Source: a virus
Lineage: Duplodnaviria; Caudoviricetes
Reading direction: 5' to 3' (one strand)
Length of the DNA stretch: 64,000 nt
Virus record (IMG/VR): IMGVR_UViG_3300031784_000003
The first letter of the stretch is position 1. Every line of letters begins with the position of its first letter. Of this stretch, positions 1 to 64,000 are shown one piece after another. A program made the position numbers and the translations under genes. The notes below the pieces were generated by a model, which saw only the letters and a program-made list of their open reading frames with translations, had not been told where the DNA came from and did no database searches.

Positions 1-2
1 AT

Positions 3-1169
3 GGGGTTGAGAAGAAAGATAGAACAGGAACTGGAACTAAATCCATTTTTGGTTATACAATCCGTCATAATATGAAAGATGGGTTTCCATTGTTAACTAC
101 TAAGAAGATGCCGTTCAGACTTATCGCAACAGAACTAATATGGTTCTTACGTGGTGATACAAACATTAAATTCCTTGTAGATAATGATTGTCATATTTGG
201 GATGGTGATGCGTATAAAAGATATTGGGATGCTCACCCTGATGCTGAGAAGACATTTCAGTATGAAGGAAGTACTATTGAAACCAGAAGAATGAATAAGG
301 AAGAATTCATCAACAAAATCAAAACAGATGATGAGTTTGCTAAGAAGTGGGGTGAATTAGGTCCCGTGTATGGTAAGCAATGGAGAGATTGGGAAGTAGA
401 GAAACATGTTATTCATCCTGATAGAACTGTTTTAGCATCTAAAAAAATAGACCAAATCGCAAACCTAATCCATGACCTTAAAACAAATCCAGATAGTAGA
501 CGATTGATGGTTAATGCGTGGAATGTTGGTGAATTGGACAAAATGACTTTACCACCTTGTCATTATGGATTTCAAGTTTATACAAGAGAGTTGAGTTTAG
601 ATGAGAGAATGGATTTGATGGTTAAAAAGCATAAAATGATATTAGAAGGTGGTGATGATAGTTTACCAACCAGAGCAATATCTTTAATGTGGAATCAACG
701 TTCAGTAGATACATTCTTAGGTTTACCATTCAATATTGCATCATATGGTTTACTACTTGAGATTATCGCAAAGTCAGTTAATATGGTTCCAGATGAATTA
801 ATTGGTAACTTAGGTGATACCCATTTATACTCAAATCATATTGAACAGGCAAAAGAACAGATTGGTAGAGGATTAGATAGAATTGAGAGGATAAACTATG
901 GAGTCGATATTTTAGGTTATGAATCATTATTAGATTACGGTCATTCACAAAATGAAGATGAATTAATAACAAAGTTATGTGATGAATGGGGTGTACCAAC
1001 CCGAACAAGAGAACCATATCCATTACCAACATTAGTATTCAATAAAACTGATAAATTCTTTGGAGAATTAAGTGATGACTTATCATTATTAGATCATTTA
1101 GATATATCAGATTTTGTGGTAGAAAATTATAAATCACACCCAACGATTAAAGCACCATTAAGTAATTAA
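3..1169 (+). CDS. thyA: Thymidylate synthase (5'-truncated by the window edge)
   Basis: The frame is open from position 3 and reads GVEKKDRTGTGTKSIFG, the ThyA N-terminal motif, so the track start at 72 is internal. Also PDSRRLMVNAWN, LPPCHY, QRSVDTFLGLPFNIASY and GDTHLYSNH. Confidence 0.97.
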   Translation, partial: GVEKKDRTGTGTKSIFGYTIRHNMKDGFPLLTTKKMPFRLIATELIWFLRGDTNIKFLVDNDCHIWDGDAYKRYWDAHPDAEKTFQYEGSTIETRRMNKEEFINKIKTDDEFAKKWGELGPVYGKQWRDWEVEKHVIHPDRTVLASKKIDQIANLIHDLKTNPDSRRLMVNAWNVGELDKMTLPPCHYGFQVYTRELSLDERMDLMVKKHKMILEGGDDSLPTRAISLMWNQRSVDTFLGLPFNIASYGLLLEIIAKSVNMVPDELIGNLGDTHLYSNHIEQAKEQIGRGLDRIERINYGVDILGYESLLDYGHSQNEDELITKLCDEWGVPTRTREPYPLPTLVFNKTDKFFGELSDDLSLLDHLDISDFVVENYKSHPTIKAPLSN

Positions 1170-1175
1170 TAAGTT

Positions 1176-1376
1176 ATGAATTTTTTGAAATTTGTGTTAT
1201 TGTGGGTTAGTCAAAATTTATCTATACCATTTTGGATGGTGGGTCATGTACATTTAACATTAAATATCTATGAAGACATATATGAAATAATGGCATCTAT
1301 TGGTATGAATATAGTTGTTGCTATAGGTTTTTGGGTTAGTTGGTCAGATTATAAAAAGGAAATTAAAAATAAATAA
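1176..1376 (+). CDS. Small membrane protein, two hydrophobic segments
   Basis: 66-aa ORF packed between neighbours; hydrophobic N-terminal and C-terminal stretches. Confidence 0.6.
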   Translation: MNFLKFVLLWVSQNLSIPFWMVGHVHLTLNIYEDIYEIMASIGMNIVVAIGFWVSWSDYKKEIKNK

Positions 1377-1379
1377 AAT

Positions 1380-1571
1380 ATGAGAACAAGTTATCAGATT
1401 AAAAAGATTATGAACATGAATGGGAAAACATTTCATGTTATTTTATTAAACCCTCATTCTGAGGTGTTTGAAACTGATTATATCGAAGAAGTTACAAAAC
1501 TATGTGAATTATTAAATACCAACTCCGATAGTGGATGGAGGTATGAAATTATTACGATAAATAATAAATAG
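1380..1571 (+). CDS. Hypothetical protein
   Basis: 63-aa ORF, tightly packed on the coding strand. Confidence 0.6.
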   Translation: MRTSYQIKKIMNMNGKTFHVILLNPHSEVFETDYIEEVTKLCELLNTNSDSGWRYEIITINNK

Positions 1572-2008
1572 AAACGGGCGTTTCAGTAATAACAAATAAA
1601 TAAATAAAAAATTAAAGATTATGGAAACAATTTCATTCGCTTTAGGTGTTGCATCTGTATTAATTGTGCTATTAAGTGCAGTTACTATATGGAATATGCT
1701 TAAGGTTAAAAAATTAACTAAAGAAAAAGAAAATCTACATAATTTAATTAATATTGTGGAACAAAACTTATATAAAAAAATAGATGATGTTGAACGTCAT
1801 ATTCATGAAACTTTTAGAGAAGTACATAGTATGACAGATAGGTATACAACTGATTTATATCGCGCTATAGAAATATCTTCCGATGATGGTAAAAAATATA
1901 CTGACTCACGCATAGATAAACTGATAGACGCTTACTTTTCCCATTATAAGGAAATAGGGAGTAAATCAAAACAAATAATTAAAGGATAATAAGAATTCGC
2001 CCGTTTCT
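1570..2008. repeat. 11-bp inverted repeat flanking the 1621-1989 gene
   Basis: AGAAACGGGCG at 1570-1580 and its reverse complement CGCCCGTTTCT at 1998-2008. Confidence 0.8.
1621..1989 (+). CDS. Membrane-anchored hypothetical protein (N-terminal TM plus helical domain)
   Basis: N-terminal hydrophobic helix ISFALGVASVLIVLLSAVTIW followed by a charged helical region; A-rich leader. Confidence 0.75.
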   Translation: METISFALGVASVLIVLLSAVTIWNMLKVKKLTKEKENLHNLINIVEQNLYKKIDDVERHIHETFREVHSMTDRYTTDLYRAIEISSDDGKKYTDSRIDKLIDAYFSHYKEIGSKSKQIIKG

Positions 2009-2037
2009 TATTTTTAAGATATTTATCCATATAGAAT

Positions 2038-2045
2038 ATATTTAT
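2038..2045 (+). promoter_or_regulatory. ATATTTAT candidate late promoter (second copy at 2019-2026)
   Basis: Exact 8-mer 13 nt before the ATG at 2059; recurs before many late genes. Confidence 0.5.
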
Positions 2046-2058
2046 TAATAAAAAAAAT

Positions 2059-2856
2059 ATGGATATTAAAAAAATTACTGAACAAGAAGTCAACGACTTA
2101 ATAAGTAAAGAAAAAATCGACTTATCTTCTTTTGAGGTTAGAAGTACTTTAAATCCTAAAATATTCGATGTAGATCAACATATGCATGAAGAAATACGTA
2201 GAAGATTACTTATGATAGCAGATGACTTTTTTGAGACTTTAAAGGTTGAGTGGGTAGACATACAAGATATTATATTAACAGGTAGTTTGGCAAATTATAA
2301 TTGGTCTAAATTTTCTGATGTAGATTTACACATTTTAATTGATTTTGAGGATGTGGATGAAAATATAGAATTAGTTAAAGAATATTTTACATCTAAAAAA
2401 AATTTATGGAATGAAAATCATGATATAACAATTAAAAATTATGACGTAGAACTATACGTTCAAGAAACTAAAGAACCTCACGTATCTAGTGGGGTTTATT
2501 CTGTTTTATGGGATGGATGGGTTATAAAACCTGACGCAACCAAAAAAGAAATAGATTCAAAAAAAGTAGAACAAAAAGTAAATTCAATAGTAGATACCAT
2601 AGAAGAAATTTATTATATGTATAAATCTGGTGAATACGATAAAACTATTAGAATGGTAAAAAATCTAAAAGATAAAATCAAAAAAATGAGACAAACAGGT
2701 TTAGATAGAGAAGGTGAATACTCTTATGAAAATATATCATTTAAAGTTTTACGTAGAACAATGTATTTAGATAAATTAAGTGATATAGAAACTAAGGCAT
2801 ATGATAAATCATTAACTTTAGATGAGTCTATTAATAATAATAAATTTAAAATATAA
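2059..2856 (+). CDS. Pol-beta superfamily nucleotidyltransferase
   Basis: ILTGSLANYNWSKFSDVDLHILIDF (GS...DxD) plus a third acidic residue in YDVELYVQE. Confidence 0.8.
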   Translation: MDIKKITEQEVNDLISKEKIDLSSFEVRSTLNPKIFDVDQHMHEEIRRRLLMIADDFFETLKVEWVDIQDIILTGSLANYNWSKFSDVDLHILIDFEDVDENIELVKEYFTSKKNLWNENHDITIKNYDVELYVQETKEPHVSSGVYSVLWDGWVIKPDATKKEIDSKKVEQKVNSIVDTIEEIYYMYKSGEYDKTIRMVKNLKDKIKKMRQTGLDREGEYSYENISFKVLRRTMYLDKLSDIETKAYDKSLTLDESINNNKFKI

Positions 2857-2876
2857 TTTTTTTTAATAAAAACGTA

Positions 2877-2884
2877 ATATTTAT
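2877..2884 (+). promoter_or_regulatory. ATATTTAT candidate late promoter
   Basis: Exact 8-mer 14 nt before the ATG at 2899. Confidence 0.5.
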
Positions 2885-2898
2885 TTATAAATAATAAT

Positions 2899-3219
2899 AT
2901 GGGAACAACTTATTTAACAGGTACGTATTCTGTAATCCATACAAACACTACTGCAAATTTTGATAACTATGTATATAGTGCGGTGTATTTTAATACCACT
3001 GGTTCTTACACAATAAATGGTGTGTCAGTATCAGGTGTGGCAGGTAGTACATTAGATGGCATTATTAATGGTGCTACAACTACTTTAAATTCAGGGTTTT
3101 TACTTTTAGGTAATTTAAAAGCACAAGGTGTTATACCTACAGGATTAATAACTGCGACTGGTGGAACAGAACAATACCAATTTGTAAACATAAAAACAGG
3201 TTTACCGACTAACGGATAA
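2899..3219 (+). CDS. Thr/Gly-rich hypothetical, probably virion-associated
   Basis: 106 aa, beta-rich T/G/N composition, downstream of the late motif. Confidence 0.7.
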   Translation: MGTTYLTGTYSVIHTNTTANFDNYVYSAVYFNTTGSYTINGVSVSGVAGSTLDGIINGATTTLNSGFLLLGNLKAQGVIPTGLITATGGTEQYQFVNIKTGLPTNG

Positions 3220-3237
3220 AAATTAAATAGAAAATAT

Positions 3238-5100
3238 ATGAAAAATTATGTAAATCCTAAAACATTAAAAGGTCAAGATAAATTAAATAGAATGCTAGAT
3301 CTTATGGGTAAAATGAATACTTTAAACGAAAGTAAATCATTTTCTGAATTAGAACTAATCAAAAGAGGTCCTAATGGTATAGTATATGGTATAATTAGAG
3401 AAAATCACGATTACTTCATTAAGACATCAGAAAAAAAATCAGGAAAGTTCTTAGCTGAAGATTTTAATTATATTGGAGGACTTCAAAATAAATTTGATGA
3501 AAGATACCACTCTTATTCGGAAGCCTTGAAACGTTTAAATATCAAATTCGATATGTTAAATGAATCTTACGGTATTAAAAATAATACAAACATTTTTGAA
3601 TCTGATGGTAGAGCAGTTGCTGGAGGTGCAGGATTTGGATTTGTATTAGAGAAAGAAGAAGAGATTATTTCTGATGAAGAAAAAAAAGTATTAAAGGTTG
3701 ACGCACCTAAACCTAAATCTAGTGAATCACCTGATGCGGGTCAAGCACCTGTAGAGGATGAAGTATCCGATGAACCAGATGTTGATATGGGTGGAGATAT
3801 TGCAGATATGGATTTTGGTGATGAGGAATCAGATACAGAAGAATCGGATGTGGAAGAAGACGGAGATGACACAACTAAAAAAATACAAAAAATGACTGGT
3901 AAAATCGGTCAGATGTTAAGAGATAAAGAAGAAGTTGATCCTGAATTAGAAAAATATGTAATAAATTCTATTATTTCAGCATTACATTTAGATGAAATGG
4001 ATGAAAGTGATAAAGAAGATATTATTGCAAAAATAGAAGGTGATGAAGAAGAAGGTGATGAAGAACCTGTTGGTGATACTGAAGAACCTGTTGGTGATGA
4101 TAGTTCGGAAGAACCTGTTGGTGATACTGAAGAACCTGTTGGTGATACTGGTTCAGAAGAACTTTCGGAAGAAGTTTCTAAATCAGAAAAACCATTAGAG
4201 ATTACACCTGATATGATAGCGATGTTATTAAAAGATGGTAAATGTGAATGTTCTGGACATAAATTAGTATATAAAGAAAAAGGTACTAAAAAAGATACTA
4301 ATGAAAGTAGAGTATTTAGTAAAAAAAGATTAATGGAATCTTTTTTAATAAATGAAACTAAAAAATCACTTAAAAAAGTTTTAAGAGAAGAAAGAAGTAT
4401 ATGTGAAGATTGTATGGGATTTGGTTGTCCTAGTTGTGCAAATGATTTAGGAAACGATCCATTTATGATGGATGAAGAAAAGTTTACAGACGGTAGAAAA
4501 AAAATAGATAGAGCAAAACCTTATGGTAAAATTACACGTGCTGATTTTGAGGCTTTAAGGAGAGATAAAAAAAATGAAGGTAGAAGAGATAGAAGAAGAA
4601 GTTTGATAGATGAGGATGAAATGTCTATGATGGACGCAGTACAAACAGGACAAGGTTACTTACCTACAGGTGATTTAGATAGAGATTTTGATGGTATTCC
4701 TAATAGACTAGATATGGATAACAATTCGGATGGTAGATTAGATTATTCTAATAATAATGGTAGATACGGTAACAAAAGAGATAACGATGATTTTATAGAA
4801 TTAGATATTGACTTTTTAAGAAATAATTCTCCAGTTAAACAACCAGGAATCGGTACTCCAGTTACTAAACCACCTAGAGAAAAGAAACCTTGGGAAACTA
4901 TTAAAAGACCGCAAGTTGATCCTAGACCTAAGGCTAACTCACCAGTTAAAGAACCTGGAATTGATAAACCAATCACTAAACCACCTAGAGAAAAAAACCC
5001 TTGGGAAACTATTAAAAGACCAAAAGTTGATCCAAGACCTAAGGCGTTAGATGATGACAATAATAAACCTTCATTTAGAAGGAGAGGAATGTTTAGATAA
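3238..5100 (+). CDS. Large acidic mosaic protein, probable head/prohead-associated
   Basis: 620 aa; acidic linkers, CxxC-x4-CxxC (CEDCMGFGCPSC), DxDxDG motifs, C-terminal 37-aa duplication, several (I/L)xE motifs. Confidence 0.8.
   Translation: MKNYVNPKTLKGQDKLNRMLDLMGKMNTLNESKSFSELELIKRGPNGIVYGIIRENHDYFIKTSEKKSGKFLAEDFNYIGGLQNKFDERYHSYSEALKRLNIKFDMLNESYGIKNNTNIFESDGRAVAGGAGFGFVLEKEEEIISDEEKKVLKVDAPKPKSSESPDAGQAPVEDEVSDEPDVDMGGDIADMDFGDEESDTEESDVEEDGDDTTKKIQKMTGKIGQMLRDKEEVDPELEKYVINSIISALHLDEMDESDKEDIIAKIEGDEEEGDEEPVGDTEEPVGDDSSEEPVGDTEEPVGDTGSEELSEEVSKSEKPLEITPDMIAMLLKDGKCECSGHKLVYKEKGTKKDTNESRVFSKKRLMESFLINETKKSLKKVLREERSICEDCMGFGCPSCANDLGNDPFMMDEEKFTDGRKKIDRAKPYGKITRADFEALRRDKKNEGRRDRRRSLIDEDEMSMMDAVQTGQGYLPTGDLDRDFDGIPNRLDMDNNSDGRLDYSNNNGRYGNKRDNDDFIELDIDFLRNNSPVKQPGIGTPVTKPPREKKPWETIKRPQVDPRPKANSPVKEPGIDKPITKPPREKNPWETIKRPKVDPRPKALDDDNNKPSFRRRGMFR
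4060..4146 (+). repeat. 4 copies of GAAGAACCTGTTGGTGAT (EEPVGD), coding
   Basis: Copies start at 4060, 4081, 4108 and 4129. Confidence 0.9.
4825..5046 (+). repeat. 111-bp tandem duplication encoding a 37-aa Pro/Lys-rich unit
   Basis: NSPVKQPGIGTPVTKPPREKKPWETIKRPQVDPRPKA followed by NSPVKEPGIDKPITKPPREKNPWETIKRPKVDPRPKA. Confidence 0.9.
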
Positions 5101-5498
5101 TGAATTTAGTATATATAAATAAAATTGGGCAAAACTGGAAAGGGAACTATATTTATGAGTTCCTTTTTTCAGATACGTTAGAGGATATTGATGGTGATGG
5201 TTGGGATTCATACCCTTCATCAGGAAATCCTGAACCACCTGAAAATAAATTTATAAAAAAATCTGGTTCATTGACTACAACACTTAAATTAGATTTGGTT
5301 CAAGAATCTGATTCTTTCGCAATGTGGGATGCCGTAGATGGTATAATCGCATTAGGGTGGGAAAATATGGAAGGTTATGACGAATACCCTGAAAAAAGAT
5401 TATTTTTCACATTTGGTGAAAAAATTAATTCAGTAGAAGACAAACTATATGAAAAAGATTTAGTCATAAAATATGAAAAAGAAATAATAAACATATAA
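5100..5498 (+). CDS. Hypothetical protein
   Basis: 132-aa ORF overlapping the upstream stop codon (TAATG). Confidence 0.8.
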   Translation: MNLVYINKIGQNWKGNYIYEFLFSDTLEDIDGDGWDSYPSSGNPEPPENKFIKKSGSLTTTLKLDLVQESDSFAMWDAVDGIIALGWENMEGYDEYPEKRLFFTFGEKINSVEDKLYEKDLVIKYEKEIINI

Positions 5499-5508
5499 AT
5501 TATTTGTT

Positions 5509-5790
5509 ATGAAAAATAAAATTAGACTTTACGAATCTGAAATTAAAAGAGCAGTTAGACGTAAATTAATGGAAAGATACATTGATGAAGTAGAACAAAT
5601 GACAGTTTATGATCAAGACGAATTTAATAGTTCTTTTAATAAATTAGAAAAAGGTTCTTATGGAGTAAAAGATGATCAAGGTAAGATACGTTCTGTAACA
5701 GTGAATGAAGATGATGAGGACTTAGATGATTCACGAATGGTAGGTAGAAATAGAAAAGGGATTAAACCTTTTAAAGGTAAAAGAAAATGA
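5509..5790 (+). CDS. Hypothetical, probable head protein with basic leader
   Basis: MKNKIRLYESEIKRAVRRKLME leader. Confidence 0.7.
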   Translation: MKNKIRLYESEIKRAVRRKLMERYIDEVEQMTVYDQDEFNSSFNKLEKGSYGVKDDQGKIRSVTVNEDDEDLDDSRMVGRNRKGIKPFKGKRK

Positions 5791-6506
5791 AAAAAATAGA
5801 TATATTAAACGAAGTATTCACTGAAAAACAAAGACGATGGGCTTGTTATCAAATGAATGCACCTAAATCGGAAAGAGAATTATCTAAAACTAAGGCTACT
5901 GAAATGTGTAAAGACGTTAAACATTCTAAAAAAAAGGATGAAAATGTTAAACCAAAGATGAAAAAAAAAGATTTAGTTGAGTATATTAATAAAAAAATGA
6001 TTAATATTGTAAAAGAAAATTCTGGTGAGATTTTTATAGTTACTGAAATACCTGCATTAGAAAAAAAAGAAATATTTAGATTTTTTGAACAATTAAGACA
6101 AAGTGGTGTTATCAACATGTTCGGTTCATCCCCAATATTAAATTGGACTAAGGAAGACTTACATAGATGGTTATATGGTATGGGTAAAGATGTTGAATCT
6201 TTAGAATCTGAAATAGAAGAATTAGAATATGAAATAGAAGAATTAGAATATGATAATGAAGAAGGTGAAAATGATATTGAGATGTTACAATCTGAATTAA
6301 AAAACATTAGACATTTATTAGAAACCATTAACTATTTATTAGAAAATAAAAATAAAATTAGAGATATTTTAATAAGGGCAGCTTTAACTAGATTAGAAAA
6401 TAGAGGTGATAAAGACCCTGAAATAACAAAAGTTCAAAGAGTTTTTGAACAGTTGTCAAAAGAATGTTTTAAAATGTGGACAACGGCATTATACGGAAAT
6501 AGATAA
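5787..6506 (+). CDS. Hypothetical helical protein
   Basis: 239 aa, ATGA overlap; 21-bp tandem duplication (EIEELEY)x2 at 6210-6251. Confidence 0.8.
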   Translation: MKKIDILNEVFTEKQRRWACYQMNAPKSERELSKTKATEMCKDVKHSKKKDENVKPKMKKKDLVEYINKKMINIVKENSGEIFIVTEIPALEKKEIFRFFEQLRQSGVINMFGSSPILNWTKEDLHRWLYGMGKDVESLESEIEELEYEIEELEYDNEEGENDIEMLQSELKNIRHLLETINYLLENKNKIRDILIRAALTRLENRGDKDPEITKVQRVFEQLSKECFKMWTTALYGNR

Positions 6507-6520
6507 AATAAATATATACT

Positions 6521-7945
6521 ATGAGAAGAAGAAACATAATTAGTGAAGTTACTAAAAGAGTACTTTCCGAAAAAGTTAGAATTAGAAGAATAACTGAAGC
6601 AATAGAATATGATCCTGAACATCCAGAAAGAATGAATCCTGGGTTAGAAGGTAAACTTAGAAGTGGTGAACATATTTTCGGTAAAAGTAAATCGTTACCT
6701 GTTGGATCCGACATTCAAAATTATTCTGAAAAATTAGCTGGACAAAGGTTTAAAGAAATAATCAACAAAGTTAAAAGATATCATGGTGTTAGAAATATTA
6801 CACCAAATATGATGCAAATGATGTTTCAAATAATGGGTGAAATAAGTCAAATAGAAACTAGACATAAAGAGGCGTTAGAAAGATTAGCAGTCGATATAGT
6901 ATCAGAAGAATTTGATTTACCTGAACAAATGTTAGAGGCTACTTTAAGTCCTCCAGGATCACCATTAAGTCATAAAGAAGATGATGAAGAAGAAGATGGT
7001 GATGACACTGAATCACCCCAACCTAATATTCCTAAACAACCTAAAAGTGCTAAAAGGATGGAAGAATTGGAGTTAGAAGTAGATAAAAGGAGAGTAATAA
7101 ATGCATTAATGCAGGGGGCAGCTAAAAAAGGACACTATATATTTCATATGGTAGCAGATGAATTAGACGCAATTGATCCAAGATTAATGGGATTATATGG
7201 TAAATTAATGTCATTAGCAGATTTCCAATATTGGGTAATTCCTGATACTATGATGACTGGACAAGTTGGTGGTGTAGAGAAGATAGACTGGAGAAAGGCT
7301 GAGAAACCTAAAAATAAAGATGAAGAAGAAGATATGGAAGATGCCAACATAGAAGAAGGTGATGAAATACCAGTAGTTGTTGCAAAAGCTTGGATATTCC
7401 CTCTTTTAGTTCATGAATTAATTAAAGGAGCTTTAGAGTTGGCAGCAATCAATTGGGCAGATGGTCATTTAGATTTTGATGAACATAAAGAAGTTATCGA
7501 AAAGGCTGATACGGATGAAGGTGAAATATGGGGAATGAGATTAGGTCCTGGTATGTGGGAAAAATTCTTAGATTGTATTGGTACAGAGAATTATGATATA
7601 AAACAATGGTTATTTAAAGAATTAAGTAAATTACCAGCAAAACAATTTCATGATTTTATGAAAGAAATTTTAAGTGGAAGTCAAAAATGTGGTGAGGTAG
7701 TAGATACATTAAAAAAATTACATCAAAAAAGTAGTGGTGATAGTTTATCAGATATGTTTGACGATACAGGTTATGATGATATGGGTGACATATTAGATAA
7801 CTTAGGTAATGAAACTGAAACTGAAGAATCTGATGAGGACGTTGACTATTCTAAAATGTCTAAAAGAGAAATAGAAACTTTAATTAATCAAGCGTTAGAT
7901 GCAGGTGATTTTGATTTAGTGGAAAAATTACATAAATATATGTAA
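6521..7945 (+). CDS. Hypothetical protein of the head module
   Basis: 474-aa ORF with basic leader MRRRNIISEVTKRVLSE. Confidence 0.85.
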   Translation: MRRRNIISEVTKRVLSEKVRIRRITEAIEYDPEHPERMNPGLEGKLRSGEHIFGKSKSLPVGSDIQNYSEKLAGQRFKEIINKVKRYHGVRNITPNMMQMMFQIMGEISQIETRHKEALERLAVDIVSEEFDLPEQMLEATLSPPGSPLSHKEDDEEEDGDDTESPQPNIPKQPKSAKRMEELELEVDKRRVINALMQGAAKKGHYIFHMVADELDAIDPRLMGLYGKLMSLADFQYWVIPDTMMTGQVGGVEKIDWRKAEKPKNKDEEEDMEDANIEEGDEIPVVVAKAWIFPLLVHELIKGALELAAINWADGHLDFDEHKEVIEKADTDEGEIWGMRLGPGMWEKFLDCIGTENYDIKQWLFKELSKLPAKQFHDFMKEILSGSQKCGEVVDTLKKLHQKSSGDSLSDMFDDTGYDDMGDILDNLGNETETEESDEDVDYSKMSKREIETLINQALDAGDFDLVEKLHKYM

Positions 7946-7963
7946 AATTTTAATAAAAAAGTT

Positions 7964-7995
7964 AATCCCATATTAATAATATGGGATTTTTTTTT
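7964..7995 (+). terminator. Rho-independent terminator
   Basis: Stem AATCCCATATT / AATATGGGATT with a 3-nt loop, then a T-run. Confidence 0.85.
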
Positions 7996-8003
7996 ATCTA
8001 ATA

Positions 8004-8011
8004 ATATTTAT
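8004..8011 (+). promoter_or_regulatory. ATATTTAT candidate late promoter
   Basis: Exact 8-mer directly after the terminator, 6 nt before the ATG at 8018. Confidence 0.5.
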
Positions 8012-8017
8012 TACTAT

Positions 8018-9034
8018 ATGAGAAATATTATAAAAAAAATATTAAGAGAAAGTACTGAAACACCTAAAAGAGTTTTTAGGTATATAGATAGTATTGTAGA
8101 ACATTTTGAATGGGACATAGATTCAATAATGGAAGATTTGGAACAAAATTTAAATCTGTCAAAGGTTGACGCATATACTTTGTTATTTGAATATTATATC
8201 AGTAAGGGTGATGACCCAACAAAAGACATTGATTTTCAGGATATAACTTACTATGTATATACAGAAGATTTACTTAAAATATTAAATAATAGTGGTTGGT
8301 TAGATAAATATCTAAAAAATAAAGACTCATTTCCAAGAGATTTTAGAGACATTGAGGAGATTGGTGATGGTGAAAGATTTATTCTTAAACTTGATGATTG
8401 GGAGGAGTTTAAATGTTTATTTGATGATGATAATTTGGCGCAAAGAGTTTTAAATTCTGATTGGGCAGAACTATATGGTTGGTTTGATGTTGATTTCTCA
8501 GATGATATTGTAGATATATTAAATAAAGACACAATAAAACATATTCAAGAATATGTAAAAGAAAAAGGTTTAATAGGTAAGGAACTAGAAAATAGTGATG
8601 GTGAGGTGTTAACAGAAGAAATGGTTAATGATGAGGGTATTTTACTAGAACTGATAGGTGAAGATGAATTATTTTATGATTTAAAAGATCTTTTAGAAGA
8701 TGCATATAGAGTCTCATACGATTCTGCTGCCGAAGATGAAATTTTTAAAATATTAGAAGGTCATATAACTTCTTTTTTTGGTAACAAACCTGAATGGGTA
8801 GATGGAAACAAATTACATATAGATGTTACTACAATTTTTTACGACTTTTTAGTTAGGTATTTAACCAATAAGGGTGAAATGCCTAGTTTTTCACAAAGTT
8901 ACTTCTTGGATGTAATTTGTGAAACTTTAGAAGAAGAAGACGGAAAATTAATTACGCCCGATATGGGTTACTTTTATCCTGATAGTGATTTAGTTGCAGA
9001 ACATTTAAGTGACTACATAAAATCTAATATATGA
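8018..9034 (+). CDS. Acidic hypothetical, probable internal head protein
   Basis: 338 aa, leader MRNIIKKILREST, very D/E-rich body. Confidence 0.8.
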   Translation: MRNIIKKILRESTETPKRVFRYIDSIVEHFEWDIDSIMEDLEQNLNLSKVDAYTLLFEYYISKGDDPTKDIDFQDITYYVYTEDLLKILNNSGWLDKYLKNKDSFPRDFRDIEEIGDGERFILKLDDWEEFKCLFDDDNLAQRVLNSDWAELYGWFDVDFSDDIVDILNKDTIKHIQEYVKEKGLIGKELENSDGEVLTEEMVNDEGILLELIGEDELFYDLKDLLEDAYRVSYDSAAEDEIFKILEGHITSFFGNKPEWVDGNKLHIDVTTIFYDFLVRYLTNKGEMPSFSQSYFLDVICETLEEEDGKLITPDMGYFYPDSDLVAEHLSDYIKSNI

Positions 9035-9165
9035 AAATAATTATAACCGAAAATCAATATAAAAGATTATTATCTGAAGAATAAATAGGGACAGGTAACA
9101 ATGTTACATACACATTTGGTCCAAACTACGATGAATGGGAAAATGGTAATCTGATTGCTTTTTAA
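9031..9165 (+). pseudogene. Leader-only mini-ORF (17 aa) with an in-frame tail; possible gene relic
   Basis: ATGA overlap with the upstream stop; MKIIITENQYKRLLSEE, TAA at 9082-9084, then 26 more open codons to TAA at 9163-9165. Confidence 0.5.
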
Positions 9166-9174
9166 TCTATAACC

Positions 9175-9182
9175 ATATTTAT
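9175..9182 (+). promoter_or_regulatory. ATATTTAT candidate late promoter (terminase)
   Basis: Exact 8-mer 12 nt before the ATG at 9195. Confidence 0.55.
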
Positions 9183-9194
9183 AAATAAAATGTT

Positions 9195-10988
9195 ATGGAA
9201 AGAGCGGAACAATTAAAAGTATATGCTCGTAGTTTAGGTGACCCAATTTATGCAATAGAAACTTTTTTAAAAACATTCGATTTAACTCAAAGTGGCAACG
9301 TTCCATTTAAATTATTTTATAAACAAAAAGAAATAATTAAATCGTATGAAAAGTATAATCGTAATTTGGTAACTAAACCTCGACAGGCAGGTGTATCCAC
9401 TACCACTGCCGCATATATCGCAGTTAAAACTGCATTTGGTGATCCAGATAACCCACATAAAGTATTGATATTAGCCAACAAACAAACATTGGCACAAGAA
9501 TTCCTTAAAAAAGTTAAAGACTTTTTAGATCAAATACCTTATTGGGTGTGGGGATTAGATGAAGATACAGATTATTTAGAAATAAATTCAAAAGGACATT
9601 TAAAGTTAAAATCAAATGGTTGTGAAATTAGAGCACTTGCAACTTCTAAAGATGCGTTAAGGGGTTTTACTCCGACATTTTTAGTTATGGACGAGGCGGC
9701 GTTTATCGATAATGGTTCTGAAGTTTTTGGTGCGGCGTTGGCTTCATTAGGTACGGGTGGTAAAATATCCCTTATATCTACACCAAACGGTATGGATCCA
9801 TTGTATTATAAAACATATGATGGTGCTAAGAAAAAAGACAATAATTTCAATATAGTTGAGATGAAATGGTATCAAGATGTTAGATATAATAGAAACTTAT
9901 ATTGGAAAAGAGGTGAAGAAGAAACTATTAAATGTAATACTTTAGATAGAACTAAATTGAGGTGGGAATATATGGATAAAATATATGAAACTGATGAATC
10001 TACTATAGAGTATTATGAAATAATGATTAAAGATGGTTGGAAACCATTATCCCCTTGGTATGAAGAAATGGCGGCAGATATGGGGGATGCTAAAAAAATC
10101 GCACAAGAACTTGATGTTTCATTTATTGGTTCAGGGGGTAACGTAGTAGATGATGAATATATCTCATATCACGAAGAAAATTATGTTAAAGATCCTGAAT
10201 TTTCTGCAGAAGTGGAAAAATCTATGTGGATATGGAAAAAACCAGAAGTTGGTCACAAATATATTATGGGTGTCGATGTAAGTAGAGGTGATGGTAAAGA
10301 TAGTTCTACAATAGTAATTTTAGATTTTGAAAATTTAGAACAGGTGGCAGAATTCCAACATAAATTACCTCCCGATATGTTAGCAGAAATAGTCTATAAG
10401 TATGGTAATATGTATAATGCTTACACTATAGTAGATATAACTGGTGGTATGGGTGTTGCAACAGTTTTAAAGTTGTTGGAGATGGATTACAAACATTTAC
10501 ATTATGATGATCCAAAAAGTAGGAAACTTAGTGAAAAATATGCCAAAATGAAATATAAGGAAGGTGAAAAAGTTCCTGGTTTTAATGTAGGTAATACTAG
10601 ATTACAAATGGTTTCTGAATTAGAAGAACATATTAGAGAAAATAAAACTTTAATTAGATCACAAAGAATGATATCGGAGTTAAGAACTTTTGTATATAAA
10701 AATGGTAGACCCGATCATATGGAAGGTTATCATGACGATATTATTATGGCTTTCGCTATGTGTATTTTTGTGGTACAAACATCATTCAAAAAATTAGAAC
10801 AAGTTGAAAAACAAACAAAGGCTATGTTAGAGAGTTGGGTTAATATTTCTAATGATAATCCCTCAAAACCATTAATGGATAATACTTATGTTAACCCTTT
10901 TTATAGTAACACACCAACATATCACCCAAAACAAAATAATGAGACAAATGATAATGGTGAATATAACTGGTTATTCGGTATTAAATAA
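9195..10988 (+). CDS. terL: Terminase large subunit (T4 gp17-like)
   Basis: Walker A KPRQAGVSTT, Walker B LVMDEAAF, ISTPNG, nuclease motifs GVDVSRGDGKDSS and HDDIIMA. Confidence 0.95.
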   Translation: MERAEQLKVYARSLGDPIYAIETFLKTFDLTQSGNVPFKLFYKQKEIIKSYEKYNRNLVTKPRQAGVSTTTAAYIAVKTAFGDPDNPHKVLILANKQTLAQEFLKKVKDFLDQIPYWVWGLDEDTDYLEINSKGHLKLKSNGCEIRALATSKDALRGFTPTFLVMDEAAFIDNGSEVFGAALASLGTGGKISLISTPNGMDPLYYKTYDGAKKKDNNFNIVEMKWYQDVRYNRNLYWKRGEEETIKCNTLDRTKLRWEYMDKIYETDESTIEYYEIMIKDGWKPLSPWYEEMAADMGDAKKIAQELDVSFIGSGGNVVDDEYISYHEENYVKDPEFSAEVEKSMWIWKKPEVGHKYIMGVDVSRGDGKDSSTIVILDFENLEQVAEFQHKLPPDMLAEIVYKYGNMYNAYTIVDITGGMGVATVLKLLEMDYKHLHYDDPKSRKLSEKYAKMKYKEGEKVPGFNVGNTRLQMVSELEEHIRENKTLIRSQRMISELRTFVYKNGRPDHMEGYHDDIIMAFAMCIFVVQTSFKKLEQVEKQTKAMLESWVNISNDNPSKPLMDNTYVNPFYSNTPTYHPKQNNETNDNGEYNWLFGIK

Positions 10989-11004
10989 CATTTAATTTTT
11001 TAAG

Positions 11005-11012
11005 ATATTTAT
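11005..11012 (+). promoter_or_regulatory. ATATTTAT candidate late promoter (portal)
   Basis: Exact 8-mer 25 nt before the ATG at 11038. Confidence 0.55.
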
Positions 11013-11037
11013 TATAATAGTAATAAAATAAAATATA

Positions 11038-12966
11038 ATGGCAAAAAAGACAATATTCCAGCAATTGACAGATTTATTCGGTCCAGAAGTGAAAAGGGAA
11101 CAAAATAAATCTAGATATTCAATTAACGATAAAGAGTTATTACGAACCAAATCAAAGGAAGAATACGAATTTGAGAAATTAAAAAAACAACAAGACGCCT
11201 ACCTTTCAAATATGTGGCAAAAGGTTGATAATGAAATTTACCAGCATTCGATTTATTATGAAACAACTAGATTAGCGTCGTACGCAGATTTTGAGGGTAT
11301 GGAATTTTTTCCAGAAATTTCTGCAGCATTAGATATTATGATGGAAGAATCTACTACTTTAAATTCAGAAAATAAAATGATTACTATTTTTTCCGAAAGT
11401 AAAAGGGTTAGAAGGATATTAGAGGATTTATTTTTTAATCGATTAGATATACACACATCATTACCTATGTGGACAAGAAATACATGTAAATATGGTGATA
11501 ATTTTTTATTCCTAAATATTGATAGTGAAGATGGAATTTTAGGTGTTAAACAACTACCTAATATTGAAATATCTAGAAAAGAAAATGAAGGATTTGGTGA
11601 AAACTCTATGAACTCTGATACGGATAAGTATAATCCTGTAAAATTTATTTGGGGACAAAGGGATATAGAATTTAATGCGTGGCAAGTTGCACATTTTAGA
11701 CTTTTGGGGGATGATAGAAGATTACCTTACGGCACATCAATGTTAGAAAAGGCTAGAAGGATATGGAAACAATTACTATTATCAGAAGACGCAATGTTAA
11801 TATATAGAGTAACAAGGGCACCTGAAAGAAGGATATTTAAAATCTATGTCGGTAACATTGATGAACAAGATGTTCCTGCATATGTAAACAAAATCGCAAA
11901 TAATTTTAAAAGAAGTCCTGTTATTGATCAAAAAACTGGACAAATAGATTCTAGATATAATCAAATGGCACAGGATCAGGATTATTTTATACCTGTAAGG
12001 GATCCTAACGCACCTAGTCCAATAGATACACTACCTGGAGCAACTAATTTATCTGAAATTGCAGATATACAATATTTACAAAAAAAGTTATTCACATCAC
12101 TTAGGGTACCTAAACCTTTTTTAGGTTTTGAGGAGGCAAATGGTGAAGGTAAAAATTTAGCGTTACAAGATATTAGATTTGCTAGAACAATTAATAGGAT
12201 ACAACAATCAATGTTGCAAGAATTAAATAAAATTGCTATCATACATTTATATATTTTAGGTTTAGAGGATGAATTAGAGAATTTTACCCTTACACTTAAC
12301 AACCCATCAACACAGGCAGAAATGCTTAAAGTAGAACAAACACAATTAAAAGTTACTTTATATAAAGACGCAGTTGCAGATGCGGGTAACGGTTTTGGTG
12401 CAATGTCAATGACTAGAGCTAAAAAAGAAATTTTAGGTATGTCAGAAGAAGAAATTAGAAATGATTTAGAACAACAAAGATTAGAAAAGGCGGCAGCTGC
12501 GGAAATGGAACAAACGGCTGAAGTTATTAAAAAGACAGGTATCTTCGATAGAGTAGATAGATTATATGGTGATTTTGACGCATTAGTGTCAGGTGCTGGA
12601 GAAGCTGAAGCGGGTGGTGACACTGGAGGTGGTGACACTGGTGGTTTAGGTTCAGACACTGGTGGTTTAGGCGGTGGTGACACTGGTGGTTTAGGCGGTG
12701 GTGCAGAATCTGGTGGTGCAGAATCTGGTGGTGCCGCACCAACAGAAGAGTCTACTAATAAAAAAGATAATCTATTATTAGAAACTAAAAAAAGAAATTA
12801 CGAAGAAAAAGTTAAAAGATATCAGGGTATATATTTGAAAAGATTGACTGAAAGTTTAGAAAAAAATGAGAACAATTATAATTTAGAATCATTTGAAAAA
12901 AGTGCTGATACCCTTAATTCTAAAATCAATGAGATTACAAATCAAATTGACAATATGATTAATTAA
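11038..12966 (+). CDS. Portal protein (T4 gp20-like)
   Basis: SEDAMLIYRVTRAPERRIFKIYVGN, QDYFIPVR, IDTLPG...IADIQYLQKKLF.SLRVP, QDIRFAR; position after terL. Confidence 0.93.
   Translation: MAKKTIFQQLTDLFGPEVKREQNKSRYSINDKELLRTKSKEEYEFEKLKKQQDAYLSNMWQKVDNEIYQHSIYYETTRLASYADFEGMEFFPEISAALDIMMEESTTLNSENKMITIFSESKRVRRILEDLFFNRLDIHTSLPMWTRNTCKYGDNFLFLNIDSEDGILGVKQLPNIEISRKENEGFGENSMNSDTDKYNPVKFIWGQRDIEFNAWQVAHFRLLGDDRRLPYGTSMLEKARRIWKQLLLSEDAMLIYRVTRAPERRIFKIYVGNIDEQDVPAYVNKIANNFKRSPVIDQKTGQIDSRYNQMAQDQDYFIPVRDPNAPSPIDTLPGATNLSEIADIQYLQKKLFTSLRVPKPFLGFEEANGEGKNLALQDIRFARTINRIQQSMLQELNKIAIIHLYILGLEDELENFTLTLNNPSTQAEMLKVEQTQLKVTLYKDAVADAGNGFGAMSMTRAKKEILGMSEEEIRNDLEQQRLEKAAAAEMEQTAEVIKKTGIFDRVDRLYGDFDALVSGAGEAEAGGDTGGGDTGGLGSDTGGLGGGDTGGLGGGAESGGAESGGAAPTEESTNKKDNLLLETKKRNYEEKVKRYQGIYLKRLTESLEKNENNYNLESFEKSADTLNSKINEITNQIDNMIN
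12613..12735 (+). repeat. Gly-rich coding micro-repeats in the portal C-terminus
   Basis: GACACTGG(T/A)GG x4 and GCAGAATCTGGTGGT x2, encoding GGDTGGGDTGGLGSDTGGLGGGDTGGLGGGAESGGAESGGA. Confidence 0.85.
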
Positions 12967-12984
12967 TTTTTTTACATTTAATCT

Positions 12985-12992
12985 ATATTTAT
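12985..12992 (+). promoter_or_regulatory. ATATTTAT candidate late promoter
   Basis: Exact 8-mer 13 nt before the ATG at 13006. Confidence 0.5.
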
Positions 12993-13005
12993 TAATAAAA
13001 ATACT

Positions 13006-13767
13006 ATGGAAAATTTTGGGAATATAAAAGACACATTTAAAAAAATAATTTTAGAATCTGTGATCAAAAAAGATGAGGACGGCAAAAAATTATTTACTTC
13101 ATTTATAAAAAATTTAAAAGAGAATAAAACACTTAAAAACCAATTCTTAATATATAAAAATTTAGAGAGTAGAAAATTTGAGGATAGACTAGAGGCTAAA
13201 GAATATATACAAGAAAATATTAAATTACTTAAAGAATTAAATAGTGAAGATATTGAGAAAGGTAACTCAAAATTAATTAATCTTTTAAAAGGTAAAAAAA
13301 TAGTAAAAGAAAATGATTCTTTTTATAAAGATATCACATATCTAAGTAGAGTTACTAAAACACCTTCAAACATAGATAAAATAAATGAATCTATGAATAA
13401 TTTAGTTAATCATATGTTAACTAAAGTTGATGAGGTTAGTAAAACAGATAATGTCGCAATTTCACCAACAATTTTAACTAATTTGATGGTTAATAAATTT
13501 AATGAAAAATATAGTGAAATTAGTGAGTCAGATAAAAAGTTAATTAAATCTTTCTTAAACGATGATAAAGAAAAAACTTTTAATAGTTTAATTAGAGAAT
13601 GTATTGATTCTGTAGATAAAAAATTAAATGAAAGTAGTGATTTTGAAATCAAAGATAAACTTTTAAAAGTAAAAGATAAATTATTAAATACAAAATTCGA
13701 TAAAGATAATTTCTTAAATGATATAATTAAATTTAATAATCTTAAAGAAACAATAAATAACGAATAA
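13006..13767 (+). CDS. Hypothetical helical protein of the head module
   Basis: 253 aa between portal and protease; ILES, INES and LNES motifs. Confidence 0.8.
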   Translation: MENFGNIKDTFKKIILESVIKKDEDGKKLFTSFIKNLKENKTLKNQFLIYKNLESRKFEDRLEAKEYIQENIKLLKELNSEDIEKGNSKLINLLKGKKIVKENDSFYKDITYLSRVTKTPSNIDKINESMNNLVNHMLTKVDEVSKTDNVAISPTILTNLMVNKFNEKYSEISESDKKLIKSFLNDDKEKTFNSLIRECIDSVDKKLNESSDFEIKDKLLKVKDKLLNTKFDKDNFLNDIIKFNNLKETINNE

Positions 13768-13770
13768 ATT

Positions 13771-13796
13771 AACCCTCTTAGTGAGGGTTTTTTTTT
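13771..13796 (+). terminator. Rho-independent terminator
   Basis: AACCCTC-ttagt-GAGGGTT followed by a T-run. Confidence 0.85.
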
Positions 13797-13804
13797 AACA
13801 TAAT

Positions 13805-13833
13805 TTGACAATTTAATTTTTTTTTAGTATACT
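13805..13833 (+). promoter_or_regulatory. Sigma70-type promoter
   Basis: TTGACA (13805-13810), 17 nt, TATACT (13828-13833), upstream of the gene at 13874. Confidence 0.55.
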
Positions 13834-13873
13834 TTTACCAAATTTAAATAACAAAATATGATTAGAAAGATTA

Positions 13874-14311
13874 ATGAAATTAGGAAAAGAGATAAAATTA
13901 GATTTATTAGAAAATTATAAAACTAAAATAGGGACAGTTAACAACAAAGAATCAAAAAGTTTATATTTAAACTTTACCGCTTGGGGGGAAATATTAGAAG
14001 ATAATAAAGAACAAAATTATGACACTTTTTTAAGTGGTGTCAGAAAAAAAATAAAACAAAACTTAAACAACAATCTCGATAAAAATTTATTCTTTAATGA
14101 TAGGTATATCGTAGATTTAGATATGAGAACTTCAGGATTCAACATAAATAAAAGGAGTTTTATGTCGTGTGAAATCACACTATTCCAGAAAAAGAATCTA
14201 CCTATCAATCAAACAATAATACTTGAAAATTCAAAAAACATTATTTATGATGTAATAAATAATTGTTTTGAAGGTAATAACGTTTTTAAATTTCATAAGT
14301 CTAAAAAATAA
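13874..14311 (+). CDS. Hypothetical protein
   Basis: 145-aa ORF with its own sigma70-like promoter. Confidence 0.8.
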   Translation: MKLGKEIKLDLLENYKTKIGTVNNKESKSLYLNFTAWGEILEDNKEQNYDTFLSGVRKKIKQNLNNNLDKNLFFNDRYIVDLDMRTSGFNINKRSFMSCEITLFQKKNLPINQTIILENSKNIIYDVINNCFEGNNVFKFHKSKK

Positions 14312-14329
14312 TCTTTTTACTATAATGAT

Positions 14330-14337
14330 ATATTTAT
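14330..14337 (+). promoter_or_regulatory. ATATTTAT candidate late promoter (protease)
   Basis: Exact 8-mer 20 nt before the ATG at 14358. Confidence 0.55.
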
Positions 14338-14357
14338 ATTAAAACTATATCATTATT

Positions 14358-15047
14358 ATGGAAATTTTAAAAAAAAACGATATCAAAAAAAAAGGTATCC
14401 TCATCGAATATGATGCAGGATACATTTCTCCAAAAGATAATAGACATTTTGTAAACGAAGTAAATAAATTAACTCAAGGTCAACCTATAATAGAAGAACC
14501 TTTAGTTGTTTACGCAGTTATGCAAAAATATGGGGTAGAAAATAGAAATGAAAGAGTTTACCCTGAAGCCATTTTACGAAGAGAGGCAGAAAATTATTTA
14601 AAATTAATCAAAGAAAAAAGAGCGTTAGGTGAGGCGGATCATCCAGAATCATCTATAGTTGCGATAAGTAGGATTTCTCACAATGTAGTTGATTTGTGGT
14701 GGGAAGGTAATGTCCTTATGGGTAAATTAGAAATAATTATGTCACCAGGATTTGTCAATCAAGGTATTATTTCTTGTGAGGGTGATAAAGTTGCAAATTA
14801 TATTAGAAAAGGTTTAAAGATTGGTGTTTCTTCCAGAGGTGTTGGGTCATTAGAAAAAGAAAATGGTAGAAATGTTGTACAAGACGATTTTGAATTAATT
14901 TGTTGGGATATCGTTACATCACCATCAACTCCGGGATCTTGGATATATAGTGAAGAACCTTCTAAAGAACAACAAATGTCTGAGTCTACTAATAAGAAAA
15001 ATTCTGATGATTTGAAAAATGGGTTAACTAATTTTTTAATGGATTAA
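14358..15047 (+). CDS. Prohead maturation protease (T4 gp21-like)
   Basis: NERVYP, ALGEADHPES, GVSSRGVGS and FELICWDIVTSPSTPGS motifs. Confidence 0.93.
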   Translation: MEILKKNDIKKKGILIEYDAGYISPKDNRHFVNEVNKLTQGQPIIEEPLVVYAVMQKYGVENRNERVYPEAILRREAENYLKLIKEKRALGEADHPESSIVAISRISHNVVDLWWEGNVLMGKLEIIMSPGFVNQGIISCEGDKVANYIRKGLKIGVSSRGVGSLEKENGRNVVQDDFELICWDIVTSPSTPGSWIYSEEPSKEQQMSESTNKKNSDDLKNGLTNFLMD

Positions 15048-15146
15048 TAAAAAAAATTAAACTTTTTAAAAAACTAGCATATTTATAATTAAATGCAAAA
15101 TTTTGCATACATAATAATTTAATAATAAAAAATTAAAAAAAGAAAA

Positions 15147-16454
15147 ATGGCTGAAAAAAAGAAATCTATCATCGAAGAGGCTTTGCTAGAAGCTAAGTCC
15201 TTAGAGGATGCCTTAAAAGCCAACACGAAAGAAATGCTTTCGGCACACTTGTCGAAAGAAATTGAGAGTATCGTTGAGTCGTCTTTAAAAGAAGAAGATG
15301 AAGAATTAGATGACGATGCTAATTTAAAAGGATCCGAAGATGAGAATGAGGTTGAGTTAGATCTTGACGATGAAGAAAGTACCGAAGAACCAGAAGAAGA
15401 GTTAGATCTTGATTCTTTAGAAAATTCAGAAGAACCAGTTGATTTAGATTTAGATGTTGATTTAGATTTAGATGCTAATGAGGAAGATGAAGATGAGGAA
15501 GAAGAAGATTTTAATCTTAATTTAGGTTTAGAACCTGGTGACGATGAGGAAGTGTTAGACTTAACAGGTGCTTCAGACGAAGAGGTTATCCATGTGTTTA
15601 AAAACAAATTAGGGGATAACGATGAAGTTGAGGTGGTTAAAGATCCAAGTGGTGGTATTCATTTAACAGATAACGAAACAGGAGTAGAGTATTACATTAA
15701 GGAATCTATGGGAGATAGATTTGGTTTTGAGGAAGAAGATGAAGAAGAAGAAAAAGAGTATTGCTCTGAATGTGGGTCAGGATCAATGTATGAAAATGAT
15801 GAAACAATTTATGAAATTCATTTAGACGAAGATTCTCCAATGTATGAAATGTTTAAGGATAAAACCGAAGAAAACTATGATGCAATGGGTGAAGGGGCTT
15901 ACATTGATGAGGAAGATACACTTGATGAGGACAGATTGCAAAGACACAGAAGAAGTGGTGGAAAACAAAGATATCACGGAGCTAGATTTGCAGCAAGAGA
16001 ATCTAAAAATGTTCGTAAACCTTTAATCACTAAAAAACCAAACACAGACACAGTTTCCGAGTCAAAAATAATTAAAGAATATAGAGAGCTTAAAGCTAAA
16101 AATGAAGAATATAAAAAGGCTCTTAATATATTCAAAGACAAACTTAATGAAGTTGCTTTATTTAATACCAACTTAGCGTATGTTAATAGATTGTTCACAG
16201 AACATTCTACAACAAAGAATGAAAAGATGGATATTTTAAAAAGATTTGATAATGCAGAAACTATTAAAGAATCTAAAAATATTTATAAAACGATAAAAAC
16301 TGAGTTGGATAATAAAAAACCAATTAATGAGTCTGTTCAAAATAAAGTTAATAAAACAGTAAAATCTTATAATACTAATAATTTGAACGAATCAACTGCA
16401 TATGTTGATCCACAAATTACGGCTATTAAAGATTTGATGAGAAGAATCTCATAA
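15147..16454 (+). CDS. Scaffold / prohead core protein (T4 gp22-like)
   Basis: Highly acidic coiled-coil protein between protease and capsid genes, with repeated (I/L)xES motifs; ATATTTAT at 15079-15086. Confidence 0.8.
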   Translation: MAEKKKSIIEEALLEAKSLEDALKANTKEMLSAHLSKEIESIVESSLKEEDEELDDDANLKGSEDENEVELDLDDEESTEEPEEELDLDSLENSEEPVDLDLDVDLDLDANEEDEDEEEEDFNLNLGLEPGDDEEVLDLTGASDEEVIHVFKNKLGDNDEVEVVKDPSGGIHLTDNETGVEYYIKESMGDRFGFEEEDEEEEKEYCSECGSGSMYENDETIYEIHLDEDSPMYEMFKDKTEENYDAMGEGAYIDEEDTLDEDRLQRHRRSGGKQRYHGARFAARESKNVRKPLITKKPNTDTVSESKIIKEYRELKAKNEEYKKALNIFKDKLNEVALFNTNLAYVNRLFTEHSTTKNEKMDILKRFDNAETIKESKNIYKTIKTELDNKKPINESVQNKVNKTVKSYNTNNLNESTAYVDPQITAIKDLMRRIS

Positions 16455-16492
16455 TAAATAATAATAAAATAACAAAACAAAAAAAATAAAAA

Positions 16493-18232
16493 ATGGGACA
16501 TTTGTTAAATTCTGGTGAAGTCGGTAATATTGGACTTGAGCACCTAAAGCAAATTAGATCTAAAACTATTACTAAATGGAATTCATTAGGATTCTTAGAT
16601 GGTTTAAAAGGTCATATTAAAGAGAACATCGCACAGTTGTATGAAAACCAAGCGTCTGCTCTATTGAACGAATCAACTGATGCTGGTTCTTCTGGATCAT
16701 TCGAAACAGTTGTTTTCCCAATTGTAAGAAGAGTATTCTCTAAATTATTGGCTAACGACATCGTATCGGTACAAGCGATGAACATGCCAATCGGTAAATT
16801 ATTCTATTTCGTACCTAAAACATCTAACGGTTCATTTGACTTAAATGGTAATGCAACTAACGGTTCTTTACCTGAATGTGTTGTATCTGGATGTGGTGTT
16901 ACGGTAACTGAATTTAGAGCAAAAAATCTTTACGATTTATTTTACAATGATGGATTATTTGACGCATCTAAAGGTAAAAAAACAGTTTATAATGGTGGTT
17001 TAAGACCAGTAGTTTTAAATTCTGATGGTGAAAAAGTTACTACTGCATTTGCTAGTCAACCAAAAGCGGCTGATGGTTCATTTAGAAACCTTAAAGCGGC
17101 TATCACTGGTTTTTCTTCAACAAACGCTGGTAGATTAACTGGACCAGACGGAAATGAGATGGATACTGAATCTTTCTTAGCGTCATTAACACTTACTTCT
17201 GATAACGCAATCTTAGATAAAGATGGTAAAACTATCATTAGTGCTGGTGGTGTAGTTCCTTTCAGATTAGTAAGTCAAAAATATGGTAGAGGTATCGTAG
17301 ATTACACTAACATTTGTAGTCCTGATGGAGAACTTTTGGTAGAGTTAGATTTAACTCACCCAGCATGTATCGATTGTGGTTCTTCTAACTTTGATGGTTA
17401 TATTGGAGCTGCTAGTGGTACATCATTTACAGGTTTATCTGTATCTTGGTCTAGATATGAAACATTAGAATTCGCTACAGAAATGGGTGAAGTATCTTTT
17501 GAATTAGATGAGGTAGTTGTATCGGTTACTGAAAGAAAACTAAGAGCTACTTGGTCTCCTGAATTAGCACAAGACGTTAGTGCATTCCATAACATTGATG
17601 CTGAGGCTGAACTTACGGCTTTATTGTCTGAGCAGGTTGCTGCTGAGATCGATAGAGAGATCTTAAGAGATTTAAGAAAAGGAGCGGCTTGGCAATTGAG
17701 ATGGGATTACAACGGATGGAAAAGAGCTAATAACGGTGGTGGTTTCAACGCATACACTCAAAAAGAGTGGAATCAAACGTTGATTACTAAAGTTAACCAA
17801 ATCTCTGCTCAAATCCATAAATCAACTTTGAGAGGTGGAGCAAACTTTATCGTTGTTTCTTCTGAAGTATCAGCAATTTTCGATGATTTAGAATACTTCC
17901 ACGTATCAAACGCTTCTCCAGAGCAAGATCAATACAATATGGGTATTGAGAAAATTGGTTCATTAGGTGGTAGATATACTGTGTATAGAGATCCATACGC
18001 ACCAGCTAACTCAATAATCATTGGACATAAAGGTAAGTCATTGTTAGATACAGGGTACATTTACGCACCTTACGTACCTCTTCAATTGACTCCAACATTA
18101 CAAAATCCATTCAACTTCGCACCTACTAAGGGTATCATGACGAGATACGCTAAGAAAATGGTGAACAACAGATTCTACGGAACTGTTACTGTTGACGGAG
18201 TTGTAACTTTTGATTTAAATGAATTAAGATAA
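16493..18232 (+). CDS. Major capsid protein (T4 gp23-like)
   Basis: VSVQAMNMPIGKLFY, RKLRATWSPELAQDV.AFHNIDAEAELTALLSEQVAAEIDREIL, YAPYVPL, GIMTRYA. Confidence 0.96.
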   Translation: MGHLLNSGEVGNIGLEHLKQIRSKTITKWNSLGFLDGLKGHIKENIAQLYENQASALLNESTDAGSSGSFETVVFPIVRRVFSKLLANDIVSVQAMNMPIGKLFYFVPKTSNGSFDLNGNATNGSLPECVVSGCGVTVTEFRAKNLYDLFYNDGLFDASKGKKTVYNGGLRPVVLNSDGEKVTTAFASQPKAADGSFRNLKAAITGFSSTNAGRLTGPDGNEMDTESFLASLTLTSDNAILDKDGKTIISAGGVVPFRLVSQKYGRGIVDYTNICSPDGELLVELDLTHPACIDCGSSNFDGYIGAASGTSFTGLSVSWSRYETLEFATEMGEVSFELDEVVVSVTERKLRATWSPELAQDVSAFHNIDAEAELTALLSEQVAAEIDREILRDLRKGAAWQLRWDYNGWKRANNGGGFNAYTQKEWNQTLITKVNQISAQIHKSTLRGGANFIVVSSEVSAIFDDLEYFHVSNASPEQDQYNMGIEKIGSLGGRYTVYRDPYAPANSIIIGHKGKSLLDTGYIYAPYVPLQLTPTLQNPFNFAPTKGIMTRYAKKMVNNRFYGTVTVDGVVTFDLNELR

Positions 18233-18252
18233 TCTTAATTTAAAATAAAGGT

Positions 18253-18283
18253 AAAAAGGGGTAGAAATTTTCTACCCTTTTTT
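18253..18283 (+). terminator. Rho-independent terminator after the capsid gene
   Basis: GGGTAGA / TCTACCC stem flanked by an A-run and a T-run. Confidence 0.85.
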
Positions 18284-18317
18284 ATTTTTTATAATATTTA
18301 TTATTATATTTGTATCT

Positions 18318-19154
18318 ATGAGAATTAAAAAGAAATACGTATTGTTAGAATCTAGGTTAATAGATGTCACATCAGAATTTACTCCACAAGAAAAAAGAAT
18401 TTTAGAAATGTTATATAAAAAATATGGTGTAAGTACATCAGATTTTAATATGTGGAATGTTGCAATAGAATTAATAGAGGACTTTAATTTAGACTACGAA
18501 ACTGCATATTCTTTAGCGAGAACATTTAGTTGGTCCGCTAGAGAACTATTTTCAGAATTCCAACCAATACGTAAAACTATGCCAGTTTATAAATTATTTT
18601 TTGAGAATATTTCTAATTTAATTGAAAGTTATTCCAAAAATAATGAAAATAATTTTACTGTTAGATTAAAATTTAACGGTGATGTTGGTACAGAATCATT
18701 AGAAAATAGAGAGGTGTCATTAAATTCAGGTTATAGGGGTTTCTATATGTATATACCTCTAGAACAATATATAGAAACAGAATATAGGAGATATTACGTC
18801 ACAGGTGAAGATCATGACTTCAGAACTTTATCTGTATCAATAAATTTTAACCCAATAGATTTAAACGGTGAAATACGTGAATTAAGTTATTTTAGTTCAG
18901 ATGAGAGTGAAGATGTAAATACAGAAGAATTTATGGTATCTGTAAAGTATAGAGACATCACCCAATCTATATATGATGATTCAAGTCAAACAAAATTAAT
19001 GTCATTTAAAGTACCTTACCCTAAACCTTTAACTAAAGAAAATATTTTAAATACATTCGATTCAATTATAAAAGATGTTTTAGAATATATGTCTAATACA
19101 ACATTTGATTTACCTGAAGGGGCAAAACCAATAGATATAAATGATTTAATGTAA
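18318..19154 (+). CDS. Hypothetical, possible head protein
   Basis: 278 aa, leader MRIKKKYVLLES; ATATTTAT at 18294-18301. Confidence 0.8.
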   Translation: MRIKKKYVLLESRLIDVTSEFTPQEKRILEMLYKKYGVSTSDFNMWNVAIELIEDFNLDYETAYSLARTFSWSARELFSEFQPIRKTMPVYKLFFENISNLIESYSKNNENNFTVRLKFNGDVGTESLENREVSLNSGYRGFYMYIPLEQYIETEYRRYYVTGEDHDFRTLSVSINFNPIDLNGEIRELSYFSSDESEDVNTEEFMVSVKYRDITQSIYDDSSQTKLMSFKVPYPKPLTKENILNTFDSIIKDVLEYMSNTTFDLPEGAKPIDINDLM

Positions 19155-20552
19155 GTTATCTACCTGACTCACAATATTAAATTTAAGTGTGTTTGTATAT
19201 GTTTTAACTAACTGATTAGATGTTAATTTAATATCTATAAAATATTCGTTAGGTATCATCCAAGAAGTGTCTAATATAAAATAATTTTTTAAATAAGCTC
19301 TATTTACATCTGTCCAATCAATTACATTAACTTGTGTTGGACCTTCCTTAACCCATAATCTGTATTGTAAACCATCAATAACACTTGTCTCATTAACAGT
19401 GTATGGTATTCTAGCGTTTACGAATACTTTTCTTTTATCACCTCTTTTAATTTTTTCATCCCTCATTATACCACTTAAATTTACTAGATATTCTATCGGT
19501 AGTGATTCATTATCACCAAATCTATAATACTCAGTATCATCCTTAACCTCAAACTCTAACGTAACATTAGGTCTAGAAATGTTATTTACTAATATGTTAG
19601 ACCAAGTATCCGTAAAAAGTCCACATTGGGTATTTTGTATAGGTACAGAAAATTCTACATAATACACACCTTTATCTGATTGTTTTACAGTATTACCACT
19701 AAACGATTGGATCGTAGTCCCATTAGAGTCTTTAACTACTACGTTAGGTTTATTATCTAAATTTGTGGGTTCTCCACCTAAATTAGTATAGAAGTATAAT
19801 CTATTATTCTTACCCTTATAAAAGTTTTTTCTATCGTCTTTTATTGTATTGTTACAAATAGTTTCAACGAATGGTTCATAATATGTTTGAGTGTGCTTAG
19901 TAAAAAACCCAACATATTGTGAAGGTACAACTTCTTTAATCTCCAAATCTCTTTCAAATGCTAAACCATAACCATAATTAGTAGACGCACCAGTTATTAA
20001 GTTATTAATTTCATTGGTAATATCCATTTCAATATTTTCATTACCTTTGTCAAAATGTTGTGTGGTGACAGTAATTGCCGAAGGAGAACCAGAATAAACA
20101 CCTGGTTGTGACCAAGTATTTGTAGTAGTAGCATTTAACCAATTACTTGCGGATTGTACAAAAGTTATATCTCCACCATAATCAGCATATCTTATTTGTT
20201 GGTAATCATATCCACAACCCTCATCCCAAAATTGATTCACTCTAAATAATACCAAATCAAATGATGATGTTCTTTGTTTACCATCTAAAAGTTTTTGTGC
20301 TTGTAAATCTCTATCAAAAAATGAAGTGTTTGTCATTTTTAATGTGTGGGTAACACCTGATAAATCACCTAATTCACCATTATTATATTTTTCTTGTAAA
20401 TCAGATACGTCAAAATATAATAAATGTCTAGTGTAGTCAGGTTGAGTTTCTTTACCACCATAATATAATTGTGCAATAGGATTTCTTCCTGTATTAATTT
20501 GAGTACCAAAAATAATTGTATTATTTTTATCTATATAAGTTCTGTATACCAT
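19146..20552 (-). CDS. Probable virion structural protein (beta-rich, tail/baseplate region)
   Basis: 468 aa, beta-strand-rich; minus-strand ATATTTAT at 20565-20572; next to the spike gene. Confidence 0.7.
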   Translation of the reverse strand: MVYRTYIDKNNTIIFGTQINTGRNPIAQLYYGGKETQPDYTRHLLYFDVSDLQEKYNNGELGDLSGVTHTLKMTNTSFFDRDLQAQKLLDGKQRTSSFDLVLFRVNQFWDEGCGYDYQQIRYADYGGDITFVQSASNWLNATTTNTWSQPGVYSGSPSAITVTTQHFDKGNENIEMDITNEINNLITGASTNYGYGLAFERDLEIKEVVPSQYVGFFTKHTQTYYEPFVETICNNTIKDDRKNFYKGKNNRLYFYTNLGGEPTNLDNKPNVVVKDSNGTTIQSFSGNTVKQSDKGVYYVEFSVPIQNTQCGLFTDTWSNILVNNISRPNVTLEFEVKDDTEYYRFGDNESLPIEYLVNLSGIMRDEKIKRGDKRKVFVNARIPYTVNETSVIDGLQYRLWVKEGPTQVNVIDWTDVNRAYLKNYFILDTSWMIPNEYFIDIKLTSNQLVKTYTNTLKFNIVSQVDNLH

Positions 20553-20573
20553 CTCTTTTTATAAATAAATATC

Positions 20574-21878
20574 TTAATTACTATTAATATTCTTATTTAA
20601 AATCTTATTTAAATCAAAACTTAATACATTTGTTGTTACAGTACTTGGATCAGCACTTAATCCGTGATATGGGTGAACATGTAACTCTACATATTTTTTA
20701 ACTAACTGTAAAAATTCTACTAAAATGTCCCCATAAACTAATGGGTGTGCTTCATTATTTATTTTTTGTTGTTCAACATCACTAATTAATTGTTTAGGAT
20801 CAGTTAAATTAAAAGTATGTTCACCATCATGACTAATAAAATTAATTTTATTTGCCACTACATTTATGACACTAGTTTTATCACTTTTATTTTTTTCTAT
20901 TTTTACCTCTTTTATTTTTTTCTTAACCTCAATTGGGGTAGACGTAAAATTAGCAATACCGTTATTACCTTTATAGATGTCTATAATATCATTAGATTTA
21001 GATTTTATTCTCCATCTTTCACCTTTATTTACATCAATAAATGTTTTAGATGCCTCTAAGGCAGAATCCCTAGACGTTGGTCCGATGAATGAATTGGTAT
21101 TACTGAAAGTAATTATTTCTGATCCAGTTTTAGCATCATTTATGACAATACTAACTTCTGTTTTAGCAATATCACTTTTTCTATATGCGTCAGGTGTTAA
21201 ATCACTGGATAATATAATACCAGAATTTGTTATAGTATTTAAAGTTACTGTAATAATTTTATCAGGTTGTTGTTCAACAAATGTAACTATTTCTTTGTCT
21301 ACTAAATTTCTCTTTAATTCTTCACCTCCAAATTTTAATTGAATATATCCTAAAGTCTTATCATTAAATTTATTTTCTGAACCTTCTATTACTTTTCCTG
21401 CCCTTAACCAAATCTGTCTATCTTTTTGTATGATATCCGTATTATATCTACCTTGCAATATAACATCTTCCTCTTCACCATATGCACCTATTTCTAAGTT
21501 AGGATCTTTTAATTTTGTATATCCATCAGGTAATATAGAAAGTGCAGAATTATACGGTTCTCCAACTAATTTAGTCGGTTGGGTAATTAATGGACCAATC
21601 CAAAACCTCTTATTTTTAAATGCTGCCGTTGGAGATGAATCATTATGTTCATATTGAAACACAAAAACACATTCACCCGCCTTAGGTAAAGTCACTAAAT
21701 ATTTTGGTAATAATGGTACACAATCTATTAAGTTTTTATCACTTTCGGTATCGTCAACTCCTGTAATCCTAACTTTAATTCTACCAGATTTGGTAGTATC
21801 TACATTAGATATCACCTCACCAACCCTTAATATTGGAACTACATTAGTATTGGTACTATCAGTATAATAATTATTCAT
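20574..21878 (-). CDS. Baseplate central spike/hub (gp5/gpV-like OB fold)
   Basis: N-terminal VGEVISNVDTTKSGRIKVRI...LPKAGECVFVF and C-terminal HVHPYHG metal-binding tip motif. Confidence 0.7.
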   Translation of the reverse strand: MNNYYTDSTNTNVVPILRVGEVISNVDTTKSGRIKVRITGVDDTESDKNLIDCVPLLPKYLVTLPKAGECVFVFQYEHNDSSPTAAFKNKRFWIGPLITQPTKLVGEPYNSALSILPDGYTKLKDPNLEIGAYGEEEDVILQGRYNTDIIQKDRQIWLRAGKVIEGSENKFNDKTLGYIQLKFGGEELKRNLVDKEIVTFVEQQPDKIITVTLNTITNSGIILSSDLTPDAYRKSDIAKTEVSIVINDAKTGSEIITFSNTNSFIGPTSRDSALEASKTFIDVNKGERWRIKSKSNDIIDIYKGNNGIANFTSTPIEVKKKIKEVKIEKNKSDKTSVINVVANKINFISHDGEHTFNLTDPKQLISDVEQQKINNEAHPLVYGDILVEFLQLVKKYVELHVHPYHGLSADPSTVTTNVLSFDLNKILNKNINSN

Positions 21879-22069
21879 TAGTCTTCTCCTTTATATCTTT
21901 TTACTAAAATTTTATTACCGTAATAGTAATCTTTTTCCACTGATTCTAATTTTTCAGATAATTTAATTATCCTATCTTTTAGTGCCGTTTGTTCGTGTAA
22001 TAATTCCTCTAACTTCATCTTTATTGATGAATTACTCATATTACTCCAATCAATTATTTTATTTTCCAT
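21878..22069 (-). CDS. Small coiled-coil protein
   Basis: Start moved to the ATG at 22069 (MENKIIDW...); heptad pattern. Confidence 0.65.
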   Translation of the reverse strand: MENKIIDWSNMSNSSIKMKLEELLHEQTALKDRIIKLSEKLESVEKDYYYGNKILVKRYKGED

Positions 22070-22070
22070 A

Positions 22071-22520
22071 TTACCTAGCAATTCCTTCTACTTTAACTGC
22101 TTGTGTGGTTGCACCCTGTACCACTATTGGTCCACCAGCATTACCACCAGTTGCGGTTACTGCAACACCCGGAGGGAAAGCTGCCTCAACCTTCATTTTA
22201 GTATGTATCGCATCAACAATTTCCTCAACACGAATAACTTCCATTTTTAAATCTATATTCTCAGCACCACTAGGTAATGGTGTAATATTAATACCGATTT
22301 CTTTTTTTCTTTCAATAATTCTAGACGCGATATCAATTGCACTTAACCCTTCCCTAAATTTCACACCGATTAAAATTTCTTCCTTAGTAATAGGTGGCAA
22401 TCTTTTTGGTGTTTTAAATGCCTTTTTTAATAATAACGCAATAGTTACTAAAGCACCTGCAATCCCAATATTTTTATAAATGTCACCTTTATTACTATTA
22501 CAACCTTCACTTCCTGCCAT
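22071..22520 (-). CDS. Hypothetical protein, probably structural
   Basis: 149 aa; Gly/Val/Thr-rich C-terminus. Confidence 0.75.
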   Translation of the reverse strand: MAGSEGCNSNKGDIYKNIGIAGALVTIALLLKKAFKTPKRLPPITKEEILIGVKFREGLSAIDIASRIIERKKEIGINITPLPSGAENIDLKMEVIRVEEIVDAIHTKMKVEAAFPPGVAVTATGGNAGGPIVVQGATTQAVKVEGIAR

Positions 22521-22522
22521 AA

Positions 22523-24229
22523 TTAATCACAAAATCTTCCTTTGTTATTAAATAAATTTAAATTACTCAACGAATCTAAATTAACTTTATCTGTAAATCC
22601 TCTAGCCTTATCTACCACATTTTCCGCTTTACCAAATAAACCTTCAACTGCATTTATGGTGTCATTTACAAAAGGTGGTAATAAACTTCTTTTTGTTTTT
22701 AAATAATTTAAATTAATTTCTTTAATTTTTTTTCTTATTGCACATAATACAATTTCTTTTAGTGCCTTTAATATCATTGGTAATAAAAATTCATAAATAA
22801 TTTTTCTTAGTAAATCACCAATAATCGCAGCAATAATACATTCAAATTCTTTAAGTAATTCTTTTACCCTAACTTTTTTAACAGGTTGTTTATTAACTAA
22901 AAAATAAAACATATTTAGCATCAACAAATTTTTAGGTGATAAAACTATTTTTGTTAATGCCACTTGCAATGCACTAATAAAATTTGCCAAAAATTCTCCA
23001 TTCGCACTATTTTTATCTAAATTTTTTACACCTTCTGATGTTTCTTTAAATAAAGAATCTATTGATCTATTATAAACTTGTATTTTTTCTTGTAAGGTAG
23101 ATGACGATTTTATTGAGTCATCAATTTTTTTTAAAGTCTCAAAAGAAACACTACTCACTTGTTTCCCACAACATTTTTTAAATTGTTTAACACCAGATTT
23201 TTTTTGTTTAACCAACTCTTTTATATTAACAATTTGAGCTGGTGTAAAAGTATAGAAACTTTCATCAAATTCTACATCTGGATTGTCGATACCTTTATCT
23301 ATGTAATCTTCTATCGCCTTTTCAGTTTCAACTACTTTATTAAGACATTCATCAGGTAAACTAACTTTATTAGTTAATGTACCATAAATCAAATCAATTA
23401 CATTAGGAACTACTTTATCAGGATTAAATAATGGATTTTGACTATTAAAATAATCTACTAAAAATGTGATTAATGTTTTATTTTGGTATGTTTTATTAAC
23501 TATTCTAATATTGAATACTCTAGGTCTTGCCTCTATGTTTTGGTAATCGGTAGTACCATCCGTCTCGACAAAAGAAGTCGGACTGTTTTCAAAATATCTT
23601 AGTTCCACAATCTCTTTACCAGAAATCGGATCTTTCCATACTAATGGGTTACCATTATTTTGAATTACATTCCACAAAAAAACATTTATATCGTCTAATT
23701 GTGTTCCATCGTAAAATAATTTACCAGCATTAGAATTAGGATCGACAGAAAATAAACAAGTTAAATCTAGCTTATTAATTTCAATATTAATACCAATTCC
23801 TGGTGTACCAGTATTAGGTATAGGATTACCATTCCCATCATAAACAATTGTTGATGGGTCTGTTACGAATAACCAGTTCGGTATTTGTGGATCGACTTTA
23901 CATGCGTAGCAACATTTAATTAAATCTATCATAGTAATAGATAGATCTTCAGATAATGGACGCAATTGTTCAACTAACCAGTTTATTAATTGCATCCTCA
24001 TTTCATCTATATTTATACCTGAAATTGTTGCCAATATATCATTTAATAAATCAACAACTCTTTGACTAAAATTTAGGTCAGGTATTTCTGGTATTGCAAT
24101 AGGTAAAGATAAATTTGGTAAGTTATTACAGATAGTTTGGTTAAGTGATATTAATTCCATTATCTGTCTTTTAACTCCCCCAATAAAATCTTTAGGTTCA
24201 CAAACAACATTTTTTAATTTAACGCTCAT
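22523..24229 (-). CDS. Hypothetical protein, probably structural
   Basis: 568-aa ORF in a tightly packed operon. Confidence 0.8.
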   Translation of the reverse strand: MSVKLKNVVCEPKDFIGGVKRQIMELISLNQTICNNLPNLSLPIAIPEIPDLNFSQRVVDLLNDILATISGINIDEMRMQLINWLVEQLRPLSEDLSITMIDLIKCCYACKVDPQIPNWLFVTDPSTIVYDGNGNPIPNTGTPGIGINIEINKLDLTCLFSVDPNSNAGKLFYDGTQLDDINVFLWNVIQNNGNPLVWKDPISGKEIVELRYFENSPTSFVETDGTTDYQNIEARPRVFNIRIVNKTYQNKTLITFLVDYFNSQNPLFNPDKVVPNVIDLIYGTLTNKVSLPDECLNKVVETEKAIEDYIDKGIDNPDVEFDESFYTFTPAQIVNIKELVKQKKSGVKQFKKCCGKQVSSVSFETLKKIDDSIKSSSTLQEKIQVYNRSIDSLFKETSEGVKNLDKNSANGEFLANFISALQVALTKIVLSPKNLLMLNMFYFLVNKQPVKKVRVKELLKEFECIIAAIIGDLLRKIIYEFLLPMILKALKEIVLCAIRKKIKEINLNYLKTKRSLLPPFVNDTINAVEGLFGKAENVVDKARGFTDKVNLDSLSNLNLFNNKGRFCD

Positions 24230-24230
24230 A

Positions 24231-24614
24231 TTAATCTACATCATATTCAGTATTCTTATTGTTCGCTTTCTCTTTAAATAGTTCCCTAAGAATATTTTTA
24301 TCTTCTTCAGTAATACCGTTCCCACTCACATTAGTTTCATCCCCATCAGTTTTATTACCTAATATTTGGGACTGTAGTTTTGCTAAAGCAATCTTTTTAT
24401 CAATAGTAGTTTCTAAAATTTTGAGTGTTTCATTATTGACTTTACCTATTTGATACTCATCATTTACATCTTCTATATTGACTCTCACTTTTCTCTCATT
24501 CATTTCCCTACGAGCACTATTCATAATTGTAGTACAATCGTTGTAAATTTCCTGCATTAACTCTTGTAAACTATTCTTATCTAAATTGATTTTAGTTTTT
24601 TTCGGTCTACTCAT
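24231..24614 (-). CDS. Hypothetical helical protein
   Basis: 127 aa; minus-strand ATATTTAT at 24630-24637. Confidence 0.75.
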   Translation of the reverse strand: MSRPKKTKINLDKNSLQELMQEIYNDCTTIMNSARREMNERKVRVNIEDVNDEYQIGKVNNETLKILETTIDKKIALAKLQSQILGNKTDGDETNVSGNGITEEDKNILRELFKEKANNKNTEYDVD

Positions 24615-24651
24615 ATTAATTCTTTTACTATAAATATCTTATAATAAAATT

Positions 24652-25386
24652 TTATAAGGAATCATCGTCTATTTTATCGTTTTTCATAAAAATATATATT
24701 TTTTTAAATCTTCTCATACCAATTCTTATGTCTTTTGTCGATAAATCAGATATTTCCCTAATGTAAGATAAAATTAAATTTTTATTATATTTGTTACCAC
24801 TCTCTACTTGTTCAAATATAGTTTCCCAATTATCTAAAATAGTTGTTAACGCTGAACCAACTTTAAGTTCTATTTCAGATAATTTATTATACTTCATTTC
24901 ACCTTTAATGCTGGCAGAAATTTCATTAATAAAATCATCTAATTTAATTTTATCATCATCGATAGTGTAAGTTAAATCTTCCATCGTTTCTACTGTTTTA
25001 TAAACATCTTCATAAGAAACATCCGATTTTAATTTTTTATCATCTTTTATTAATTGTCCTAAAAGATAATGCTTACATATCGTACCAAAATAAGAATACG
25101 CCTTTTTATTCTTATCAGGTTTAAAATTATGCATTTTTGTAATTAAAAAAGATAGAGTATCAGAATGTACATCCTCATACTCATATTCTTTTCTATATAA
25201 CTTATAACGCCTTATGATGGATTCCACCATCTTATCTACTGGGCCTTTTAGATATTCATTGTAAATTTTATTTCTTTCACTATACGATTCACTTGTTAAA
25301 AATTTAACTACTGCTTCTTCCTGTTCAGGACCAAAATATAAATTATTTGTTCTCTTCCGACCTCTTTTCTTAGGTTCTTCTGACAT
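24652..25386 (-). CDS. Phage late-transcription sigma factor (T4 gp55-like, sigma70 region 2)
   Basis: KMHNFKPDKNKKAYSYFGTICKHYLLGQLIKDDKK parallels the gp55-family HNFD...K..N..AY.T..C..A...IKKE pattern, recalled from memory and not aligned by tool. Confidence 0.6.
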   Translation of the reverse strand: MSEEPKKRGRKRTNNLYFGPEQEEAVVKFLTSESYSERNKIYNEYLKGPVDKMVESIIRRYKLYRKEYEYEDVHSDTLSFLITKMHNFKPDKNKKAYSYFGTICKHYLLGQLIKDDKKLKSDVSYEDVYKTVETMEDLTYTIDDDKIKLDDFINEISASIKGEMKYNKLSEIELKVGSALTTILDNWETIFEQVESGNKYNKNLILSYIREISDLSTKDIRIGMRRFKKIYIFMKNDKIDDDSL

Positions 25387-25394
25387 AAAATAAT

Positions 25395-26171
25395 TTATAC
25401 TTCATATGTTATTTCTCTATCTTCAGTAAAAAAATATTCTTTTTTGGCTTTGTTAACCCAAAATTTACTTTCTAAAACATCAATACTATTTTTATATTCC
25501 ACAAAAAGAGATCCTTCTCTATTGTTAGTGTGTTTATATCCTAATCTAGGGATTACCATAACTGGAACTGAAAAATATGTCATTCTTAATAAGAATTCAT
25601 ATGTGAAAGTTAATTTTACGTTATTTTTTAACCCACCATATTCTTCATAAACTTCTTTTTTGACTACCATACCATCAAAATTAAAGTTCTGAACTCTTTG
25701 TAAAACATTATTATCTAAAAAACCACTTTCTTCAGTAAAATCTTTTGCCCACACACTTTCGTTAGTAAAAGAAATAAATCTACCGTTTTCATCAGTTTCA
25801 TAAATTATTGGTAAAAACACACCAACTTCAGAATAATGTTTAATATATTCTTTAGCACTCTTAATCCAAATAGGTGAAATCTCATCGTCATATTCTACAA
25901 ACGTAAAATAGTCTGATGTAGACTGTTTAACCCCATAATTGACTTGCGATTGAAATCCATAGTCCTTAGTTTCATTTTTTACAATTTTTACTAAATCTTT
26001 AATATCACCAAAATCATAATTGTTTAAATAATCATCAAGATCAGTATCTTCTGATACTACAAATAAAACTTCATTCGGTTTTTCTTTTTGATTTTTGATA
26101 CTTAAAATACATGAATCTAAATATGTTTTTTCTAATTTATGTACTGGTACTATTACTGAAATACTACTCAT
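25395..26171 (-). CDS. Glycosyltransferase, GT2 (GT-A)
   Basis: ISVIVPVH..., FTFVEYDD (DxD-like), YEFLLRM. Confidence 0.8.
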   Translation of the reverse strand: MSSISVIVPVHKLEKTYLDSCILSIKNQKEKPNEVLFVVSEDTDLDDYLNNYDFGDIKDLVKIVKNETKDYGFQSQVNYGVKQSTSDYFTFVEYDDEISPIWIKSAKEYIKHYSEVGVFLPIIYETDENGRFISFTNESVWAKDFTEESGFLDNNVLQRVQNFNFDGMVVKKEVYEEYGGLKNNVKLTFTYEFLLRMTYFSVPVMVIPRLGYKHTNNREGSLFVEYKNSIDVLESKFWVNKAKKEYFFTEDREITYEV

Positions 26172-26215
26172 ATTTTTATATTTTTTTATTTTGTTATTAT
26201 TTAATTTTCTATTTT

Positions 26216-27334
26216 TTATATAGTAGTTTGTTCTTTTACTTCAAATTGTTGAAGAGAACTTTCTAATTCAACTAACCTACGTTTAAATATTTTATCGTAA
26301 ACTTCTGTTACGGCATTATTAGATTCTTCTTCACTATATTTATTTACCCATTCACTCATACCTGTCATAATATTTTGTGGTAATGCGTCTTCTAAGAATA
26401 ATCCAACCATAGTTGCAATAATGTCAGGAATTGAGTTTAAATTTGCAGTCCAAATACCATTATCATTTAAATTAAGATTACCATTTTCATCTACGTTACC
26501 CATCCATTCTGGTACCATTCTAGGTATCTTACCGATTACTGGTGTGTTTACTTTCATAGATTCTAATGGGAATGTACCAAAACTTGATAATTCATCTACC
26601 CATACACTTAAAAATGATTTTGATAGTTCATTTGCAAATGTCTTTCTAGGTAATCCAGACAAATCTCTAAATGTTACAAATCTATAATGTGGGTATTTCT
26701 GATAGAAAATTTTAACTATTTTTAATAACTCTCTCTTATCTCTAGCCACCATAGATACTGTAGGGATTTTAGGTTTCTTCTCATCTTCAAAGTAAGAAGG
26801 GATACCGATAGGAATGATATCAGTTGTCAAACCTCTAAATAATGTGTTAACATAATTACTTAAATTTTGATTCGTAGTGATTACATCTCTAATTCCGAAT
26901 TGTTCCCAACCTTCACCAATCTCCATCATTTCAAAAATATACTCATACGATTGTAAAAATACTATTCTCTTACATGGGAAATTTACAGTCTGTTTCATAA
27001 TACTAGCAAATGCTTCAGGAATAACTACAAAATCTGATGCACTTACCTGTAATTTTTGAGACTCGATAGAGACGTGAGGTAAATTAGCGTATTCTTCACC
27101 TAACCATTCAGCAATACCAATACCGTGTTCATCTTCTCTTAATTTATAGTCATTTTTATCATGTAAAATTTGTGCGTTATAACCTAACTCTCTCAACTTT
27201 TTTACATGTTCGTAGATTGTGGCAACACCTGCCGTTGGGTTACCCTTTGTGTCGATAGTAAAAAAATAAATACCAAAATCCTTGTTATTAATTTTTTCAA
27301 TAGATTCTTTGATTTTTTCTAATTGTTCACTCAT
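26216..27334 (-). CDS. Glycosyltransferase, GT-B (GT4-like)
   Basis: AGVATIYEHVKKLRELGYNA N-lobe; SSFGTFPLESMKVNTPVIG resembles the E-x7-E donor-binding motif. Confidence 0.65.
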   Translation of the reverse strand: MSEQLEKIKESIEKINNKDFGIYFFTIDTKGNPTAGVATIYEHVKKLRELGYNAQILHDKNDYKLREDEHGIGIAEWLGEEYANLPHVSIESQKLQVSASDFVVIPEAFASIMKQTVNFPCKRIVFLQSYEYIFEMMEIGEGWEQFGIRDVITTNQNLSNYVNTLFRGLTTDIIPIGIPSYFEDEKKPKIPTVSMVARDKRELLKIVKIFYQKYPHYRFVTFRDLSGLPRKTFANELSKSFLSVWVDELSSFGTFPLESMKVNTPVIGKIPRMVPEWMGNVDENGNLNLNDNGIWTANLNSIPDIIATMVGLFLEDALPQNIMTGMSEWVNKYSEEESNNAVTEVYDKIFKRRLVELESSLQQFEVKEQTTI

Positions 27335-27355
27335 ACTTATTTATTTATTTTATTA

Positions 27356-27679
27356 TTATAATTCTTTTATAATACCTTTCATTAGTAAAGTATTATAAGC
27401 AATTTTAAATGGGATAGAAGTTTTATTTAACGCCACTGATCCCATTTTATCATCAATTTCTTCATTATGGTTTAATATTGTCGCAATCATTTCTCTAAAC
27501 ATCTCATATTTAGTGATGTCTATTTGTATTGTAGATTCATCTATTTCCTCTATACCAGTTGCGTCTAATAAAGTATCCTGATTTATTTTAGATTCTATTT
27601 TTACTACATCAGATAATCTATCGATATCAAAGTATAGTTCTTTTCCTCCAATTTGTAGAAGTAAATTATCGTTTTCCAT
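27356..27679 (-). CDS. Hypothetical protein
   Basis: 107-aa ORF; variant motif ATATTTAC at 27720-27727 (minus strand). Confidence 0.75.
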   Translation of the reverse strand: MENDNLLLQIGGKELYFDIDRLSDVVKIESKINQDTLLDATGIEEIDESTIQIDITKYEMFREMIATILNHNEEIDDKMGSVALNKTSIPFKIAYNTLLMKGIIKEL

Positions 27680-27726
27680 ATTTATTTTTTTTACTAATTT
27701 ATTGATTTTTTTTAGATAAGTAAATA

Positions 27727-28335
27727 TTAAAGGTCTTCAAATTCTATTGTTTGTGTACCCAATATTTTTTCTAATAATTTTTTATCATCAACGATCTCTT
27801 TTAAATCAATAACAGTATAATCAGATTGACAATCCTTATTATAATGATTTATAATTTTTATCGATACTTTACCACTAGGTTTACTTTCTAATACCTCTGG
27901 ATCTGCAGTTACCATTACGTCAACAAAATCCCACTTTTTAGAATTATCTCTAACAAAAATAATATTATTAATTTTTGCAGATAATTTAGACAAGAAAAAA
28001 AGTGTTGCAGGTTTACTATTATTTAATTCTTTACTAATTAGAATGGGGGTGTGACCCATATCCTCAATTAAATTGTGTAGTTGGTTTAGGTGTTCGACAG
28101 AATTTAATTTTGTCTCACCCGCGTGCCCAAATATTTCTAAAGAAGAATCTACATATAAGAATTTATTTAATTCTTCTGTTCCACCAGTAAAAACAAAATG
28201 TTCTAACAAATTTAAGGAACTGATGTCTCTTTCTGGCGTTTCCTCGTCTTCGGAGGGATGATATCTATCATAAACCGACTCAAATTTAGTGATAAAATCT
28301 CTAATTACTCCATTAATACCTATCCCTATTTTCAT
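27727..28335 (-). CDS. HAD-fold 5'(3')-nucleotidase-like protein with a degenerate motif I
   Basis: MKIGIGINGVIRD where active HAD enzymes have IGIDxDGV; overall size and pattern fit phage deoxyribonucleotidase-like HADs. Confidence 0.55.
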   Translation of the reverse strand: MKIGIGINGVIRDFITKFESVYDRYHPSEDEETPERDISSLNLLEHFVFTGGTEELNKFLYVDSSLEIFGHAGETKLNSVEHLNQLHNLIEDMGHTPILISKELNNSKPATLFFLSKLSAKINNIIFVRDNSKKWDFVDVMVTADPEVLESKPSGKVSIKIINHYNKDCQSDYTVIDLKEIVDDKKLLEKILGTQTIEFEDL

Positions 28336-28480
28336 CACTTTCTACTTTATAAATTGTTAGTAACTGTTCGGGACTTAATTTTTTTTTAAATGAAAAAAAT
28401 TCTATTGCAGATTCTAAACTTTCTTGGTTAGTTATGGTAATAACTTCCCCTTTTTTTGTTTTTAAAATATATTTACTCAT
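28313..28480 (-). CDS. Small protein missed by the ORF track (55 aa)
   Basis: Translated by hand: MSKYILKTKKGEVITITNQESLESAIEFFSFKKKLSPEQLLTIYKVESDENRDRY; fills the gap between phoH and the HAD gene. Confidence 0.6.
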   Translation of the reverse strand: MSKYILKTKKGEVITITNQESLESAIEFFSFKKKLSPEQLLTIYKVESDENRDRY

Positions 28481-28485
28481 TATAA

Positions 28486-29238
28486 TTAATTTTCTAATTC
28501 CTCAAAAATATCCTCAATCAATTTTATTATTGGGTTTCTAACCACGTCTTCAGGATTTCTTAATTCTACACAACCAAAACTTGGTTTGTCTTTAAATTTC
28601 TCTAAAACAACTTCTAAGGAACTATCTTTTTTATTCCTCAAATCCTTTTGTTTTACATCTCCCATAATAACCATTTTAGAATTATCACCAATCCTTGTCA
28701 TAAGAGTTCTGATATTTTCTAATGTAATGTTTTGTGCCTCATCTATTAATATTATTGAATTGTCTATAGTCCTACCTCTAGCAAATGCGATAGGGACAAT
28801 CTCTATCACCCCTAACTCTATTAATTTTTCCATCCTACTTTTACCGATAAGTTTTCTGATATTATCTGTAAAAGATTCCATAATCGGAGCCATTTTTTCT
28901 TTTAAATCACCAGGTAAATGTCCGATCTCTTCATTTTTTAATGGGGTTATAGATTTTACTAAAACTATTCTTTTGTATTTTTCCTCCATCGTAACCAATC
29001 TTATTGCTTCTGCGCATGATAAGAATGTTTTACCAGAACCAGGTAAACCACTACAAATAGTTATTTCGTTATTTTTTATAGACTCCACCAATTTTTTTTG
29101 ATTCTCAGTCTTACATTTAACATTAATAGTAATAGTTTTAAACACTTTCTCTTCCTCAACATTGTTTCGGTTTAGAAATGCCTCCATTTCCAAAATTTCT
29201 TCTTCGGAAAGTTGTTTGTTTTTTCTTCTTCTTGTCAT
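28486..29238 (-). CDS. phoH: PhoH-like ATPase
   Basis: GLPGSGKT, IGHLPGDLKEKM, ARGRTIDNS, LIDEAQN, MGDVKQ. Confidence 0.93.
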   Translation of the reverse strand: MTRRRKNKQLSEEEILEMEAFLNRNNVEEEKVFKTITINVKCKTENQKKLVESIKNNEITICSGLPGSGKTFLSCAEAIRLVTMEEKYKRIVLVKSITPLKNEEIGHLPGDLKEKMAPIMESFTDNIRKLIGKSRMEKLIELGVIEIVPIAFARGRTIDNSIILIDEAQNITLENIRTLMTRIGDNSKMVIMGDVKQKDLRNKKDSSLEVVLEKFKDKPSFGCVELRNPEDVVRNPIIKLIEDIFEELEN

Positions 29239-29274
29239 ATTATAATTTTACTATTATTTTCTAAAAATTAAAGT

Positions 29275-30189
29275 TTATTTTCTAATATTAGAATAATTTA
29301 ATTCAAACCATTCAATAGTATCTTTCAACCCCTCATAAAGTGGGGTAAATTTAAAATTAGGTAAATATTTTTTTATTTTACTATTGTCTGATGGTTTTCT
29401 AAACTGACCATCGGGTTTAGTTTTATCGAAAATTACCTTACCATTAAAATTCATCAATTCAACTACCATATCAACTAATTCTTTAATAGATATTTCCTCA
29501 GATGTAGATAAGATTATAGGTTCATCTTCATTATAATTTTCTAAAACCCATTCAGTTAATTCTGCAACATCTTTACTATTAATAAATTCTCTTAAAGGTT
29601 TACCTGATCCCCATATAGTAAAATCAGTTTTATATTCTCTAGCAATATAACATTTATGTATTAGTGAGGGTATTACATGCCCATTTTCTATATTGTAATT
29701 ATCGTTAATACCATATATATTTGTAGGAATAACAGATTTATAATTTAACCCATATTGTTCTCTATACGATCTTATTTGAATGTCTGCCATTCTTTTTGCG
29801 TATGCATAAGGGTAATTTGAAAAGTGGGGTTCTCCTAAATGAATTTTATTTTCAGTTAGTGGGTAGTCTACATCGTTAGGGAATATACATGTTGATAAAA
29901 ATGATACTAAATTTTTAACACCAAACATTCTAGCAGATTCTATTATATTAGTATTCATCATAATATTATCGTAGAAAAATTCTCCTTTATATTTCATATT
30001 TCCCCCAACACCACCAACTTTACCTGCACAATGTATAATACCGTCAAAATTATTATTTCCGATTAGTGTGTTGACTTCTGAAGTAATTCTAATGTCAACA
30101 TCTTTAGACGTTGGTTTAAAGTATTTATCCCCTTTAAATTCTGACCCAACTAAACCACTACCTCCAGTGACTAAAATTTTTTTATTCAT
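29275..30189 (-). CDS. fcl: GDP-L-fucose synthase
   Basis: TGGSGLVG, HCAGKVGG, LSTCIFP, YAYAKR, PTNIYGINDNY, WGSGKPLREF, KPDGQFRK. Confidence 0.92.
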   Translation of the reverse strand: MNKKILVTGGSGLVGSEFKGDKYFKPTSKDVDIRITSEVNTLIGNNNFDGIIHCAGKVGGVGGNMKYKGEFFYDNIMMNTNIIESARMFGVKNLVSFLSTCIFPNDVDYPLTENKIHLGEPHFSNYPYAYAKRMADIQIRSYREQYGLNYKSVIPTNIYGINDNYNIENGHVIPSLIHKCYIAREYKTDFTIWGSGKPLREFINSKDVAELTEWVLENYNEDEPIILSTSEEISIKELVDMVVELMNFNGKVIFDKTKPDGQFRKPSDNSKIKKYLPNFKFTPLYEGLKDTIEWFELNYSNIRK

Positions 30190-31183
30190 TTATATATTCT
30201 TTTTCAACACTATAATATTCCAACCAATAATTTATCATATCATCTAACATTGTTTTAAAGGTGTATTTTGGTTTCCACCCTAATTCTAACCTTATTTTAG
30301 ATGAATCTCCTTTTAAATCATGTAACTCTTCAGGTCTAAAATGTTTATCATCTATAACTACATATTTTTTAAAGTCTAAATCTAATTTATTAAATGTATA
30401 TTCACATAAATCTTTAACAGAATATGAGACACCTGTTGAACACACATAATCGTCTGGTTTATCTGATTGTAACATTAACCACATTGCCTCAACATAGTCT
30501 TTTGCGTGACCCCAATCCCTAGTTGCATCAAGATTACCTAAATGTAAATTTTTTTGTAACCCTAATTTAATTCTAACTGCAGCCTTAACAACTTTATTGG
30601 TAACAAAATTTGTACCTCTACGAGGTGACTCATGATTAAACAAAATACCGTTCCATATTTTCATATCATATGAATTTCTATAGTTTCTACATATGTTATA
30701 TGAGAACACTTTTGCGCACCCATATGGTGAAACAGGGTTCATAGGTGTAGTTTCTCTCTGATAACCATCTACATCTATTGAATTACCAAACATTTCAGAT
30801 GATGATGCCTGATATATTTTAGAGTGTGGTGAAACCATTCTAACCGATTCCAATAGATTTAATGTCCCTAAACCTGTTGCGTTAGCAGTATAGATAGGTT
30901 GATCGAAAGAAATTCTCACGTGTGATTGTGCAGCTAAGTTATAAATTTCATCTGGTTGCACTTTTTGTAATACACTTATTAACGAAGCCATATCAGTTAA
31001 ATCCGCATATTCTAATTTAATTTTATCTGTCGACCTTAAATGTTCAATTCTTGTAGATTGTGTTTCCGAAACAGAATTTCTTTTTATTGTTCCCCATACC
31101 TCATATCCTTTTTCTAATAAAAATTCCGCTAAATATGAACCGTCTTGTCCGTTAATACCTGTAATTAATGCTTTTTTTTTCAT
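30182..31183 (-). CDS. gmd: GDP-mannose 4,6-dehydratase
   Basis: ALITGINGQDGSYLAEFLL, YNLAAQSHV, QASSSEMFG, PVSPYGCAK, NHESPRRG.NFVT, RDWGHAKDYV. Confidence 0.96.
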   Translation of the reverse strand: MKKKALITGINGQDGSYLAEFLLEKGYEVWGTIKRNSVSETQSTRIEHLRSTDKIKLEYADLTDMASLISVLQKVQPDEIYNLAAQSHVRISFDQPIYTANATGLGTLNLLESVRMVSPHSKIYQASSSEMFGNSIDVDGYQRETTPMNPVSPYGCAKVFSYNICRNYRNSYDMKIWNGILFNHESPRRGTNFVTNKVVKAAVRIKLGLQKNLHLGNLDATRDWGHAKDYVEAMWLMLQSDKPDDYVCSTGVSYSVKDLCEYTFNKLDLDFKKYVVIDDKHFRPEELHDLKGDSSKIRLELGWKPKYTFKTMLDDMINYWLEYYSVEKEYINE

Positions 31184-31230
31184 ATAATTTTATTTTTAAT
31201 AATATATACGAATTTAATTTATAGTAAATA

Positions 31231-32142
31231 TTATTTTATAATCTTCAATAAAAATTCTTCTAATAAATTAATACCTAAATCATCAATATTTTTTATTATA
31301 GGTTGTCGTAACATTTCATTTAATAAAAAATTATTGGAGTCGATTTCTTTTATTGCCTCAATAAACAAATCGTCATCATTATAATTATGATAATTTAGAA
31401 ATGAATTTTTATTAAAAACCTCATCTATTTTTTCATTACCATAATATATCGGTACAGTATTAGACAAAAACGACTCAATAATTTTTTCATCAATTAATCC
31501 TTCAATATTATATGTCTGATGTTCCTTATAAAAATGATTTTGCATTGCAAAAGAAAACTTAAAATTTTTTATAGAATTTATTTTATGTAGTGATCCGTAA
31601 GGTATAGGGAATGTTTCTTTAGTATCTACAGTTTGATATTCATTTAATTTGTTAAAAATAACATTTCTTTTGTGGGGTGTATTATTAGTATGTAAAAAAA
31701 TACAAAATTTATCTTTTTTATTTATTTCTCTATATTTAGTTAAATAATCAAAAGAGGGTATTATTTTAGTTACATTTATATGATGATATAACCATATGAG
31801 GAAAACAGGCATATAAAAATTTTTATCGATATTAGATTTATATGAGGAAATCATATAATCACAATCACTTATAGATAAAAAATTTCTTTCATTACGTGGG
31901 TATATTTCTAAATTATTATAATGACCTGGCTCACTATTTACATATATTTTTAAACAGTTTTTATAATGTATGTGTGGGTTATCCATCCCTAAAGAATAGA
32001 ATAATATGTCAGGATTTTGACTATCCATTACTACGTCAAAATTTTTTTTTAATAACCATAAAAATATGTTATCATTAGATGAACCAGGTATAGACACATC
32101 ATATGCCTCCCAGTTTAAAAAATGTACTTTTATTTTTTTCAT
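31231..32142 (-). CDS. GT10-like (alpha-1,3/4-fucosyltransferase family) glycosyltransferase
   Basis: KFSFAMQN...LIDEKIIESFLSNTVPIYYG. Confidence 0.7.
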   Translation of the reverse strand: MKKIKVHFLNWEAYDVSIPGSSNDNIFLWLLKKNFDVVMDSQNPDILFYSLGMDNPHIHYKNCLKIYVNSEPGHYNNLEIYPRNERNFLSISDCDYMISSYKSNIDKNFYMPVFLIWLYHHINVTKIIPSFDYLTKYREINKKDKFCIFLHTNNTPHKRNVIFNKLNEYQTVDTKETFPIPYGSLHKINSIKNFKFSFAMQNHFYKEHQTYNIEGLIDEKIIESFLSNTVPIYYGNEKIDEVFNKNSFLNYHNYNDDDLFIEAIKEIDSNNFLLNEMLRQPIIKNIDDLGINLLEEFLLKIIK

Positions 32143-32147
32143 TTTAA

Positions 32148-32813
32148 TTATTTTTTTTCAGTTAAATATTTTTTTATTACCATATAATCTTTTTCTAAAT
32201 CAGGTGACAAAGCGGCAGAATGGTAACTAATACCTTCTGAATTAGTATATGTTGTAGAATGCAACGCACTATTAGCTGACACAAAATTAGAAACTAAAAC
32301 ATTTTCTTCGTATTTAGATATATTTAAATTAATTGCGACTCCCCACAACCACCCATCTGTTTGAGAATAATCCGAAATTCTACCTGTTAAATCAAACCAT
32401 TTTTTAGGTATTATTGGGATTAATGAAAAATGACTATCCCAATTAGATTCTAAAAGGTTAACCTTTACGTAATTAAATTCATTTTCATATTTTTTTAAAT
32501 AAATGTCCCAATCTTTAGATAATATTTTACAATCATCTGCTAAACACCACAATAAATTACCATTTGACATTTCAGATAATTTATTAAAATAGAGATGTAA
32601 ATTTTTATAAAATAACCTTTCAAAAAATACGACTTTAATATTGTTTTTATTTAATATAAAAGTATTTAAAAAATTTATAGTTTCACTATCATCATTATCT
32701 ACACCTAATATAATTTCGTAATTTGCTTCATCACTAGCATTATCAATAATTGAATTTAATGTTATTTCTAATTCATTTATTTTAGATCTCGTTGGAAATA
32801 TAATACTTATCAT
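32148..32813 (-). CDS. GT2-like glycosyltransferase
   Basis: ISIIFPTR..., EIILGVDNDD, LWCLADD. Confidence 0.6.
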   Translation of the reverse strand: MISIIFPTRSKINELEITLNSIIDNASDEANYEIILGVDNDDSETINFLNTFILNKNNIKVVFFERLFYKNLHLYFNKLSEMSNGNLLWCLADDCKILSKDWDIYLKKYENEFNYVKVNLLESNWDSHFSLIPIIPKKWFDLTGRISDYSQTDGWLWGVAINLNISKYEENVLVSNFVSANSALHSTTYTNSEGISYHSAALSPDLEKDYMVIKKYLTEKK

Positions 32814-33670
32814 AATTTAATTTTTTTTAAAATGTAGTTTGACACACCTTCCGTTGAAATATTTTTATTAAAATAGTTCAAATTAAGAATATCAAATTCA
32901 TTTAATTTTTCTATTTTTAAAAGGTTGTGGATTAAATTATCATTTAATTCTGACCAATTATCTAAAAATATTGCGGGTGAGTTTTCGTAAAACCAATTAC
33001 CATAAATAGAATTTTTAGGATATGTAGTTATCACAATACAGTTATTTTCAAATGATTCAAAATATCTAAATGATTCTGGGACTACTGCACCTAAAGGTAC
33101 AATTGATATTTTGGAGTTTGACATTAATTCATAATATTCCTCTAATTTAAATCCTTTAGCAAACCCATCTGTAATATTTACAATAGATTTAAAATTATTT
33201 TTTACTTTATTTAATTGATTTATACACTCTACCCTATTAGGTGACCATTGGGCAGAATAAAAAATATCGTATTCTCTTTCCCTCAACAGTCGTTTTGGTT
33301 TTTCCATATTATCATAACACCAATCAGAGTTACCAAAATAACCCCCAAATCCACATGAAAAACCACATGGTACTGCAAATATTTTTTTATTGTCATGAAG
33401 ATTACTATTACTGTATGTTCTGAATATTAAAAAAAATTCCTCAGTAAATGGTGGAATAATTCCTTTTTCATCAGAAAGTAGAATTAAAATATTTTTTTTA
33501 TTTTTTTTAATACAATTATATAATTGTTGTTTTTCTACTTCATCATTTGATCTAGAAATTATAAAATGATAATTATCATCTAATTCATTTTTTAAATGAT
33601 CTAAAACCCTTAAAAAGTAAGGTGCGTCAGCAACTTCTGGTTTTACCATTGGGGCTATAGTTATTTCCAT
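32810..33670 (-). CDS. Exostosin (GT47)-like glycosyltransferase
   Basis: YYELMSNSKISIVPLGAVVPESFRYFESFENNCIVI matches the exostosin C-terminal pattern. Confidence 0.5.
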   Translation of the reverse strand: MEITIAPMVKPEVADAPYFLRVLDHLKNELDDNYHFIISRSNDEVEKQQLYNCIKKNKKNILILLSDEKGIIPPFTEEFFLIFRTYSNSNLHDNKKIFAVPCGFSCGFGGYFGNSDWCYDNMEKPKRLLREREYDIFYSAQWSPNRVECINQLNKVKNNFKSIVNITDGFAKGFKLEEYYELMSNSKISIVPLGAVVPESFRYFESFENNCIVITTYPKNSIYGNWFYENSPAIFLDNWSELNDNLIHNLLKIEKLNEFDILNLNYFNKNISTEGVSNYILKKIKL

Positions 33671-33671
33671 A

Positions 33672-34331
33672 TTATCCGTTTTGTATTAATCCTGGTTGTG
33701 TCCATGCAACTTTTATTCCCTCAACTTGAATAATTTCGTTTAATTTAAAGTCTATTGGTAAATTTATGATATTAAATCTTGGTAATATTTTCTTAGTAGT
33801 ATCTATATCTAAAATATATGCGTGAGTACATCTTGTTTTTTGATTTTCATTATAATAAACATATTTACCATCAGTTGTATTATGCACATTAAAATTATGT
33901 GATGTGCCTACCATCAACATACCAATAGATTCATTTTTATTCATTTCTATAAACTCATCTACATTTTTTCCTAAAAATTCGTTAAAATTATCAGGTATTA
34001 AAGCATCATCCTCCAGTATTAAAACAGTTTTATAATTATTTTTTATTTGATCAATATAACACCATTTATGTTTTAAGACTAAACTTAAACTACCCATACT
34101 TATTTTTTTTGAAAAGTTTTGGTATATTCCGTGAGGTTGTACTATGTCTACTGGTTCAAAAATTTCCCAATTTAATAGTTCTTTTTCATAATCTATGTCG
34201 TTTGGGTGGTACGTCTGGACTAATTCGTAATCGATACCTTCTTTTTTTAAACTATTTTCTATCACTTCCCTTCTTTTATGGAAATCTACATGATTCAGTA
34301 CATAAATTTTATCTAAATTTTTAATTTTCAT
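33672..34331 (-). CDS. GT25 glycosyltransferase
   Basis: IYVLNH...RRE, SLVLKH, VLILEDDA, CTHAYIL, PIDF. Confidence 0.75.
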   Translation of the reverse strand: MKIKNLDKIYVLNHVDFHKRREVIENSLKKEGIDYELVQTYHPNDIDYEKELLNWEIFEPVDIVQPHGIYQNFSKKISMGSLSLVLKHKWCYIDQIKNNYKTVLILEDDALIPDNFNEFLGKNVDEFIEMNKNESIGMLMVGTSHNFNVHNTTDGKYVYYNENQKTRCTHAYILDIDTTKKILPRFNIINLPIDFKLNEIIQVEGIKVAWTQPGLIQNG

Positions 34332-35229
34332 TTTCTATCAATTCTTTAATTATTTTTATAGGATTATATACGTTAATATAATTATATATCGCCCCATCAA
34401 AGTCATAATTTTTATTTTTTTGATTAATTATTTTTTTTATAGTATCAATTTCATTACCGTCATAATTTAAATACTCATAAGAATTAGGGTAAAATTCAGA
34501 TATAGATTCATGCCCATTATAAATAGGTATAGTTCTACATATTATAGGATCAATAATTTTTTCTGTTATATTACCTCTTATACTAGAATTTTCTAAAGAA
34601 ATAGTATACTCATAATCTTTTAATCCGTTAAGTTTATTACTCAAAAACCCTTTATATCTAACATCATTTACCCCAATAGACCCCCAATCCTGACCATACA
34701 TATCAAAATCCAAATCACTTGATAATAACTTTAATACTAAATTTTCTCTTTCCTTATATCTTGTAATATTATGTATATTTTTTATAGAATGCGCCTCACT
34801 ATGATAATTAACAATTATAGATAATTTTTTAGTTTTAATAAAATTTTGTTCTAATAGTTTTTTAGTAGTCTCATGTTGGTGTATTATCTCACCTTTATAT
34901 TGACATTCATACAATCTATGTGTCCCTAAAAGTGGAGAAAAAACAATATTATCTTTTTTGTAAACATCTGGTTGGTAACTTATTACTTTATTACACCTAT
35001 CAAATAAAGAAGAATCAAAATTAGGTGACCAATTAGGTTCTAATATTATACCATATAAATTTTTTTTATCTATATTAGGTATGTTAGATTTATTTAAAAC
35101 CACTAAATGTGTATAGTCATTACCATATGTAATAATGTCATTATACTTACCATCAATGTTCCAAATATCATTAATAAAACTATAAATATTATAGTCACTA
35201 TTCCAATATGCAATAAATTTAATTTTCAT
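34321..35229 (-). CDS. GT10-like glycosyltransferase
   Basis: DYEYTISLENS...ITEKIIDPIICRTIPIYNG. Confidence 0.7.
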   Translation of the reverse strand: MKIKFIAYWNSDYNIYSFINDIWNIDGKYNDIITYGNDYTHLVVLNKSNIPNIDKKNLYGIILEPNWSPNFDSSLFDRCNKVISYQPDVYKKDNIVFSPLLGTHRLYECQYKGEIIHQHETTKKLLEQNFIKTKKLSIIVNYHSEAHSIKNIHNITRYKERENLVLKLLSSDLDFDMYGQDWGSIGVNDVRYKGFLSNKLNGLKDYEYTISLENSSIRGNITEKIIDPIICRTIPIYNGHESISEFYPNSYEYLNYDGNEIDTIKKIINQKNKNYDFDGAIYNYINVYNPIKIIKELIENEN

Positions 35230-36019
35230 TATAGATGTTATTTTTTATTTTATTTTCCCAATAAACAAAATCTAATTTTTCAGTATTCCATTTACTATTT
35301 ATAATCCTTTCATACTCATCATTTAAAAATTCTTCTGTGATTTCACTCCATTCATTTACAAAACAAATAGGTAAATCTTCGTAAAACCTATTATTTTTAT
35401 TCCTTTTTTCAACTGGTATCGATCCAACATATAAAGTTTCCCAAGTCCTATGAGTATCGATACCATTACCTTCAGGACATAAAACAAATTTATGGTTATG
35501 GATATTATGTAAATAATTATCAAAATTATGACCATTGATACCATTTTCTAATGTAACCCATTTTTTATCTTTAAAAATGTTATAAGGTTCTATTCTTTGG
35601 GAGGGGTTAGTATTTATATTATGACAAACATATAATGTGTTTTTATAATATTTTTTTTGTTCAGATATTTTAATTATCTTATCTAACTTTTTTAGATTAG
35701 TAAACCACATACTATTTTCTAAACCTATAGGTATGGATTCTATTTTATCATGAACCACATCAATATTTTGACCATACCATTTAATTAAATTATCAGGTAT
35801 ATTAATTTTATTTATATCGCAATCATTACTACTACCACTATCAAATCTTTTTGGTGTTTCAGTAACCGATCCATCACTATTATGTGTAATTAAAATAAAA
35901 TTATTTTTAGGTGGGTTAACAAAAAAATCAAATACTTCATGTGTATGACAATAAAAAATTTTTTCATTATCACATAAAGAAATAAAATTTTCACCCTTTA
36001 TATATTTTTTTATTGCCAT
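35219..36019 (-). CDS. Exostosin (GT47)-like glycosyltransferase
   Basis: HKFVLCPEGNGIDTHRTWETLYVGSIPV. Confidence 0.6.
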   Translation of the reverse strand: MAIKKYIKGENFISLCDNEKIFYCHTHEVFDFFVNPPKNNFILITHNSDGSVTETPKRFDSGSSNDCDINKINIPDNLIKWYGQNIDVVHDKIESIPIGLENSMWFTNLKKLDKIIKISEQKKYYKNTLYVCHNINTNPSQRIEPYNIFKDKKWVTLENGINGHNFDNYLHNIHNHKFVLCPEGNGIDTHRTWETLYVGSIPVEKRNKNNRFYEDLPICFVNEWSEITEEFLNDEYERIINSKWNTEKLDFVYWENKIKNNIYNEN

Positions 36020-36801
36020 GAATTATACCATAAATGTATACAAATAGTTTTTTCTGTATTATAAGAATAAATATAATCTTTTAAATCGTCAAACCTACCC
36101 CTAATTTTGTGTCTCTCTGTGGCGGGTAATGGATAAAAGTATGGTGTTGGTAAAACAACTATATCTTCATCTTTTTGACTATTAATATAGTTAAAAAATA
36201 CTGTAGAGAAAAAGTATGGTCCAGTATTATTCATAATAGTTTCATGATTATTATTAGAAACGTCAATATTTTTAAAATTATCATACAACAAATTTAATAA
36301 ATTTTTTAATAAATTGTTATTTTTTGTTGCACCTATTAAACCATTAAAAACCATAGGTTCTCTAGAATGTCCTACACCCGTAAAAAAATCATTTTTTAAT
36401 AACGAATCAAAAGAAGTAACCATCTCAAAATCACTATCCAAATAGATACCACCTTCTCTGTATAGAATTTCATATCTAGCAACATCAGATTTACTACCAT
36501 AATTAGATAAATTGTCGTATAATTCCCTATTAATCATAGGGTAATCCCTTAAATCCTCTTCACCCCAAAGTTTGTATTCCCATTCAGGATGGTTTTCAAT
36601 TATTTTAGGTATTAATTGTTTATGTTCTTTAGGCATATCACCTATCCATATTTGATGAATTTTTTTTGGTATTTTATCAACTTTATTACCACTATTTTGA
36701 AATTTATTATAAAGTTCTTCTATAATATCCCAGTTCCCGTTCGGAACAACATTCCAATGACTTATTAAGTCACACCCCATTAGTTTTTTAAAAGATTCCA
36801 T
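36010..36801 (-). CDS. GT32 (OCH1-like DxD) glycosyltransferase
   Basis: IPKKIHQIWIG, SDVARYEILYREGGIYLDSD, GPYFFS, HLWYNSW. Confidence 0.88.
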   Translation of the reverse strand: MESFKKLMGCDLISHWNVVPNGNWDIIEELYNKFQNSGNKVDKIPKKIHQIWIGDMPKEHKQLIPKIIENHPEWEYKLWGEEDLRDYPMINRELYDNLSNYGSKSDVARYEILYREGGIYLDSDFEMVTSFDSLLKNDFFTGVGHSREPMVFNGLIGATKNNNLLKNLLNLLYDNFKNIDVSNNNHETIMNNTGPYFFSTVFFNYINSQKDEDIVVLPTPYFYPLPATERHKIRGRFDDLKDYIYSYNTEKTICIHLWYNSWQ

Positions 36802-36804
36802 AAT

Positions 36805-37725
36805 TTAAATTATATTATAAGGTAAATTATATCTATAAAAATCATATAAAGATTTTAAATCTTTTATACCATCTTCTAAATTTAAATTTGTTTTAAACCC
36901 CAATTTATTGATTTTATTAAAAGATACTTGAAAATCTCTAGCGTCTAAATCGGGTAGTGTTGAATCGATTAATTCAAAATTTACGTATTTTTTTATTGTG
37001 TTAGCAATATCTATTTTAGAATAATTCAACTCACCGTCACCAACATTGTAAACTTCATTTTTACTTTTTTCAAAATTATTTAACACAAATATATAAGACT
37101 CTATAACATCATCAATATGGACAAAGGTTCTTTTTGAATGACCAGCAAAAACAACAATACTTCTATCTACTATTGATTTATACATAAAGTCATTAACCAT
37201 TAAATCATTTCTCATTTTAGGGCTTACACCAAAAACAGTTGCAAATCTCAATGACACACTATTTTCTTTATCTTGCACAATTTTTTCTGCCTCATACTTA
37301 GTTTTCCCATATAAACTAACGGGTATAATAACACTATCTTCATATGCCATTTCACCATTAAAATTACCATATGATGAGGTAGTGGATGCATTTATAATAA
37401 TTTGATCTTTAGATAAAAGTTTTACCAATGATTTAGTTGCCCCAACATTTATAGATTCCGCAGAGCTTGGATTTGCCGCACATGCAGGCATACCACTTAT
37501 GCCTGCCAAATGATACACCACATCAAAATTATTAACATCCTTTTCTTTAATATTTCTTATGTCCATTTTTATCACATTTAAATTTTTATTTTTTATTAAA
37601 TGCAATATACTATCATAACCATACATAAAATTATCTAAAATGGTTACTTTATGATTCATACTTAATAAACGTTCTGTCAATAAGATACCTTTATATCCAG
37701 CCCCTCCAGTAATTAATATATTCAT
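36805..37725 (-). CDS. NAD-dependent nucleotide-sugar epimerase/reductase (extended SDR)
   Basis: ILITGGAGYKG, YHLAG, YGKTK (YxxxK), LRFATVFG. Confidence 0.85.
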   Translation of the reverse strand: MNILITGGAGYKGILLTERLLSMNHKVTILDNFMYGYDSILHLIKNKNLNVIKMDIRNIKEKDVNNFDVVYHLAGISGMPACAANPSSAESINVGATKSLVKLLSKDQIIINASTTSSYGNFNGEMAYEDSVIIPVSLYGKTKYEAEKIVQDKENSVSLRFATVFGVSPKMRNDLMVNDFMYKSIVDRSIVVFAGHSKRTFVHIDDVIESYIFVLNNFEKSKNEVYNVGDGELNYSKIDIANTIKKYVNFELIDSTLPDLDARDFQVSFNKINKLGFKTNLNLEDGIKDLKSLYDFYRYNLPYNII

Positions 37726-37740
37726 AATCTTTTATTTTTT

Positions 37741-38685
37741 TTATAATGGTTTCCATACAATTAGTGAGTGACCTTCAATAAAGTAACTACCACTATATGT
37801 TCTTTGTTTATTTAAAATCTTAATTTTACCCTCTTTTTCTAATGAAATTAGATAGGGTAAAAAACCATCTAAATAATTTCTTTTTCTAAAATATCTAATT
37901 GATAAATTATCTATTAATTTAGTTTCATCTAATAATTCATCTATAGGCTCCATATGTATACACACTTTTGGTTTTTTACTAATTAAATAATCAACAAAAC
38001 TTTTATAATTAGAACCAACTTGTTCTAACGCAGCAACTGTGTATATACCTGTTTTTTCTGTCAACTCTATATCATAATTAGGGTTGAAAAAGTCAAAGTT
38101 AAATGGGTTTATGTTTAAACCTAAAGTTTCATTAATTTCTTTTATTATTTTTTGTGACGATGTTGTCCAATCGGATCCATTTAATTTAAAATTATTATTA
38201 TAATTATTTAATCTTATTAAATGATATGCTGGCCCACAACCAAATTCAAAAACATCCTCAACATCTTTAAGATAATGTCTTAAAATTGCATCCACAAAAC
38301 AAATATGAATTTTGTAATCGAAATTTTCTGTTATAGGGTTTACTGGTTCACCTAACCATCTAACAATTCTATTTTTACCATGATATTTAGGTATTAGATT
38401 GTTTATATTTTTATCATTTTTAAAAAGGTTTAAATTTTCTCCCCAACCGTTTTCCCATTCTAAAATTCTGTGCTCACCAGATTTAGTTATGTCACTACTT
38501 AATACGTTAAAAACATTTAAAATATAGTCATCTCTCTCCTCTTTAGATAAAGTTTTATATTTTAAATTAAACTCTTTAATTCTTTCTCTAATTTCTTCAT
38601 CTATTTTAAACCCCAATATTTCTTCAATGTCTTTATAAGTAATTGTTTTAATTTCTGTTTCTGTTTTATACATAATATTTTTCAT
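37741..38685 (-). CDS. Class I SAM-dependent methyltransferase-like protein
   Basis: VFEFGCGPAYHL motif I, GSDWT, FDFFNP. Confidence 0.65.
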   Translation of the reverse strand: MKNIMYKTETEIKTITYKDIEEILGFKIDEEIRERIKEFNLKYKTLSKEERDDYILNVFNVLSSDITKSGEHRILEWENGWGENLNLFKNDKNINNLIPKYHGKNRIVRWLGEPVNPITENFDYKIHICFVDAILRHYLKDVEDVFEFGCGPAYHLIRLNNYNNNFKLNGSDWTTSSQKIIKEINETLGLNINPFNFDFFNPNYDIELTEKTGIYTVAALEQVGSNYKSFVDYLISKKPKVCIHMEPIDELLDETKLIDNLSIRYFRKRNYLDGFLPYLISLEKEGKIKILNKQRTYSGSYFIEGHSLIVWKPL

Positions 38686-39682
38686 ATAATTCTTTTTGCC
38701 ATTTAATTGTGTTATTTAATCCATAAGTTAGTGATTTAAATTTAATATCACCAAACTCATTTGTGTAGGTTTTTGTTGAAATATTTACCATTTTAGGATT
38801 ACCTTCCATTCCCTTAATTTCAGAAGGTATTCTAACCTCTTTACCTAATATATTACCAATAGACTTTGCTAAATCGTATATTGTTGTTATACTGTCACCA
38901 CCTACATTATAAACTGTAGATTTTCCGAACAATAATATGTTCCAAAACATTTCAACAACATCTGTTATGTAACAATATGTTCTTATTGCTTCACCTCTAT
39001 CCATTAATGTAATATCATTGTTTTTTAAACCCTTTTCAATTAAAGAATTTAAAACCCTATGGTCACCTACTTTAGTTCCTGGTCCATATGCTAAACTAAG
39101 TCTTATGATTTTAACATCAACATTTTGTTTTACATATGAATGACATATTGATTCCCCACATCTTTTCCCCTCAATATAACAAGATCTGGGGTGATCAGTG
39201 TTAGTAGTCCCTATTTGTGATTCATCAATACTTTCCACATCTAAACCACTATATAGTTCGCTGGTACTCACAAATAAAAATTTACCACCATCATTTAATT
39301 TATCAAATAAATTAATAGTTGAGTTAGTATTAAGTGATATGGTTTTTATTTTATTTTCTAAAAATTTTCCTGGTTGACCATATCCTGCTGCGTGTATAAT
39401 ACAGTCATATTTAGGTAATTTTTTAAAACTTTCTGAGTTAGTAATATCAGATTGTATAATTTGGCAATCTTTAAAAATTTCATTAAAGGGGTATTCTAAA
39501 TCGTTTTTAACCCAACAAGTTATTTTTAGATTATATTTTTCTTTAATTTCTTTCAAACAAGATACCATATAAACACCAACTAACCCTGATGCACCAGTTA
39601 CCAATATAGATTTATCTTTTAACTGACTAAAATCTATATTATCTACAATTTCTACACATTCTTTTTTTATGATTCTATACAT
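38666..39682 (-). CDS. NAD-dependent nucleotide-sugar dehydratase/decarboxylase (UXS-like SDR)
   Basis: ILVTGASGLVG, IHAAG, VSTSELY, RSCYIEGKR (compare UXS YDEGKR), AYGPG, RTYCYITD. Confidence 0.8.
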   Translation of the reverse strand: MYRIIKKECVEIVDNIDFSQLKDKSILVTGASGLVGVYMVSCLKEIKEKYNLKITCWVKNDLEYPFNEIFKDCQIIQSDITNSESFKKLPKYDCIIHAAGYGQPGKFLENKIKTISLNTNSTINLFDKLNDGGKFLFVSTSELYSGLDVESIDESQIGTTNTDHPRSCYIEGKRCGESICHSYVKQNVDVKIIRLSLAYGPGTKVGDHRVLNSLIEKGLKNNDITLMDRGEAIRTYCYITDVVEMFWNILLFGKSTVYNVGGDSITTIYDLAKSIGNILGKEVRIPSEIKGMEGNPKMVNISTKTYTNEFGDIKFKSLTYGLNNTIKWQKELYEKYYV

Positions 39683-40545
39683 TTTTTAATCCTATTTTTA
39701 ATTCCTAAAACATCTAAATTTAAATTTTTATCATGTTGATCCTTTGTACCATAATTTTTAAGAAACTTATGTGGTACACCTATATTAACTAATGAATATT
39801 TTTTACCCTCTAATGTTTTATTTATGTTATAATTTAAACCTCCTTCATAGAATGGTTCTACTACTATAATATTCTCATTAAAATTATTTTTCAGAGTTTC
39901 TCCGTCAAATGGTTTAATTGATGTGTAATAAAGAATAGTTACATCCATATCTATAGTAGATTCAATAACTTTTTGTAACATATTACCTACACAAATTATA
40001 GTTGCATCTTTTCCTTTTTTTATTACATTCGCTTTACCTAATTTCACATCAACGTCAATACTATTTTCATATTCACTTAATCTATAATAAGTGGGGTTGT
40101 CATTAGAAAACCCTTCCTTAAACAAAGTATCAAATTCCTTTGATGTTCCTGGTAAAATTACTTCCATATTAGGTATAGTTAATAATTGTTGAACGTCTCC
40201 AGGACAGTGGTGGGTTGGACCTAAACCCGCATAGTCATAAGAAGAACCTACACTCACAAAATTACCTTTAAAATTTTGATATCCAAAATCTACTTTTAAT
40301 TGTTCCAAAGATCTTTCCACTAAAAATGGCGCAATTGTATGTACTATAGGATTTAATCCCACACTAGATAAACCAGAAGATAAACTGATGGTACTTTGTT
40401 CTAAAATACCTATATTATAAACCCTATTAGGGTAATTTATAAATGATTCCCTAAACCCAAATACACCAATATCTCCTAATAGTAATACCGCATTTTGATC
40501 ATTTTTTAAAATACTTTCTACAGTTTTAACAAATTGTTTTCTCAT
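39667..40545 (-). CDS. Transketolase, C-terminal (pyrimidine-binding) subunit
   Basis: YNIGILEQS, GPTHHCPGD, PTYYRLS, SIKPFD, VVEPFYEGGL. Confidence 0.88.
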   Translation of the reverse strand: MRKQFVKTVESILKNDQNAVLLLGDIGVFGFRESFINYPNRVYNIGILEQSTISLSSGLSSVGLNPIVHTIAPFLVERSLEQLKVDFGYQNFKGNFVSVGSSYDYAGLGPTHHCPGDVQQLLTIPNMEVILPGTSKEFDTLFKEGFSNDNPTYYRLSEYENSIDVDVKLGKANVIKKGKDATIICVGNMLQKVIESTIDMDVTILYYTSIKPFDGETLKNNFNENIIVVEPFYEGGLNYNINKTLEGKKYSLVNIGVPHKFLKNYGTKDQHDKNLNLDVLGIKNRIKKCIES

Positions 40546-41273
40546 AATAATTCTGTAATAATTTTTTTATATTCATCATCATTTGGTGATTTATGATGCC
40601 ATTCAGGATTATTTTCCATAATACTACAACCTTTACCTTTAATAGTATTGCATAATATGAAAATAGGTTTATCTGAATTACTGGATAGTGCCTCATATAT
40701 TTCTTCGTTATTATGACCATCAACTTCTATACACTCCCAATTAAATGAAGTAAACTTTTTAATAACATCATCAATTTTTAGTGCCCTATCATTAGATCTG
40801 TTATAATCCATTATACAGTATAAATTATTTAATTTATGGTGAGACGCTAATAACGCAGATTCCCAATTAGTCCCTTCATTAGATTCTCCATCACCAATAA
40901 TTACAAAAACTTTATTATCATTATTTTTTATTTTTTCACCTAATGCAATTCCAACACCCATAGGTAAACCATGACCTAAAGATCCTGTTGATGCCTCTAT
41001 ATTCTTAACCCTATTTGATGGGTGACCCCCTAACATACTTTCATATTCACAAAAATTATCTAAGTCTTGATCCAATAAACCAAAATGCTCTAAAATTGCG
41101 TATAAACCTAAAGACGCATGACCCTTACTCAATATGAAGTGATGATCACTGTTTTTCAATATTTTATCATAAAGTACATATAAAATATTTAATACCGATA
41201 ATGAGCTACCAATATGACCTTCTTTAGATTTATGAGAAATGTCAATTATTCTTTTAATTATTTTTTTTTCCAT
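40542..41273 (-). CDS. Transketolase, N-terminal (ThDP-binding) subunit
   Basis: GHIGSSLS, ILSKGHAS, TGSLGHGL, GDGESNEGTNWES...N (GDG-x-N ThDP motif), TIKGKG, WHH. Confidence 0.92.
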   Translation of the reverse strand: MEKKIIKRIIDISHKSKEGHIGSSLSVLNILYVLYDKILKNSDHHFILSKGHASLGLYAILEHFGLLDQDLDNFCEYESMLGGHPSNRVKNIEASTGSLGHGLPMGVGIALGEKIKNNDNKVFVIIGDGESNEGTNWESALLASHHKLNNLYCIMDYNRSNDRALKIDDVIKKFTSFNWECIEVDGHNNEEIYEALSSNSDKPIFILCNTIKGKGCSIMENNPEWHHKSPNDDEYKKIITELL

Positions 41274-42076
41274 TCATTAATTTTTTCATATATTATGTCA
41301 TCAGCCACCAAATACTTTTTAGATAAATTAAAATTATTTTCGATACTTTTAATTTTACTAAGATACACATCTTTATTCAATTTAGGAATTAAATTTTGTA
41401 ATTCTTCGATTGTCTCAAAAAATAAAAATCCATCAGTGTCAAAAAAGTCCCCTATAGACGGACATCCATAATAGACAGGTATTGTTCCAGTAACTAAACA
41501 ATCTAATAATTTTTCTGTAAATAAATAATCCATTACCTGATTTTCCATTACAATACAAAACATATAATCCTTTAATACATCTATTTTATTTTCTATATGT
41601 ATATATCCTGAACCATAAACGTCAATACCTGACACATTTTGTATAACTTCATGTCTATATTTATGTGCTTTAGTTATTTTTTTGTTTGAGGCAATAGTGC
41701 AAATAATTTTATTTTCATCCTTATCATATATTTTTCTATCCTCTTCAGATATCCAACAACCTCCAATAGGTAACATCTCAAATTTGTCAGATAATTCTAA
41801 CAATTTTTTATCATAAGTAAATATTTTCTCAAAAAGATTATGATTTTTTATTGCAAAATCATATGTATGATTAGTAACTTCTGGCGGCTCTATAATCCAA
41901 CCATACAACCTTTTATCTTTAATATGATTAACAATTTCTAAATTTGTTGTCACAATATCATTTGTTTGTTCATAATTACCTCTAACCCAAACAAATTTTT
42001 GAGGTTCATTATACCAACTAGATGATGGTGCATGTGAAAATTGATTGTCGTATATATATAAATTATCTTTTTTCAT
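41258..42076 (-). CDS. GT10-like glycosyltransferase
   Basis: DYMFCIVMEN...YLFTEKLLDCLVTGTIPVYYG. Confidence 0.75.
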   Translation of the reverse strand: MKKDNLYIYDNQFSHAPSSSWYNEPQKFVWVRGNYEQTNDIVTTNLEIVNHIKDKRLYGWIIEPPEVTNHTYDFAIKNHNLFEKIFTYDKKLLELSDKFEMLPIGGCWISEEDRKIYDKDENKIICTIASNKKITKAHKYRHEVIQNVSGIDVYGSGYIHIENKIDVLKDYMFCIVMENQVMDYLFTEKLLDCLVTGTIPVYYGCPSIGDFFDTDGFLFFETIEELQNLIPKLNKDVYLSKIKSIENNFNLSKKYLVADDIIYEKINEWKKK

Positions 42077-42088
42077 TTTTTTCTATAA

Positions 42089-42700
42089 TCACCCTTTAAT
42101 ATAAAACGCATCACCCCAAGTTACGCCCTCCCAAGTTGTTTCAACTCTACTGAACCCATAAGAATTTAAAAATTGATCTAATTCTTCTACTTTAGCACAC
42201 CCTTTATATAATTCAGCTCTATTCACTTCAGTCATTACATAATCAACAGAATTTAAAAATTCTGAACCACCCTTAAATACTTCTAATTCATAACCCTGAA
42301 CGTCAATATTAATAAAATTATAGTTAATATTTTCGTCTATAAAATTGTCTAATTTTGTAATCTTAACTTTTTCTTTACCATTAAATTGAATGGTTGGATG
42401 TTGGACTAAATGGTAATCAGGTTCTAAAACAGAACTAGATTGCCCTTCATTAATTGTTTCAGTAAACATTTCTACCTCACCTTCTATATTACCCAACGCG
42501 GTATTAACTAATATTGCCTTATCCCCAACATTTTCTTTTAGTCTATCAAATGTTTTTTTTAAAGGTTCAAAAAACATAACGTTTTTAATACCTAATCTTT
42601 CGTAGGTTTGAAATTCTTGACCAATATGTGCCCCAATATGTAAAACACCTTTAATTTTTAAATTGTATTTTTCTTTTAAACTATCTAAATTTAATAACAT
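42089..42700 (-). CDS. FkbM-family methyltransferase
   Basis: VLHIGAHIGQE, FFEP, NIDVQGYELEVFKG, TEVN, WGDAFY. Confidence 0.88.
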   Translation of the reverse strand: MLLNLDSLKEKYNLKIKGVLHIGAHIGQEFQTYERLGIKNVMFFEPLKKTFDRLKENVGDKAILVNTALGNIEGEVEMFTETINEGQSSSVLEPDYHLVQHPTIQFNGKEKVKITKLDNFIDENINYNFINIDVQGYELEVFKGGSEFLNSVDYVMTEVNRAELYKGCAKVEELDQFLNSYGFSRVETTWEGVTWGDAFYIKG

Positions 42701-42766
42701 AAGAATTATTTTTTTTTATTATATAATATAAAATTATAGTAAAATTTTTTTAAAAAGTAAATGAAT

Positions 42767-43582
42767 TTATTTTAAAAATCCATTATCATAAACAACATTT
42801 ATTTTTTTCCATTTTGGTTCATAGACATCTGTATAATCTTTATGACCTTTTGGTCCAAACCAAACAGAAGGTACACATACCTTTTTGTTTTTATTTTTAT
42901 TTAGGTATGATCCCCACCAAGAAAAAGATGAATTAGACATAATATTATGATTACATAAACTAATTGCCCATAAATCTTCATAATCATTTAAATCGGTAAC
43001 AATAGTAGATTTATCATAATTTAAATTTTTTTCTGCCCATTCTTTATCATTTGTAAAAATAAATAAGTGAGAATATTTACCAATAGATTTTAGGGACTTA
43101 TCTATATAACTTTTTTCTATTACTGGTAAAATATCAGACACAGTTAAATAATCCCCTCTTCTAATATGAATAGATACTGAATTTTTTTCGAATATTAGTG
43201 GGTATAAAGTCATTAATTTTTGTTTAAACTCTTCAGTTGGTAAAAATAAGTTTTTTATATTCTCACTATAATTTTTAAAATTTTTACTACTTTGGTAATA
43301 ACCATAAAACATTATTGAGGTGTCATAACCATATTTTAAATCGTTATAATTCCAAGATATTTCGTCAACTCTTTTTTGTGGATTAATATTATCTTTAAAG
43401 TCAATATTTCTAAAGATATTATCTACATAGGTAATAGTTTGATTACCTTCCATAGGAAGAAATGAGAAAGGTTTAAAATAGACAGGTGTGTTATGAATAT
43501 ACCCTTCTGTTTTGGCTTTGGCAATTTGAAACATTTGATTACCCAAACCACCCATTAAATGTGTTGTTATAAATTTTTCCAT
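42767..43582 (-). CDS. GT11 alpha-1,2-fucosyltransferase-like
   Basis: MGGLGNQMFQ, SIHIRRGDY, CNHNIMSNSSFSWWGSYL; start moved to the ATG at 43582 next to the upstream stop. Confidence 0.9.
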   Translation of the reverse strand: MEKFITTHLMGGLGNQMFQIAKAKTEGYIHNTPVYFKPFSFLPMEGNQTITYVDNIFRNIDFKDNINPQKRVDEISWNYNDLKYGYDTSIMFYGYYQSSKNFKNYSENIKNLFLPTEEFKQKLMTLYPLIFEKNSVSIHIRRGDYLTVSDILPVIEKSYIDKSLKSIGKYSHLFIFTNDKEWAEKNLNYDKSTIVTDLNDYEDLWAISLCNHNIMSNSSFSWWGSYLNKNKNKKVCVPSVWFGPKGHKDYTDVYEPKWKKINVVYDNGFLK

Positions 43583-43583
43583 A

Positions 43584-44198
43584 TTAAAATAACCACTTAT
43601 AGTTAACATTTTTATTTTGTATATCACTAAAACTTTCTCTTTGTAACGCAATACTAGGATTAAACCCATAACAATTATAAGATTTTTGTATATCGGCATA
43701 ATATACGTCTATCGGTTTTCCTCTTTTACTTATTAAATCCAATATTAAGTCATAAATAGTATTGTTTATAACCACACAATGTATACCATATGTTTCATTT
43801 AATTTTATTATTTTTTCATTTAAAAAATTAATTTGTTTACCCATATGTTTATTGTGGTTTCCTCCAAAATATATCATATCCCAATCGGAAGGTAATAATG
43901 ACATATATTCATCTAAATTTTTTATTTCTTCAGTAAATTCTATATCATCTTCTAATATTAATATATTTTTATAACCTTTTTCCTTAGCCTCATTAATAAT
44001 GTTAATGTGGGTAGTTAAGATACCTAATTCTCCATTATTTATTGTAGTATTATTAATTAATGTGTTACCATCTACGGCAGAATAACGAGTAACACTATCA
44101 GACAATCCCCACTTACCTAATTCTTCTAGTGTTTCATTCCACCTATCTTCTCTGCGATCAAGATTTATACAATAAATTTTATCAAAATAATTTTTCAT
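43584..44198 (-). CDS. GT25 glycosyltransferase
   Basis: YCINLDRREDR, GELGILTTH, ILILEDD, MIYFGG, PIDVYY. Confidence 0.85.
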   Translation of the reverse strand: MKNYFDKIYCINLDRREDRWNETLEELGKWGLSDSVTRYSAVDGNTLINNTTINNGELGILTTHINIINEAKEKGYKNILILEDDIEFTEEIKNLDEYMSLLPSDWDMIYFGGNHNKHMGKQINFLNEKIIKLNETYGIHCVVINNTIYDLILDLISKRGKPIDVYYADIQKSYNCYGFNPSIALQRESFSDIQNKNVNYKWLF

Positions 44199-44201
44199 AA
44201 T

Positions 44202-45062
44202 TTAAATATAAGTTTTTAAAATTTCAGATTTATATTCTATAATTTGATTTAACACTCCATCACCTAATTTTTTTATATCCTCATATAACTCTTCTAATAT
44301 TAAGGAATCATTGTTAGATTGTATTTCGTGATATAAATGTAATAATTCGTTTTTAGGGTTGTCTACAGAATGAATCTTTTCTAAGGTTTCAACTTTATTC
44401 CAAAAAAATATATCTTCTGGTGACCAACCATAAAATAATTCAGGATCGTAACCACCAACATTAAAGAATAATTCTTTATTCACAAATATTGATCCACCAG
44501 GTGCACCATAATCACCTTCCCTAACTTCCTCCAAATTAATATCGTTAATATTTATTTCTTTATTTAATAAATTTTGTGATTGTTGTTCATTTAAATAAAG
44601 TACTCTACGATTAAAAAATGTTTGTAAACATTCTGATTTTTTAGATTCTTTATTCTCCATTAAATTTAAGAAAAAATTATCATAAACTAAACAGTCTAAA
44701 TCATGAAACAAAAAATATTTAGAATTTTTATTTAATAATGCACCAATATTATGACATAAACATTTATTGAATTTGTTTTCTACACTATTGATCCAATAAT
44801 ACCCTACCCCATAACTCTTACAAATTTCATAATATTCTCTATTTGTTGAATGTTCAACAATTGTAACATTAATTTTTAGATTTGTTTTTTCTATTGCAGA
44901 TTTTAAATGTGATAAAGATGCGTCAACAAAATTAATCCTACCTCTAACTGGTATTATTACACTAATATCAAACTTTTTAAATGGTTTTTTCTTTTTAATT
45001 TCTTTGTAAAAAACATCAAACCTATTAATATCTATTATATTTTTAATATCTGAAAAAATCAT
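44202..45062 (-). CDS. GT2/GT7-like glycosyltransferase
   Basis: ISVIIPVRGR, FLFHDLD, GGSIFVNKELFFNVGGYD..FYGWSPED. Confidence 0.72.
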   Translation of the reverse strand: MIFSDIKNIIDINRFDVFYKEIKKKKPFKKFDISVIIPVRGRINFVDASLSHLKSAIEKTNLKINVTIVEHSTNREYYEICKSYGVGYYWINSVENKFNKCLCHNIGALLNKNSKYFLFHDLDCLVYDNFFLNLMENKESKKSECLQTFFNRRVLYLNEQQSQNLLNKEININDINLEEVREGDYGAPGGSIFVNKELFFNVGGYDPELFYGWSPEDIFFWNKVETLEKIHSVDNPKNELLHLYHEIQSNNDSLILEELYEDIKKLGDGVLNQIIEYKSEILKTYI

Positions 45063-45694
45063 ATTTCAATAACTCTCCTATTATCTTCAACTTTATTTTG
45101 AATATCACTATAACTAACTCTTTGTAATGCAATACTTGGATAAAAAGAATAGACATTTAATTCTTTTTGTAATTCACTATAGTAAATGTCAACAGGTTTC
45201 TTACAACCTTTAATTAAGGTTAAACACTTATCATAACAAGTGTCTCTAAAAACAATACAATGAGTAGTAAACGTCTTACTACATTTAATTATATTATCAT
45301 TTATTTTATTTATTTTTTCTCCTTCATGTAGATTGTGGTTTCCACCAAAATAAAGAATGTCCCAATCACTTGGGACTATCGACATATATTCATCTAATTT
45401 TTTTATCTCTTCAGTAAATTCTATATCGTCTTCTATTATTAATATATTTTTATATTTTTTAGTTTTGGCTAATTGTAATAAATTTATATGGGTTTTTAGT
45501 AAACCCAATTCACCATTATTAACCCTAAATATATTATTATCATAACTTAATTTACTACCATCAACACCCTTAAATCTATTAACTCCGTCAAATAAATTCC
45601 ATTTTTTAAGTTCTGATACAGTTTCATTCCACCTATCTTTCCTTCTATCTAAATTAATACAAAAAACCCTATCAAAATATTTTTTTAAACTCAT
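45059..45694 (-). CDS. GT25 glycosyltransferase (paralogue of 43584-44198)
   Basis: FCINLDRRKDR, GELGLLKTH, ILIIEDD, ILYFGG, PVDIYY. Confidence 0.85.
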   Translation of the reverse strand: MSLKKYFDRVFCINLDRRKDRWNETVSELKKWNLFDGVNRFKGVDGSKLSYDNNIFRVNNGELGLLKTHINLLQLAKTKKYKNILIIEDDIEFTEEIKKLDEYMSIVPSDWDILYFGGNHNLHEGEKINKINDNIIKCSKTFTTHCIVFRDTCYDKCLTLIKGCKKPVDIYYSELQKELNVYSFYPSIALQRVSYSDIQNKVEDNRRVIEI

Positions 45695-47094
45695 ATCATA
45701 ATTTTATTATCTATTACGTCAAAATTTTTAGTTATTATTCTTTGATATAACTCCATATGGTTTTTATTTGCTTCAGTGGATACTGTCCCATCATTTTCAT
45801 GATGAAAATAGACAAATAATGGTTTTGGTATTCTTTTACCAACATAACCCTCTTTCATCATTCTAATCCACATATCATAGTCTTCCCAACCAATCATCTC
45901 TTCATCATAACCGTTAACTTTTTCAAACGATTCTCTATGGAACATAGAACAATTAACTATAAATGGGCCTTGTAATAATCTTTCTTTACTCCATTCAGGT
46001 CTTTTTTCTACACCTTGCGTTTGCCCAACATGATGTGTATCACAATACACTGGACTGATTTCTTTATTTTTTGTTAATATATTTACACAAGATCTAATAT
46101 AACCATCTAAAATCATATCATCAGAGTCTAATGGTAATATATATTCACCTTTAGAATGTCTAAACGCCTCATTTCTTGCAGATGAAGGTCCACCATTTTC
46201 TTTATAAACAACCTTAATTTTTTCTACATTTTCTAATTGTTTAAGTTTCGTCTTAACAAACTCATCTGTAGATCCATCATCCACTAAAATTATCTCAAAA
46301 TTGGTGTAATCTTGGTTAAATACAGAATTTAATGTTTGATTAATCCTATTACCATAATTGTAAATCGGCATCAAAATAGATACTAGTGGTTCTTTATCTT
46401 TTACTTTTTTAATGTTATATGTATACGGAATAATTTTAGGTAAACTTTCTTTATATTTCCCCACAAATTGAATTCTATTATCTTCCCATTGTTGGTTTGT
46501 TTGTCCGATAGATAAATGAGTTACCGCTATATCTGAAATAACACCAATATTAACACCGTTTAAAAAATTATTAAAACAAAAATCTATCTCATAAAAATGA
46601 AATCCTTTGAAATTTTCGTCAAAATCTTTAACAATATTATTTTTATTAACCGCAAAAAACAAACCGTCAACTATAATAGTATCTTCTATTTTATTACCAA
46701 ATGATTCATTATATTTTGATAACCATTTTCTACCTTCATGTTGGTGGTAGACTTGTCCAATAACTTCAGTCATACCATAATCCCACCATCTACCTGAAGA
46801 CGGCATATATTTAGTTCCTGCCTTACCAATAATACCATAATTAGGATTTCTTTTGAAGTGATTCAATATCTTATTACCCCAATTTTTAGTTTCCAAAATT
46901 ATGTCATCATGACAAAAAACCACAATATCATTTGTGGTTTCTTTTAAGGCTTTATTATAAATTTCTGTTAGAGAATATTCACCATTGTTTATATATTGAA
47001 TAACCTCCATATCTTTGTAGATACCAGAGGTTACCATTATATGTTCTTTATGTTTTGGATTATCTTCTCTAGTTGAGAATACTACACTAATCAT
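45691..47094 (-). CDS. Two-domain glycosyltransferase (StrF-like GT-A plus GT2)
   Basis: N-domain VVFCHDD...VDGLFFAV; C-domain VSILMPIYN, IILVDDGSTD, ARN, PLDSDD, WEDYDMW. Confidence 0.88.
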   Translation of the reverse strand: MISVVFSTREDNPKHKEHIMVTSGIYKDMEVIQYINNGEYSLTEIYNKALKETTNDIVVFCHDDIILETKNWGNKILNHFKRNPNYGIIGKAGTKYMPSSGRWWDYGMTEVIGQVYHQHEGRKWLSKYNESFGNKIEDTIIVDGLFFAVNKNNIVKDFDENFKGFHFYEIDFCFNNFLNGVNIGVISDIAVTHLSIGQTNQQWEDNRIQFVGKYKESLPKIIPYTYNIKKVKDKEPLVSILMPIYNYGNRINQTLNSVFNQDYTNFEIILVDDGSTDEFVKTKLKQLENVEKIKVVYKENGGPSSARNEAFRHSKGEYILPLDSDDMILDGYIRSCVNILTKNKEISPVYCDTHHVGQTQGVEKRPEWSKERLLQGPFIVNCSMFHRESFEKVNGYDEEMIGWEDYDMWIRMMKEGYVGKRIPKPLFVYFHHENDGTVSTEANKNHMELYQRIITKNFDVIDNKIMI

Positions 47095-47230
47095 TTTTTA
47101 AACTATTATAATATTTTCTTATTTCATTACCTAATGTTTGATCATTAGGAAATTTTAAAATCATTTCTAAAATATGAAAAGAATCAATCTTTTTTGATAA
47201 TTCATATTTTTTAGGATCAATGTTTACCAC
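47087..47230 (-). CDS. Possible small protein missed by the track (47 aa, GTG start)
   Basis: Translated by hand: MVNIDPKKYELSKKIDSFHILEMILKFPNDQTLGNEIRKYYNSLKND; fills the gap and overlaps both neighbours. Confidence 0.35.
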   Translation of the reverse strand: MVNIDPKKYELSKKIDSFHILEMILKFPNDQTLGNEIRKYYNSLKND

Positions 47231-47792
47231 TTGATCCGAAACCTGTGTTACCTCTTTCTGTTTCATTTAATTTATCTACTTTGATTAAATCTGATATACC
47301 TTGACCTACTACATTCATTATCACACCTTGTGCAATTCTTTCTCCTGGCTCTATAGTATATTCTTCGTTACTTAAATTAATTACTATAATACCTACATCA
47401 CCTCTATACCCTTCGTCTACAGTACCAGGTGTGTTTAATACTGAAATACCGTGCTTCAATGCCATACCACTTCTAGGTCTAACTTGTAATTCAGTATTAG
47501 ACGATAATTCAAACTTTAAACCAGTAGGGATTAATTTTCTTTCTAATGGTTTTAATGTTATAGGTTTATCTATAAATGCTCTTAAATCAAAACCACTATC
47601 CCCTACTTTAGCATATTCAGGATCAGGATTATTTGAACTATTAGTGAATTTAGTTTTTATCTTAAAATAATCAATATTAACATCTAATAAATTCTTACTT
47701 TCGACAGATTCTATATGTGACATTAATGATTGTAATTCTTCTAATTGTCTAAGTTCTTCTTCAAAAGAAGAGTCTAAATCGTTTACTTCCAT
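47217..47792 (-). CDS. dut: Trimeric dUTPase
   Basis: GDSGFDL, QVRPRSG, NTPGTVDEGYRG, RIAQ, RGNTGFGSSG. Confidence 0.95.
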   Translation of the reverse strand: MEVNDLDSSFEEELRQLEELQSLMSHIESVESKNLLDVNIDYFKIKTKFTNSSNNPDPEYAKVGDSGFDLRAFIDKPITLKPLERKLIPTGLKFELSSNTELQVRPRSGMALKHGISVLNTPGTVDEGYRGDVGIIVINLSNEEYTIEPGERIAQGVIMNVVGQGISDLIKVDKLNETERGNTGFGSSGKH

Positions 47793-48355
47793 TATTTATT
47801 TTTTTTACATTCTATTATTGATAATTCATTTGCCTGTTTTAAAAGTGTAGATAATGTTGAACCATACCATTTAGATTGTTTATCATCTTCCGATTTATCA
47901 AAATTAATAATTGACTGATATTCTTCTTCAGTTAAACTAACACCATAAGTTAATGCATAATATGCGGATCTTTCACCTACTCTCATAGAAATAAGATCCT
48001 CATTAAAGTCATACATTTTACCTGCATTTTTTCTATGCCATTCAGATTCACAAAATTTAAATAAGAATGTCTTACCTATTTGGTGTAAAAAACATACCTT
48101 AATTATTGATTTTTTGTCCACTCTTAAATTTTCAGGTAAACTTTCATTTAATATTACCGCATATTTTGTAACTTTCAAAATATGATCAATCAAACCACCT
48201 GGAAAGGCATTATACATACTTTCCATATTTGATGCTGGTGCAGTAAACAAATCTTCTCCTAAAAATTCTAATAAAGAATGAGTAAAAGTTTCATTGGACT
48301 GGCAAGTCTTCTCAAACTTTTCTCTATTCTTAATAATTTTTTCTTTTAGTTCCAT
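47792..48355 (-). CDS. HD-domain-like phosphohydrolase with an HD-to-HQ change
   Basis: AFPGGLIDHILKV ... CFLHQIGK, where YhaM-like HD proteins have GGL.EH ... LHDIGK. Confidence 0.65.
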   Translation of the reverse strand: MELKEKIIKNREKFEKTCQSNETFTHSLLEFLGEDLFTAPASNMESMYNAFPGGLIDHILKVTKYAVILNESLPENLRVDKKSIIKVCFLHQIGKTFLFKFCESEWHRKNAGKMYDFNEDLISMRVGERSAYYALTYGVSLTEEEYQSIINFDKSEDDKQSKWYGSTLSTLLKQANELSIIECKKNK

Positions 48356-48382
48356 ATTCTTTTTTTTATAAGAATAATGATT

Positions 48383-49639
48383 TTATTTTACTAAATCAAA
48401 TACTAAATCTTTTTTTTCTTGAACTAATTTACTATAAAGATTTTTTCTTTCTCCACAAACAGTTTTCATATCATATTTACCATTTACGGTATTATATAAA
48501 TTTTCACCTAGTTTAGTAATTAATTCAGGGTTTTCTACTAGTCTTTTTAAATGGCTATACCATAATTTATGATTTTTTACAGTAGGGATTAAAAACCCAT
48601 TACCGTTTTCGTTTATCGTACCACCCTTCTCAAAAGAATCAACAACGTCTATCTGATACGAACCAAAGTCTTGTGCGACTATAGCCTTTTTATGGAAACC
48701 TGCTTCAATCACTTTAAGCTGAGATTTAACTTTATTAAACGTATTTTCTTTAAGTGGTGCTAATGAGATATCAAATAAATTATAATTTGATGCATAAGAT
48801 GTAATTGGTTTAGTCCATACTCTTCTGTAAGGTTCATTTGCAACGTTTTCATATTCTTTATTTTCAAAAGATAACAAAAATTCTTTATATTCTTCACTAA
48901 CAATTTTATAATCATCAGTAAATATTCTTTCATATTCGTACCATACGGATTCTTTTGGTTTAATAGGGCGTTGTTTTTGTTCACCAGTTTTTTGATCAAT
49001 CATTGTGATTGTACCTCTTAAATCAAAACCACATAATACAAATTGTACTTTATCAATTAATCCGTCATTTTTGAATTTACTAACCATCCCCTTTAAAATT
49101 TCTAAATCTTTTAAGTGAGAAGATCCACCTAACCATCCAATTCTAATTCTATCACTTTTTTCAGAATTATTTTGGTATTGTTTTTCAGATGGATTAATTG
49201 CGTTTGGAATCACAAAAACATTTTTATTAAATTTACTTATTTCATCCGCAAATATTTTTGTTGTGGTAGTCACATTTCTAGAAACTTTAACATTATTTAA
49301 AATTTTCTTATCCAACTCATGAGATTTAATTATTTGCCAAGCAGGATGATCAGGACCTGGAGACCAATGATCATCTATATCCATAATAGTCGCAATACCT
49401 AATTTATCACATCTATCTAACAATTCACCTAAATATTCATAATCACCTAAAGTTCTATGGTAATGTATTAAATCATATTTTTTTAAATATTCATCGTTAT
49501 GTAACTCAGGTTCATAATCAATATCGACATGAAAATCGTTAGGGAAATATTCTTCTAATTTGATGTGGGGTATTGTCGATCTATAATAAGAAACCCCTGT
49601 TCTGTCACTCGGAACAACTAATACTTTAATTTTACTCAT
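48383..49639 (-). CDS. GT-B (GT4-like) glycosyltransferase
   Basis: GVSYYRSTIPH, MDIDDHW, VIPNAI, IGWLGGSSHLKDL, DISLAPL..NTFNKVKSQLKVIEAG. Confidence 0.8.
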   Translation of the reverse strand: MSKIKVLVVPSDRTGVSYYRSTIPHIKLEEYFPNDFHVDIDYEPELHNDEYLKKYDLIHYHRTLGDYEYLGELLDRCDKLGIATIMDIDDHWSPGPDHPAWQIIKSHELDKKILNNVKVSRNVTTTTKIFADEISKFNKNVFVIPNAINPSEKQYQNNSEKSDRIRIGWLGGSSHLKDLEILKGMVSKFKNDGLIDKVQFVLCGFDLRGTITMIDQKTGEQKQRPIKPKESVWYEYERIFTDDYKIVSEEYKEFLLSFENKEYENVANEPYRRVWTKPITSYASNYNLFDISLAPLKENTFNKVKSQLKVIEAGFHKKAIVAQDFGSYQIDVVDSFEKGGTINENGNGFLIPTVKNHKLWYSHLKRLVENPELITKLGENLYNTVNGKYDMKTVCGERKNLYSKLVQEKKDLVFDLVK

Positions 49640-49709
49640 AAATAATTTTTTATTTAATAATAAAAAGAAAAATTATTTTTCTAAATATTATGAGAAAATT
49701 AATTTAAAA

Positions 49710-49741
49710 TTTGTTTTTTCAAAATGTTATTTATATATTTG
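49710..49741 (+). promoter_or_regulatory. Bacteroidota-type primary-sigma promoter
   Basis: TTTG (49710-49713), 20 nt, TATATTTG (49734-49741), matching the -33 TTTG / -7 TAnnTTTG consensus. Confidence 0.6.
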
Positions 49742-49761
49742 TTAATATAAAATCAAGCACT

Positions 49762-49986
49762 ATGAAAACTTTAATTTTAAAAACAGTATTTTTTGTAAGT
49801 ATTATTACACTTACGTCTTGTGTATCCGAAAAAACAATTTTGATAGCTAACGGTGAATATATAACCGAAAGACAATTCGATAAAAGATTAAAAAAGGCAT
49901 ACAAAGAAGCTATGAAAGAAATGTCTAAAGAAGAAAAAGAAATTATTGAAGGCACTCGTTTTAGTGTAGAAACAAGTGAACAATAA
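49762..49986 (+). CDS. Small lipoprotein
   Basis: Start moved to the ATG at 49762: MKTLILKTVFFVSIITLTS-C, signal peptide with lipobox LTSC. Confidence 0.7.
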   Translation: MKTLILKTVFFVSIITLTSCVSEKTILIANGEYITERQFDKRLKKAYKEAMKEMSKEEKEIIEGTRFSVETSEQ

Positions 49987-52092
49987 TTAAGATTTAAGTG
50001 TAATAACTTTATCCTTTGATGTTTTACCCACTAATTTAAGACTTATAAGTTTGTTTATAATTGCTGTATCAACAAAAGTATCTGGTACGTTAATACGTAA
50101 TTTATTACTTTTGAACGAACCTTTTTCATATACTCTACTAACACCTATAGAACTAAATACACCTACCTTTTCGATGTATGAACCTACATTAACCCAACCA
50201 GTTAATTTTTCATCCTTAAACGTGTTATATTTACTAATATAAGAATCTATTTTTGATGAATTAGTAAATATAGGTGAAACTAATGTGTCATCAGTAATAT
50301 AAAGATCAAAAACTATATCATTAGTATTAGTAGTTAAACCTTTAATATTACCCACATTCATTAAACTTATTAAAGTATTCACGGATTTCATATTTTGTTC
50401 TATTCCACCACCTAAATTGTTTACAAAATCAATAAATAATTTAGGTGTAAAATTAACACCATTAGGTTTTTCATTAGGAACCAATTTAAATGGTGTACTT
50501 GAAGTACTTCCAATTATAGATGGATTAGACACAACACCGTAAGGTGCATATAATCTTCTTAAATTAAAAGTTTTAGGTAGTTCATCCTTTTTAAATCTTA
50601 TTATATCTCCTTCTTCCGTCTGAATATTAGTTGAATCGCAATTGTCTATTAAATAACTTCTCATCGACTTAGTGGCGTTAGTACCTGCATTTGGGAATTT
50701 AGTAGATTCTAAACCAAATCTATAGTAAGATCCTGATTCTCCACCACTACAAAAACTATCGTTCACATAATTCATTTTATAACCTGTCCATAAACACCAA
50801 CCCCCATATATTTTAGGTTCATTACATTTACCTTTATAGAGTTCGGTTTCTGTACTTGAGTCAAATGTACCATACCCATAAAGAGGTAAATATTTTTTAT
50901 ACATATTTTCTTGTAAATCAGATGCAGTAGAACTTGCTTTAAACACAGGTAATTTAGTGGTAATATCATAAACCAACCAACCCTTTTGTAATCCTGCAGG
51001 TGGTGTCATCTTTTGTTCATCTTTTTGTGCAGCTTTCTTTTCTTCACCTTTTTTAATTAGATTACCACAAGCATCTAATTCCATAACATCTATTCTACGA
51101 TAGTCATTAGTTTCAGCTATTGATGGTGTACACGCGTGGTATATTACTGTATTACCTTTACTTAATCTAACTTCAGGAGTACTTGAGTGACATCTTTTAT
51201 CCGTATATTTACATACAAAAGATATCATAATATTTCCAGGTTTATTACCTAATATAGATAAAGCTTGTTGTGGTGTTACAATAAATTTAGAACTTCTACT
51301 CCCACCGTCTTTTGCGTTATTTAAATTTGCAACACCATCTAATTTTATTTTATTTAATTCGACATCGAATTGTGCGTCATCACATTGATGACCACCTCTA
51401 CAAGGAAATTTTGAGTTGGGTTCTTTTACATACATTACTTCTATAGTAAGTCCTTCTAAACAAGCGGAAGGGGGACTTAATTTAAAATTAACTCTTATGA
51501 ATTGTTCATCTTTAAATTTTTGATCACCAGCTTTATCACCACCATCAGGATTCCAAGCAGTCGTACCGAACACAATTTTAGGTGGTTCAAAAATAGGTAT
51601 CGCCGCAATTGTTCCTTGTTTTTCTAATCCCTTAAAATAAGCGGTTAAGAATTTTTGAATTGTTTTTGCTCTTCTTTCCGCCAACACCCCAATATCTACT
51701 GGTATTTTTGGGGTTACTTCATCATCATAATTAGGAACCTGTGATTCTCCAGCTTCTATCTGAATTGTAAATATTTTAGCTTTCCCATCTATAAGACCAC
51801 CACTTTGTTTAATTAATTCTGATTTTGTTTCTAACCAGAGAATCGCCTCTTTCAATTCACCTAAAATCTCTTGTTTAGGCATAGATGTATCTTTCCATTT
51901 ACCAGATTCAAAAGTAGTTTGTAATTCTACCTCTTTTACCTCATCATTAGGGGCTTCTTTTAATAATGAACTCATTTCTTCTTTTATGTATGAACTTATT
52001 TCTTCATTTAATTCATGTCTATAACTATCAGTCCTATAAACCATCAAACGTTTCATCCTTTGCAGTTCTTCATTAAGGGTAGTTTTTTTCAT
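49987..52092 (-). CDS. Large probable virion protein with leader and an OmpA-like segment
   Basis: MKKTTLNEELQRMKRLM leader; TFESGK...IQIEAGES...LAERRAKTIQKFL...IRVNF pattern; minus-strand ATATTTAT at 52113-52120. Confidence 0.7.
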   Translation of the reverse strand: MKKTTLNEELQRMKRLMVYRTDSYRHELNEEISSYIKEEMSSLLKEAPNDEVKEVELQTTFESGKWKDTSMPKQEILGELKEAILWLETKSELIKQSGGLIDGKAKIFTIQIEAGESQVPNYDDEVTPKIPVDIGVLAERRAKTIQKFLTAYFKGLEKQGTIAAIPIFEPPKIVFGTTAWNPDGGDKAGDQKFKDEQFIRVNFKLSPPSACLEGLTIEVMYVKEPNSKFPCRGGHQCDDAQFDVELNKIKLDGVANLNNAKDGGSRSSKFIVTPQQALSILGNKPGNIMISFVCKYTDKRCHSSTPEVRLSKGNTVIYHACTPSIAETNDYRRIDVMELDACGNLIKKGEEKKAAQKDEQKMTPPAGLQKGWLVYDITTKLPVFKASSTASDLQENMYKKYLPLYGYGTFDSSTETELYKGKCNEPKIYGGWCLWTGYKMNYVNDSFCSGGESGSYYRFGLESTKFPNAGTNATKSMRSYLIDNCDSTNIQTEEGDIIRFKKDELPKTFNLRRLYAPYGVVSNPSIIGSTSSTPFKLVPNEKPNGVNFTPKLFIDFVNNLGGGIEQNMKSVNTLISLMNVGNIKGLTTNTNDIVFDLYITDDTLVSPIFTNSSKIDSYISKYNTFKDEKLTGWVNVGSYIEKVGVFSSIGVSRVYEKGSFKSNKLRINVPDTFVDTAIINKLISLKLVGKTSKDKVITLKS

Positions 52093-52190
52093 AGAAAATA
52101 TTTTTTTTATCTATAAATATAAAAAAAATGGTTAAAATGTAAATTCGTATTGTTTTTTTCACTATCTTTACATTATAAAATTAAACAACT

Positions 52191-52763
52191 ATGGAAACTT
52201 CAATCGTAACACAAAATGTAAGAGAGTACAAAGGGAACAATAATTTCATCCTTTCTTTACAAAATGGGCTTAATAAATACGGTTCATTAACATCTAGACA
52301 ATTAGAGGCAGCAACAAATTTCTTCTCTAAATTCACTAAAGAGGAAAAAAAGGAATTTTCTGAAAAACAAGTTAATGTTAATCTTAAAGTTAGTAAGTTT
52401 ATTGCTAAAAGAATTGCGAAGGAAAATAATTTAGAGTTCAATCCTTTTTTGGTTACAATTTCTAAAGTGTTAAACGAAACTCCAAAAGCTTACCAAGTTG
52501 TTGGTAGAATGAATACTTCGGATGTGACTTCTTGTAGATGTTGTGGTAAAGACTTAACTGATTGGAGATCACAAGCAACAGGTGTGGGTCCTGTTTGTTC
52601 TAAATATCTTAAAATACCTTATGTTAAAAATCAGGAGGATGTTGCAGTATTTAAAAAGATGCTTAAACTCAAAATAGAAGAGATAGGTGATTTAACCTTT
52701 TGGGTACCTAAATCTCAAATAGTAGAAGGTTTAAATGAATTATCATCCCAAACTTCTAAATAA
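52191..52763 (+). CDS. Hypothetical with a DUF6011-like Zn ribbon
   Basis: CRCCGKDLTDWRSQATGVGPVC matches the C..CGR.LTD..S...GIGP.C pattern. Confidence 0.7.
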   Translation: METSIVTQNVREYKGNNNFILSLQNGLNKYGSLTSRQLEAATNFFSKFTKEEKKEFSEKQVNVNLKVSKFIAKRIAKENNLEFNPFLVTISKVLNETPKAYQVVGRMNTSDVTSCRCCGKDLTDWRSQATGVGPVCSKYLKIPYVKNQEDVAVFKKMLKLKIEEIGDLTFWVPKSQIVEGLNELSSQTSK

Positions 52764-52791
52764 AAAAAAACCCTCATTAGAGGGTTTTTTT
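52762..52791. terminator. Bidirectional terminator
   Basis: A-run, CCCTC-atta-GAGGG, T-run between convergent genes; same AACCCTC/GAGGGTT stem as at 13771. Confidence 0.88.
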
Positions 52792-53347
52792 ATTTTCTTT
52801 TAGGTAAAGGTTTTAGTGTACCTGAGAATGTGGTACCACCCACTTTAATTTGTATATCCTCAGTCATTAAAGATTTATCGAAATATTCCTCAATTACAGA
52901 TCTAACCAGATCTTCCATTTCTTCCCTAACAATTTTACGTATAGTTTTTTCATTCACACTATTACTTGTGGTTGTATGGGTATTTTCTTTAACAACAGTT
53001 TTTTTAGTATTTCTTGTTTCTACTAATTCTGAAACATCGTCCAATTCAAATGTATGAAACGGTGTCTCAGGTATATCAATTGGGTTATCTATCATTGCCT
53101 TTTTTATAAAATCAGGCATTTTTGATTTTTCTAAATTTCTGTATTTACCATTAACAGGTGAAACAGAACCAGCAGAATTTTTATGTTTATTAATAAAGTT
53201 TTCGGTTAAATTAGGTATTTCTTTTTCTTCATCACCATAATCAAAACTTTGTTTACCATTCGATGTATTTCCGTAGTTTTCTTCTGTGGCTTGCATAACC
53301 GCCTTTGATCTACTTAAAATTTCTGTTAATCTATTTACATTACTCAT
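52790..53347 (-). CDS. Hypothetical protein
   Basis: Likely start MSNVNRL at 53347 (the track extends to 53356). Confidence 0.75.
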   Translation of the reverse strand: MSNVNRLTEILSRSKAVMQATEENYGNTSNGKQSFDYGDEEKEIPNLTENFINKHKNSAGSVSPVNGKYRNLEKSKMPDFIKKAMIDNPIDIPETPFHTFELDDVSELVETRNTKKTVVKENTHTTTSNSVNEKTIRKIVREEMEDLVRSVIEEYFDKSLMTEDIQIKVGGTTFSGTLKPLPKRK

Positions 53348-53717
53348 TATTATCAAATTTTAAAATCTTATATATCTGTATCATATCTTTGTCACCACTA
53401 GGGTTAAATAATTTTCTAGGTTCATTAAATTTACCACCCAACATTTTTAAATTATCCATTCTATCTACCCTAAAAGTCTTCCACCCAGGTTGAATTGTTT
53501 TAGTGTCTCCACCTATTTGATATACTCTAACTATATCATTTCCTGCCTTAGATATTCCATAACAATATATCTCAACCCACCTTATATTCTTACCTCCAGG
53601 ATCTTCTCCGTCATCGTAATATACAGATGCCAAACGCTTACCATCCATTATTTTCATAATAGAATTTTTGTTTGCTACTTCAAATATAAGTCCTTCAGCT
53701 AAATTGTAAAGTTTCAT
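53340..53717 (-). CDS. Standalone WYL-like domain protein
   Basis: SVYYDD...RWVEIYCYG...VRVYQ...GWKTFRVDRM fits the WYL/SH3-like pattern ending in (F/R)xxDRI. Confidence 0.6.
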   Translation of the reverse strand: MKLYNLAEGLIFEVANKNSIMKIMDGKRLASVYYDDGEDPGGKNIRWVEIYCYGISKAGNDIVRVYQIGGDTKTIQPGWKTFRVDRMDNLKMLGGKFNEPRKLFNPSGDKDMIQIYKILKFDNNE

Positions 53718-53725
53718 TATTAATT

Positions 53726-54070
53726 TTATTGATTAGTATTTAAAATATAATTAGGGTAGTAAGGTTTACTTGGACCATAACCATTAGGACCTGTTGTACT
53801 ACCATACTTAGATTCATTTCTAGCAATCAAAGACTTTCTACCACTACCAGGATAATCAGGTGAACCATTAATATCGACATCTGTACCACCATTAATACTA
53901 TCTAATTGATCACTATTACTTCCAGTACCCCTACCTTTTCCATCACCATCTGATAATGCATTAGGGTGAGTTGCCCCATATTTTTTACCTTCACTATCGA
54001 TATAGGTATTTTTAATCACGTTTTCAACTCTAAACTGATCACCTAATTCCATTAATTTAGTCTTTTCCAT
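53726..54070 (-). CDS. Gly/Ser/Asn-rich hypothetical
   Basis: 114-aa ORF in the operon. Confidence 0.75.
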   Translation of the reverse strand: MEKTKLMELGDQFRVENVIKNTYIDSEGKKYGATHPNALSDGDGKGRGTGSNSDQLDSINGGTDVDINGSPDYPGSGRKSLIARNESKYGSTTGPNGYGPSKPYYPNYILNTNQ

Positions 54071-54074
54071 AATT

Positions 54075-54623
54075 TTATATTTTAGATTCGTATATTATTA
54101 ATTTTTGTATTCTTAATATTTCTTCATAAACTGGTTTACCTCTCATTACTTGACCACTAATGTCCTTACTAATTTTAGGTATTTTTATTTTTAAAGATTG
54201 TTTATTAATTTTATTATTATCTTTTTCGTGTTGTTTTATAAATTGATTTGCTAAACCTGTTTCACTTTTTATCTTTTTAGGTGCTTTAATAGATTCAGTT
54301 TCTTTTTTAAGTGTTGACTCTACCCAGTTATTCATAGTTTTACCACCATTTAATCTGTATTCGATATCGTCATGTTTACCTTCATAATTATCAAACCAAT
54401 TTTTTATTCTTTTCATTTGTTTATATTCTATTTTTTTATTTTCTAGAATACCTTTAGCCCTTTTATATCCCTCAGTTGGTTTATTATTTGCAATATCTTC
54501 TTTTTTTAAAGTTTCATAAGTTTTTACTGCATTACCAATAGCGTTCAACACATAATTAGGGCAATTATAATATTTCCCATGTAATTTACTATTACCCCCT
54601 TTATTTTTCTTCCTGTTCGCCAT
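54075..54623 (-). CDS. Basic hypothetical protein
   Basis: 182 aa, Lys-rich. Confidence 0.75.
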   Translation of the reverse strand: MANRKKNKGGNSKLHGKYYNCPNYVLNAIGNAVKTYETLKKEDIANNKPTEGYKRAKGILENKKIEYKQMKRIKNWFDNYEGKHDDIEYRLNGGKTMNNWVESTLKKETESIKAPKKIKSETGLANQFIKQHEKDNNKINKQSLKIKIPKISKDISGQVMRGKPVYEEILRIQKLIIYESKI

Positions 54624-55437
54624 ATTTTATTTTATCACCTATAATTTCTCTATGTTCTTCTGATATTGAATTAACATCTAAATTATCAATTAAGAAATTT
54701 AAAAGAATTGATAACTCATCACCTTTCAAATTTTCTTTATGTATTAAATCCAATAAACTATTAATTTTTCTTATAACTATTGGTTTTTCGTGTACATCCT
54801 TCAATTCAGTAATATCAGGTATAGAAATCTTATCCACCATAATATCTACCTCACCTATCCTTTTAACAAAATCTTTTGAGTCATCTCTTTTACTTCTAAT
54901 AATTTCATCCACTAAAGACTTCATAGAATTTTCATTTTCTGAAAGATCAATATCAAAAGTTGTATCATAAGGTAGTTTATATCCTCTCCATTCTTCTGAA
55001 GGTAAATGATCATAAATTGGATCAGATGGTTTATAATAATGTTTACTAATATCTTTATCTGCCATCATCTTAGCCTCTCTGTTTTTTCTATCTCTATCGT
55101 CTCTACTATATTTTTTAGAAGGGACTACATCCAATTTATCATATAATTCATCGTCTACATTTAACATTTCTTCTTCCTCATTAACGACATAGGAATAATT
55201 AACACCGTAATAAGGTCCACCATATATAAAGTATGCCTCAGGTCCTTGAGTAGAACTTCTAACATAATCATCGGTAGTTTTTTTAGACTTTATAAAATTT
55301 CTATTTTGTTTATAGTTATTGTTACGATTTATAAGAGCCCCATTAGTCCCTATTAGTTCATTAATTTGGACTTCCTCAACAATATTTTTTTTAGTTAAAT
55401 ATTTATTAATATCAGACTTTTTAAATGTTTTACTCAT
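54601..55437 (-). CDS. Hypothetical protein
   Basis: 278 aa, first gene of the minus-strand block. Confidence 0.75.
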   Translation of the reverse strand: MSKTFKKSDINKYLTKKNIVEEVQINELIGTNGALINRNNNYKQNRNFIKSKKTTDDYVRSSTQGPEAYFIYGGPYYGVNYSYVVNEEEEMLNVDDELYDKLDVVPSKKYSRDDRDRKNREAKMMADKDISKHYYKPSDPIYDHLPSEEWRGYKLPYDTTFDIDLSENENSMKSLVDEIIRSKRDDSKDFVKRIGEVDIMVDKISIPDITELKDVHEKPIVIRKINSLLDLIHKENLKGDELSILLNFLIDNLDVNSISEEHREIIGDKIKYGEQEEK

Positions 55438-55453
55438 AATAAAGTTTTTTTAT

Positions 55454-55482
55454 ATAAATATATCGTAATTCTAAATATTTAT
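55454..55482. promoter_or_regulatory. Divergent pair of ATATTTAT motifs
   Basis: Minus-strand copy at 55454-55461 faces the ATG at 55437; plus-strand copy at 55475-55482 faces the ATG at 55497. Confidence 0.6.
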
Positions 55483-55496
55483 TTTAAAATAAAGTT

Positions 55497-58397
55497 ATGC
55501 CAATAAATAAATTTACAACATTATTAGATCTTTCTAGACAAGCCAAAATATTGACAGGTGAAACTGCCACTTTTGATGGTAAAATATCTTCAGGAATACC
55601 ATTTAGCGGATACCCTACAGGCGTAGATACTGCAACAACAGTTTCTTTAGGTGTAATATCCACACAAACTGCAGTATTTAGTGGAGGGACAGGTACAACT
55701 GTGTTTGATGTTTCAAACATATATTCACCTTATTATAACCCTTCATTTGATGCATTTAGTGCAGATACTTGGTCAAACCCATTATTTTCGGCAAATACAT
55801 CAGGTTTAACTTTACCAATTACTATTTTACTTACAGGTCCAGATGTACAAATAGTTGGACCGTTTTGGACTTTAACACAAACGGGATATACTGGAGAATA
55901 TATTATCGGAACTCAATATACAGGTTATTCTGTCACATATTCTTTTAATAGCGTTACAACAATTTCTTCGACAGATACAATTAGTGGATTTACTACGGCA
56001 TCACAAGAGATTTTTTCTGCAGGAACTTTAGATTATAAAGGTCCGTTAGATTATTTATATACGTCAGAGGATGCAACCATAAAAGGTAGATTAACCACAA
56101 ATAAATTAACTATAGAGAATGGTGCTAGTTCAGCCACCACAAATTATCTATTAACACAAGTTGATGATAGTGGTAAAGCTGGGTGGGCATCTCCATCATC
56201 ATTACTTTCGGGAATAACTACATTGGATTATGTGTTAACAAATGGTAATACTACAGGATCTAATTGGATTGTAGTTGATAGTGGTTACGGATTAAATTCT
56301 CAAAGTAGTTCATTTTATTCTCAGGTTGGAGTTTCTCCAACAATCATAAATATATACACTGGTGATGATTTCGCAACCGCAAGTAAATGGTCTAGAATAA
56401 GTGCAGAATCATTTACACCAACACCAAGAGCTGACATAACAACAAATGATGGTGTTAGTCAAACTAATTTAGGGGTAACAAAAGATAATATACTCGTTCA
56501 AGGAGATGATCCTGGATTTAGTGGTATAGAATATTTTGCTGATTACTCAACAAACTATACAAACAGAAGTTTAGTAGATAAAGAATATGTTGATCTTAAT
56601 TCAGGTTCGGATTTTACTGGGGGTACGGTAACGGGTACAACAACATTTACAAATGGTTTAAGTGCAAATACAATATCTGCAACAACAATAGGGTCATCAG
56701 GTGATTGTGTGGATGACATTTATGTTTCAAACATTCATTCTTGTTCACCTTTAAATATAAACCCACTCGATGAAGGAAATATTTATTTTGGTTCTTCTAG
56801 TGGTATCACAATTGACTTAACAAACAAAAGAGTTGGTATTGGGACAAATAACCCTCAATACCCATTAGAAATTAGTGGGGCAACAAATGAGAGGTTTTAT
56901 TTTTCTCCATCATCCATCGCTCCTACAATATCATTAGTTTCAGACGTAACAAATCAATTAACTCAATTCGTGATAGGTCAAACAGTATCGAGCATTGGAG
57001 TATCAATGGGTGTAAGAGGTTCAACTGAACCAACATTTTCTACTTATGGAAAACAGGGTGATTCATTTATTAGGGCAGGAGACTTTTCAAATGGATTGAA
57101 TATCATAGAAGGTCCAAACGGAACTAAAGAAAATTATATTAGATTTTATGCTGGACAAACCGCAGATCCATCAAACATACCTGATATACATATTCAGGGG
57201 TCAGGGACAACAAGAGGTTATATAGGTGTACGAACCTATTCGCCAGAATATTTAATTGATGTTAATGGTAATAGTACCAGACTTCTTTTGGTAGATACCT
57301 ACACTGGTGCGGACGCACCCTTCAAAGGTTTTGTATTCTCTGGTAATAGTAATAACGTACCACAAATAGTTGTCTCAACTAGTAATATTAGTGGTGGTAA
57401 TGGGTTGGGTTTACAAATGGGTGTTTTGGGTAATAATATAACACCAACAAGTAGTACACAATTGCTTGGTACTTTGGGTGATACATATTTAAGTTCAAAC
57501 GCACAGACAAACAACTTTAATATCCTTAATAGAAATGGTGGTAGTGGTACTAACCACATAAGAATGTATGCTGGTGTGAATAGTGTTACTGCAGCACCAA
57601 ATTCAGATTTCCATATTCAAGGTGATGGGGTAACAAGAGGTTACATTGGTATAAATACAGATACTCCAATAGAAAGAATACACGTAGTTAGTACATTATC
57701 TAGTAAAATTAGATTAGATGCTGATATTAATAATACAGATGAAACCGCTACTGCTGAAATATTATTAACTCAAGATGGTTATGGTAGTACTGCAAATATT
57801 GGTATTTCTGCAGATGTTAATAATGATTTATTGATTGGTGTAAACTCTGGTGGTGGTACAACTCCAGATATTAGATTTAACACTCGTTCTGATGGTACAG
57901 TTTTTACTACGAGTGCCGACACAAAAATGATATTAAAAAATGATGGTAAATTAGGTATTAATACAGAAAACCCTTCTGAAATATTAGATGTTAGTGGTAA
58001 AACAAAAACTATAGAATTCCAAATGACATCTGGTGCAACCGCAGGATATGTTTTAACTTCAGACGCTAGTGGTAATGCTAGTTGGCAATCAGTTTCTGGT
58101 GGTACAGGTGGTGTTCCTGAGGCAACTACCGCAACTACAACCACAATAAATTTTACAGGACAAACTATATATTATAATGCAACTACACCAGGTACTGGTA
58201 ACATATCACAAAACTTAACTGGGGCTAAGTTAGGGTTAATCCAAAAAATATATCATAATGATGTGGCAGAACCTACCTACCCTGCTGGTTGGGTTTTAAT
58301 GGGTGATGCAATATACTTCACATCTACCTTAAATATAATATATGCTGAATGGGCTACTGGTTCTAGAGTAGAATATTGGTATGTTCAAGAACAATAA
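55497..58397 (+). CDS. Long tail fibre-like protein
   Basis: 966 aa, T/S/G-rich; G(I/V)(G/N)TxxP shaft repeats and a duplicated HIQG.G.TRGYIG module. Confidence 0.75.
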   Translation: MPINKFTTLLDLSRQAKILTGETATFDGKISSGIPFSGYPTGVDTATTVSLGVISTQTAVFSGGTGTTVFDVSNIYSPYYNPSFDAFSADTWSNPLFSANTSGLTLPITILLTGPDVQIVGPFWTLTQTGYTGEYIIGTQYTGYSVTYSFNSVTTISSTDTISGFTTASQEIFSAGTLDYKGPLDYLYTSEDATIKGRLTTNKLTIENGASSATTNYLLTQVDDSGKAGWASPSSLLSGITTLDYVLTNGNTTGSNWIVVDSGYGLNSQSSSFYSQVGVSPTIINIYTGDDFATASKWSRISAESFTPTPRADITTNDGVSQTNLGVTKDNILVQGDDPGFSGIEYFADYSTNYTNRSLVDKEYVDLNSGSDFTGGTVTGTTTFTNGLSANTISATTIGSSGDCVDDIYVSNIHSCSPLNINPLDEGNIYFGSSSGITIDLTNKRVGIGTNNPQYPLEISGATNERFYFSPSSIAPTISLVSDVTNQLTQFVIGQTVSSIGVSMGVRGSTEPTFSTYGKQGDSFIRAGDFSNGLNIIEGPNGTKENYIRFYAGQTADPSNIPDIHIQGSGTTRGYIGVRTYSPEYLIDVNGNSTRLLLVDTYTGADAPFKGFVFSGNSNNVPQIVVSTSNISGGNGLGLQMGVLGNNITPTSSTQLLGTLGDTYLSSNAQTNNFNILNRNGGSGTNHIRMYAGVNSVTAAPNSDFHIQGDGVTRGYIGINTDTPIERIHVVSTLSSKIRLDADINNTDETATAEILLTQDGYGSTANIGISADVNNDLLIGVNSGGGTTPDIRFNTRSDGTVFTTSADTKMILKNDGKLGINTENPSEILDVSGKTKTIEFQMTSGATAGYVLTSDASGNASWQSVSGGTGGVPEATTATTTTINFTGQTIYYNATTPGTGNISQNLTGAKLGLIQKIYHNDVAEPTYPAGWVLMGDAIYFTSTLNIIYAEWATGSRVEYWYVQEQ

Positions 58398-58403
58398 TTT
58401 TTT

Positions 58404-60542
58404 ATGAGAAACAATGTACAAAAATATTATCCTTTTGAAATAAAAGTAAATACGAATATTGCTGGGTCTAGTGGTATTGGTAAATTTAAATTGGGTGTTA
58501 CTTCTTCGTCTGTACCAAAATATAGGTATTATGTTGATTGGGGTGACGGTAATTTAAGTGCCTCCACATTATCAACACCGTTAACTCATACTTATTCATC
58601 AGTTGGTGTATATAACGTTAAAGTTTATGGTCGTTTTGATAGTATATTTTTTAATGGTGATTTAGATGGGCAAAAAGTTTTAGAAGTTATAAGTTGGGGA
58701 AATATTAAATGGAGATCATTTTCGTCAAGTTTTTTTGGTTGTCCTAATTTATCTGCCATGACATCCACACCACCCATTTTAGAAAAAATAAATACTATCC
58801 CTTATTTTAATCAAGTGTTTAAAGATGCATCAAACTTTAATTCAGATATAGGTTCATGGGATGTTTCGAAAATTATCACTACAGGAAGTATGTTTTGGAA
58901 CGCAGCAAGTTTTAACAACGGAGGATCTCCATCCATATCTGGTTGGTCAACATCTAATATTGCTTTTATGTCAAACATGTTTACCAATGCATCTTCATTT
59001 AATCAACCTATAGGTTCGTGGGATGTTTCTAACGTTGTTGATATGCAACAATTGTTTAATGGCGCATCTTCATTTAATCAACCTATTGGTTCGTGGGATG
59101 TTTCTAATGTTACTGATATGGTAGCTATGTTTAGTAATGCAACTACATTTAATCAACCTATAGGTTCATGGAATGTTTCTGGTGTTACAAATATGGGAGG
59201 TATGTTTGGTAATGCATTTGCATTTAATCAACCCATAGGTTCATGGAATGTTTCTAATGTTACTACTATGGTAGGTATGTTTAGTAATGCAACTACATTT
59301 AATCAACCTATTGGTTCATGGGATGTTTCTAATGTTACTAATATGGATGCTATGTTTGGTACCGCAACTGCATTTAATCAAAATATTAATTCATGGGATG
59401 TTTCTAATGTTACTACTATGTCTAATATGTTTGGTAATGCATTTGCATTTAATGAACCCATAGGTTCGTGGGATGTTTCTAATGTTACTACTATGTCAGG
59501 TATGTTTTTTGCCGCTATAACATTTAATCAACCTATAGGTTCGTGGAATGTATCAGGTGTTACTAATATGGGAGCTATGTTTAGTAATGCTTATGCATTT
59601 AATCAAAATATTAATTCATGGGATGTTTCTAATGTTACTAATACACAACAAATGTTTCAAGGTGCAACCGCATTTAATGAACCCATAGGTTCGTGGGATG
59701 TTTCTAATGTCACTAATATGTCTCTGATGTTTAATAGTGCTATAGTATTTAATCAAAATATTAATTCATGGGATGTTTCTAATGTTAATACTATGCAACA
59801 AATGTTTAATGATGCAACTACATTTAATCAACCTATAGGTTCGTGGAATGTATCAGGTGTTACTAATATGTCATATATGTTTGCTTCTGCAAATGCATTT
59901 AATCAAAATATTAATTCATGGGATGTTTCTAATGTTAGTTTTATGTCAAATATGTTTACGAATGCAATTACATTTAATCAACCTATTGGTTCATGGGATG
60001 TTTCTAATGTTACTACTATGGCATATATGTTTAGTAATGCGACCTCATTTAATCAACCTATAGGTTCATGGAATGTATCAGGTGTTACTAATATGGGTTT
60101 AATGTTTTATTCTGCACAATCATTTAATCAACCTATTGGTTCATGGGATGTTTCTAGTGTTACTAATATGCAATATATGTTTGCTGGTTCATTATTATTT
60201 AATCAACCTATAGGTTCGTGGAATGTATCAGGTGTTACTAATATGTCATACATGTTTGAAAATGCAACCTCATTTAATCAACCTATAGGTTCATGGGATG
60301 TTTCTAATGTTACTAATATGAGTAGTATGTTGAATATGTCTAATATTAGTGTTACCAATTATAATGATATTTTAACTGGATGGACAGGATGGAATGGAAT
60401 TACTGCAACTAAAACAGTTAAACCAAACGTAGTTTTTGGTGCACAAGGAAAAAATTATTCTGCAGGTAGTGCAGCCGCAGACGCAAGAAACTATTTAATA
60501 ACAGTTAAGGGGTGGACAATAACAGACGCTGGAGGAATATAA
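58404..60542 (+). CDS. BspA/DUF285 repeat surface protein with an N-terminal PKD-like domain
   Basis: YYVDWGDG...[14 protein letters not shown] followed by about 20 repeats of [25 protein letters not shown]. Confidence 0.88.
58998..60347 (+). repeat. 18 in-frame 75-bp repeats (25 aa each)
   Basis: Exact 75-bp period from TTTAATCAACCT at 58998 to the copy starting at 60273. Confidence 0.93.
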
Positions 60543-60543
60543 T

Positions 60544-60750
60544 ATGTTAGAAATTAAAAATCATACAGAAGAAATATGGTGGATTATTAGAAAAAATGAT
60601 AATTCAGTTATACATTATGGTGTAACACCTGTGGGAATGGTTACACAATCAGGGTTAGATTTATTAGAAACGTTTACTAATGAAGAAGAACGTGATAAAA
60701 AATTATTAGATTATGGTATTACGGCAACAACTACTAACGATAATATTTAA
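60544..60750 (+). CDS. Small protein, possible fibre accessory
   Basis: 68 aa, starts 1 nt after the BspA gene stop. Confidence 0.65.
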   Translation: MLEIKNHTEEIWWIIRKNDNSVIHYGVTPVGMVTQSGLDLLETFTNEEERDKKLLDYGITATTTNDNI

Positions 60751-60794
60751 AATATTACCACCTATTAATTAATCTATAGATATTTATTATTATA

Positions 60795-62459
60795 ATGAGT
60801 AATATATACCAACATAATTTTGACAATTGTATGAAAATGAGATTAAGTAACAGTGATTACTGGGACTTATTTTTGTGTTACGATTGCGTAGATGGACAAG
60901 ATAATGATGAAATTTTAAATGAATGTATTTTAATCGATATAGATATAAATAATACTAATTCATATTCAGGAAATACTTTATATAGTTTAACAACTTGGAC
61001 AGGTGCTACAATTAATGGTAGTGGTATTACATTAAATGATATTGGGCTAACAGGTATTGACAATGGTTTGATAACATATAATTGTAATACACCCACAAGT
61101 GGACAAACTTTTTTATCTGCTTTTACAGGATCAACCTTAGCATTAACTTCCGCAGACACTAGATTTTCTATGACTAGAGTTACTGGTTGTACTTACCAAT
61201 ATCCAATCACTATAGAGACGAGTAGTCCAAAAGGTAGACACGCAAACTTATGTGGAGGATTTTATCAGGGATTTTTTAAATTGTCAGATAGAACATATTT
61301 TAAAGAGATATCAGATAATAAATTTGTTTGGCCGTTAGAATGGTTTAGATGTCCACCAGTATGTAGTGGTGAAACAATAACAGACTGTTGTGGATCAGGT
61401 AATACTAATGGAAGTAGTTCATGTATTGACCCAAATAAGGCATATCAATGTTATTTAGATTTAAAACCTGTACCATACAATTATCAAATTTTACCTGATA
61501 GATTAGGTGGTTTAAATATACCTTGTTTAGACGGTTGGACTGCAACTTTTTGGTTGAATAAAAAATCAACAAGTTGTGCAGGTAATACATTAAATAATCT
61601 TAACCCTAACAATAAAGGATTTTTCTTTTATATGGGTACTAGATCAGAAAATAAATTTTGGAATCAATTTAGTGGTGAAACAGGTTATACAACCTCATCA
61701 GGATATCCCTTACCTCCACCTATAGAATCAAAACAAGTATTAAATGATAACCCATTTTTAGTTTATACACCTAAAGGATGTGGATGTTTTTCAGGTATTA
61801 CTACTGAAATTATTTCAGAAAAAGATAGAAATTTAGACATCATAGACAACGCATTAGGATTTAGAATTAAAGATGATGGTAGTATTGGTTTTAGGAGTGT
61901 TGTATCTACAGGAGTATGTTCCGCAGTTACTGCGACTACAATAGTGGATTGTCACGAACAATGCGGATGTTGTTCTACCGCAACTACGACTTCAACAACA
62001 GTGAGTACACAATATATAACAGGTGCATCTATAAATGAATGTTATAGTGAAACTAATTTAATTACACCTGATAAATGGACACATATTGCAATAAGGTTTA
62101 AACCTTATGAACAGTATAGTGGTTGTATATTAGAAACCTTACCTAAAAGAAAAGGTCAGTTAACTGTATATGTTGATGGGTACCTTAAATGGACTTTAGA
62201 AGACTTTGACGAATTTATATTTAAAGATTTAGATGAGTATAGAGAAAAACAACAAGGTGTTCCATTTACTTATAGTTGGGGTGGTGGTACACAAGGTTTG
62301 ATAGAAAGTAATACCGTTAATGGTCCTGATTTAAAAGATAAAAATTTATTTTTACAAAATAATTTTGCAGGATCTTTTGAGGGTAAAGTATCAACATTTA
62401 AATTATATGGATGTAGTTTAGATGTTACAACAATAAGGAAAGAAATCAGTAATGGTTAA
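60795..62459 (+). CDS. Cys-rich virion protein with a LamG/concanavalin-like C-terminal region
   Basis: About 25 Cys; WTHIAIRF...LTVYVDG...FEGKVSTFKLY pattern; ATATTTAT at 60780-60787. Confidence 0.65.
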   Translation: MSNIYQHNFDNCMKMRLSNSDYWDLFLCYDCVDGQDNDEILNECILIDIDINNTNSYSGNTLYSLTTWTGATINGSGITLNDIGLTGIDNGLITYNCNTPTSGQTFLSAFTGSTLALTSADTRFSMTRVTGCTYQYPITIETSSPKGRHANLCGGFYQGFFKLSDRTYFKEISDNKFVWPLEWFRCPPVCSGETITDCCGSGNTNGSSSCIDPNKAYQCYLDLKPVPYNYQILPDRLGGLNIPCLDGWTATFWLNKKSTSCAGNTLNNLNPNNKGFFFYMGTRSENKFWNQFSGETGYTTSSGYPLPPPIESKQVLNDNPFLVYTPKGCGCFSGITTEIISEKDRNLDIIDNALGFRIKDDGSIGFRSVVSTGVCSAVTATTIVDCHEQCGCCSTATTTSTTVSTQYITGASINECYSETNLITPDKWTHIAIRFKPYEQYSGCILETLPKRKGQLTVYVDGYLKWTLEDFDEFIFKDLDEYREKQQGVPFTYSWGGGTQGLIESNTVNGPDLKDKNLFLQNNFAGSFEGKVSTFKLYGCSLDVTTIRKEISNG

Positions 62460-62470
62460 TATTTATTAAT

Positions 62471-62839
62471 ATGGAATTTTTTATAAACAAAAATAGTACT
62501 TTACCTAAATTAAAAATGGAATTGGTAAATGATGGTAGAAATGATTTTCGTAAATTTTATGAAAAAATACAAAATGCTACAATTACATTTACTATGTATG
62601 ATGTTGAGACTAAAATTAAAAAGATATCTTGTTCTCAGGCAGAAATAGAAATGTCAGTTGCAAATGATTGTGAAAATACAGAAACACCTACTTATTATAT
62701 CACCTTTCAGTTCAGTGAAAGTCAAACTAGTAAGTCTGGTAGATATAACGGTTATTTTACTATTAATTTTTTAGATGGGACAGGAACATTAATTGCCCCT
62801 ATTAGGGATGAGTTATACATAAATGTTTTAGATAACTAA
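62471..62839 (+). CDS. BppU N-terminal-like baseplate/adaptor protein
   Basis: Ig-like 122 aa with YITFQFSESQTSKSGRYNGYFTINF; ATATTTAT at 62459-62466. Confidence 0.5.
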   Translation: MEFFINKNSTLPKLKMELVNDGRNDFRKFYEKIQNATITFTMYDVETKIKKISCSQAEIEMSVANDCENTETPTYYITFQFSESQTSKSGRYNGYFTINFLDGTGTLIAPIRDELYINVLDN

Positions 62840-62884
62840 CTATAAAAAATTAAATATATAATATTTATTAAAAAATATAAATAG

Positions 62885-64000
62885 ATGAGTAAGCAAAGAT
62901 TAACGGATAAAACATTGGCGAGTAGTGTAAGTTTAAATGACATTATACACATTGTTAAAACTAGTGATACGACACAAAATCCGTTAGGATCGTCATATAA
63001 GGCTACTGTATTACAATTTGCAAGTGTAATAGGTGGAGGAGGTATTTTTACTGGAGGTACAGTTAGTGGTCCAACTACTTTTGTAAACGGATTAACCGCC
63101 AACACAATATCAACAAATAGTTTAACTGTAAATGGTGTTACTATTACTAACATAGGTAATTTTATAACAGGTGCCACATATAATAACACAACAGGTGTTT
63201 TATCATTATTTAATACTTCAGGAGGAACTATCAATGTATCTGGTTTTACTACAGGTTCTGGAAGTAGTACATTTACAGGTGGTACAGTTACTGGACCGAC
63301 TATTTTCGTAAATGGATTAACTACTACTACAATATCCGCAACTACTGCGACTATTAACACTATATCCGCAACTACTGCGACTATTAACACTATATCCGCA
63401 ACTACTGCAACAATCAATACAATATCTGCAACTACTGCAACAATCAATACAATATCTGCAACTACTGCAACAATCAATACAATATCTGCAACTACTGCGA
63501 CTATTAACACTATATCCGCAACTACTGCAACAATCAATACAATATCTGCAACTACTGCAACAATCAATACAATATCTACAAATACTTTAACAGTAAATGG
63601 TGTTAGTGTTACTAATATAGGTAATTTTATCACTGGTGGTACATATAATAGTGGGACTGGTGTTTTATCACTTTTAAATACTACTGGTGGTACTGTTAAT
63701 ATAACAGGATTTAATACTGGAGGTGGAAGTACATTTACGGGTGGTACAGTTACTGGACCAACTAACTTTACAAATGGATTAACTGCCAACACAATAAGTA
63801 GTCCAACTATTTCTGCAACTTCATTATATATAAATGGTGTATTATTTAGTGGAGATAGTTATACGACAGGATTTACATATACTCCGACAACAAATACGTT
63901 TACGATTAAACGTAACAACAATCAACCTGATTTAACTGCGACAATCAACACAATGTCAGGTTTAACCGTTAACGGTAATATAACATATACTGGGCAATCA
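62885..64000 (+). CDS. Tail fibre-like protein (3'-truncated; absent from the ORF track)
   Basis: Translated by hand, open for 372 codons to the window end: MSKQRLTDKTLASSVSLND...FTGGTVSGPTTFVNGLTANTIS...; ATATTTAT at 62861-62868. Confidence 0.88.
   Translation, partial: MSKQRLTDKTLASSVSLNDIIHIVKTSDTTQNPLGSSYKATVLQFASVIGGGGIFTGGTVSGPTTFVNGLTANTISTNSLTVNGVTITNIGNFITGATYNNTTGVLSLFNTSGGTINVSGFTTGSGSSTFTGGTVTGPTIFVNGLTTTTISATTATINTISATTATINTISATTATINTISATTATINTISATTATINTISATTATINTISATTATINTISATTATINTISTNTLTVNGVSVTNIGNFITGGTYNSGTGVLSLLNTTGGTVNITGFNTGGGSTFTGGTVTGPTNFTNGLTANTISSPTISATSLYINGVLFSGDSYTTGFTYTPTTNTFTIKRNNNQPDLTATINTMSGLTVNGNITYTGQS
63329..63580 (+). repeat. 30-bp tandem array encoding (TISATTATIN)x8
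   Basis: Eight full 30-bp units plus a partial one, in two synonymous variants. Confidence 0.95.

Follow-up and report, generated by a model that had tools for sequence, protein, structure and literature searches.

The octamer ATATTTAT as probable late promoter core, and a gp55-like sigma as its likely reader, in an uncultured freshwater T4-like giant phage

The octamer ATATTTAT recurs ahead of genes of either orientation in the genome of an uncultured freshwater T4-like giant phage, which raises the question of whether it is a promoter element and, if so, which protein reads it. A sequence-only reading of the window, i.e. the whole stretch of 64,000 nucleotides analysed here, had taken it for a late promoter read by a phage sigma factor with a specificity other than that of T4, and this is the explanation that the evidence supports best: the box is strand-specific and conserved, an A follows it at a fixed distance, it is associated with particle genes, and the phage encodes a sigma factor with a gp55-like fold. 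We regard it as likely that ATATTTAT is the late promoter core of this phage and that its own gp55-like sigma reads it.

The same reading had cautioned that AT-rich 8-mers often arise by chance, and this holds for the window as a whole, where 33 copies stand against 29.7 ± 5.9 expected from dinucleotide shuffles, i.e. there is no overall enrichment. Their location, however, is far from random. The upstream intergenic DNA (2,019 nt) contains 17 copies in sense orientation compared with 1.6 ± 1.3 in shuffles of the same regions, an enrichment of about ten-fold; the highest sense count among 2,000 shuffles was 7, none reached 17, and 4 antisense copies are found in this DNA. ATATTTAT is the commonest 8-mer there and, in a blind k-mer ranking against the whole-window background, the most enriched upstream 8-mer (p = 2.8e-18), while one-mismatch variants show no general enrichment in the upstream regions of the window. 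Enrichment by position and strand over a shuffled background had been proposed as a test, and relatives display the same bias: across 80 related contigs the octamer occurs 325 times in sense and 13 times in antisense (25:1), and it is invariant at orthologous sites.

The 18 upstream sites, each given as the box plus the downstream A(+12)/A(+14), are, in window coordinates:

2019-2033, plus strand: distal of two tandem boxes before gene 2059-2856, A(+12)/A(+14) present
2038-2052, plus strand: box and A-N-A, ATG 2059 13 nt downstream, gene of a phrog_36119 protein
2877-2891, plus strand: box and A-N-A, ATG 2899 14 nt downstream
8004-8018, plus strand: box immediately after hairpin 7964-7988, ATG 8018 begins with A(+14), leaderless mRNA predicted
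9175-9189, plus strand: box upstream of the large terminase gene 9195-10988
11005-11019, plus strand: box upstream of the portal (gp20-like) gene 11038-12966, ATATTTATTATnATA invariant in 31 unique orthologues
12985-12999, plus strand: box upstream of gene 13006-13767
14330-14344, plus strand: box upstream of the prohead protease gene 14358-15047
15079-15093, plus strand: box, 60 nt to gene 15147-16454
18294-18308, plus strand: box immediately after hairpin 18247-18289, upstream of gene 18318-19154
20558-20572, minus strand: box at 20565-20572 and A-N-A, upstream of gene 19146-20552
24623-24637, minus strand: box between the sigma gene and the next small gene, 24231-24614
52106-52120, minus strand: box upstream of gene 49987-52092
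55447-55461, minus strand: minus-strand half of a divergent pair, upstream of gene 54601-55437
55475-55489, plus strand: plus-strand half of the divergent pair, upstream of gene 55497-58397
60780-60794, plus strand: box, 7 nt to ATG 60795, predicted leader of 1-3 nt
62459-62473, plus strand: box across the stop codon of the gene before it, ATG 62471 begins with A(+12), leaderless mRNA predicted
62861-62875, plus strand: box upstream of gene 62885-64000, which extends beyond the window

The exact 8-mer is present on the claimed strand at all 18 coordinates listed earlier, and the end of the motif lies 4-60 nt from a same-strand ATG at each of them, in agreement with the 4-61 nt upstream of start codons that had been described. 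The divergent pair at 55454/55475 is real, and the terminators reported before the copies at 8004 and 18294 correspond to the two hairpins that immediately precede them. On both strands, boxes precede particle genes, among them those of the terminase, portal and prohead protease. Within the window they are absent from the glycosyltransferase block, from the sigma gene and, as also pointed out before, from two genes preceded by host-type promoters:

13805-13833: host-type promoter TTGACA-17-TATACT, gene without box
49710-49741: host-type promoter TTTG-N20-TATATTTG, before ATG 49763, gene without box

No box directly precedes the major capsid gene (16493-18232), which is probably driven by the box at 15079 as well; in similar phages, the capsid gene is reported to be co-transcribed with its upstream gene (PMC9723584). 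An intragenic copy at 16279, 206 nt before the capsid gene, was considered as a promoter and rejected, as it has a C at +12 and relatives vary in it (T>C at 16283); judging from these bases, it probably arose by chance. It belongs to the 15 copies outside the list, of which 13 are intragenic (5 sense, 8 antisense), one is intergenic and antisense (6508) and one lies across a gene end (27678). The 5 intragenic sense copies compare with 13.2 in codon-shuffled genes (p = 0.006), a depletion that is not specific, because 8-mers of the same composition are equally depleted.

Conservation extends beyond the octamer. The consensus is (A)TATTTAT(T/A), and the full sense-strand element consists of a T-rich tract, about 11 nt, ATATTTAT, 4 nt and A-N-A. 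Position +12 is an A in all 18 upstream sites and +14 in 17 of them, the sole exception being the G of site 62459-62473; both adenines are present in 17/18 upstream sites compared with 1/15 of the other copies (Fisher p = 2.6e-7). In relatives, the A at +14 is found in 97% of 154 unique sites, with hardly any G or C between +8 and +14. On the upstream side, a T at -14 relative to the box appears in 97% of these related sites and 83% of those in the window, and the tract 12-16 nt upstream of the box averages 3.3 T per 5 positions compared with 1.8 at the other copies (p = 0.003); part of this tract corresponds to terminator tails, and it is not evident in the Flavobacterium phage immuto. The terminase-portal gap is particularly informative: over 31 unique orthologous sequences the segment from the box through A(+14), ATATTTATTATnATA, is invariant, whereas substitutions and indels occur in the spacer before the ATG. 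Hence, the distance from the box to the putative start is fixed and that to the start codon is not.

T4 late promoters, TATAAATA, are read by gp55 together with gp33 and the gp45 sliding clamp. Their box lies at -13 to -6 and is followed by an AT-rich segment that is melted (PMC2988020). As a control, the blind k-mer ranking used here recovers TATAAATA for T4. Aligned to it at -13 to -6, the present box differs solely at -10/-9, with TT in place of AA, and is thus a variant and not the T4 consensus; with TATTTATw so placed, the conserved A falls at +1, exactly 5 nt after the box, which makes it the predicted start. The core had previously been described as the reverse complement of the T4-type box. 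Arithmetically this is correct, but it is misleading, because TATAAATA is nearly palindromic, and the same orientation and geometry fit instead; the box is better described as a T4 box in which TT replaces AA at -10/-9. Shared with T4 are an AT-only 8-bp box about one helical turn before the start (here a predicted one), an AT-rich segment between the two, the placement of the box in sense ahead of virion genes in both orientations, and the adenines at -12 and -8, together with a tyrosine that stacks on A(-12) in T4. Unlike in T4, the core is TATTTATw and a further A, at -14, is conserved as well. A T-rich tract, conserved at related sites, would fall at about -30 to -25, a position where T4 has no such element, and the predicted leaders are very short or absent.

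Variation of this kind has been described in silico, with KVP40, 44RR and S-PM2 close to the T4 consensus and Aeh1 carrying a/gC at -13/-12 (PMC2988020). These are likewise lineage-specific variants of a gp55-type box identified by sequence analysis, but they retain the AAATA core, whereas the present lineage alters the centre of the box. No description of the box was found in the literature on ATATTTAT or TATTTAT as a late promoter, on the phages Mel-JY01 and immuto, or on gp55 in Bacteroidetes or Microcystis phages, and a study of similar phages of freshwater Bacteroidetes is silent on promoters and sigma factors (PMC9723584). What is new is the box variant with its changed centre; the strategy, a gp55-type late promoter, is already known.

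The protein that we propose as reader is encoded as follows:

24652-25386, minus strand: candidate reader, gp55-like sigma of 244 aa

Its N-terminal domain (residues ~16-120) is gp55/sigma-2-like. The best structural match among 48,161 PDB representatives is T4 gp55 (7d7d_F; Z 10.8, rmsd 2.6 Å over 96 residues); the protein matches phrog_234, 'late sigma', with E 3.6e-5, its family profile aligns with gp55 by hhalign at E 7e-5, and 35 of 50 family members match Pfam Sigma70_r2. Direct comparison with gp55 by phmmer gives E 0.13, so that membership by sequence is marginal, and the family profile scores region 2 of cyanobacterial SigA slightly better than gp55. T4 gp55 consists of one domain, is about 185 aa long and ends in a clamp-binding tail, whereas the present sigma has an extra, conserved and (in the prediction) confidently folded helical C-terminal domain of about 100 aa. 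Folded alone, this domain gives weak matches to region 4 of sigmaE (Z 5.2, 68 of 69 residues), to sigmaH (4.6) and to region 4 of SigA (4.4), scores that are tied with those of unrelated helical proteins (best Z 6.0), and it has no Pfam region-4 match.

The residues that contact the box in T4 are known: A(-12) stacks on Y97, N13 and H95 flank A(-9), and T99 bonds with A(-8) (PMC7892883). In the present family the equivalent of Y97 is invariant, N13 is replaced by G/T, H95 by Y/F and T99 by G/S/Q, in an alignment of about 19% identity whose register is agreed by MAFFT, phmmer and hhalign. Both residues of the -9 pocket are thus replaced in the sigma of the window, and the T99 equivalent is not conserved although the box keeps A(-8). 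As far as this alignment goes, the pocket would be compatible with kept recognition at -12 and changed recognition at -9.

Two other phages pair box and sigma type. The same blind ranking yields the TATTTAT core, before structural genes, in Microcystis phage Mel-JY01 and Flavobacterium phage immuto, and both encode the gp55-like sigma type; in LR756508, a 484-kb uncultured phage with a partial match to the sigma, TATTTAT is not enriched among upstream 8-mers. It is on such co-occurrence, and on structure, that we infer the pairing of sigma and box. As for accessory factors, the small gene that follows the sigma (24231-24614) is syntenic in Mel-JY01 and immuto and has no similarity to T4 gp33 (hhalign probability 0.2%), no gp33 homologue being recognised; a Pfam PF09116 clamp search of five relatives' records gave no match but is uninformative, since control genomes were equally silent. 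For this reason, activation as in T4 cannot be assumed here.

Qualitatively, the mechanism that we propose is the following. The gp55-like sigma would recognise the box on host core RNA polymerase, with the start at the conserved A five bases past TATTTATw or, at some sites, two bases earlier. By analogy with T4, the non-template adenines -12 and -8 would be flipped into sigma pockets, and TT in place of AA at -10/-9 would be matched by the altered residues of the shallow -9 pocket. The sigma gene is box-free, lies 8 nt behind its upstream gene and is at the end of a box-free operon, which suggests that the sigma is made earlier; it would then activate the virion genes, including those for head and packaging. 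Many late mRNAs would carry leaders of 0-10 nt, which would fit a host that does not use Shine-Dalgarno sequences; cores of the latter precede 6 of 69 genes. A further extension, possible but rather doubtful, is a two-domain late sigma whose C-terminal domain, possibly region-4-like, contacts the polymerase flap and recognises the T-rich tract around -30 to -25, so that the promoters would be bipartite and need neither gp33 nor the sliding clamp. Such a sigma would stand between ordinary sigma factors and T4 gp55, and would go with largely leaderless or near-leaderless late mRNAs in hosts without Shine-Dalgarno use.

Alternatively, the box could be a promoter read by another phage sigma, RpoD-like or ECF-like and encoded elsewhere, with the gp55-like protein doing something else. 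The close relative G001 encodes two canonical sigma-70-family proteins (272 and 190 aa, regions 2 and 4 above the Pfam cut-off), so another reader is possible in the lineage, and a two-domain sigma would go well with the conserved T-rich element that lies about 12 nt before the box. Mel-JY01 and immuto, however, share the core box and hold only the gp55-like protein, their complete genomes having no canonical sigma-70 region 2 or 4, and the box position and the conserved A match gp55 geometry, which makes this reading unlikely. It is quite improbable, in turn, that the box is the site of a late activator or other DNA-binding protein that aids host RNA polymerase: a conserved 8-mer could be an operator, and contact of the sigma with the box is presumed, but a single, directional, non-palindromic copy with -10 geometry, an AT-only melting segment and a conserved start purine is -10-like, and a cognate gp55-like sigma is present.

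The host's own machinery has also to be considered. Primary-sigma promoters of Bacteroidota have TTTG at -33 and TAnnTTTG at -7, i.e. TTTG 19-21 nt upstream of the latter, and the box might be a variant of this -7 element, e.g. TATATTTG, read by the host primary sigma, perhaps phage-modified. Both are AT-rich, ATATTT is common to the box and to TATATTTG at 49734-49741, and the rarity of Shine-Dalgarno cores and the Bacteroidota-type promoter at 49710-49741, probably of the host's own type, point to such a host. Nevertheless, the box always has an A in place of the G that defines TAnnTTTG, and shows no preference for the leading T of that element, before the A; TAnnTTTG itself occurs once in sense across all upstream regions, the T-rich tract lies about 12 nt from the box and not 19-21 nt, and the same box is found in a phage of a cyanobacterium, whose promoters differ in type. 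This makes a host element highly improbable. A role in RNA, as a translation-initiation enhancer or RNA-processing site before late genes, has a comparably slight probability. Upstream boxes are always on the sense strand and near start codons, in a host probably without Shine-Dalgarno recognition, but the distance from box to ATG ranges over 4-60 nt with indels among relatives while the spacing to A(+14) is invariant, boxes directly follow terminators, where a new promoter is required, divergent genes have a copy each, and in Mel-JY01, where the box is 33-37 nt upstream, a distinct Shine-Dalgarno sequence follows it. Chance in an AT-rich genome, with which the whole-window count agrees, is of negligible probability given the intergenic sense enrichment, the shuffles, the strand ratio in relatives and the invariant flanks.

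Available transcript data come from lake metatranscriptomes. Between 6 and 12% of the words of 8000-17999 are found in five of them, and four were compared with 1-20000 as assembled contigs, from which start sites cannot be read. The contigs that seem to begin at 15145 do so next to a skipped repeat stretch (15120-15144), one contig bridges the box at 12985, and contig cover peaks over the capsid gene, in data whose depth cannot rank genes.

Once validated, the late promoter model with a gp55-like sigma as reader would sort genomes of the lineage into temporal classes from sequence alone and flag unidentified proteins as virion or late products. The lineage would offer a natural specificity swap for gp55-type recognition, in which the two deep-pocket adenines persist and the bases at -10/-9 have changed along with the residues of the -9 pocket, directly comparable with the T4 cryo-EM structure. 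The short leaders and the extra sigma domain would be relevant to the synthesis and translation of late mRNAs in Bacteroidota. Experiments are feasible, since immuto on Flavobacterium sp. LMO8 and Mel-JY01 on Microcystis, with the same box and sigma type, are cultured. The gp55-like sigma family comprises 1,282 clusters at 50% identity, all unnamed. Phages of this lineage are abundant in lakes.

The box, the 8-mer ATATTTAT proposed as a late promoter, is present as an exact copy at all 18 upstream coordinates of the sequence-only reading, on the strand given there. That reading had cautioned that AT-rich 8-mers are frequent by chance, and window-wide this holds, with 33 copies found and 29.7 +/- 5.9 expected from a dinucleotide shuffle. 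The enrichment over the AT-rich background is positional: the upstream regions (n=38, 2,019 nt) contain 17 sense copies where shuffles of the same regions average 1.6 +/- 1.3 and never exceed 7 (n=2,000), and a chance pattern is excluded. Intergenic DNA makes up 3.5% of the window, with 17 sense copies wholly inside it and one more overlapping a stop codon. ATATTTAT is also the commonest 8-mer of the 38 upstream regions and the top enriched one relative to the whole-window background (p 2.8e-18). Three earlier remarks were confirmed: copies 55454 and 55475 form a divergent pair, two copies come immediately after terminator hairpins, and both genes with host-type promoters lack a box. The sole intergenic antisense copy of the window lies in the 14-nt gap (6507-6520) before the ATG at 6521, where the sense strand reads ATAAATAT, which is T4-like.

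The 8-mer is part of a longer signal. With offsets counted from the box start, A(+12) occurs at 18/18 upstream sites and A(+14) at 17/18, both being present in 1 of the 15 remaining window copies (Fisher p 2.6e-7). The strand bias extends to the upstream regions of 80 related contigs (325 sense and 13 antisense copies), and among the 154 unique sites of these contigs A(+14) is 97% and A(+12) 84% conserved, offsets +8 to +14 are nearly devoid of G/C, and a T-rich tract from -16 to -12 is strongly conserved, T(-14) reaching 97%. In the terminase-portal gap, ATATTTATTATnATA is unchanged across 31 unique orthologous sequences and the stretch from it to the ATG has substitutions and indels; hence, the spacing from box to A is fixed and that from box to start codon is variable. 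Such a combination is predicted by a promoter and is not predicted by a translation signal. The variable distance to the ATG, together with box placement after terminators and in divergent pairs, makes a signal acting at the RNA level unlikely.

In T4, late promoters have their 8-bp box spanning -13 to -6, then an AT-rich melted segment, and they lack a -35 element (PMC2988020). As a method control, a k-mer enrichment ranking of upstream 8-mers with no motif supplied (blind ranking) was run on 50 kb of T4 and gave TATAAATA as the top upstream 8-mer. The present box can be placed in the T4 position, with the 97%-conserved A as predicted start (+1) and the G/C-free segment as the melted region. 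Its earlier description as the reverse complement of the T4 box is true but not the only one available: since TATAAATA is nearly palindromic, the box is equally readable as a two-base variant (TATTTATw vs TATAAATA), changed at -10/-9. Phage sigmas that use a -10-only late box are textbook as a kind of system; what is new is the consensus, the paired pocket changes and extra domain of the sigma, and the very short predicted leaders. No publication describing the box was found in the literature searched. A derivation from the host -7 element, TAnnTTTG, could be argued from the ATATTT that both have in common, but the defining G is always A in the box, the leading T shows no preference, the upstream element is spaced wrongly for a host-type promoter and TAnnTTTG has one sense occurrence in all upstream regions, leaving this derivation very improbable.

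The predicted leaders appear adapted to the host. Those in the window measure 0-10 nt at 13/18 sites, assuming that the 62459 site starts at A(+12); at sites 8004 and 62459 the ATG begins with the conserved A itself, and a Shine-Dalgarno core is found in 6/69 window genes. Boxes of the Microcystis phage Mel-JY01 sit 33-37 nt upstream, with a Shine-Dalgarno sequence after them.

The candidate reader of the box, its small neighbour gene and the canonical sigma factors of G001, a phage closely related to that of the window, are the following:
24652-25386 (-), gp55-like sigma gene of the window, 244 aa
24231-24614 (-), small gene directly after the sigma gene
C1:24902-25528 and C1:89815-90252, canonical sigmas of G001, 272 aa and 190 aa, with regions 2 and 4

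The gp55-like sigma hits the PHROG 'late sigma transcription factor' at E 3.6e-5; its hit to Pfam Sigma70_r2 stays below threshold, and 35/50 diverse members of its very large family (1,282 clusters at 50% identity, all unnamed) match that domain. A confident structure model of it (pLDDT 90.5) was compared with 48,161 PDB representatives, the best match being T4 gp55 as seen in the clamp-dependent activation complex (Z 10.8, rmsd 2.6 A, 96 residues). T4 gp55 takes up three flipped non-template adenines: A(-12) in a deep pocket, on Y97; A(-9) in a shallow one formed by N13 and H95; and A(-8) in another deep one, with T99 (PMC7892883). In the gp55 alignment, at about 19% identity and in a register on which MAFFT, phmmer and hhalign concur, Y97 is invariant, N13 becomes G/T and H95 Y/F in all TATTTAT-type sigmas, the window's having G20 and a Y97 of its own numbering at these two sites, and the T99 position is not conserved; the box retains A(-12) and A(-8) and is altered at -10/-9. 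The match between altered -10/-9 bases and an altered -9 pocket is suggestive, with about 19% identity underneath. The sigma also carries a C-terminal domain of ~100 residues, conserved and folded with confidence in the model, which T4 gp55 lacks; the matches of this domain to sigma region 4 are weak (Z 5.2 for sigmaE region 4) and tied with unrelated helical proteins. This domain and the T-rich element conserved around -30 to -25 would allow a bipartite, clamp-independent mechanism, albeit a doubtful one. The small gene after the sigma gene has counterparts in Mel-JY01 and the Flavobacterium phage immuto (L085:2244-2639, L086:2221-2571), all with products of 116-131 aa and an acidic C-terminus; the Mel-JY01 and immuto proteins look related, and that of the window is 17-22% identical to both. 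No gp33 homologue was recognised, the small protein shows no similarity to T4 gp33, and a co-factor role for it is pure speculation.

Box and sigma recur together across hosts. Blind ranking of the Mel-JY01 structural region gives ATATTTAT as the top upstream 8-mer (9 sense, 0 antisense), and that of immuto gives [A/C]TATTTAT(A). A tblastn search of 50,697 phage records returned the window sigma type only in Mel-JY01, the four immuto records and a single uncultured jumbo phage. In this last, LR756508, the sigma matches only in part, and no such box was found. The hosts of box-using phages come from two phyla, which differ in promoter type, and neither of the complete genomes, Mel-JY01 or immuto, encodes a canonical sigma-70 region 2 or region 4; the gp55-like sigma is therefore the factor common to all box-using genomes, which argues against host sigma and extra phage sigmas as readers. 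The box being the site of a separate activator is very unlikely. Another phage sigma as reader draws on G001, where two canonical sigma-70-family proteins accompany the gp55-like one, making three sigma factors in one phage lineage, but Mel-JY01 and immuto use the box without any canonical sigma and we consider this improbable.

The gp55-like sigma is the probable reader of the box. The window (64 kb, 28% G+C) comes from a T4-like myovirus and has these landmarks:
305-594, thymidylate synthase
9195-10988, T4-type large terminase
11038-12966, gp20-type portal (Pfam E 4.9e-79)
within 13771-13873, before gene 13874-14311, terminator-isolated host-type promoter TTGACA-17-TATACT (11/12 matches)
14358-15047, prohead protease
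16493-18232, gp23-type major capsid protein (E 7.2e-72)

Uncultured relatives of the portal at 80-93% identity are numerous, the nearest cultured ones being those of Mel-JY01 (41%) and immuto (34%). The thymidylate synthase gene shows 78% nucleotide identity with its immuto counterpart, and nothing else in the first 20 kb has a megablast match to any phage record. Boxes lie upstream of the terminase, portal and protease genes, the gene preceding the capsid gene and a dozen others, on both strands. Lacking a box itself, the capsid gene is probably served by the 15079 promoter of the gene before it; capsid and upstream genes are seemingly co-transcribed in similar freshwater phages (Chen et al., PMC9723584). 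The box is absent from the long, glycosyltransferase-rich minus-strand block at about 25-49 kb and from the sigma gene, which starts 8 nt behind the preceding gene; this pattern would fit a cascade with sigma synthesis preceding expression of the genes that it turns on, the timing being inferred from the T4 paradigm.

Contigs from four lake metatranscriptomes of different studies have their highest cover at the capsid gene, although contig depth cannot rank genes; phages of the window's group are present in these four lake RNA libraries. Situated among genes preceded by boxes, 58404-60542 encodes a 712-aa protein built from ~ten repeats of the DUF285 type (BspA-like leucine-rich; Pfam score 1082), which may be a fibre or host-recognition protein. 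The variants ATATTTAC and ATATTTAG occur at 27720, 31224 and 49681 (minus strand), ~40 nt upstream of three minus-strand genes of the box-free glycosyltransferase region and may represent a weaker or different promoter class. Gene 13874-14311, of unassigned function and inside the head-gene cluster, has the host-type promoter in place of a late box, as would a moron or an early gene that had been inserted. Finally, a small plus-strand gene (ATG 49763, ~74 aa; 49710-49987) inside the minus-strand block encodes a product with an N-terminal, Cys-containing lipoprotein-like signal peptide. Before this gene stands an exact promoter of the Bacteroidota type (TTTG, 20 nt, TATATTTG), a motif that hints at the host phylum.

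Follow-up and report, generated by a model that had tools for sequence, protein, structure and literature searches.

The glycosyltransferase-rich block at positions 25395-49639 of the window, the 64,000-nucleotide stretch of DNA analysed here, consists of a conserved frame of genes enclosing a hypervariable island whose cassettes are exchanged, an architecture absent from an earlier sequence-only reading of this DNA. We propose that the locus may act as a phage-encoded, wholly soluble, two-layer glycan assembly line, and we give an even chance to the reading in which the swappable island serves a conserved cytoplasmic phage acceptor, most likely a virion protein. Variable islands rich in glycosyltransferases (GTs) are already known from cyanophages (PMC1079782) and pelagimyophages (PMC7029224).

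The DNA belongs to a distant T4-like jumbo phage from freshwater, uncultured and at least 273 kb in size. Genes for TerL, portal, a gp23-like major capsid protein and a gp55-like sigma factor are present, and the capsid protein reaches only ~40% identity with its nearest phage matches in GenBank. More than 595 relatives were found in IMG/VR, with CheckV-based sizes of ~295-330 kb, and the protein of the window's own anchor gene, described below, sits on a 272,978-bp contig.

Frame and island architecture

The frame has the same gene order in all relatives examined. On the left it begins with a core GT-B glycosyltransferase of 418 aa (48383-49639; phrog_7162 glycosyltransferase, E = 1.7e-39; 63-86% identity in relatives), followed by an HD-domain protein (47792-48355; weak Pfam HD match; 67-92% in relatives) and a dUTPase (47217-47792; PF00692, E = 1.5e-24), which forms the left island border and adjoins the anchor gene in relatives. 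The right border is PhoH (28486-29238; PF02562, E = 5e-62), followed by two syntenic genes of 203 aa and 107 aa with no family match (27356-28338), a second core GT-B enzyme of 372 aa (26216-27334; 51-88% identity in relatives), and a core GT2 glycosyltransferase of 258 aa (25395-26171; PF00535, E = 7e-16) that occurs in 35 of 35 related loci and abuts the sigma gene (24652-25386). Both GT-B enzymes fall in viral GT1/GT4-like clades of the ESM Atlas; the Atlas model of the 372-aa enzyme resembles bacterial GT4 families (TM 0.69-0.76), and its PDB match is weak (8xsg, a putative glycosyltransferase, E = 8.5e-5). PhoH always flanks the island, with 85-92% identity among close relatives and 39-40% among distant relatives, and the frame is retained even at 39%.

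Between dUTPase and PhoH, the island ranges from 5 to ~19 kb, is ~18 kb in this phage, and differs in each relative. It starts with the anchor gene and often ends with gmd or fcl (18 and 16 of 35 related loci, respectively). The 218 island ORFs form 132 clusters, 91 of them singletons, and the window genes from 31231 to 41273 had no orthologue among the relatives examined. Relatives' islands also encode glycan functions, including SDRs, aminotransferases, acyltransferases, methyltransferases, and GT2, GT10, GT11 and GT-B enzymes. Since the genome position stays fixed while the gene set changes, the glycan is probably specific to each phage.

Several observations document the exchange of cassettes. 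In other studies, ~30.8-42.8 kb of the window is covered at 98-99.6% identity by contigs of 11.3-11.9 kb; the flanks of this segment are missing at ≥95% identity in one run (X10) and present at lower depth in another (X4). In a distant relative (L132), gmd shares 88% identity with the gene of relatives L092 and L094, while the L132 frame genes are only ~35-45% identical to those of the window. Eleven island genes have counterparts at 36-67% identity on the contig of an unrelated phage, with a TerL identity of 24%.

The anchor gene (45691-47094) joins a conserved N-terminal GT-A domain (residues 1 to ~220; PF13712) to swappable C-terminal GT domains, here a variable GT2. Across relatives, the motifs HDD, VDGLFF and FHFYD are invariant and the C-terminal domain is swapped past L218-P219. 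In an AF2 model (pLDDT 78), the N-terminal domain matches majastridin (2nxv; Z 20.4), and the full-length protein resembles K4CP, which also has two domains (Z 21.7). More than 2000 protein clusters carry this N-terminal domain. A first layer of glycan synthesis, common to the whole phage clade, may thus comprise the two GT-B enzymes, one GT2 and the anchor N-terminal domain. The second would be the hypervariable island, whose cassettes would be exchanged when recombination falls in the semi-conserved genes at either end, namely anchor, GT25, GT11 and FkbM at one and gmd and fcl at the other.

Gene content and the proposed glycan

A census by Pfam, NCBIfam, PHROGs, ESM Atlas and PDB sequence searches returned the gene list given by the sequence-only reading: 16 GT genes, gmd, fcl, two further SDRs, a split transketolase and two methyltransferases. 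All genes lie on the minus strand and many overlap by 4-20 nt, again as described. That reading had treated the block as a ~24-kb glycan pathway; its GT and sugar genes are confirmed, but the non-glycan PhoH, dUTPase and HD genes and the two genes of 107 and 203 aa also lie inside it. The sigma factor is a weak match (PHROG late sigma phrog_234, E = 3.6e-5; Sigma70_r2, E = 2.9e-4), and the supposed baseplate genes beside it (19146-24229) gave no match in Pfam, PHROG or PDB searches.

Downstream of the anchor, which with its two GT-A domains is one of four GT2-type genes, lie a GT25-like gene (45059-45694; PF01755, E = 3.7e-7), a GT2-like gene (44202-45062; PF10111, E = 1.4e-9), a GT25-like paralogue in the same cluster as the first (43584-44198; PF01755, E = 2e-8; 71% identical to its orthologue in relative L121), a GT11 gene of the alpha-1,2-fucosyltransferase family (42767-43582; PF01531, E = 2.5e-24), an FkbM-family methyltransferase (42089-42700; PF05050, E = 3e-19; TIGR01444) and a GT10-like gene (41258-42076; PF00852, E = 2e-9). 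The GT11 start is most likely 43582, an ATG 2 nt past the GT25 stop that yields a protein of 271 aa, the length of the L121 orthologue; the hydrophobic N-terminus of the longer ORF is therefore an artefact.

A five-gene sugar-modification cassette follows (36805-41273), identified by Pfam and NCBIfam, with the two transketolase parts (TK-N at 40542, TK-C at 39667), an SDR (38666), a class-I SAM-methyltransferase-like gene (37741; an Atlas lead only) and a second SDR (36805). The cassette is colinear in phage contig G011:C3 at 62-67% identity and in diverse bacterial MAGs at 45-60%. Beyond it are a GT32-like gene with a DXD sugar-binding region (36010-36801; PF04488, E = 1e-14), a GT114 gene (35219-36019), a GT10-like gene (34321-35229; PF00852, E = 1e-6), a GT25 gene (33672-34331; PF01755, E = 1.5e-14), a distant paralogue of the GT114 gene (32810-33670), a GT2-like gene (32148-32813; PF00535, E = 1.6e-6) and a GT10-like gene (31231-32142; PF00852, E = 3e-8) whose identical protein occurs in eight contigs from independent samples. 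The island closes with GDP-mannose 4,6-dehydratase gmd (30182-31183; PF16363, E = 2e-124; TIGR01472, 408 bits) and the GDP-L-fucose synthase-like SDR fcl (29275-30189; NF047922, E = 3e-70, under the curated cut-off).

Two genes previously called exostosin-like can be placed more precisely. By sequence, the product of 35219 is a clear homologue of A075L, the capsid-glycan xylosyltransferase of chlorovirus PBCV-1 (PDB 8avq/8q8i/8asa, E = 3.4e-40 over residues 66-258), with equivalents of Arg158, Arg208 and Asn202 retained in the alignment. The gene at 32810 is its weak paralogue (BLASTP, E = 5e-6; RXYLT1_C, E = 0.009), with a 58% identical homologue in G011:C3. A075L xylosylates fucose of the capsid N-glycan, and GT114 has bacterial members too (PMC11571054).

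Gene content supports a self-contained soluble pathway able to make GDP-L-fucose, in which Gmd and Fcl would convert host GDP-mannose. The transketolase-SDR-methyltransferase-SDR cassette probably yields a second modified sugar, which may be two-carbon-branched or extended, and methylated. About 12 island GTs, among them three GT10-like enzymes, one GT11, three GT25, one GT32, and the GT114 and its paralogue, could then assemble a fucose-rich, methylated, branched oligosaccharide. Of the complex, branched, methylated oligosaccharide envisaged earlier, the soluble pathway, GDP-L-fucose and a methylated, fucose-rich product are supported, with sugar identities and linkages read from family membership only.

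Virion protein or host envelope as acceptor

The locus lacks membrane and export components. No island gene encodes a membrane protein, none of 218 island ORFs carries more than one TM-like segment, and five relatives' records, two of them rated 100% complete, contain no Wzx flippase, priming phosphoglycosyltransferase, or Wzy/ligase families. This lack, together with the A075L homologue, favours a cytoplasmic acceptor. The acceptor may be a conserved phage protein, most likely of the virion (capsid, decoration protein or fibres), which would receive its sugars step by step, as in chloroviruses and mycobacteriophages, either ahead of assembly or in the course of it. We put virion proteins as the target at slightly under even odds; if correct, each phage lineage would show its own glycan type.

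This evidence is not decisive, because soluble GTs also build LOS-type host glycolipids, which have no dedicated export genes and are flipped by host MsbA, so that a host target is compatible with the lack of such genes. GT25, GT10, GT11 and GT32 are typical LOS and O-antigen families. Alternatively, the substrates of the soluble GTs may be lipid-linked glycans of the host (LOS/LPS core, an O-unit or a Bacteroidota general O-glycan precursor) at the inner membrane's cytoplasmic face, with host flippases exporting the altered glycan. Such remodelling would exclude competing phages or prevent progeny from readsorbing to debris, and the hypervariable island, which resembles bacterial O-antigen loci, would track host glycan diversity and competitor receptor specificity. 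The same reading was proposed for the islands of cyanophage P-SSM2 (PMC1079782) and pelagimyophages (PMC7029224). We consider it unlikely here, though a serious contender. The relatives' records contain no Gtr-like genes, and no membrane-associated component accompanies the island GTs. Across the clade, conservation of four GT genes or domains equals that of virion genes, a pattern more in keeping with an unvarying phage acceptor than with variable host glycans, and the nearest characterised homologue of one GT acts on a capsid glycan.

A promoter-like core shared with virion genes also argues against a host target. The three ATATTTA sites of the sequence-only reading are present in sense orientation and share the 9-mer TAATATTTA, 41-42 nt ahead of an ATG: at 49682-49690 on the minus strand, 42 nt upstream of the 418-aa GT gene, and equivalently at 31225-31233 (gmd) and 27721-27729 (the 107-aa gene). 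The 8-mers ATATTTAC and ATATTTAG are not enriched upstream of genes (2/19 and 2/17), but of the 12 window copies of TAATATTTA, nine are sense-oriented with a start codon no more than 60 nt downstream (binomial p = 3.5e-12). Nineteen genes, all outside 25395-49639, are preceded by the canonical form ATATTTAT (p = 5e-21), and no block gene (0/29) has this form at 4-25 nt spacing. The proposed expression late in infection is thus weakly supported: the three sites share their core with the virion-gene motif but differ from it in last base and spacing. PhoH, dUTPase and the sigma gene are transcribed in the same direction as the locus; the nucleotide-metabolism genes dUTPase, HD and PhoH are not late in T4.

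Glycosylation of hydroxymethylated bases by some or all of the GTs, shielding DNA from host nucleases as in T-even phages and in the systems surveyed by Pyle et al. 2024 (as cited in PMC12619734), is very improbable. A dUTPase and an HD phosphohydrolase flank the island, two of five relatives' records hold a thymidylate-synthase-family gene, and the core GT-B enzymes have no assigned specificity; however, the closest relative's record (78% complete) lacks such a synthase gene, and neither the alpha- nor the beta-glucosyltransferase family of T4 was matched in Pfam scans. To our knowledge, no DNA glycan needs more than 12 GTs with fucosyltransferase-type enzymes and methyltransferases.

There is a negligible probability that the block is a host island or an artefact of assembly, in which phage contigs adjoin or enclose bacterial DNA: its genes resemble host polysaccharide genes, its GC is slightly below that of the flanks (0.24-0.26 versus 0.28-0.33), and IMG/VR labels two relatives' records (G009 and G010) 'provirus', but the same frame genes bracket an island in every relative examined, the anchor N-domain family sits on contigs of 250-360 kb, and G011:C3, which gave the best 'bacterial' match, is a contig of phage origin. 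Identical proteins and junction-spanning contigs recur across samples in independent JGI, ENA and NCBI assemblies, which rules out a misjoin, and 20 runs from 12 studies contain the central island in near-identical form. The phage origin and environmental recurrence of the locus are thereby established.

Comparison with known systems

P-SSM2 carries two 'LPS' clusters of 24 genes in total (PMC1079782), and pelagimyophages a host-recognition cluster (PMC7029224). Like the present phage, these are T4-like myoviruses from water in which genes for sugar epimerases, dehydratases and GTs form large blocks between conserved core modules, with content that is non-syntenic between relatives. The island described here differs in its fixed frame (dUTPase to PhoH) apart from tail-fibre genes, its conserved anchor domain with swappable GT domains, its semi-conserved gmd/fcl end and 16 GT genes, and its phage of another lineage. 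Bacterial O-antigen, capsule and LOS clusters likewise unite sugar-nucleotide genes and GTs in one operon, with conserved flanks, a hypervariable centre and exchange via recombination in flanking genes; unlike them, the island and the relatives' genomes lack a priming phosphoglycosyltransferase, flippase, polymerase, ligase and ABC transporter.

Mycobacteriophages Che8, Corndog and Myrna (Freeman et al. 2023, as cited in PMC12619734) also encode soluble GTs adjoining structural genes, proposed to decorate capsid and tail proteins. As described there, they use one to a few GTs without sugar-nucleotide pathways, and their glycans sit on C-terminal tails of capsid and tail-tube proteins, whereas no such tails were identified here. 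The chlorovirus PBCV-1 capsid N-glycan system (A075L of GT114, A064R, A111/114R, GMD and GMER; PMC11571054, PMC7826918) shares virus-encoded soluble GTs, GDP-fucose synthesis, multi-domain GTs, methyltransferases and the A075L homologue; its host is an alga rather than a bacterium, and its glycan core is conserved whereas the island here is swapped between relatives.

Moraphages are large freshwater phages with 200-307 kb genomes and four core GT orthogroups (PMC12619734), which match the four conserved GT genes or domains here. They share the freshwater habitat, a gp23-type capsid protein in a tree that includes Rhodothermus phage RM378, and core PhoH, dUTPase, sigma factor and T4-type tail genes. 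The variable island, gmd/fcl and anchor architecture are not described in that study, and DnaK, its reported moraphage hallmark, occurs in one of five relatives' records.

Conserved frame and hypervariable glycan island

The main new result is a conserved gene frame around a hypervariable island of glycan genes. With the 372-aa GT-B glycosyltransferase (GT) at 26216 as a probe, followed by whole records of relatives, we mapped the same order in every relative: GT-B(418)-HD-dUTPase-[island]-PhoH-203aa-107aa-GT-B(372)-GT2-sigma. Frame genes are 72-93% identical in close relatives, and the frame is kept in distant relatives despite identities of only ~39% for PhoH and ~62% for the capsid protein. 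The island between dUTPase and PhoH varies in size from ~5 kb (loci L081 and L082) through 6-7 kb (L086, L100 and L112) and 9-13 kb (genome records G004, G003, G001, G007 and G009) to ~18-19 kb (the window and G002). At 50% identity, the 218 island ORFs of ~24 loci fell into 132 clusters, of which 91 were singletons, and window genes 31231-41273 were unique among the clustered relatives. The relatives' islands are also glycan toolkits, encoding SDRs, DegT aminotransferases, hexapeptide acyltransferases, GT2, GT10, GT11 and GT-B enzymes, and methyltransferases of the FkbM, TylF and other types, and their distal ends carry gmd in 18 and fcl in 16 of 35 loci. Locus L121 matches the window in the first island gene (the anchor), GT25, GT11, FkbM, gmd and fcl (70-87% identical) and differs in the centre. 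It has a single GT25 copy. In the window, the GT25-like genes 43584 and 45059 are paralogues that fall into one cluster at 50% identity and lie on either side of a GT2 gene within 43584-45694, an arrangement that looks like a local duplication. The passages of the P-SSM2, pelagimyophage and moraphage papers retrieved by term search do not describe the frame, the swap of anchor domains or the cassette borders.

The anchor gene (45691-47094) joins a fixed domain to exchangeable ones. All relatives share its first 220 residues (PF13712), in which the motifs HDD, VDGLFF and FHFYD are invariant, whereas the part that follows L218-P219 may be a GT2, a different GT-A or a GT-B domain, which makes three or more unrelated types in proteins of 467-811 aa. 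An AF2 model contains two GT-A domains (pLDDT 78); the N-domain fold resembles majastridin (2nxv, Z 20.4) and the whole model is similar to two-domain polymerases, among them K4CP (Z 21.7), a fold search that gave no clue to the acceptor. In public metagenomes the N-domain family forms over 2000 clusters, and many of these lie on contigs of 250-360 kb; among 50,697 GenBank phage records it has no members. A fixed frame, a conserved, presumably priming domain joined to exchangeable ones, recombination borders that can be defined and the occurrence of one cassette on different backbones in the environment make this locus a clean, testable architecture.

Searches of Pfam, NCBIfam, PHROGs, the ESM Atlas and PDB sequences reproduced the gene census of the sequence-only reading, and the feature is real. 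The glycan block, 25395-49639 (-), holds 16 GT genes, gmd, fcl, two further SDRs, a split transketolase, and FkbM and class-I SAM-methyltransferase-like genes, all on the minus strand with short overlaps. The description of the entire 24-kb span as a glycan pathway holds for these genes but not for PhoH, dUTPase, the HD protein and two unknown genes that also lie inside it. The start of the GT11 gene is most likely 43582. Pfam, PHROG and PDB searches did not confirm the 'baseplate' label that had been given to genes 19146-24229, and PDB sequence searches with 48383, 32148, 44202 and 22523 returned no match.

Phage origin of the DNA and evidence for exchange of cassettes

The window (GC ~27%) encodes a large terminase, a portal protein, a gp23-type major capsid protein and a gp55-like late sigma factor. 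The best GenBank phage matches of the capsid protein are only ~40% identical and belong to an uncultured 484-kb phage, Flavobacterium phage immuto, a Microcystis phage and Rhodothermus RM378. IMG/VR contains more than 595 relatives at 60-92% identity, for which CheckV estimates imply genomes of ~295-330 kb, and the contig with the window's own anchor protein is 272,978 bp long. The sequence-only reading had named a misjoin of host DNA to the phage contig as a possible refutation. This is contradicted by window-identical proteins on contigs of several JGI, ENA and NCBI samples, some spanning GT418-HD-dUTPase-anchor-GT25-GT2 and others covering the central GT run, and by the near-identical occurrence of window 30000-39999 in 20 runs from 12 studies (lake, freshwater, aquaculture and others). 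The many 'joints' among the mapped sequences, with sides of 20-24 nt, were treated as low-complexity noise, and the 701-aa right-hand neighbour gene used as a probe found no relatives. IMG/VR labels G009 and G010, the records of loci L054 and L101, as 'provirus', a call that may be triggered by the GT island with its host-like genes, because phage frame genes flank it on both sides.

Two contigs from two other studies correspond to the island, one of 11.3 kb to window 30816-42082 (98.0% identity) and one of 11.9 kb to 30954-42818 (99.6%), and one end falls within gmd, the other close to FkbM; recombination breakpoints are predicted in gmd and in FkbM/GT11. In sequencing run X10, the island flanks are nearly absent at 95% identity or more, and in run X4 they are present at lower depth. 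At locus L132, which is from a distant relative, gmd (L132:1605-2597) is 88% identical to the gmd of L092/L094, and the frame genes are only ~35-45% identical to those of the window. This pattern points to recent flow of island genes, either between phage lineages or out of a shared host pool.

The best match of the window-specific centre is contig C3 of G011 (CAZCJR010000003.1; loci L135 and L215-L218), a MAG labelled Cellvibrionaceae. Since this 106-kb contig (GC 23-25%) encodes a terminase, only 24% identical to that of the window, a DNA polymerase adjoining a homing endonuclease, an SbcC-like protein and an NAD ligase, it is, judged by its genes, another large phage mis-binned as a bacterium. 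Its glycan island contains 11 homologues of window genes (36-67% identity), and the cassette comprising the two transketolase parts (TK-N and TK-C), an SDR, a methyltransferase and a second SDR is colinear in the two phages. Accompanied by an fcl-like SDR, the cassette is also found, at 45-60% identity, in MAGs from many phyla. This unit, common to many bacterial phyla, may specify an uncharacterised sugar. Naming a donor or host from TK-N was rejected, as its nearest cellular homologues are spread over those many phyla and its best match is a phage.

Promoter-type motifs and timing

The motif ATATTTAT is associated with virion genes. Of its 33 copies, 19 read in sense and precede a start codon by no more than 60 nt (19 start codons, p=5e-21), all of them outside the glycan block, and the motif lies 4-25 nt before the ATG of most virion-module genes. 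Examples are found at 2038-2045, 8004-8011, 9175-9182, 11005-11012, 12985-12992, 55475-55482 and 60780-60787 and, on the minus strand, at 20565-20572, 24630-24637 and 52113-52120. No Shine-Dalgarno sequence is visible at the genes it precedes; if ATATTTAT is a -10-like element of a gp55-type sigma factor, their leaders would be very short or absent. Within the block, the sequence-only reading had picked out motifs upstream of the 418-aa GT gene, gmd and the 107-aa gene. All three sites, ATATTTAC or ATATTTAG, are present at -40/-41 nt, but these 8-mers are not enriched. All three contain the 9-mer TAATATTTA at constant spacing, and nine of the 12 copies of TAATATTTA are upstream of genes and in sense (p=3.5e-12). 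Given this enrichment and spacing, the TAATATTTA sites are probably real promoter-type elements akin to those of the virion genes.

Late expression of the glycan block is something that we infer from the DNA. A search for RNA runs with the locus found none. A scan of the window for sigma-70-type promoters gave fewer hits than shuffled sequences, the island has no minus-strand terminators inside it, and Bacteroidota-type promoters (TTTG-N-TAnnTTTG) are not enriched in the window and do not occur upstream of island genes. One sequence of the latter type, TTTG-N20-TATATTTG at 49710-49741 (+), lies within the 347 nt that separate the 418-aa GT gene from its upstream neighbour and is on the strand opposite to that gene; the count of this pattern in the window is not above chance. 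Exact copies of TTTACTATAA, whose overall count is not above chance, are found at 31219-31228 (-), 42734-42743 (-) and 14316-14325 (+), upstream of gmd, the FkbM gene and 14358, respectively.

Proposed glycan and its acceptor

In the proposed pathway, Gmd and Fcl would produce GDP-L-fucose and the transketolase cassette a methylated, two-carbon branched or extended sugar; the conserved GTs would carry out priming on an acceptor that is itself conserved, and elaboration of the glycan would fall to the island GTs. Gene 35219-36019 matches A075L with a phmmer E value of 3.4e-40 (141 bits; residues 66-258 to 80-277 of 8q8i/8avq/8asa), and by this alignment it is a strong homologue of A075L (GT114) over the GT-B core. 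A075L of PBCV-1, the founding GT114 member, transfers xylose onto fucose (O4, beta) of the capsid N-glycan, and its donor phosphate is bound by Arg158 and Arg208, residues named together with Asn202 (PMC11571054). The Arg in 'sqri', the Asn in 'GNGID' and the Arg in 'THR' of the 35219 alignment, in which the A075L chain index is offset by +2, match Arg158, Asn202 and Arg208. The catalytic base of A075L, Asp73, is N-terminal of the aligned stretch, and an N-terminal Asn-Ser-Asp motif of the 35219 product, likewise outside that stretch, could correspond to it. Among 50,697 GenBank phages, a GT114-like gene is present in only two uncultured records.

Like O-antigen and capsule clusters, the block groups sugar-nucleotide genes and several GTs into a single operon whose centre is variable. 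Unlike Wzx/Wzy- or ABC-dependent clusters, all five relatives' records (two rated complete) lack the priming phosphoglycosyltransferase PF02397 (Bac_transf), the Wzx flippase PF01943 and the Wzy/ligase family PF04932; of 14 control genomes, 9-13 gave matches to PF01943 and PF04932. No ORF among the 218 of the islands has more than one TM-like segment. The sequence-only interpretation, a branched, methylated oligosaccharide made late in infection on virion proteins or on the host surface, is partly supported: the DNA is phage DNA, and the GTs are soluble, with no export genes in the relatives' records.

To our knowledge, the GT-rich variable regions of aquatic myophages have been known for 20 years and their target has never been tested. 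We tentatively favour a cytoplasmic phage protein as the acceptor, most likely virion proteins, because the presumed priming enzymes are as conserved as the structural genes, because an export function is never carried and because the promoter-like core is common to virion genes. With more reservation, we suggest a serotype-like system, in which a conserved machinery of the two GT-B enzymes, the GT2 and the N-domain of the anchor would prime virion proteins in the cytoplasm and a cassette swapped by recombination would add a strain-specific, fucose-rich, methylated coat glycan, maybe with an unusual branched or extended sugar derived from the transketolase. Such a system, if true, would parallel in bacteriophages the capsid glycosylation of chloroviruses, with a diversity in the population like that of O-antigens. 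A glycan on the virion would give particles glycan 'serotypes', with a bearing on adsorption, grazing, stability and defence evasion.

Alternatively, the enzymes may remodel lipid-linked glycans of the host, a reading that we consider rather unlikely, although it is the main rival. LOS-type synthesis needs just soluble GTs and the host's MsbA; the families GT25, GT10 and GT11 are classically those of LOS and O-antigen synthesis; and host remodelling has been proposed for cyanophages (PMC1079782) and pelagimyophages (PMC7029224). A virulent jumbo phage would then re-type the surface of its host. Glycosylation of DNA by the phage GTs is very improbable. The block's Pfam scans contain none of the T4 alpha- and beta-glucosyltransferase families, and a TS-family gene occurs in two of five relatives' records, with a match that covers synthase or hydroxymethylase alike.

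For an acceptor on the virion, several proteins come into question. The 712-aa product of 58404-60542 (+) has ~10 DUF285/BspA-type repeats (Pfam score 1082 bits) and is flanked by Ser/Thr/Gly-rich fibre-like proteins encoded at 55497-58397 (25% Ser+Thr) and 60795-62459; all three are candidate adhesins and possible glycan acceptors. The major capsid protein (16493-18232) is a further candidate. Directly after its gene, 18318-19154 (+) is far more variable, 31-61% identical among relatives compared to 78-92% for the capsid gene; it may encode a decoration protein, which is likewise a candidate acceptor.

The locus resembles virion glycosylation systems of mycobacteriophages and chloroviruses in having virus-encoded soluble GTs, with no genes for a lipid-linked export pathway in the relatives' records. 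GT-rich hypervariable regions have been described in P-SSM2 (PMC1079782) and pelagimyophages (PMC7029224), and like them the window has a T4-type core (gp23, gp20, TerL and gp55) and a non-syntenic GT-rich region between core genes. The pelagimyophage region (HRC), however, contains tail-fibre genes and lies between VrlC and gp14, whereas the window's island lies between dUTPase and PhoH, 6 kb from the fibre-like genes at 55497-62459 on the opposite strand. Moraphages, which live in freshwater, have genomes of 200-307 kb and Flavobacteriia as predicted hosts; they encode PhoH, dUTPase, sigma and four core GT groups, and DnaK/DnaJ chaperone genes are counted among their features (PMC12619734). 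HSP70/DnaK is present in only one of five relatives' records, but the window's clade may belong to the moraphages: compared by gene names, it is like them in PhoH, dUTPase and the sigma factor, in the virion genes of T4 type and in its four GT groups.

Follow-up and report, generated by a model that had tools for sequence, protein, structure and literature searches.

The window, the whole 64,000-nt stretch of DNA that was analysed, derives from a tailed phage, as it contains genes for terminase, portal and major head protein. The phage is an uncultured freshwater T4-like giant phage, and its lifestyle is probably lytic. The window contains a glycan block of 24 kb and 29 genes (25395-49639) on a single strand, the minus strand, to which all gene coordinates below refer. 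The block extends beyond the interval delimited in the initial annotation (29275-45694), which forms its core. All 29 open reading frames are intact and closely packed, including the nine genes named in that annotation (gmd, fcl, three GT10-like genes, one GT11 gene and three GT25 genes), whose assignments and positions are borne out by the Pfam and NCBIfam profile scores. The block encodes about 16 glycosyltransferases (three GT10-like, one GT11, three GT25, five GT2-type, one GT32, two GT47/RXYLT1-like and two phage-specific GT-B proteins), an FkbM-family and a class I methyltransferase, and a sugar cassette of a split transketolase and two SDR proteins.

Conserved slot and transcription class

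In related phages, the block occupies a conserved slot between the genes for dUTPase and PhoH, and the transferase content of this slot is exchanged, which suggests that the glycan is strain-variable, as is the O-antigen. The dUTPase gene (47217..47792; Pfam dUTPase, E 1.5e-24) is a conserved backbone gene at the upstream edge of the slot and has the same location in relatives L062, L064 and G001. The downstream edge is marked by another conserved backbone gene, for a PhoH-like ATPase (28486..29238; Pfam PhoH, E 5e-62), which follows gmd/fcl in all five relatives, either directly or with one or two small genes between. The identity to the relatives is 31-50% for the backbone, 74-84% for gmd and fcl, and 55-80% for the cassettes. 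Next to dUTPase is a backbone gene for an HD-domain-like protein (47792..48355), which is no glycan enzyme and whose match to Pfam HD lies below the cut-off (E 0.004). The block is adjoined by a candidate gene for a gp55-like late sigma factor (24652..25386), a neighbour that lies outside the pathway. Its product matches the late sigma transcription factors of PHROG 234 with an E of 3.6e-5, and its match to Pfam Sigma70_r2 (E 2.9e-4) is below the cut-off.

A candidate late-promoter motif, ATATTTAT, precedes the virion genes and is located in 16 of the 26 upstream gaps outside the block but in none of the 12 gaps inside it (p = 3e-4). The block lies on the same strand as the PhoH, dUTPase and sigma factor genes and has the same spacing. 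Judged from these sequence features, the block is predicted to be a separate transcription class.

Predicted synthesis and transfer of fucose

The gmd gene (30182..31183) matches the full Pfam profile GDP_Man_Dehyd (E 2e-124, 416 bits) and solved structures of GDP-mannose 4,6-dehydratases (E 1e-100 to 2e-90), and scores 408 bits against TIGR01472, for which the cut-off is 415. The fcl gene (29275..30189; NCBIfam Fcl, E 3e-70) encodes a GDP-L-fucose synthase that resembles the eukaryotic FX type. Its closest solved structure is the human GDP-L-fucose synthase 4E5Y (E 9e-94), with a score of 318 bits as compared to 168 bits for the E. coli enzyme 1E6U, and the active-site segments STC (Ser-x-Cys), YxxxK and GHV (His) are kept in the alignment with the human protein. 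The two enzymes are thus predicted to be able to convert GDP-mannose to GDP-L-fucose, and the profile and structure matches support the complete route described in the initial annotation. No gene for the formation of GDP-mannose was identified among the window proteins scanned, and GDP-mannose is therefore presumably supplied by the host. The genes gmd and fcl occur together in 76 GenBank phage records.

All three GT10-like proteins score above the PF00852 cut-off of 23.9 bits, and the alignments verified that they contain the divergent motifs MQN, LEN and MEN instead of FEN, as noted previously. The first (31231..32142; MQN...DEK; 34 bits) is encoded directly upstream of gmd and fcl and matches the H. 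pylori fucosyltransferase FucT (2NZW) with an E of 9e-9. Its AlphaFold model (pLDDT 93.7) has H. pylori FucT as the best Foldseek match (E 3.5e-16, TM 0.68), with FUT9, mango FUT13 and Arabidopsis FUT11 among the further top matches, and residues E71, R159, E219 and K220 are invariant in its family alignment (A1). The orthologues of this protein are located beside gmd without fcl in one relative and within the transketolase cassette in another, which makes its donor uncertain. The second (34321..35229; LEN...TEK; 28.8 bits) matches 2NZW with an E of 6e-7, has a 73% identical orthologue in G001, and contains the invariant residues E64, R161, E213, E223 and K224 (alignment A4). The third (41258..42076; MEN...TEK; 37.7 bits) matches plant FucTA, H. 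pylori FucT and FUT9 in PDB (E 2e-7 to 4e-6), has homologues of 31-35% identity in the cyanophages S-SSM7, S-SM2, S-T4 and S-SCSM2R, and contains the invariant residues E63, R141, E178, N179, E188 and K189 (alignment A3). All three proteins retain the catalytic Glu of the H. pylori alpha1,3-fucosyltransferase as well as its donor-binding Arg, Asn and Glu-Lys. Identity with H. pylori FucT amounts to 17-18%, and the sequence matches are mainly confined to the donor-binding C-terminal half, so that acceptor and linkage are not predictable from this likeness.

The GT11 protein, a member of the alpha1,2-fucosyltransferase family, covers positions 28-297 of the 298 positions in PF01531 (E 2.5e-24, 86.5 bits), contains the motifs GGLGNQMFQ, HIRRGDY and SNSSFSWWG, and has a 55% identical orthologue in G001. 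Its open reading frame extends to 43699, and the true start is most likely an internal ATG at 43582, right behind the stop of the upstream gene, which places the gene at 42767..43582. The residues required for GDP-sugar binding and inverting transfer are present in all four proteins. A fucose-containing product is likely, because the full GDP-L-fucose route is accompanied by four GT10/GT11 transferases with catalytic and donor-binding residues, and we expect with fair confidence that at least one of these enzymes transfers L-fucose.

Other transferases and sugar-modifying enzymes

The three GT25 proteins exceed the PF01755 cut-off of 24 bits. Copy 1 (33672..34331) covers profile positions 3-197 of 199 (E 1.5e-14, 54.7 bits), while copy 2 (43584..44198; 34.8 bits) has an ILEDD motif and copy 3 (45059..45694; 30.7 bits) an IIEDD motif; the last two are 61% identical, suggesting a lineage-specific duplication. 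A two-domain GT2 protein (45691..47094; Glycos_transf_2 in two stretches, E 2.4e-36; Glyco_tranf_2_5, E 3e-30) has a GT7C-like region in its second domain (Glyco_transf_7C, 33.7 bits) and orthologues of 36-59% identity in the relatives. Further members of this type are a GT2-like protein (44202..45062; Glyco_tranf_2_2, 38.3 bits, cut-off 27.3), a GT2 protein with no counterpart in G001 (32148..32813; Glycos_transf_2, 28.6 bits, cut-off 23.3), and a GT2 protein encoded by the lineage backbone (25395..26171; Glycos_transf_2, E 7e-16), with 43-47% identical orthologues in all relatives. The GT32-type protein (36010..36801) contains a DXD sugar-binding region (Gly_transf_sug, E 1.1e-14; Caps_synth, E 1.3e-9). 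An RXYLT1/exostosin (GT47)-like protein (35219..36019; RXYLT1_C, 30.5 bits, cut-off 27) has a weak paralogue (32810..33670) that is probably also RXYLT1-like (E 0.0086, below the cut-off) and has a 68% identical orthologue in G001.

Both phage-type GT-B proteins are related to virus-only families. The first gene of the block (48383..49639; PHROG 7162 glycosyltransferase, E 1.7e-39) comes after a gap of 347 nt, and its product has a 52% identical orthologue in G001 and is placed by the ESM Atlas next to GT1/GT4-like clusters restricted to viruses. The other (26216..27334) has no Pfam match and is conserved in the lineage backbone, with 36-41% identical orthologues in all relatives; its Atlas model matches virus-only clusters at TM 0.84-0.93 and GT1/GT4 clusters at TM 0.69-0.76.

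The FkbM-family protein (42089..42700; Methyltransf_21, E 3e-19; TIGR01444, 80 bits, cut-off 37.7) is probably a sugar O-methyltransferase. The class I SAM methyltransferase-like protein (37741..38685) has no Pfam match, but contains a GxGxG-type motif, has Methyltransf_25/11/31 clusters as ESM Atlas feature neighbours, and 64-66% identical orthologues in the relatives. The transketolase is split into an N-terminal, ThDP-binding subunit (40542..41273; Transketolase_N, E 1.2e-36), with 66-69% identical orthologues in four relatives, and a pyrimidine-binding and C-terminal subunit (39667..40545; Transket_pyr, E 2.5e-14; Transketolase_C, E 7e-7). SDR2 resembles nucleotide-sugar dehydratases/epimerases (38666..39682; Pfam Epimerase, E 1.9e-39), with best NCBIfam matches far below the cut-offs and hence no call on specificity, and SDR1 resembles nucleotide-sugar epimerases/reductases (36805..37725; Pfam Epimerase, E 2.6e-31), with orthologues of 66-80% identity. 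The cassette probably yields a second, modified sugar nucleotide.

Possible acceptors of the glycan

The island very probably makes a glycan specified by the phage. Our favoured but tentative reading, which we give just under an even chance, is that soluble enzymes build a strain-variable, fucose-containing and partly methylated glycan on an acceptor in the host envelope. During infection, the island enzymes would assemble a non-repeating oligosaccharide on the cytoplasmic side of the membrane, extending the host lipid A-core in the manner of lipooligosaccharide, or another lipid-linked glycan of the host. The product would be exported by host machinery (MsbA/Lpt or equivalents) and may alter the infected cell's surface, for instance by excluding other phages or by keeping progeny off infected cells and debris. 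None of the 29 block proteins has a hydrophobic segment of the membrane-protein type, and no flippase, polymerase, initiating transferase or ABC transporter was present in the Pfam lists for the islands of the window and the relatives L062, L064, L066 and L067, or in the scanned part of G001. GT25 is a classic family for lipooligosaccharide extension, which needs none of these four components. Similar gene sets are already known from T4-like cyanophages, and host-surface modification has been proposed for comparable clusters (PMC9602691, PMC12801897).

Several observations weigh against a host envelope molecule as the acceptor, which we consider close to evenly balanced, with the balance slightly against it. 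A phage that is probably lytic has little time to export a new surface glycan, and sixteen transferases are far more than in known seroconverting phages. The membership of the conserved flanking GT-B proteins in virus-only families is easier to reconcile with a virus-specific acceptor than with a host lipid, and the missing export genes fit cytoplasmic protein glycosylation equally well.

In an alternative reading, which is possible although somewhat doubtful, the virion itself is glycosylated: the soluble enzymes would add sugars to capsid, fibre or tail proteins of the phage while these are still in the cytoplasm, either ahead of particle assembly or in the course of it, as chloroviruses, mimiviruses and some mycobacteriophages glycosylate their virion proteins. 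The particle would then owe to the variable island a "glycan serotype" that shields it or tunes its adhesion. This is consistent with the solubility of all enzymes, the absence of export genes, the conserved virus-only GT-B families that flank the island, and a possible acceptor in the window, a fibre-like protein of the late class that contains nine Thr/Ser-rich repeats of 10 residues. There is also a parallel in the chlorovirus PBCV-1, where the synthesis of GDP-fucose is combined with soluble transferases and a methyltransferase. However, GT25, GT10, GT11, GT2 and GT32 are typical of lipid-linked assembly of LPS, LOS and capsule, and the candidate late-promoter motif found ahead of virion genes is missing from the island. 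Non-late expression is nevertheless compatible with virion glycosylation, and the glycosylation genes of chloroviruses are expressed early. For mycobacteriophages, glycosylated virions have been demonstrated (Freeman et al. 2023, as cited in PMC12619734), but the literature searched contained no report of virion glycosylation for a T4-like phage.

The initial annotation suggested a Lewis/blood-group-like fucosylation set, in which GT10, GT11 and GT25 enzymes build LacNAc-based, alpha1,2/alpha1,3-fucosylated epitopes such as Lewis x/y that mimic animal or host glycans. The GDP-fucose route, the GT10/GT11 families and their residues stand, whereas the Lewis or blood-group character and the animal-like epitopes are unsupported, and we regard such mimicry as very unlikely. 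H. pylori has the same combination of families (a GT25 galactosyltransferase, GT10 FutA/B and GT11 FutC), the catalytic residues are conserved, and the two-domain GT2 has its GT7C-like region. However, the identity to H. pylori FucT of 17-18%, with matches mainly in the donor-binding half, is low, and animal mimicry has no evident reason in a freshwater phage. The combination of GT10, GT11, GT25 and SDR is also annotated in the Synechococcus cyanophages S-SSM7 and S-SCSM2R, and is therefore not specific to makers of Lewis antigens. The methyltransferases and the unusual-sugar cassette are foreign to Lewis chemistry; together with about 12 other transferases, they point to a methylated heteroglycan of bacterial or viral type rather than a LacNAc chain.

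Glycosylation of modified bases in the phage genome by some or all of the transferases, as in T-even and other phages, is extremely improbable: dUTPase and the HD-domain protein adjoin the island, a thymidylate-synthase homologue is encoded further away, GT-B proteins are encoded at the island edges, and T4 DNA glucosyltransferases are among the distant GT-B matches listed by Foldseek, but the thymidylate-synthase homologue is closest to ordinary ThyA (E 5e-62) and not to a hydroxymethylase, the window revealed no enzyme for base hydroxymethylation, and fucosyltransferase families, methyltransferases and about 16 transferases are far more than in any DNA-glycan system known to us.

Near-identical island DNA is present in 17 sequencing runs from lake, freshwater and aquaculture samples of several studies.

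Gene content of the glycan block

The window derives from a tailed phage, with genes for the large terminase (9195-10988), the portal protein (11038-12966) and a T4-type major head protein (16493-18232). The nearest GenBank homologs of the head protein, at 41-43% identity, are found in an uncultured huge phage, the Flavobacterium phage immuto and the Microcystis phage Mel-JY01, and a Megablast search of a 16.4-kb stretch against GenBank phages gave a single match of 165 bp. As judged from such sequence comparisons, the phage has no close cultured relative.

Within a minus-strand gene run that extends from 55437 down to 19146, a block of 24 kb (25395-49639) contains 29 tightly packed minus-strand genes, many of which overlap by 1-23 nt. 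The initial annotation had proposed a Lewis/blood-group-like fucosylation set from nine genes in the middle part of this block, namely gmd, fcl, three GT10-like genes, one GT11 gene and three GT25 genes. All nine are present, intact and above the curated Pfam cut-offs, and the presence of this gene set, which is far beyond chance, is confirmed. The block also contains a two-domain GT2 gene (45691-47094) and three more GT2 genes, one GT32 gene, two RXYLT1/GT47-like genes, one of them weak, and, at its edges, GT-B proteins of virus-only families (48383-49639 and 26216-27334), the second of which is conserved and has no match in GenBank phages. Altogether, 13 firm and three probable glycosyltransferase genes were identified. 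The remaining genes include an FkbM methyltransferase (42089-42700), a cassette built around a split transketolase (36805-41273), and the backbone genes of a dUTPase, PhoH and an HD-domain protein, along with a pair of small genes without assigned function. None of the 29 proteins contains a hydrophobic segment of the membrane-protein type, and no Pfam family for a flippase, polymerase, chain-length regulator, ABC transporter or initiating phosphoglycosyl transferase was found in the block. As read from the sequence, the block carries genes for a full complement of soluble enzymes that make GDP-L-fucose and a second modified sugar, perform many glycosyl transfers and methylate.

A putative de novo pathway to GDP-L-fucose is encoded by gmd (30182-31183) and fcl (29275-30189), both of which are full length and retain their catalytic residues. 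Gmd matches the full Pfam profile with 416 bits and solved GMD structures at an E-value of 1e-100. Both proteins score below the NCBIfam equivalog cut-offs (408 versus 415 for Gmd, and 237 versus 500 for Fcl). The best match to Fcl among solved structures is the human GDP-L-fucose synthase 4E5Y (E 9e-94, 318 bits), compared with 278 bits for the Naegleria GDP-L-fucose synthase and 168 bits for the E. coli Fcl. In the alignment to 4E5Y, the Ser-x-Cys, Tyr-x3-Lys and Gly-His-Val segments, which in this enzyme hold the reductase triad and the two acid/base residues of the epimerisation, are identical. Since these active-site segments are kept, Fcl is predicted to be an FX-type GDP-L-fucose synthase and not a plain reductase. 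Gmd is about equally similar to GMDs from all domains of life, eukaryotic and bacterial alike, and the FX-likeness is therefore confined to Fcl. A pattern-based scan of prokaryote genomes, a method that finds only some homologs, gave identities to Fcl of no more than 43%. Metagenomic proteins that are 75-95% identical to Fcl form more than 100 clusters at 90% identity, and those that were looked up come from phage-like contigs that share this gene frame.

The three GT10-like proteins, GT10_1 (31231-32142), GT10_2 (34321-35229) and GT10_3 (41258-42076), score 34, 28.8 and 37.7 bits, respectively, against PF00852, the α1,3/4-fucosyltransferase profile (cut-off 23.9 bits), and all match the H. 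pylori FucT (2NZW), human FUT9 and plant FucTA with E-values from 9e-9 to 4e-6. In family alignments built from metagenomic homologs (n = 28, 26 and 20, respectively), the invariant residues are E71, R159, E219 and K220 in GT10_1, where N202 is nearly so, E64, R161, E213, E223 and K224 in GT10_2, where N214 occupies the position of the donor-motif Asn, and E63, R141, E178, N179, E188 and K189 in GT10_3. The counterparts in 2NZW, identified by pairwise alignment, are Glu95, Arg195, Asn240, Glu249 and Lys250, whose functional roles have been described in work on that structure. All three proteins contain a predicted donor-binding motif, (F)EN...(Y)xTEK, with the upstream Arg, while the Phe of FEN is replaced by Met in GT10_1 and GT10_3 and by Leu in GT10_2, and the Glu is additionally replaced by Gln in GT10_1. 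The candidate catalytic base in the N-terminal domain is the invariant E71, E64 or E63, of which E71 aligns with Glu95 in H. pylori. GT10_1 is the one protein of the three with a modelled fold (AlphaFold, pLDDT 93.7), and a Foldseek search with this two-domain GT-B model gave the H. pylori FucT as the best match (E 3.5e-16, TM 0.68, 17-18% identity), with GT10 enzymes in all of the top 18 PDB matches. In more distant homologs of GT10_1, PF00852 occurs together with PF18025, the N-terminal domain of FucT.

The GT11 protein (42767-43699, with the start most likely at the ATG at 43582, right after the stop of the upstream gene) matches positions 28-297 of the 298 in PF01531, the α1,2-fucosyltransferase profile (E 2.5e-24), and is predicted to bind GDP-fucose through HIRRGDY, which follows the HxRRGDY pattern, and it also contains GGLGNQMFQ and SNSSFSWWG. 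A sequence search against PDB gave no meaningful match for this protein. The profile, motif, alignment and fold evidence makes the assignment to GT10 and GT11 sound. GT10_1 abuts gmd and fcl, but its orthologs in two related phage contigs are located beside gmd without fcl (L066) and inside the transketolase cassette (L067), so that GDP-fucose is its likely, not certain, donor.

The GT25 copies 1 (33672-34331), 2 (43584-44198) and 3 (45059-45694) score 54.7, 34.8 and 30.7 bits against PF01755, the profile of LOS β-glycosyltransferases (cut-off 24), and contain LEDD or IEDD motifs, consistent with the DXD motif of GT-A enzymes. Copy 1 had no meaningful match when its sequence was searched against PDB, and the window was also searched for collagen-like repeats, which could serve as GT25 substrates, with none found. 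Copies 2 and 3 (together 43584-45694, minus strand) share 61% identity, with a GT2 gene lying between them, and the related contig G001 has one GT25 gene only at that position. By sequence, the pair arose in the lineage of the window through local duplication accompanied by an insertion.

The cassette at 36805-41273 consists of the N and C subunits of a split transketolase and two SDRs with a class I SAM methyltransferase-like protein between them. It is kept at 55-80% identity in four related phages, among them G001, L066 and L067, with a GT10 gene inserted in L067 and an extra TylF methyltransferase in L066. Its product is probably an undescribed chain-extended or branched, methylated sugar nucleotide. 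A tblastn search of phages with the transketolase subunit gave nothing beyond short fragments and records that are filed under phages but look bacterial, and by this measure the cassette is absent from genuine cultured phages. The literature searched gave no usable role for split transketolases in O-antigen or capsule clusters.

Related contigs, the variable slot and candidate promoter motifs

Five related phage contigs were compared with the window. G001 (an IMG/VR contig of 51.8 kb) contains a syntenic island with 39-79% protein identity, and the other four, of 35-422 kb, were found through homologs of Fcl and GT10_1. Four of the five (G001, L062, L064 and L066) share a common frame in which dUTPase is followed by the variable island, gmd (fcl may be absent), PhoH, a pair of small genes, GT-B, GT2 and a sigma-like gene; the dUTPase is located outside the stretch covered in L066, and for L067 the sugar cassettes alone were found, not the frame. 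The slot is occupied by GT92, DAO and sugar-isomerase genes in L062, and by GT15, FkbM and a GFO/IDH oxidoreductase in L064. In G001, a GT2 gene (32148-32813), GT10_1 and fcl are replaced by one GT11-like and one FkbM-like gene together with another SDR. The same slot in L066, which has gmd without fcl, contains genes for a DegT aminotransferase, an FdtA-like isomerase, a CMP-sugar synthetase-like protein and NeuB (6931-9710), and this gene set points to the synthesis of an amino-deoxy sugar and a nonulosonic (sialic-acid-like) sugar in that phage.

The identity to the window is 31-50% for the backbone, 74-84% for gmd and fcl, and 55-80% for the shared cassettes. Since the cassettes, gmd and fcl are far more identical than the backbone, the sequences suggest that cassettes are exchanged between diverged phages, with a contribution also from slower evolution of the enzymes. 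A fixed slot with content exchanged among phages of one freshwater lineage argues for selection on the glycan structure. Near-identical copies of 10 kb of the island were found in 17 sequencing runs from several studies (2019-2024), labelled as lake water, freshwater, aquaculture or 'fungus' metagenomes; three of the 17 may represent the source sample, and no RNA runs were among the listed runs with island DNA. In the 422-kb contig L067, precomputed Pfam matches place inteins that contain LAGLIDADG endonuclease domains inside two nucleotide-sugar enzyme genes, a UDP-GlcNAc 2-epimerase-like gene and an SDR gene (12503-14962 and 20167-20930).

A candidate late-promoter motif, ATATTTAT, is located on the sense strand 5-33 nt upstream of the start codons of most virion-type genes (window 2019-62868, both strands). 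It is present in 16 of the 26 upstream gaps outside the block, including those of the terminase, portal and fibre-like genes, and in none of the 12 inside it (Fisher p = 3e-4). From this distribution we infer that the island, together with PhoH, dUTPase and the sigma-like gene, forms a non-late gene class, as well as the timing that such a class implies. The near-variants TAATATTTA(C/G) are located 41-42 nt upstream of the points where 48383-49639, gmd and 27356-27679 start. As a class marker, the T4 late box TATAAATA was also tried and did not separate the gene classes here. Scans of the window for sigma-70-like promoters and terminators were at chance level (93 found versus 93.5 expected).

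Comparison with known glycan gene clusters

Annotations of fucose-glycan gene clusters in large T4-like phages go back to P-SSM2, and the island is an unusually large new case of these known glycan ('LPS') islands. Gmd and GDP-L-fucose synthase are both encoded in 76 GenBank phage records, mostly cyanophages. The nearest known counterparts of the island are the 'LPS' or 'cell wall synthesis and modification' clusters of the T4-like cyanomyoviruses P-SSM2, S-SSM7, S-SKS1, S-SCSM1 and S-SCSM2R, for all of which the proposed function is hypothetical. S-SSM7 and S-SCSM2R each combine SDR epimerases, GT11 genes and other transferases in a single gene run with a GT10-like gene that shares 31-32% identity with GT10_3, and the run in S-SSM7 also includes an adjacent methyltransferase and GT25. 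S-SCSM1 has been described with three fucosyltransferases in addition to gmd and fcl (PMC9602691). The genome of S-SCSM2R is published with 13 glycosyltransferases, GT10, GT11 and GT25 among them, which according to the authors is possibly the highest count in a marine phage; the GT25 in its published table lies outside this gene run (PMC12801897). The window differs from these clusters in that about 16 transferase genes are located in one block, placing it among the largest such sets, in its freshwater habitat and different host lineage, and in its FX-like Fcl, whose identity to the Fcl proteins of GenBank phages does not exceed 44%. The new elements are this Fcl, the three divergent GT10 paralogs, the split-transketolase cassette, which is without counterpart in genuine cultured phages, and the fixed slot with exchangeable content. 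No Rfam family matched the window at gathering thresholds, including the wcaG RNA that is annotated beside the S-SCSM2R cluster.

The chlorovirus PBCV-1 encodes GMD, GMER, soluble glycosyltransferases and a sugar methyltransferase domain, but no membrane export genes, and its product is a fucose-containing, methylated, non-repeating glycan for which attachment to the major capsid protein has been shown experimentally. The island resembles this system in combining a virus-encoded GDP-fucose route with several soluble transferases and methyltransferases, without genes for membrane export. However, PBCV-1 infects eukaryotic algae and uses other transferase families, and the island is not of the late class. 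Bacterial O-antigen and capsule loci (for example, of the E. coli O86/O128 type) similarly have gmd and fcl beside fucosyltransferase-family genes and hypervariable content at a fixed slot. Unlike these loci, the island lacks Wzx, Wzy, Wzz, an ABC transporter and an initiating phosphoglycosyl transferase, as judged from the Pfam lists for the window and four relatives (L062, L064, L066 and L067).

Product and acceptor

The enzymes would use an acceptor accessible from the cytoplasm and build on it a non-repeating oligosaccharide that contains fucose and is methylated in part. We tentatively favour a host envelope molecule as the acceptor, in particular lipid A-core extended in the manner of lipooligosaccharide. 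GT25 is a classic family for lipooligosaccharide extension, and a GT25-type extension of lipid A-core in the host envelope would need no flippase or polymerase encoded in the cluster. Together with the non-late class of the island and its O-antigen-like variability, these features are the reason for our preference.

Virion proteins are nearly as likely, and should be considered a serious if less probable alternative. All of the enzymes are soluble, the conserved GT-B genes belong to virus-only families, and chloroviruses, mimiviruses and mycobacteriophages provide precedents. Moreover, a late-class fibre-like ORF, which extends from 62885 to the window end and contains nine Thr/Ser-rich repeats, is a possible acceptor. 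The more elaborate version of this reading, an autonomous virion-glycosylation system that places a fucose-rich methylated glycan, including the undescribed transketolase-derived sugar, directly on proteins of the particle, for example the Thr-rich repeat fibre, is slightly less likely still. If true, the swappable island would be a locus for the particle's 'glycan serotype' in an abundant lineage of freshwater phages, and the system a bacterial-virus counterpart of chlorovirus and mimivirus glycosylation. Once identified, the acceptor, be it host envelope or virion, would account for a widespread group of phage 'auxiliary' genes. The three GT10 proteins, GT11, the FX-type Fcl and the split-transketolase cassette are compact, soluble candidates for glycoengineering assays.

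A Lewis-type structure, as first proposed, is very improbable as the product. H. pylori makes its Lewis antigens with GT10 (FutA/FutB), GT11 (FutC) and GT25 (β1,4-galactosyltransferase) enzymes, and the phage has the same combination of CAZy families. Such antigens are built on a LacNAc (Gal-β1,4-GlcNAc) backbone, formed by a β1,4-GalT and a β1,3-GlcNAcT and then fucosylated in α1,3 and α1,2 linkage, and the phage set agrees with this at the family level. However, this combination is not diagnostic, as it is also present in the cyanophages S-SSM7 and S-SCSM2R. The phage GT10 proteins keep the equivalents of the five key residues in 2NZW and, in the GT10_1 model, the two-domain GT-B fold, and GT11 shares HxRRGDY with the FutC family, but the similarity to the H. 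pylori enzymes is mainly in the donor-binding half, with no recognisable sequence similarity on the acceptor side. With an identity to the H. pylori FucT of 17-18%, acceptor specificity is not readable from these proteins. The H. pylori FucTs have a long C-terminal repeat and membrane-association tail, which is absent from the phage proteins of 272-303 residues, and the neighbouring genes are wholly different. The extra methyltransferases and the transketolase cassette also point away from LacNAc chemistry. Glycosylation of DNA by the island transferases is unlikely, because the thymidylate-synthase homolog is an ordinary ThyA.

The protein encoded by the fibre-like gene (62885-64000, plus strand, running off the window end) is rich in Thr, Ser, Gly and Asn and contains approximately nine tandem TISATTATIN units of 10 residues, corresponding to a 30-nt repeat with 8.6 copies and 90% matches; ATATTTAT stands before the gene. 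That this protein is an acceptor for O-glycosylation is speculation. Another gene on the plus strand (58404-60542) encodes a protein of 712 residues with approximately ten DUF285 (BspA-type leucine-rich) repeats and contains a 75-nt tandem DNA repeat with about 18 copies. Located among late-class genes, it probably encodes a surface or fibre protein.
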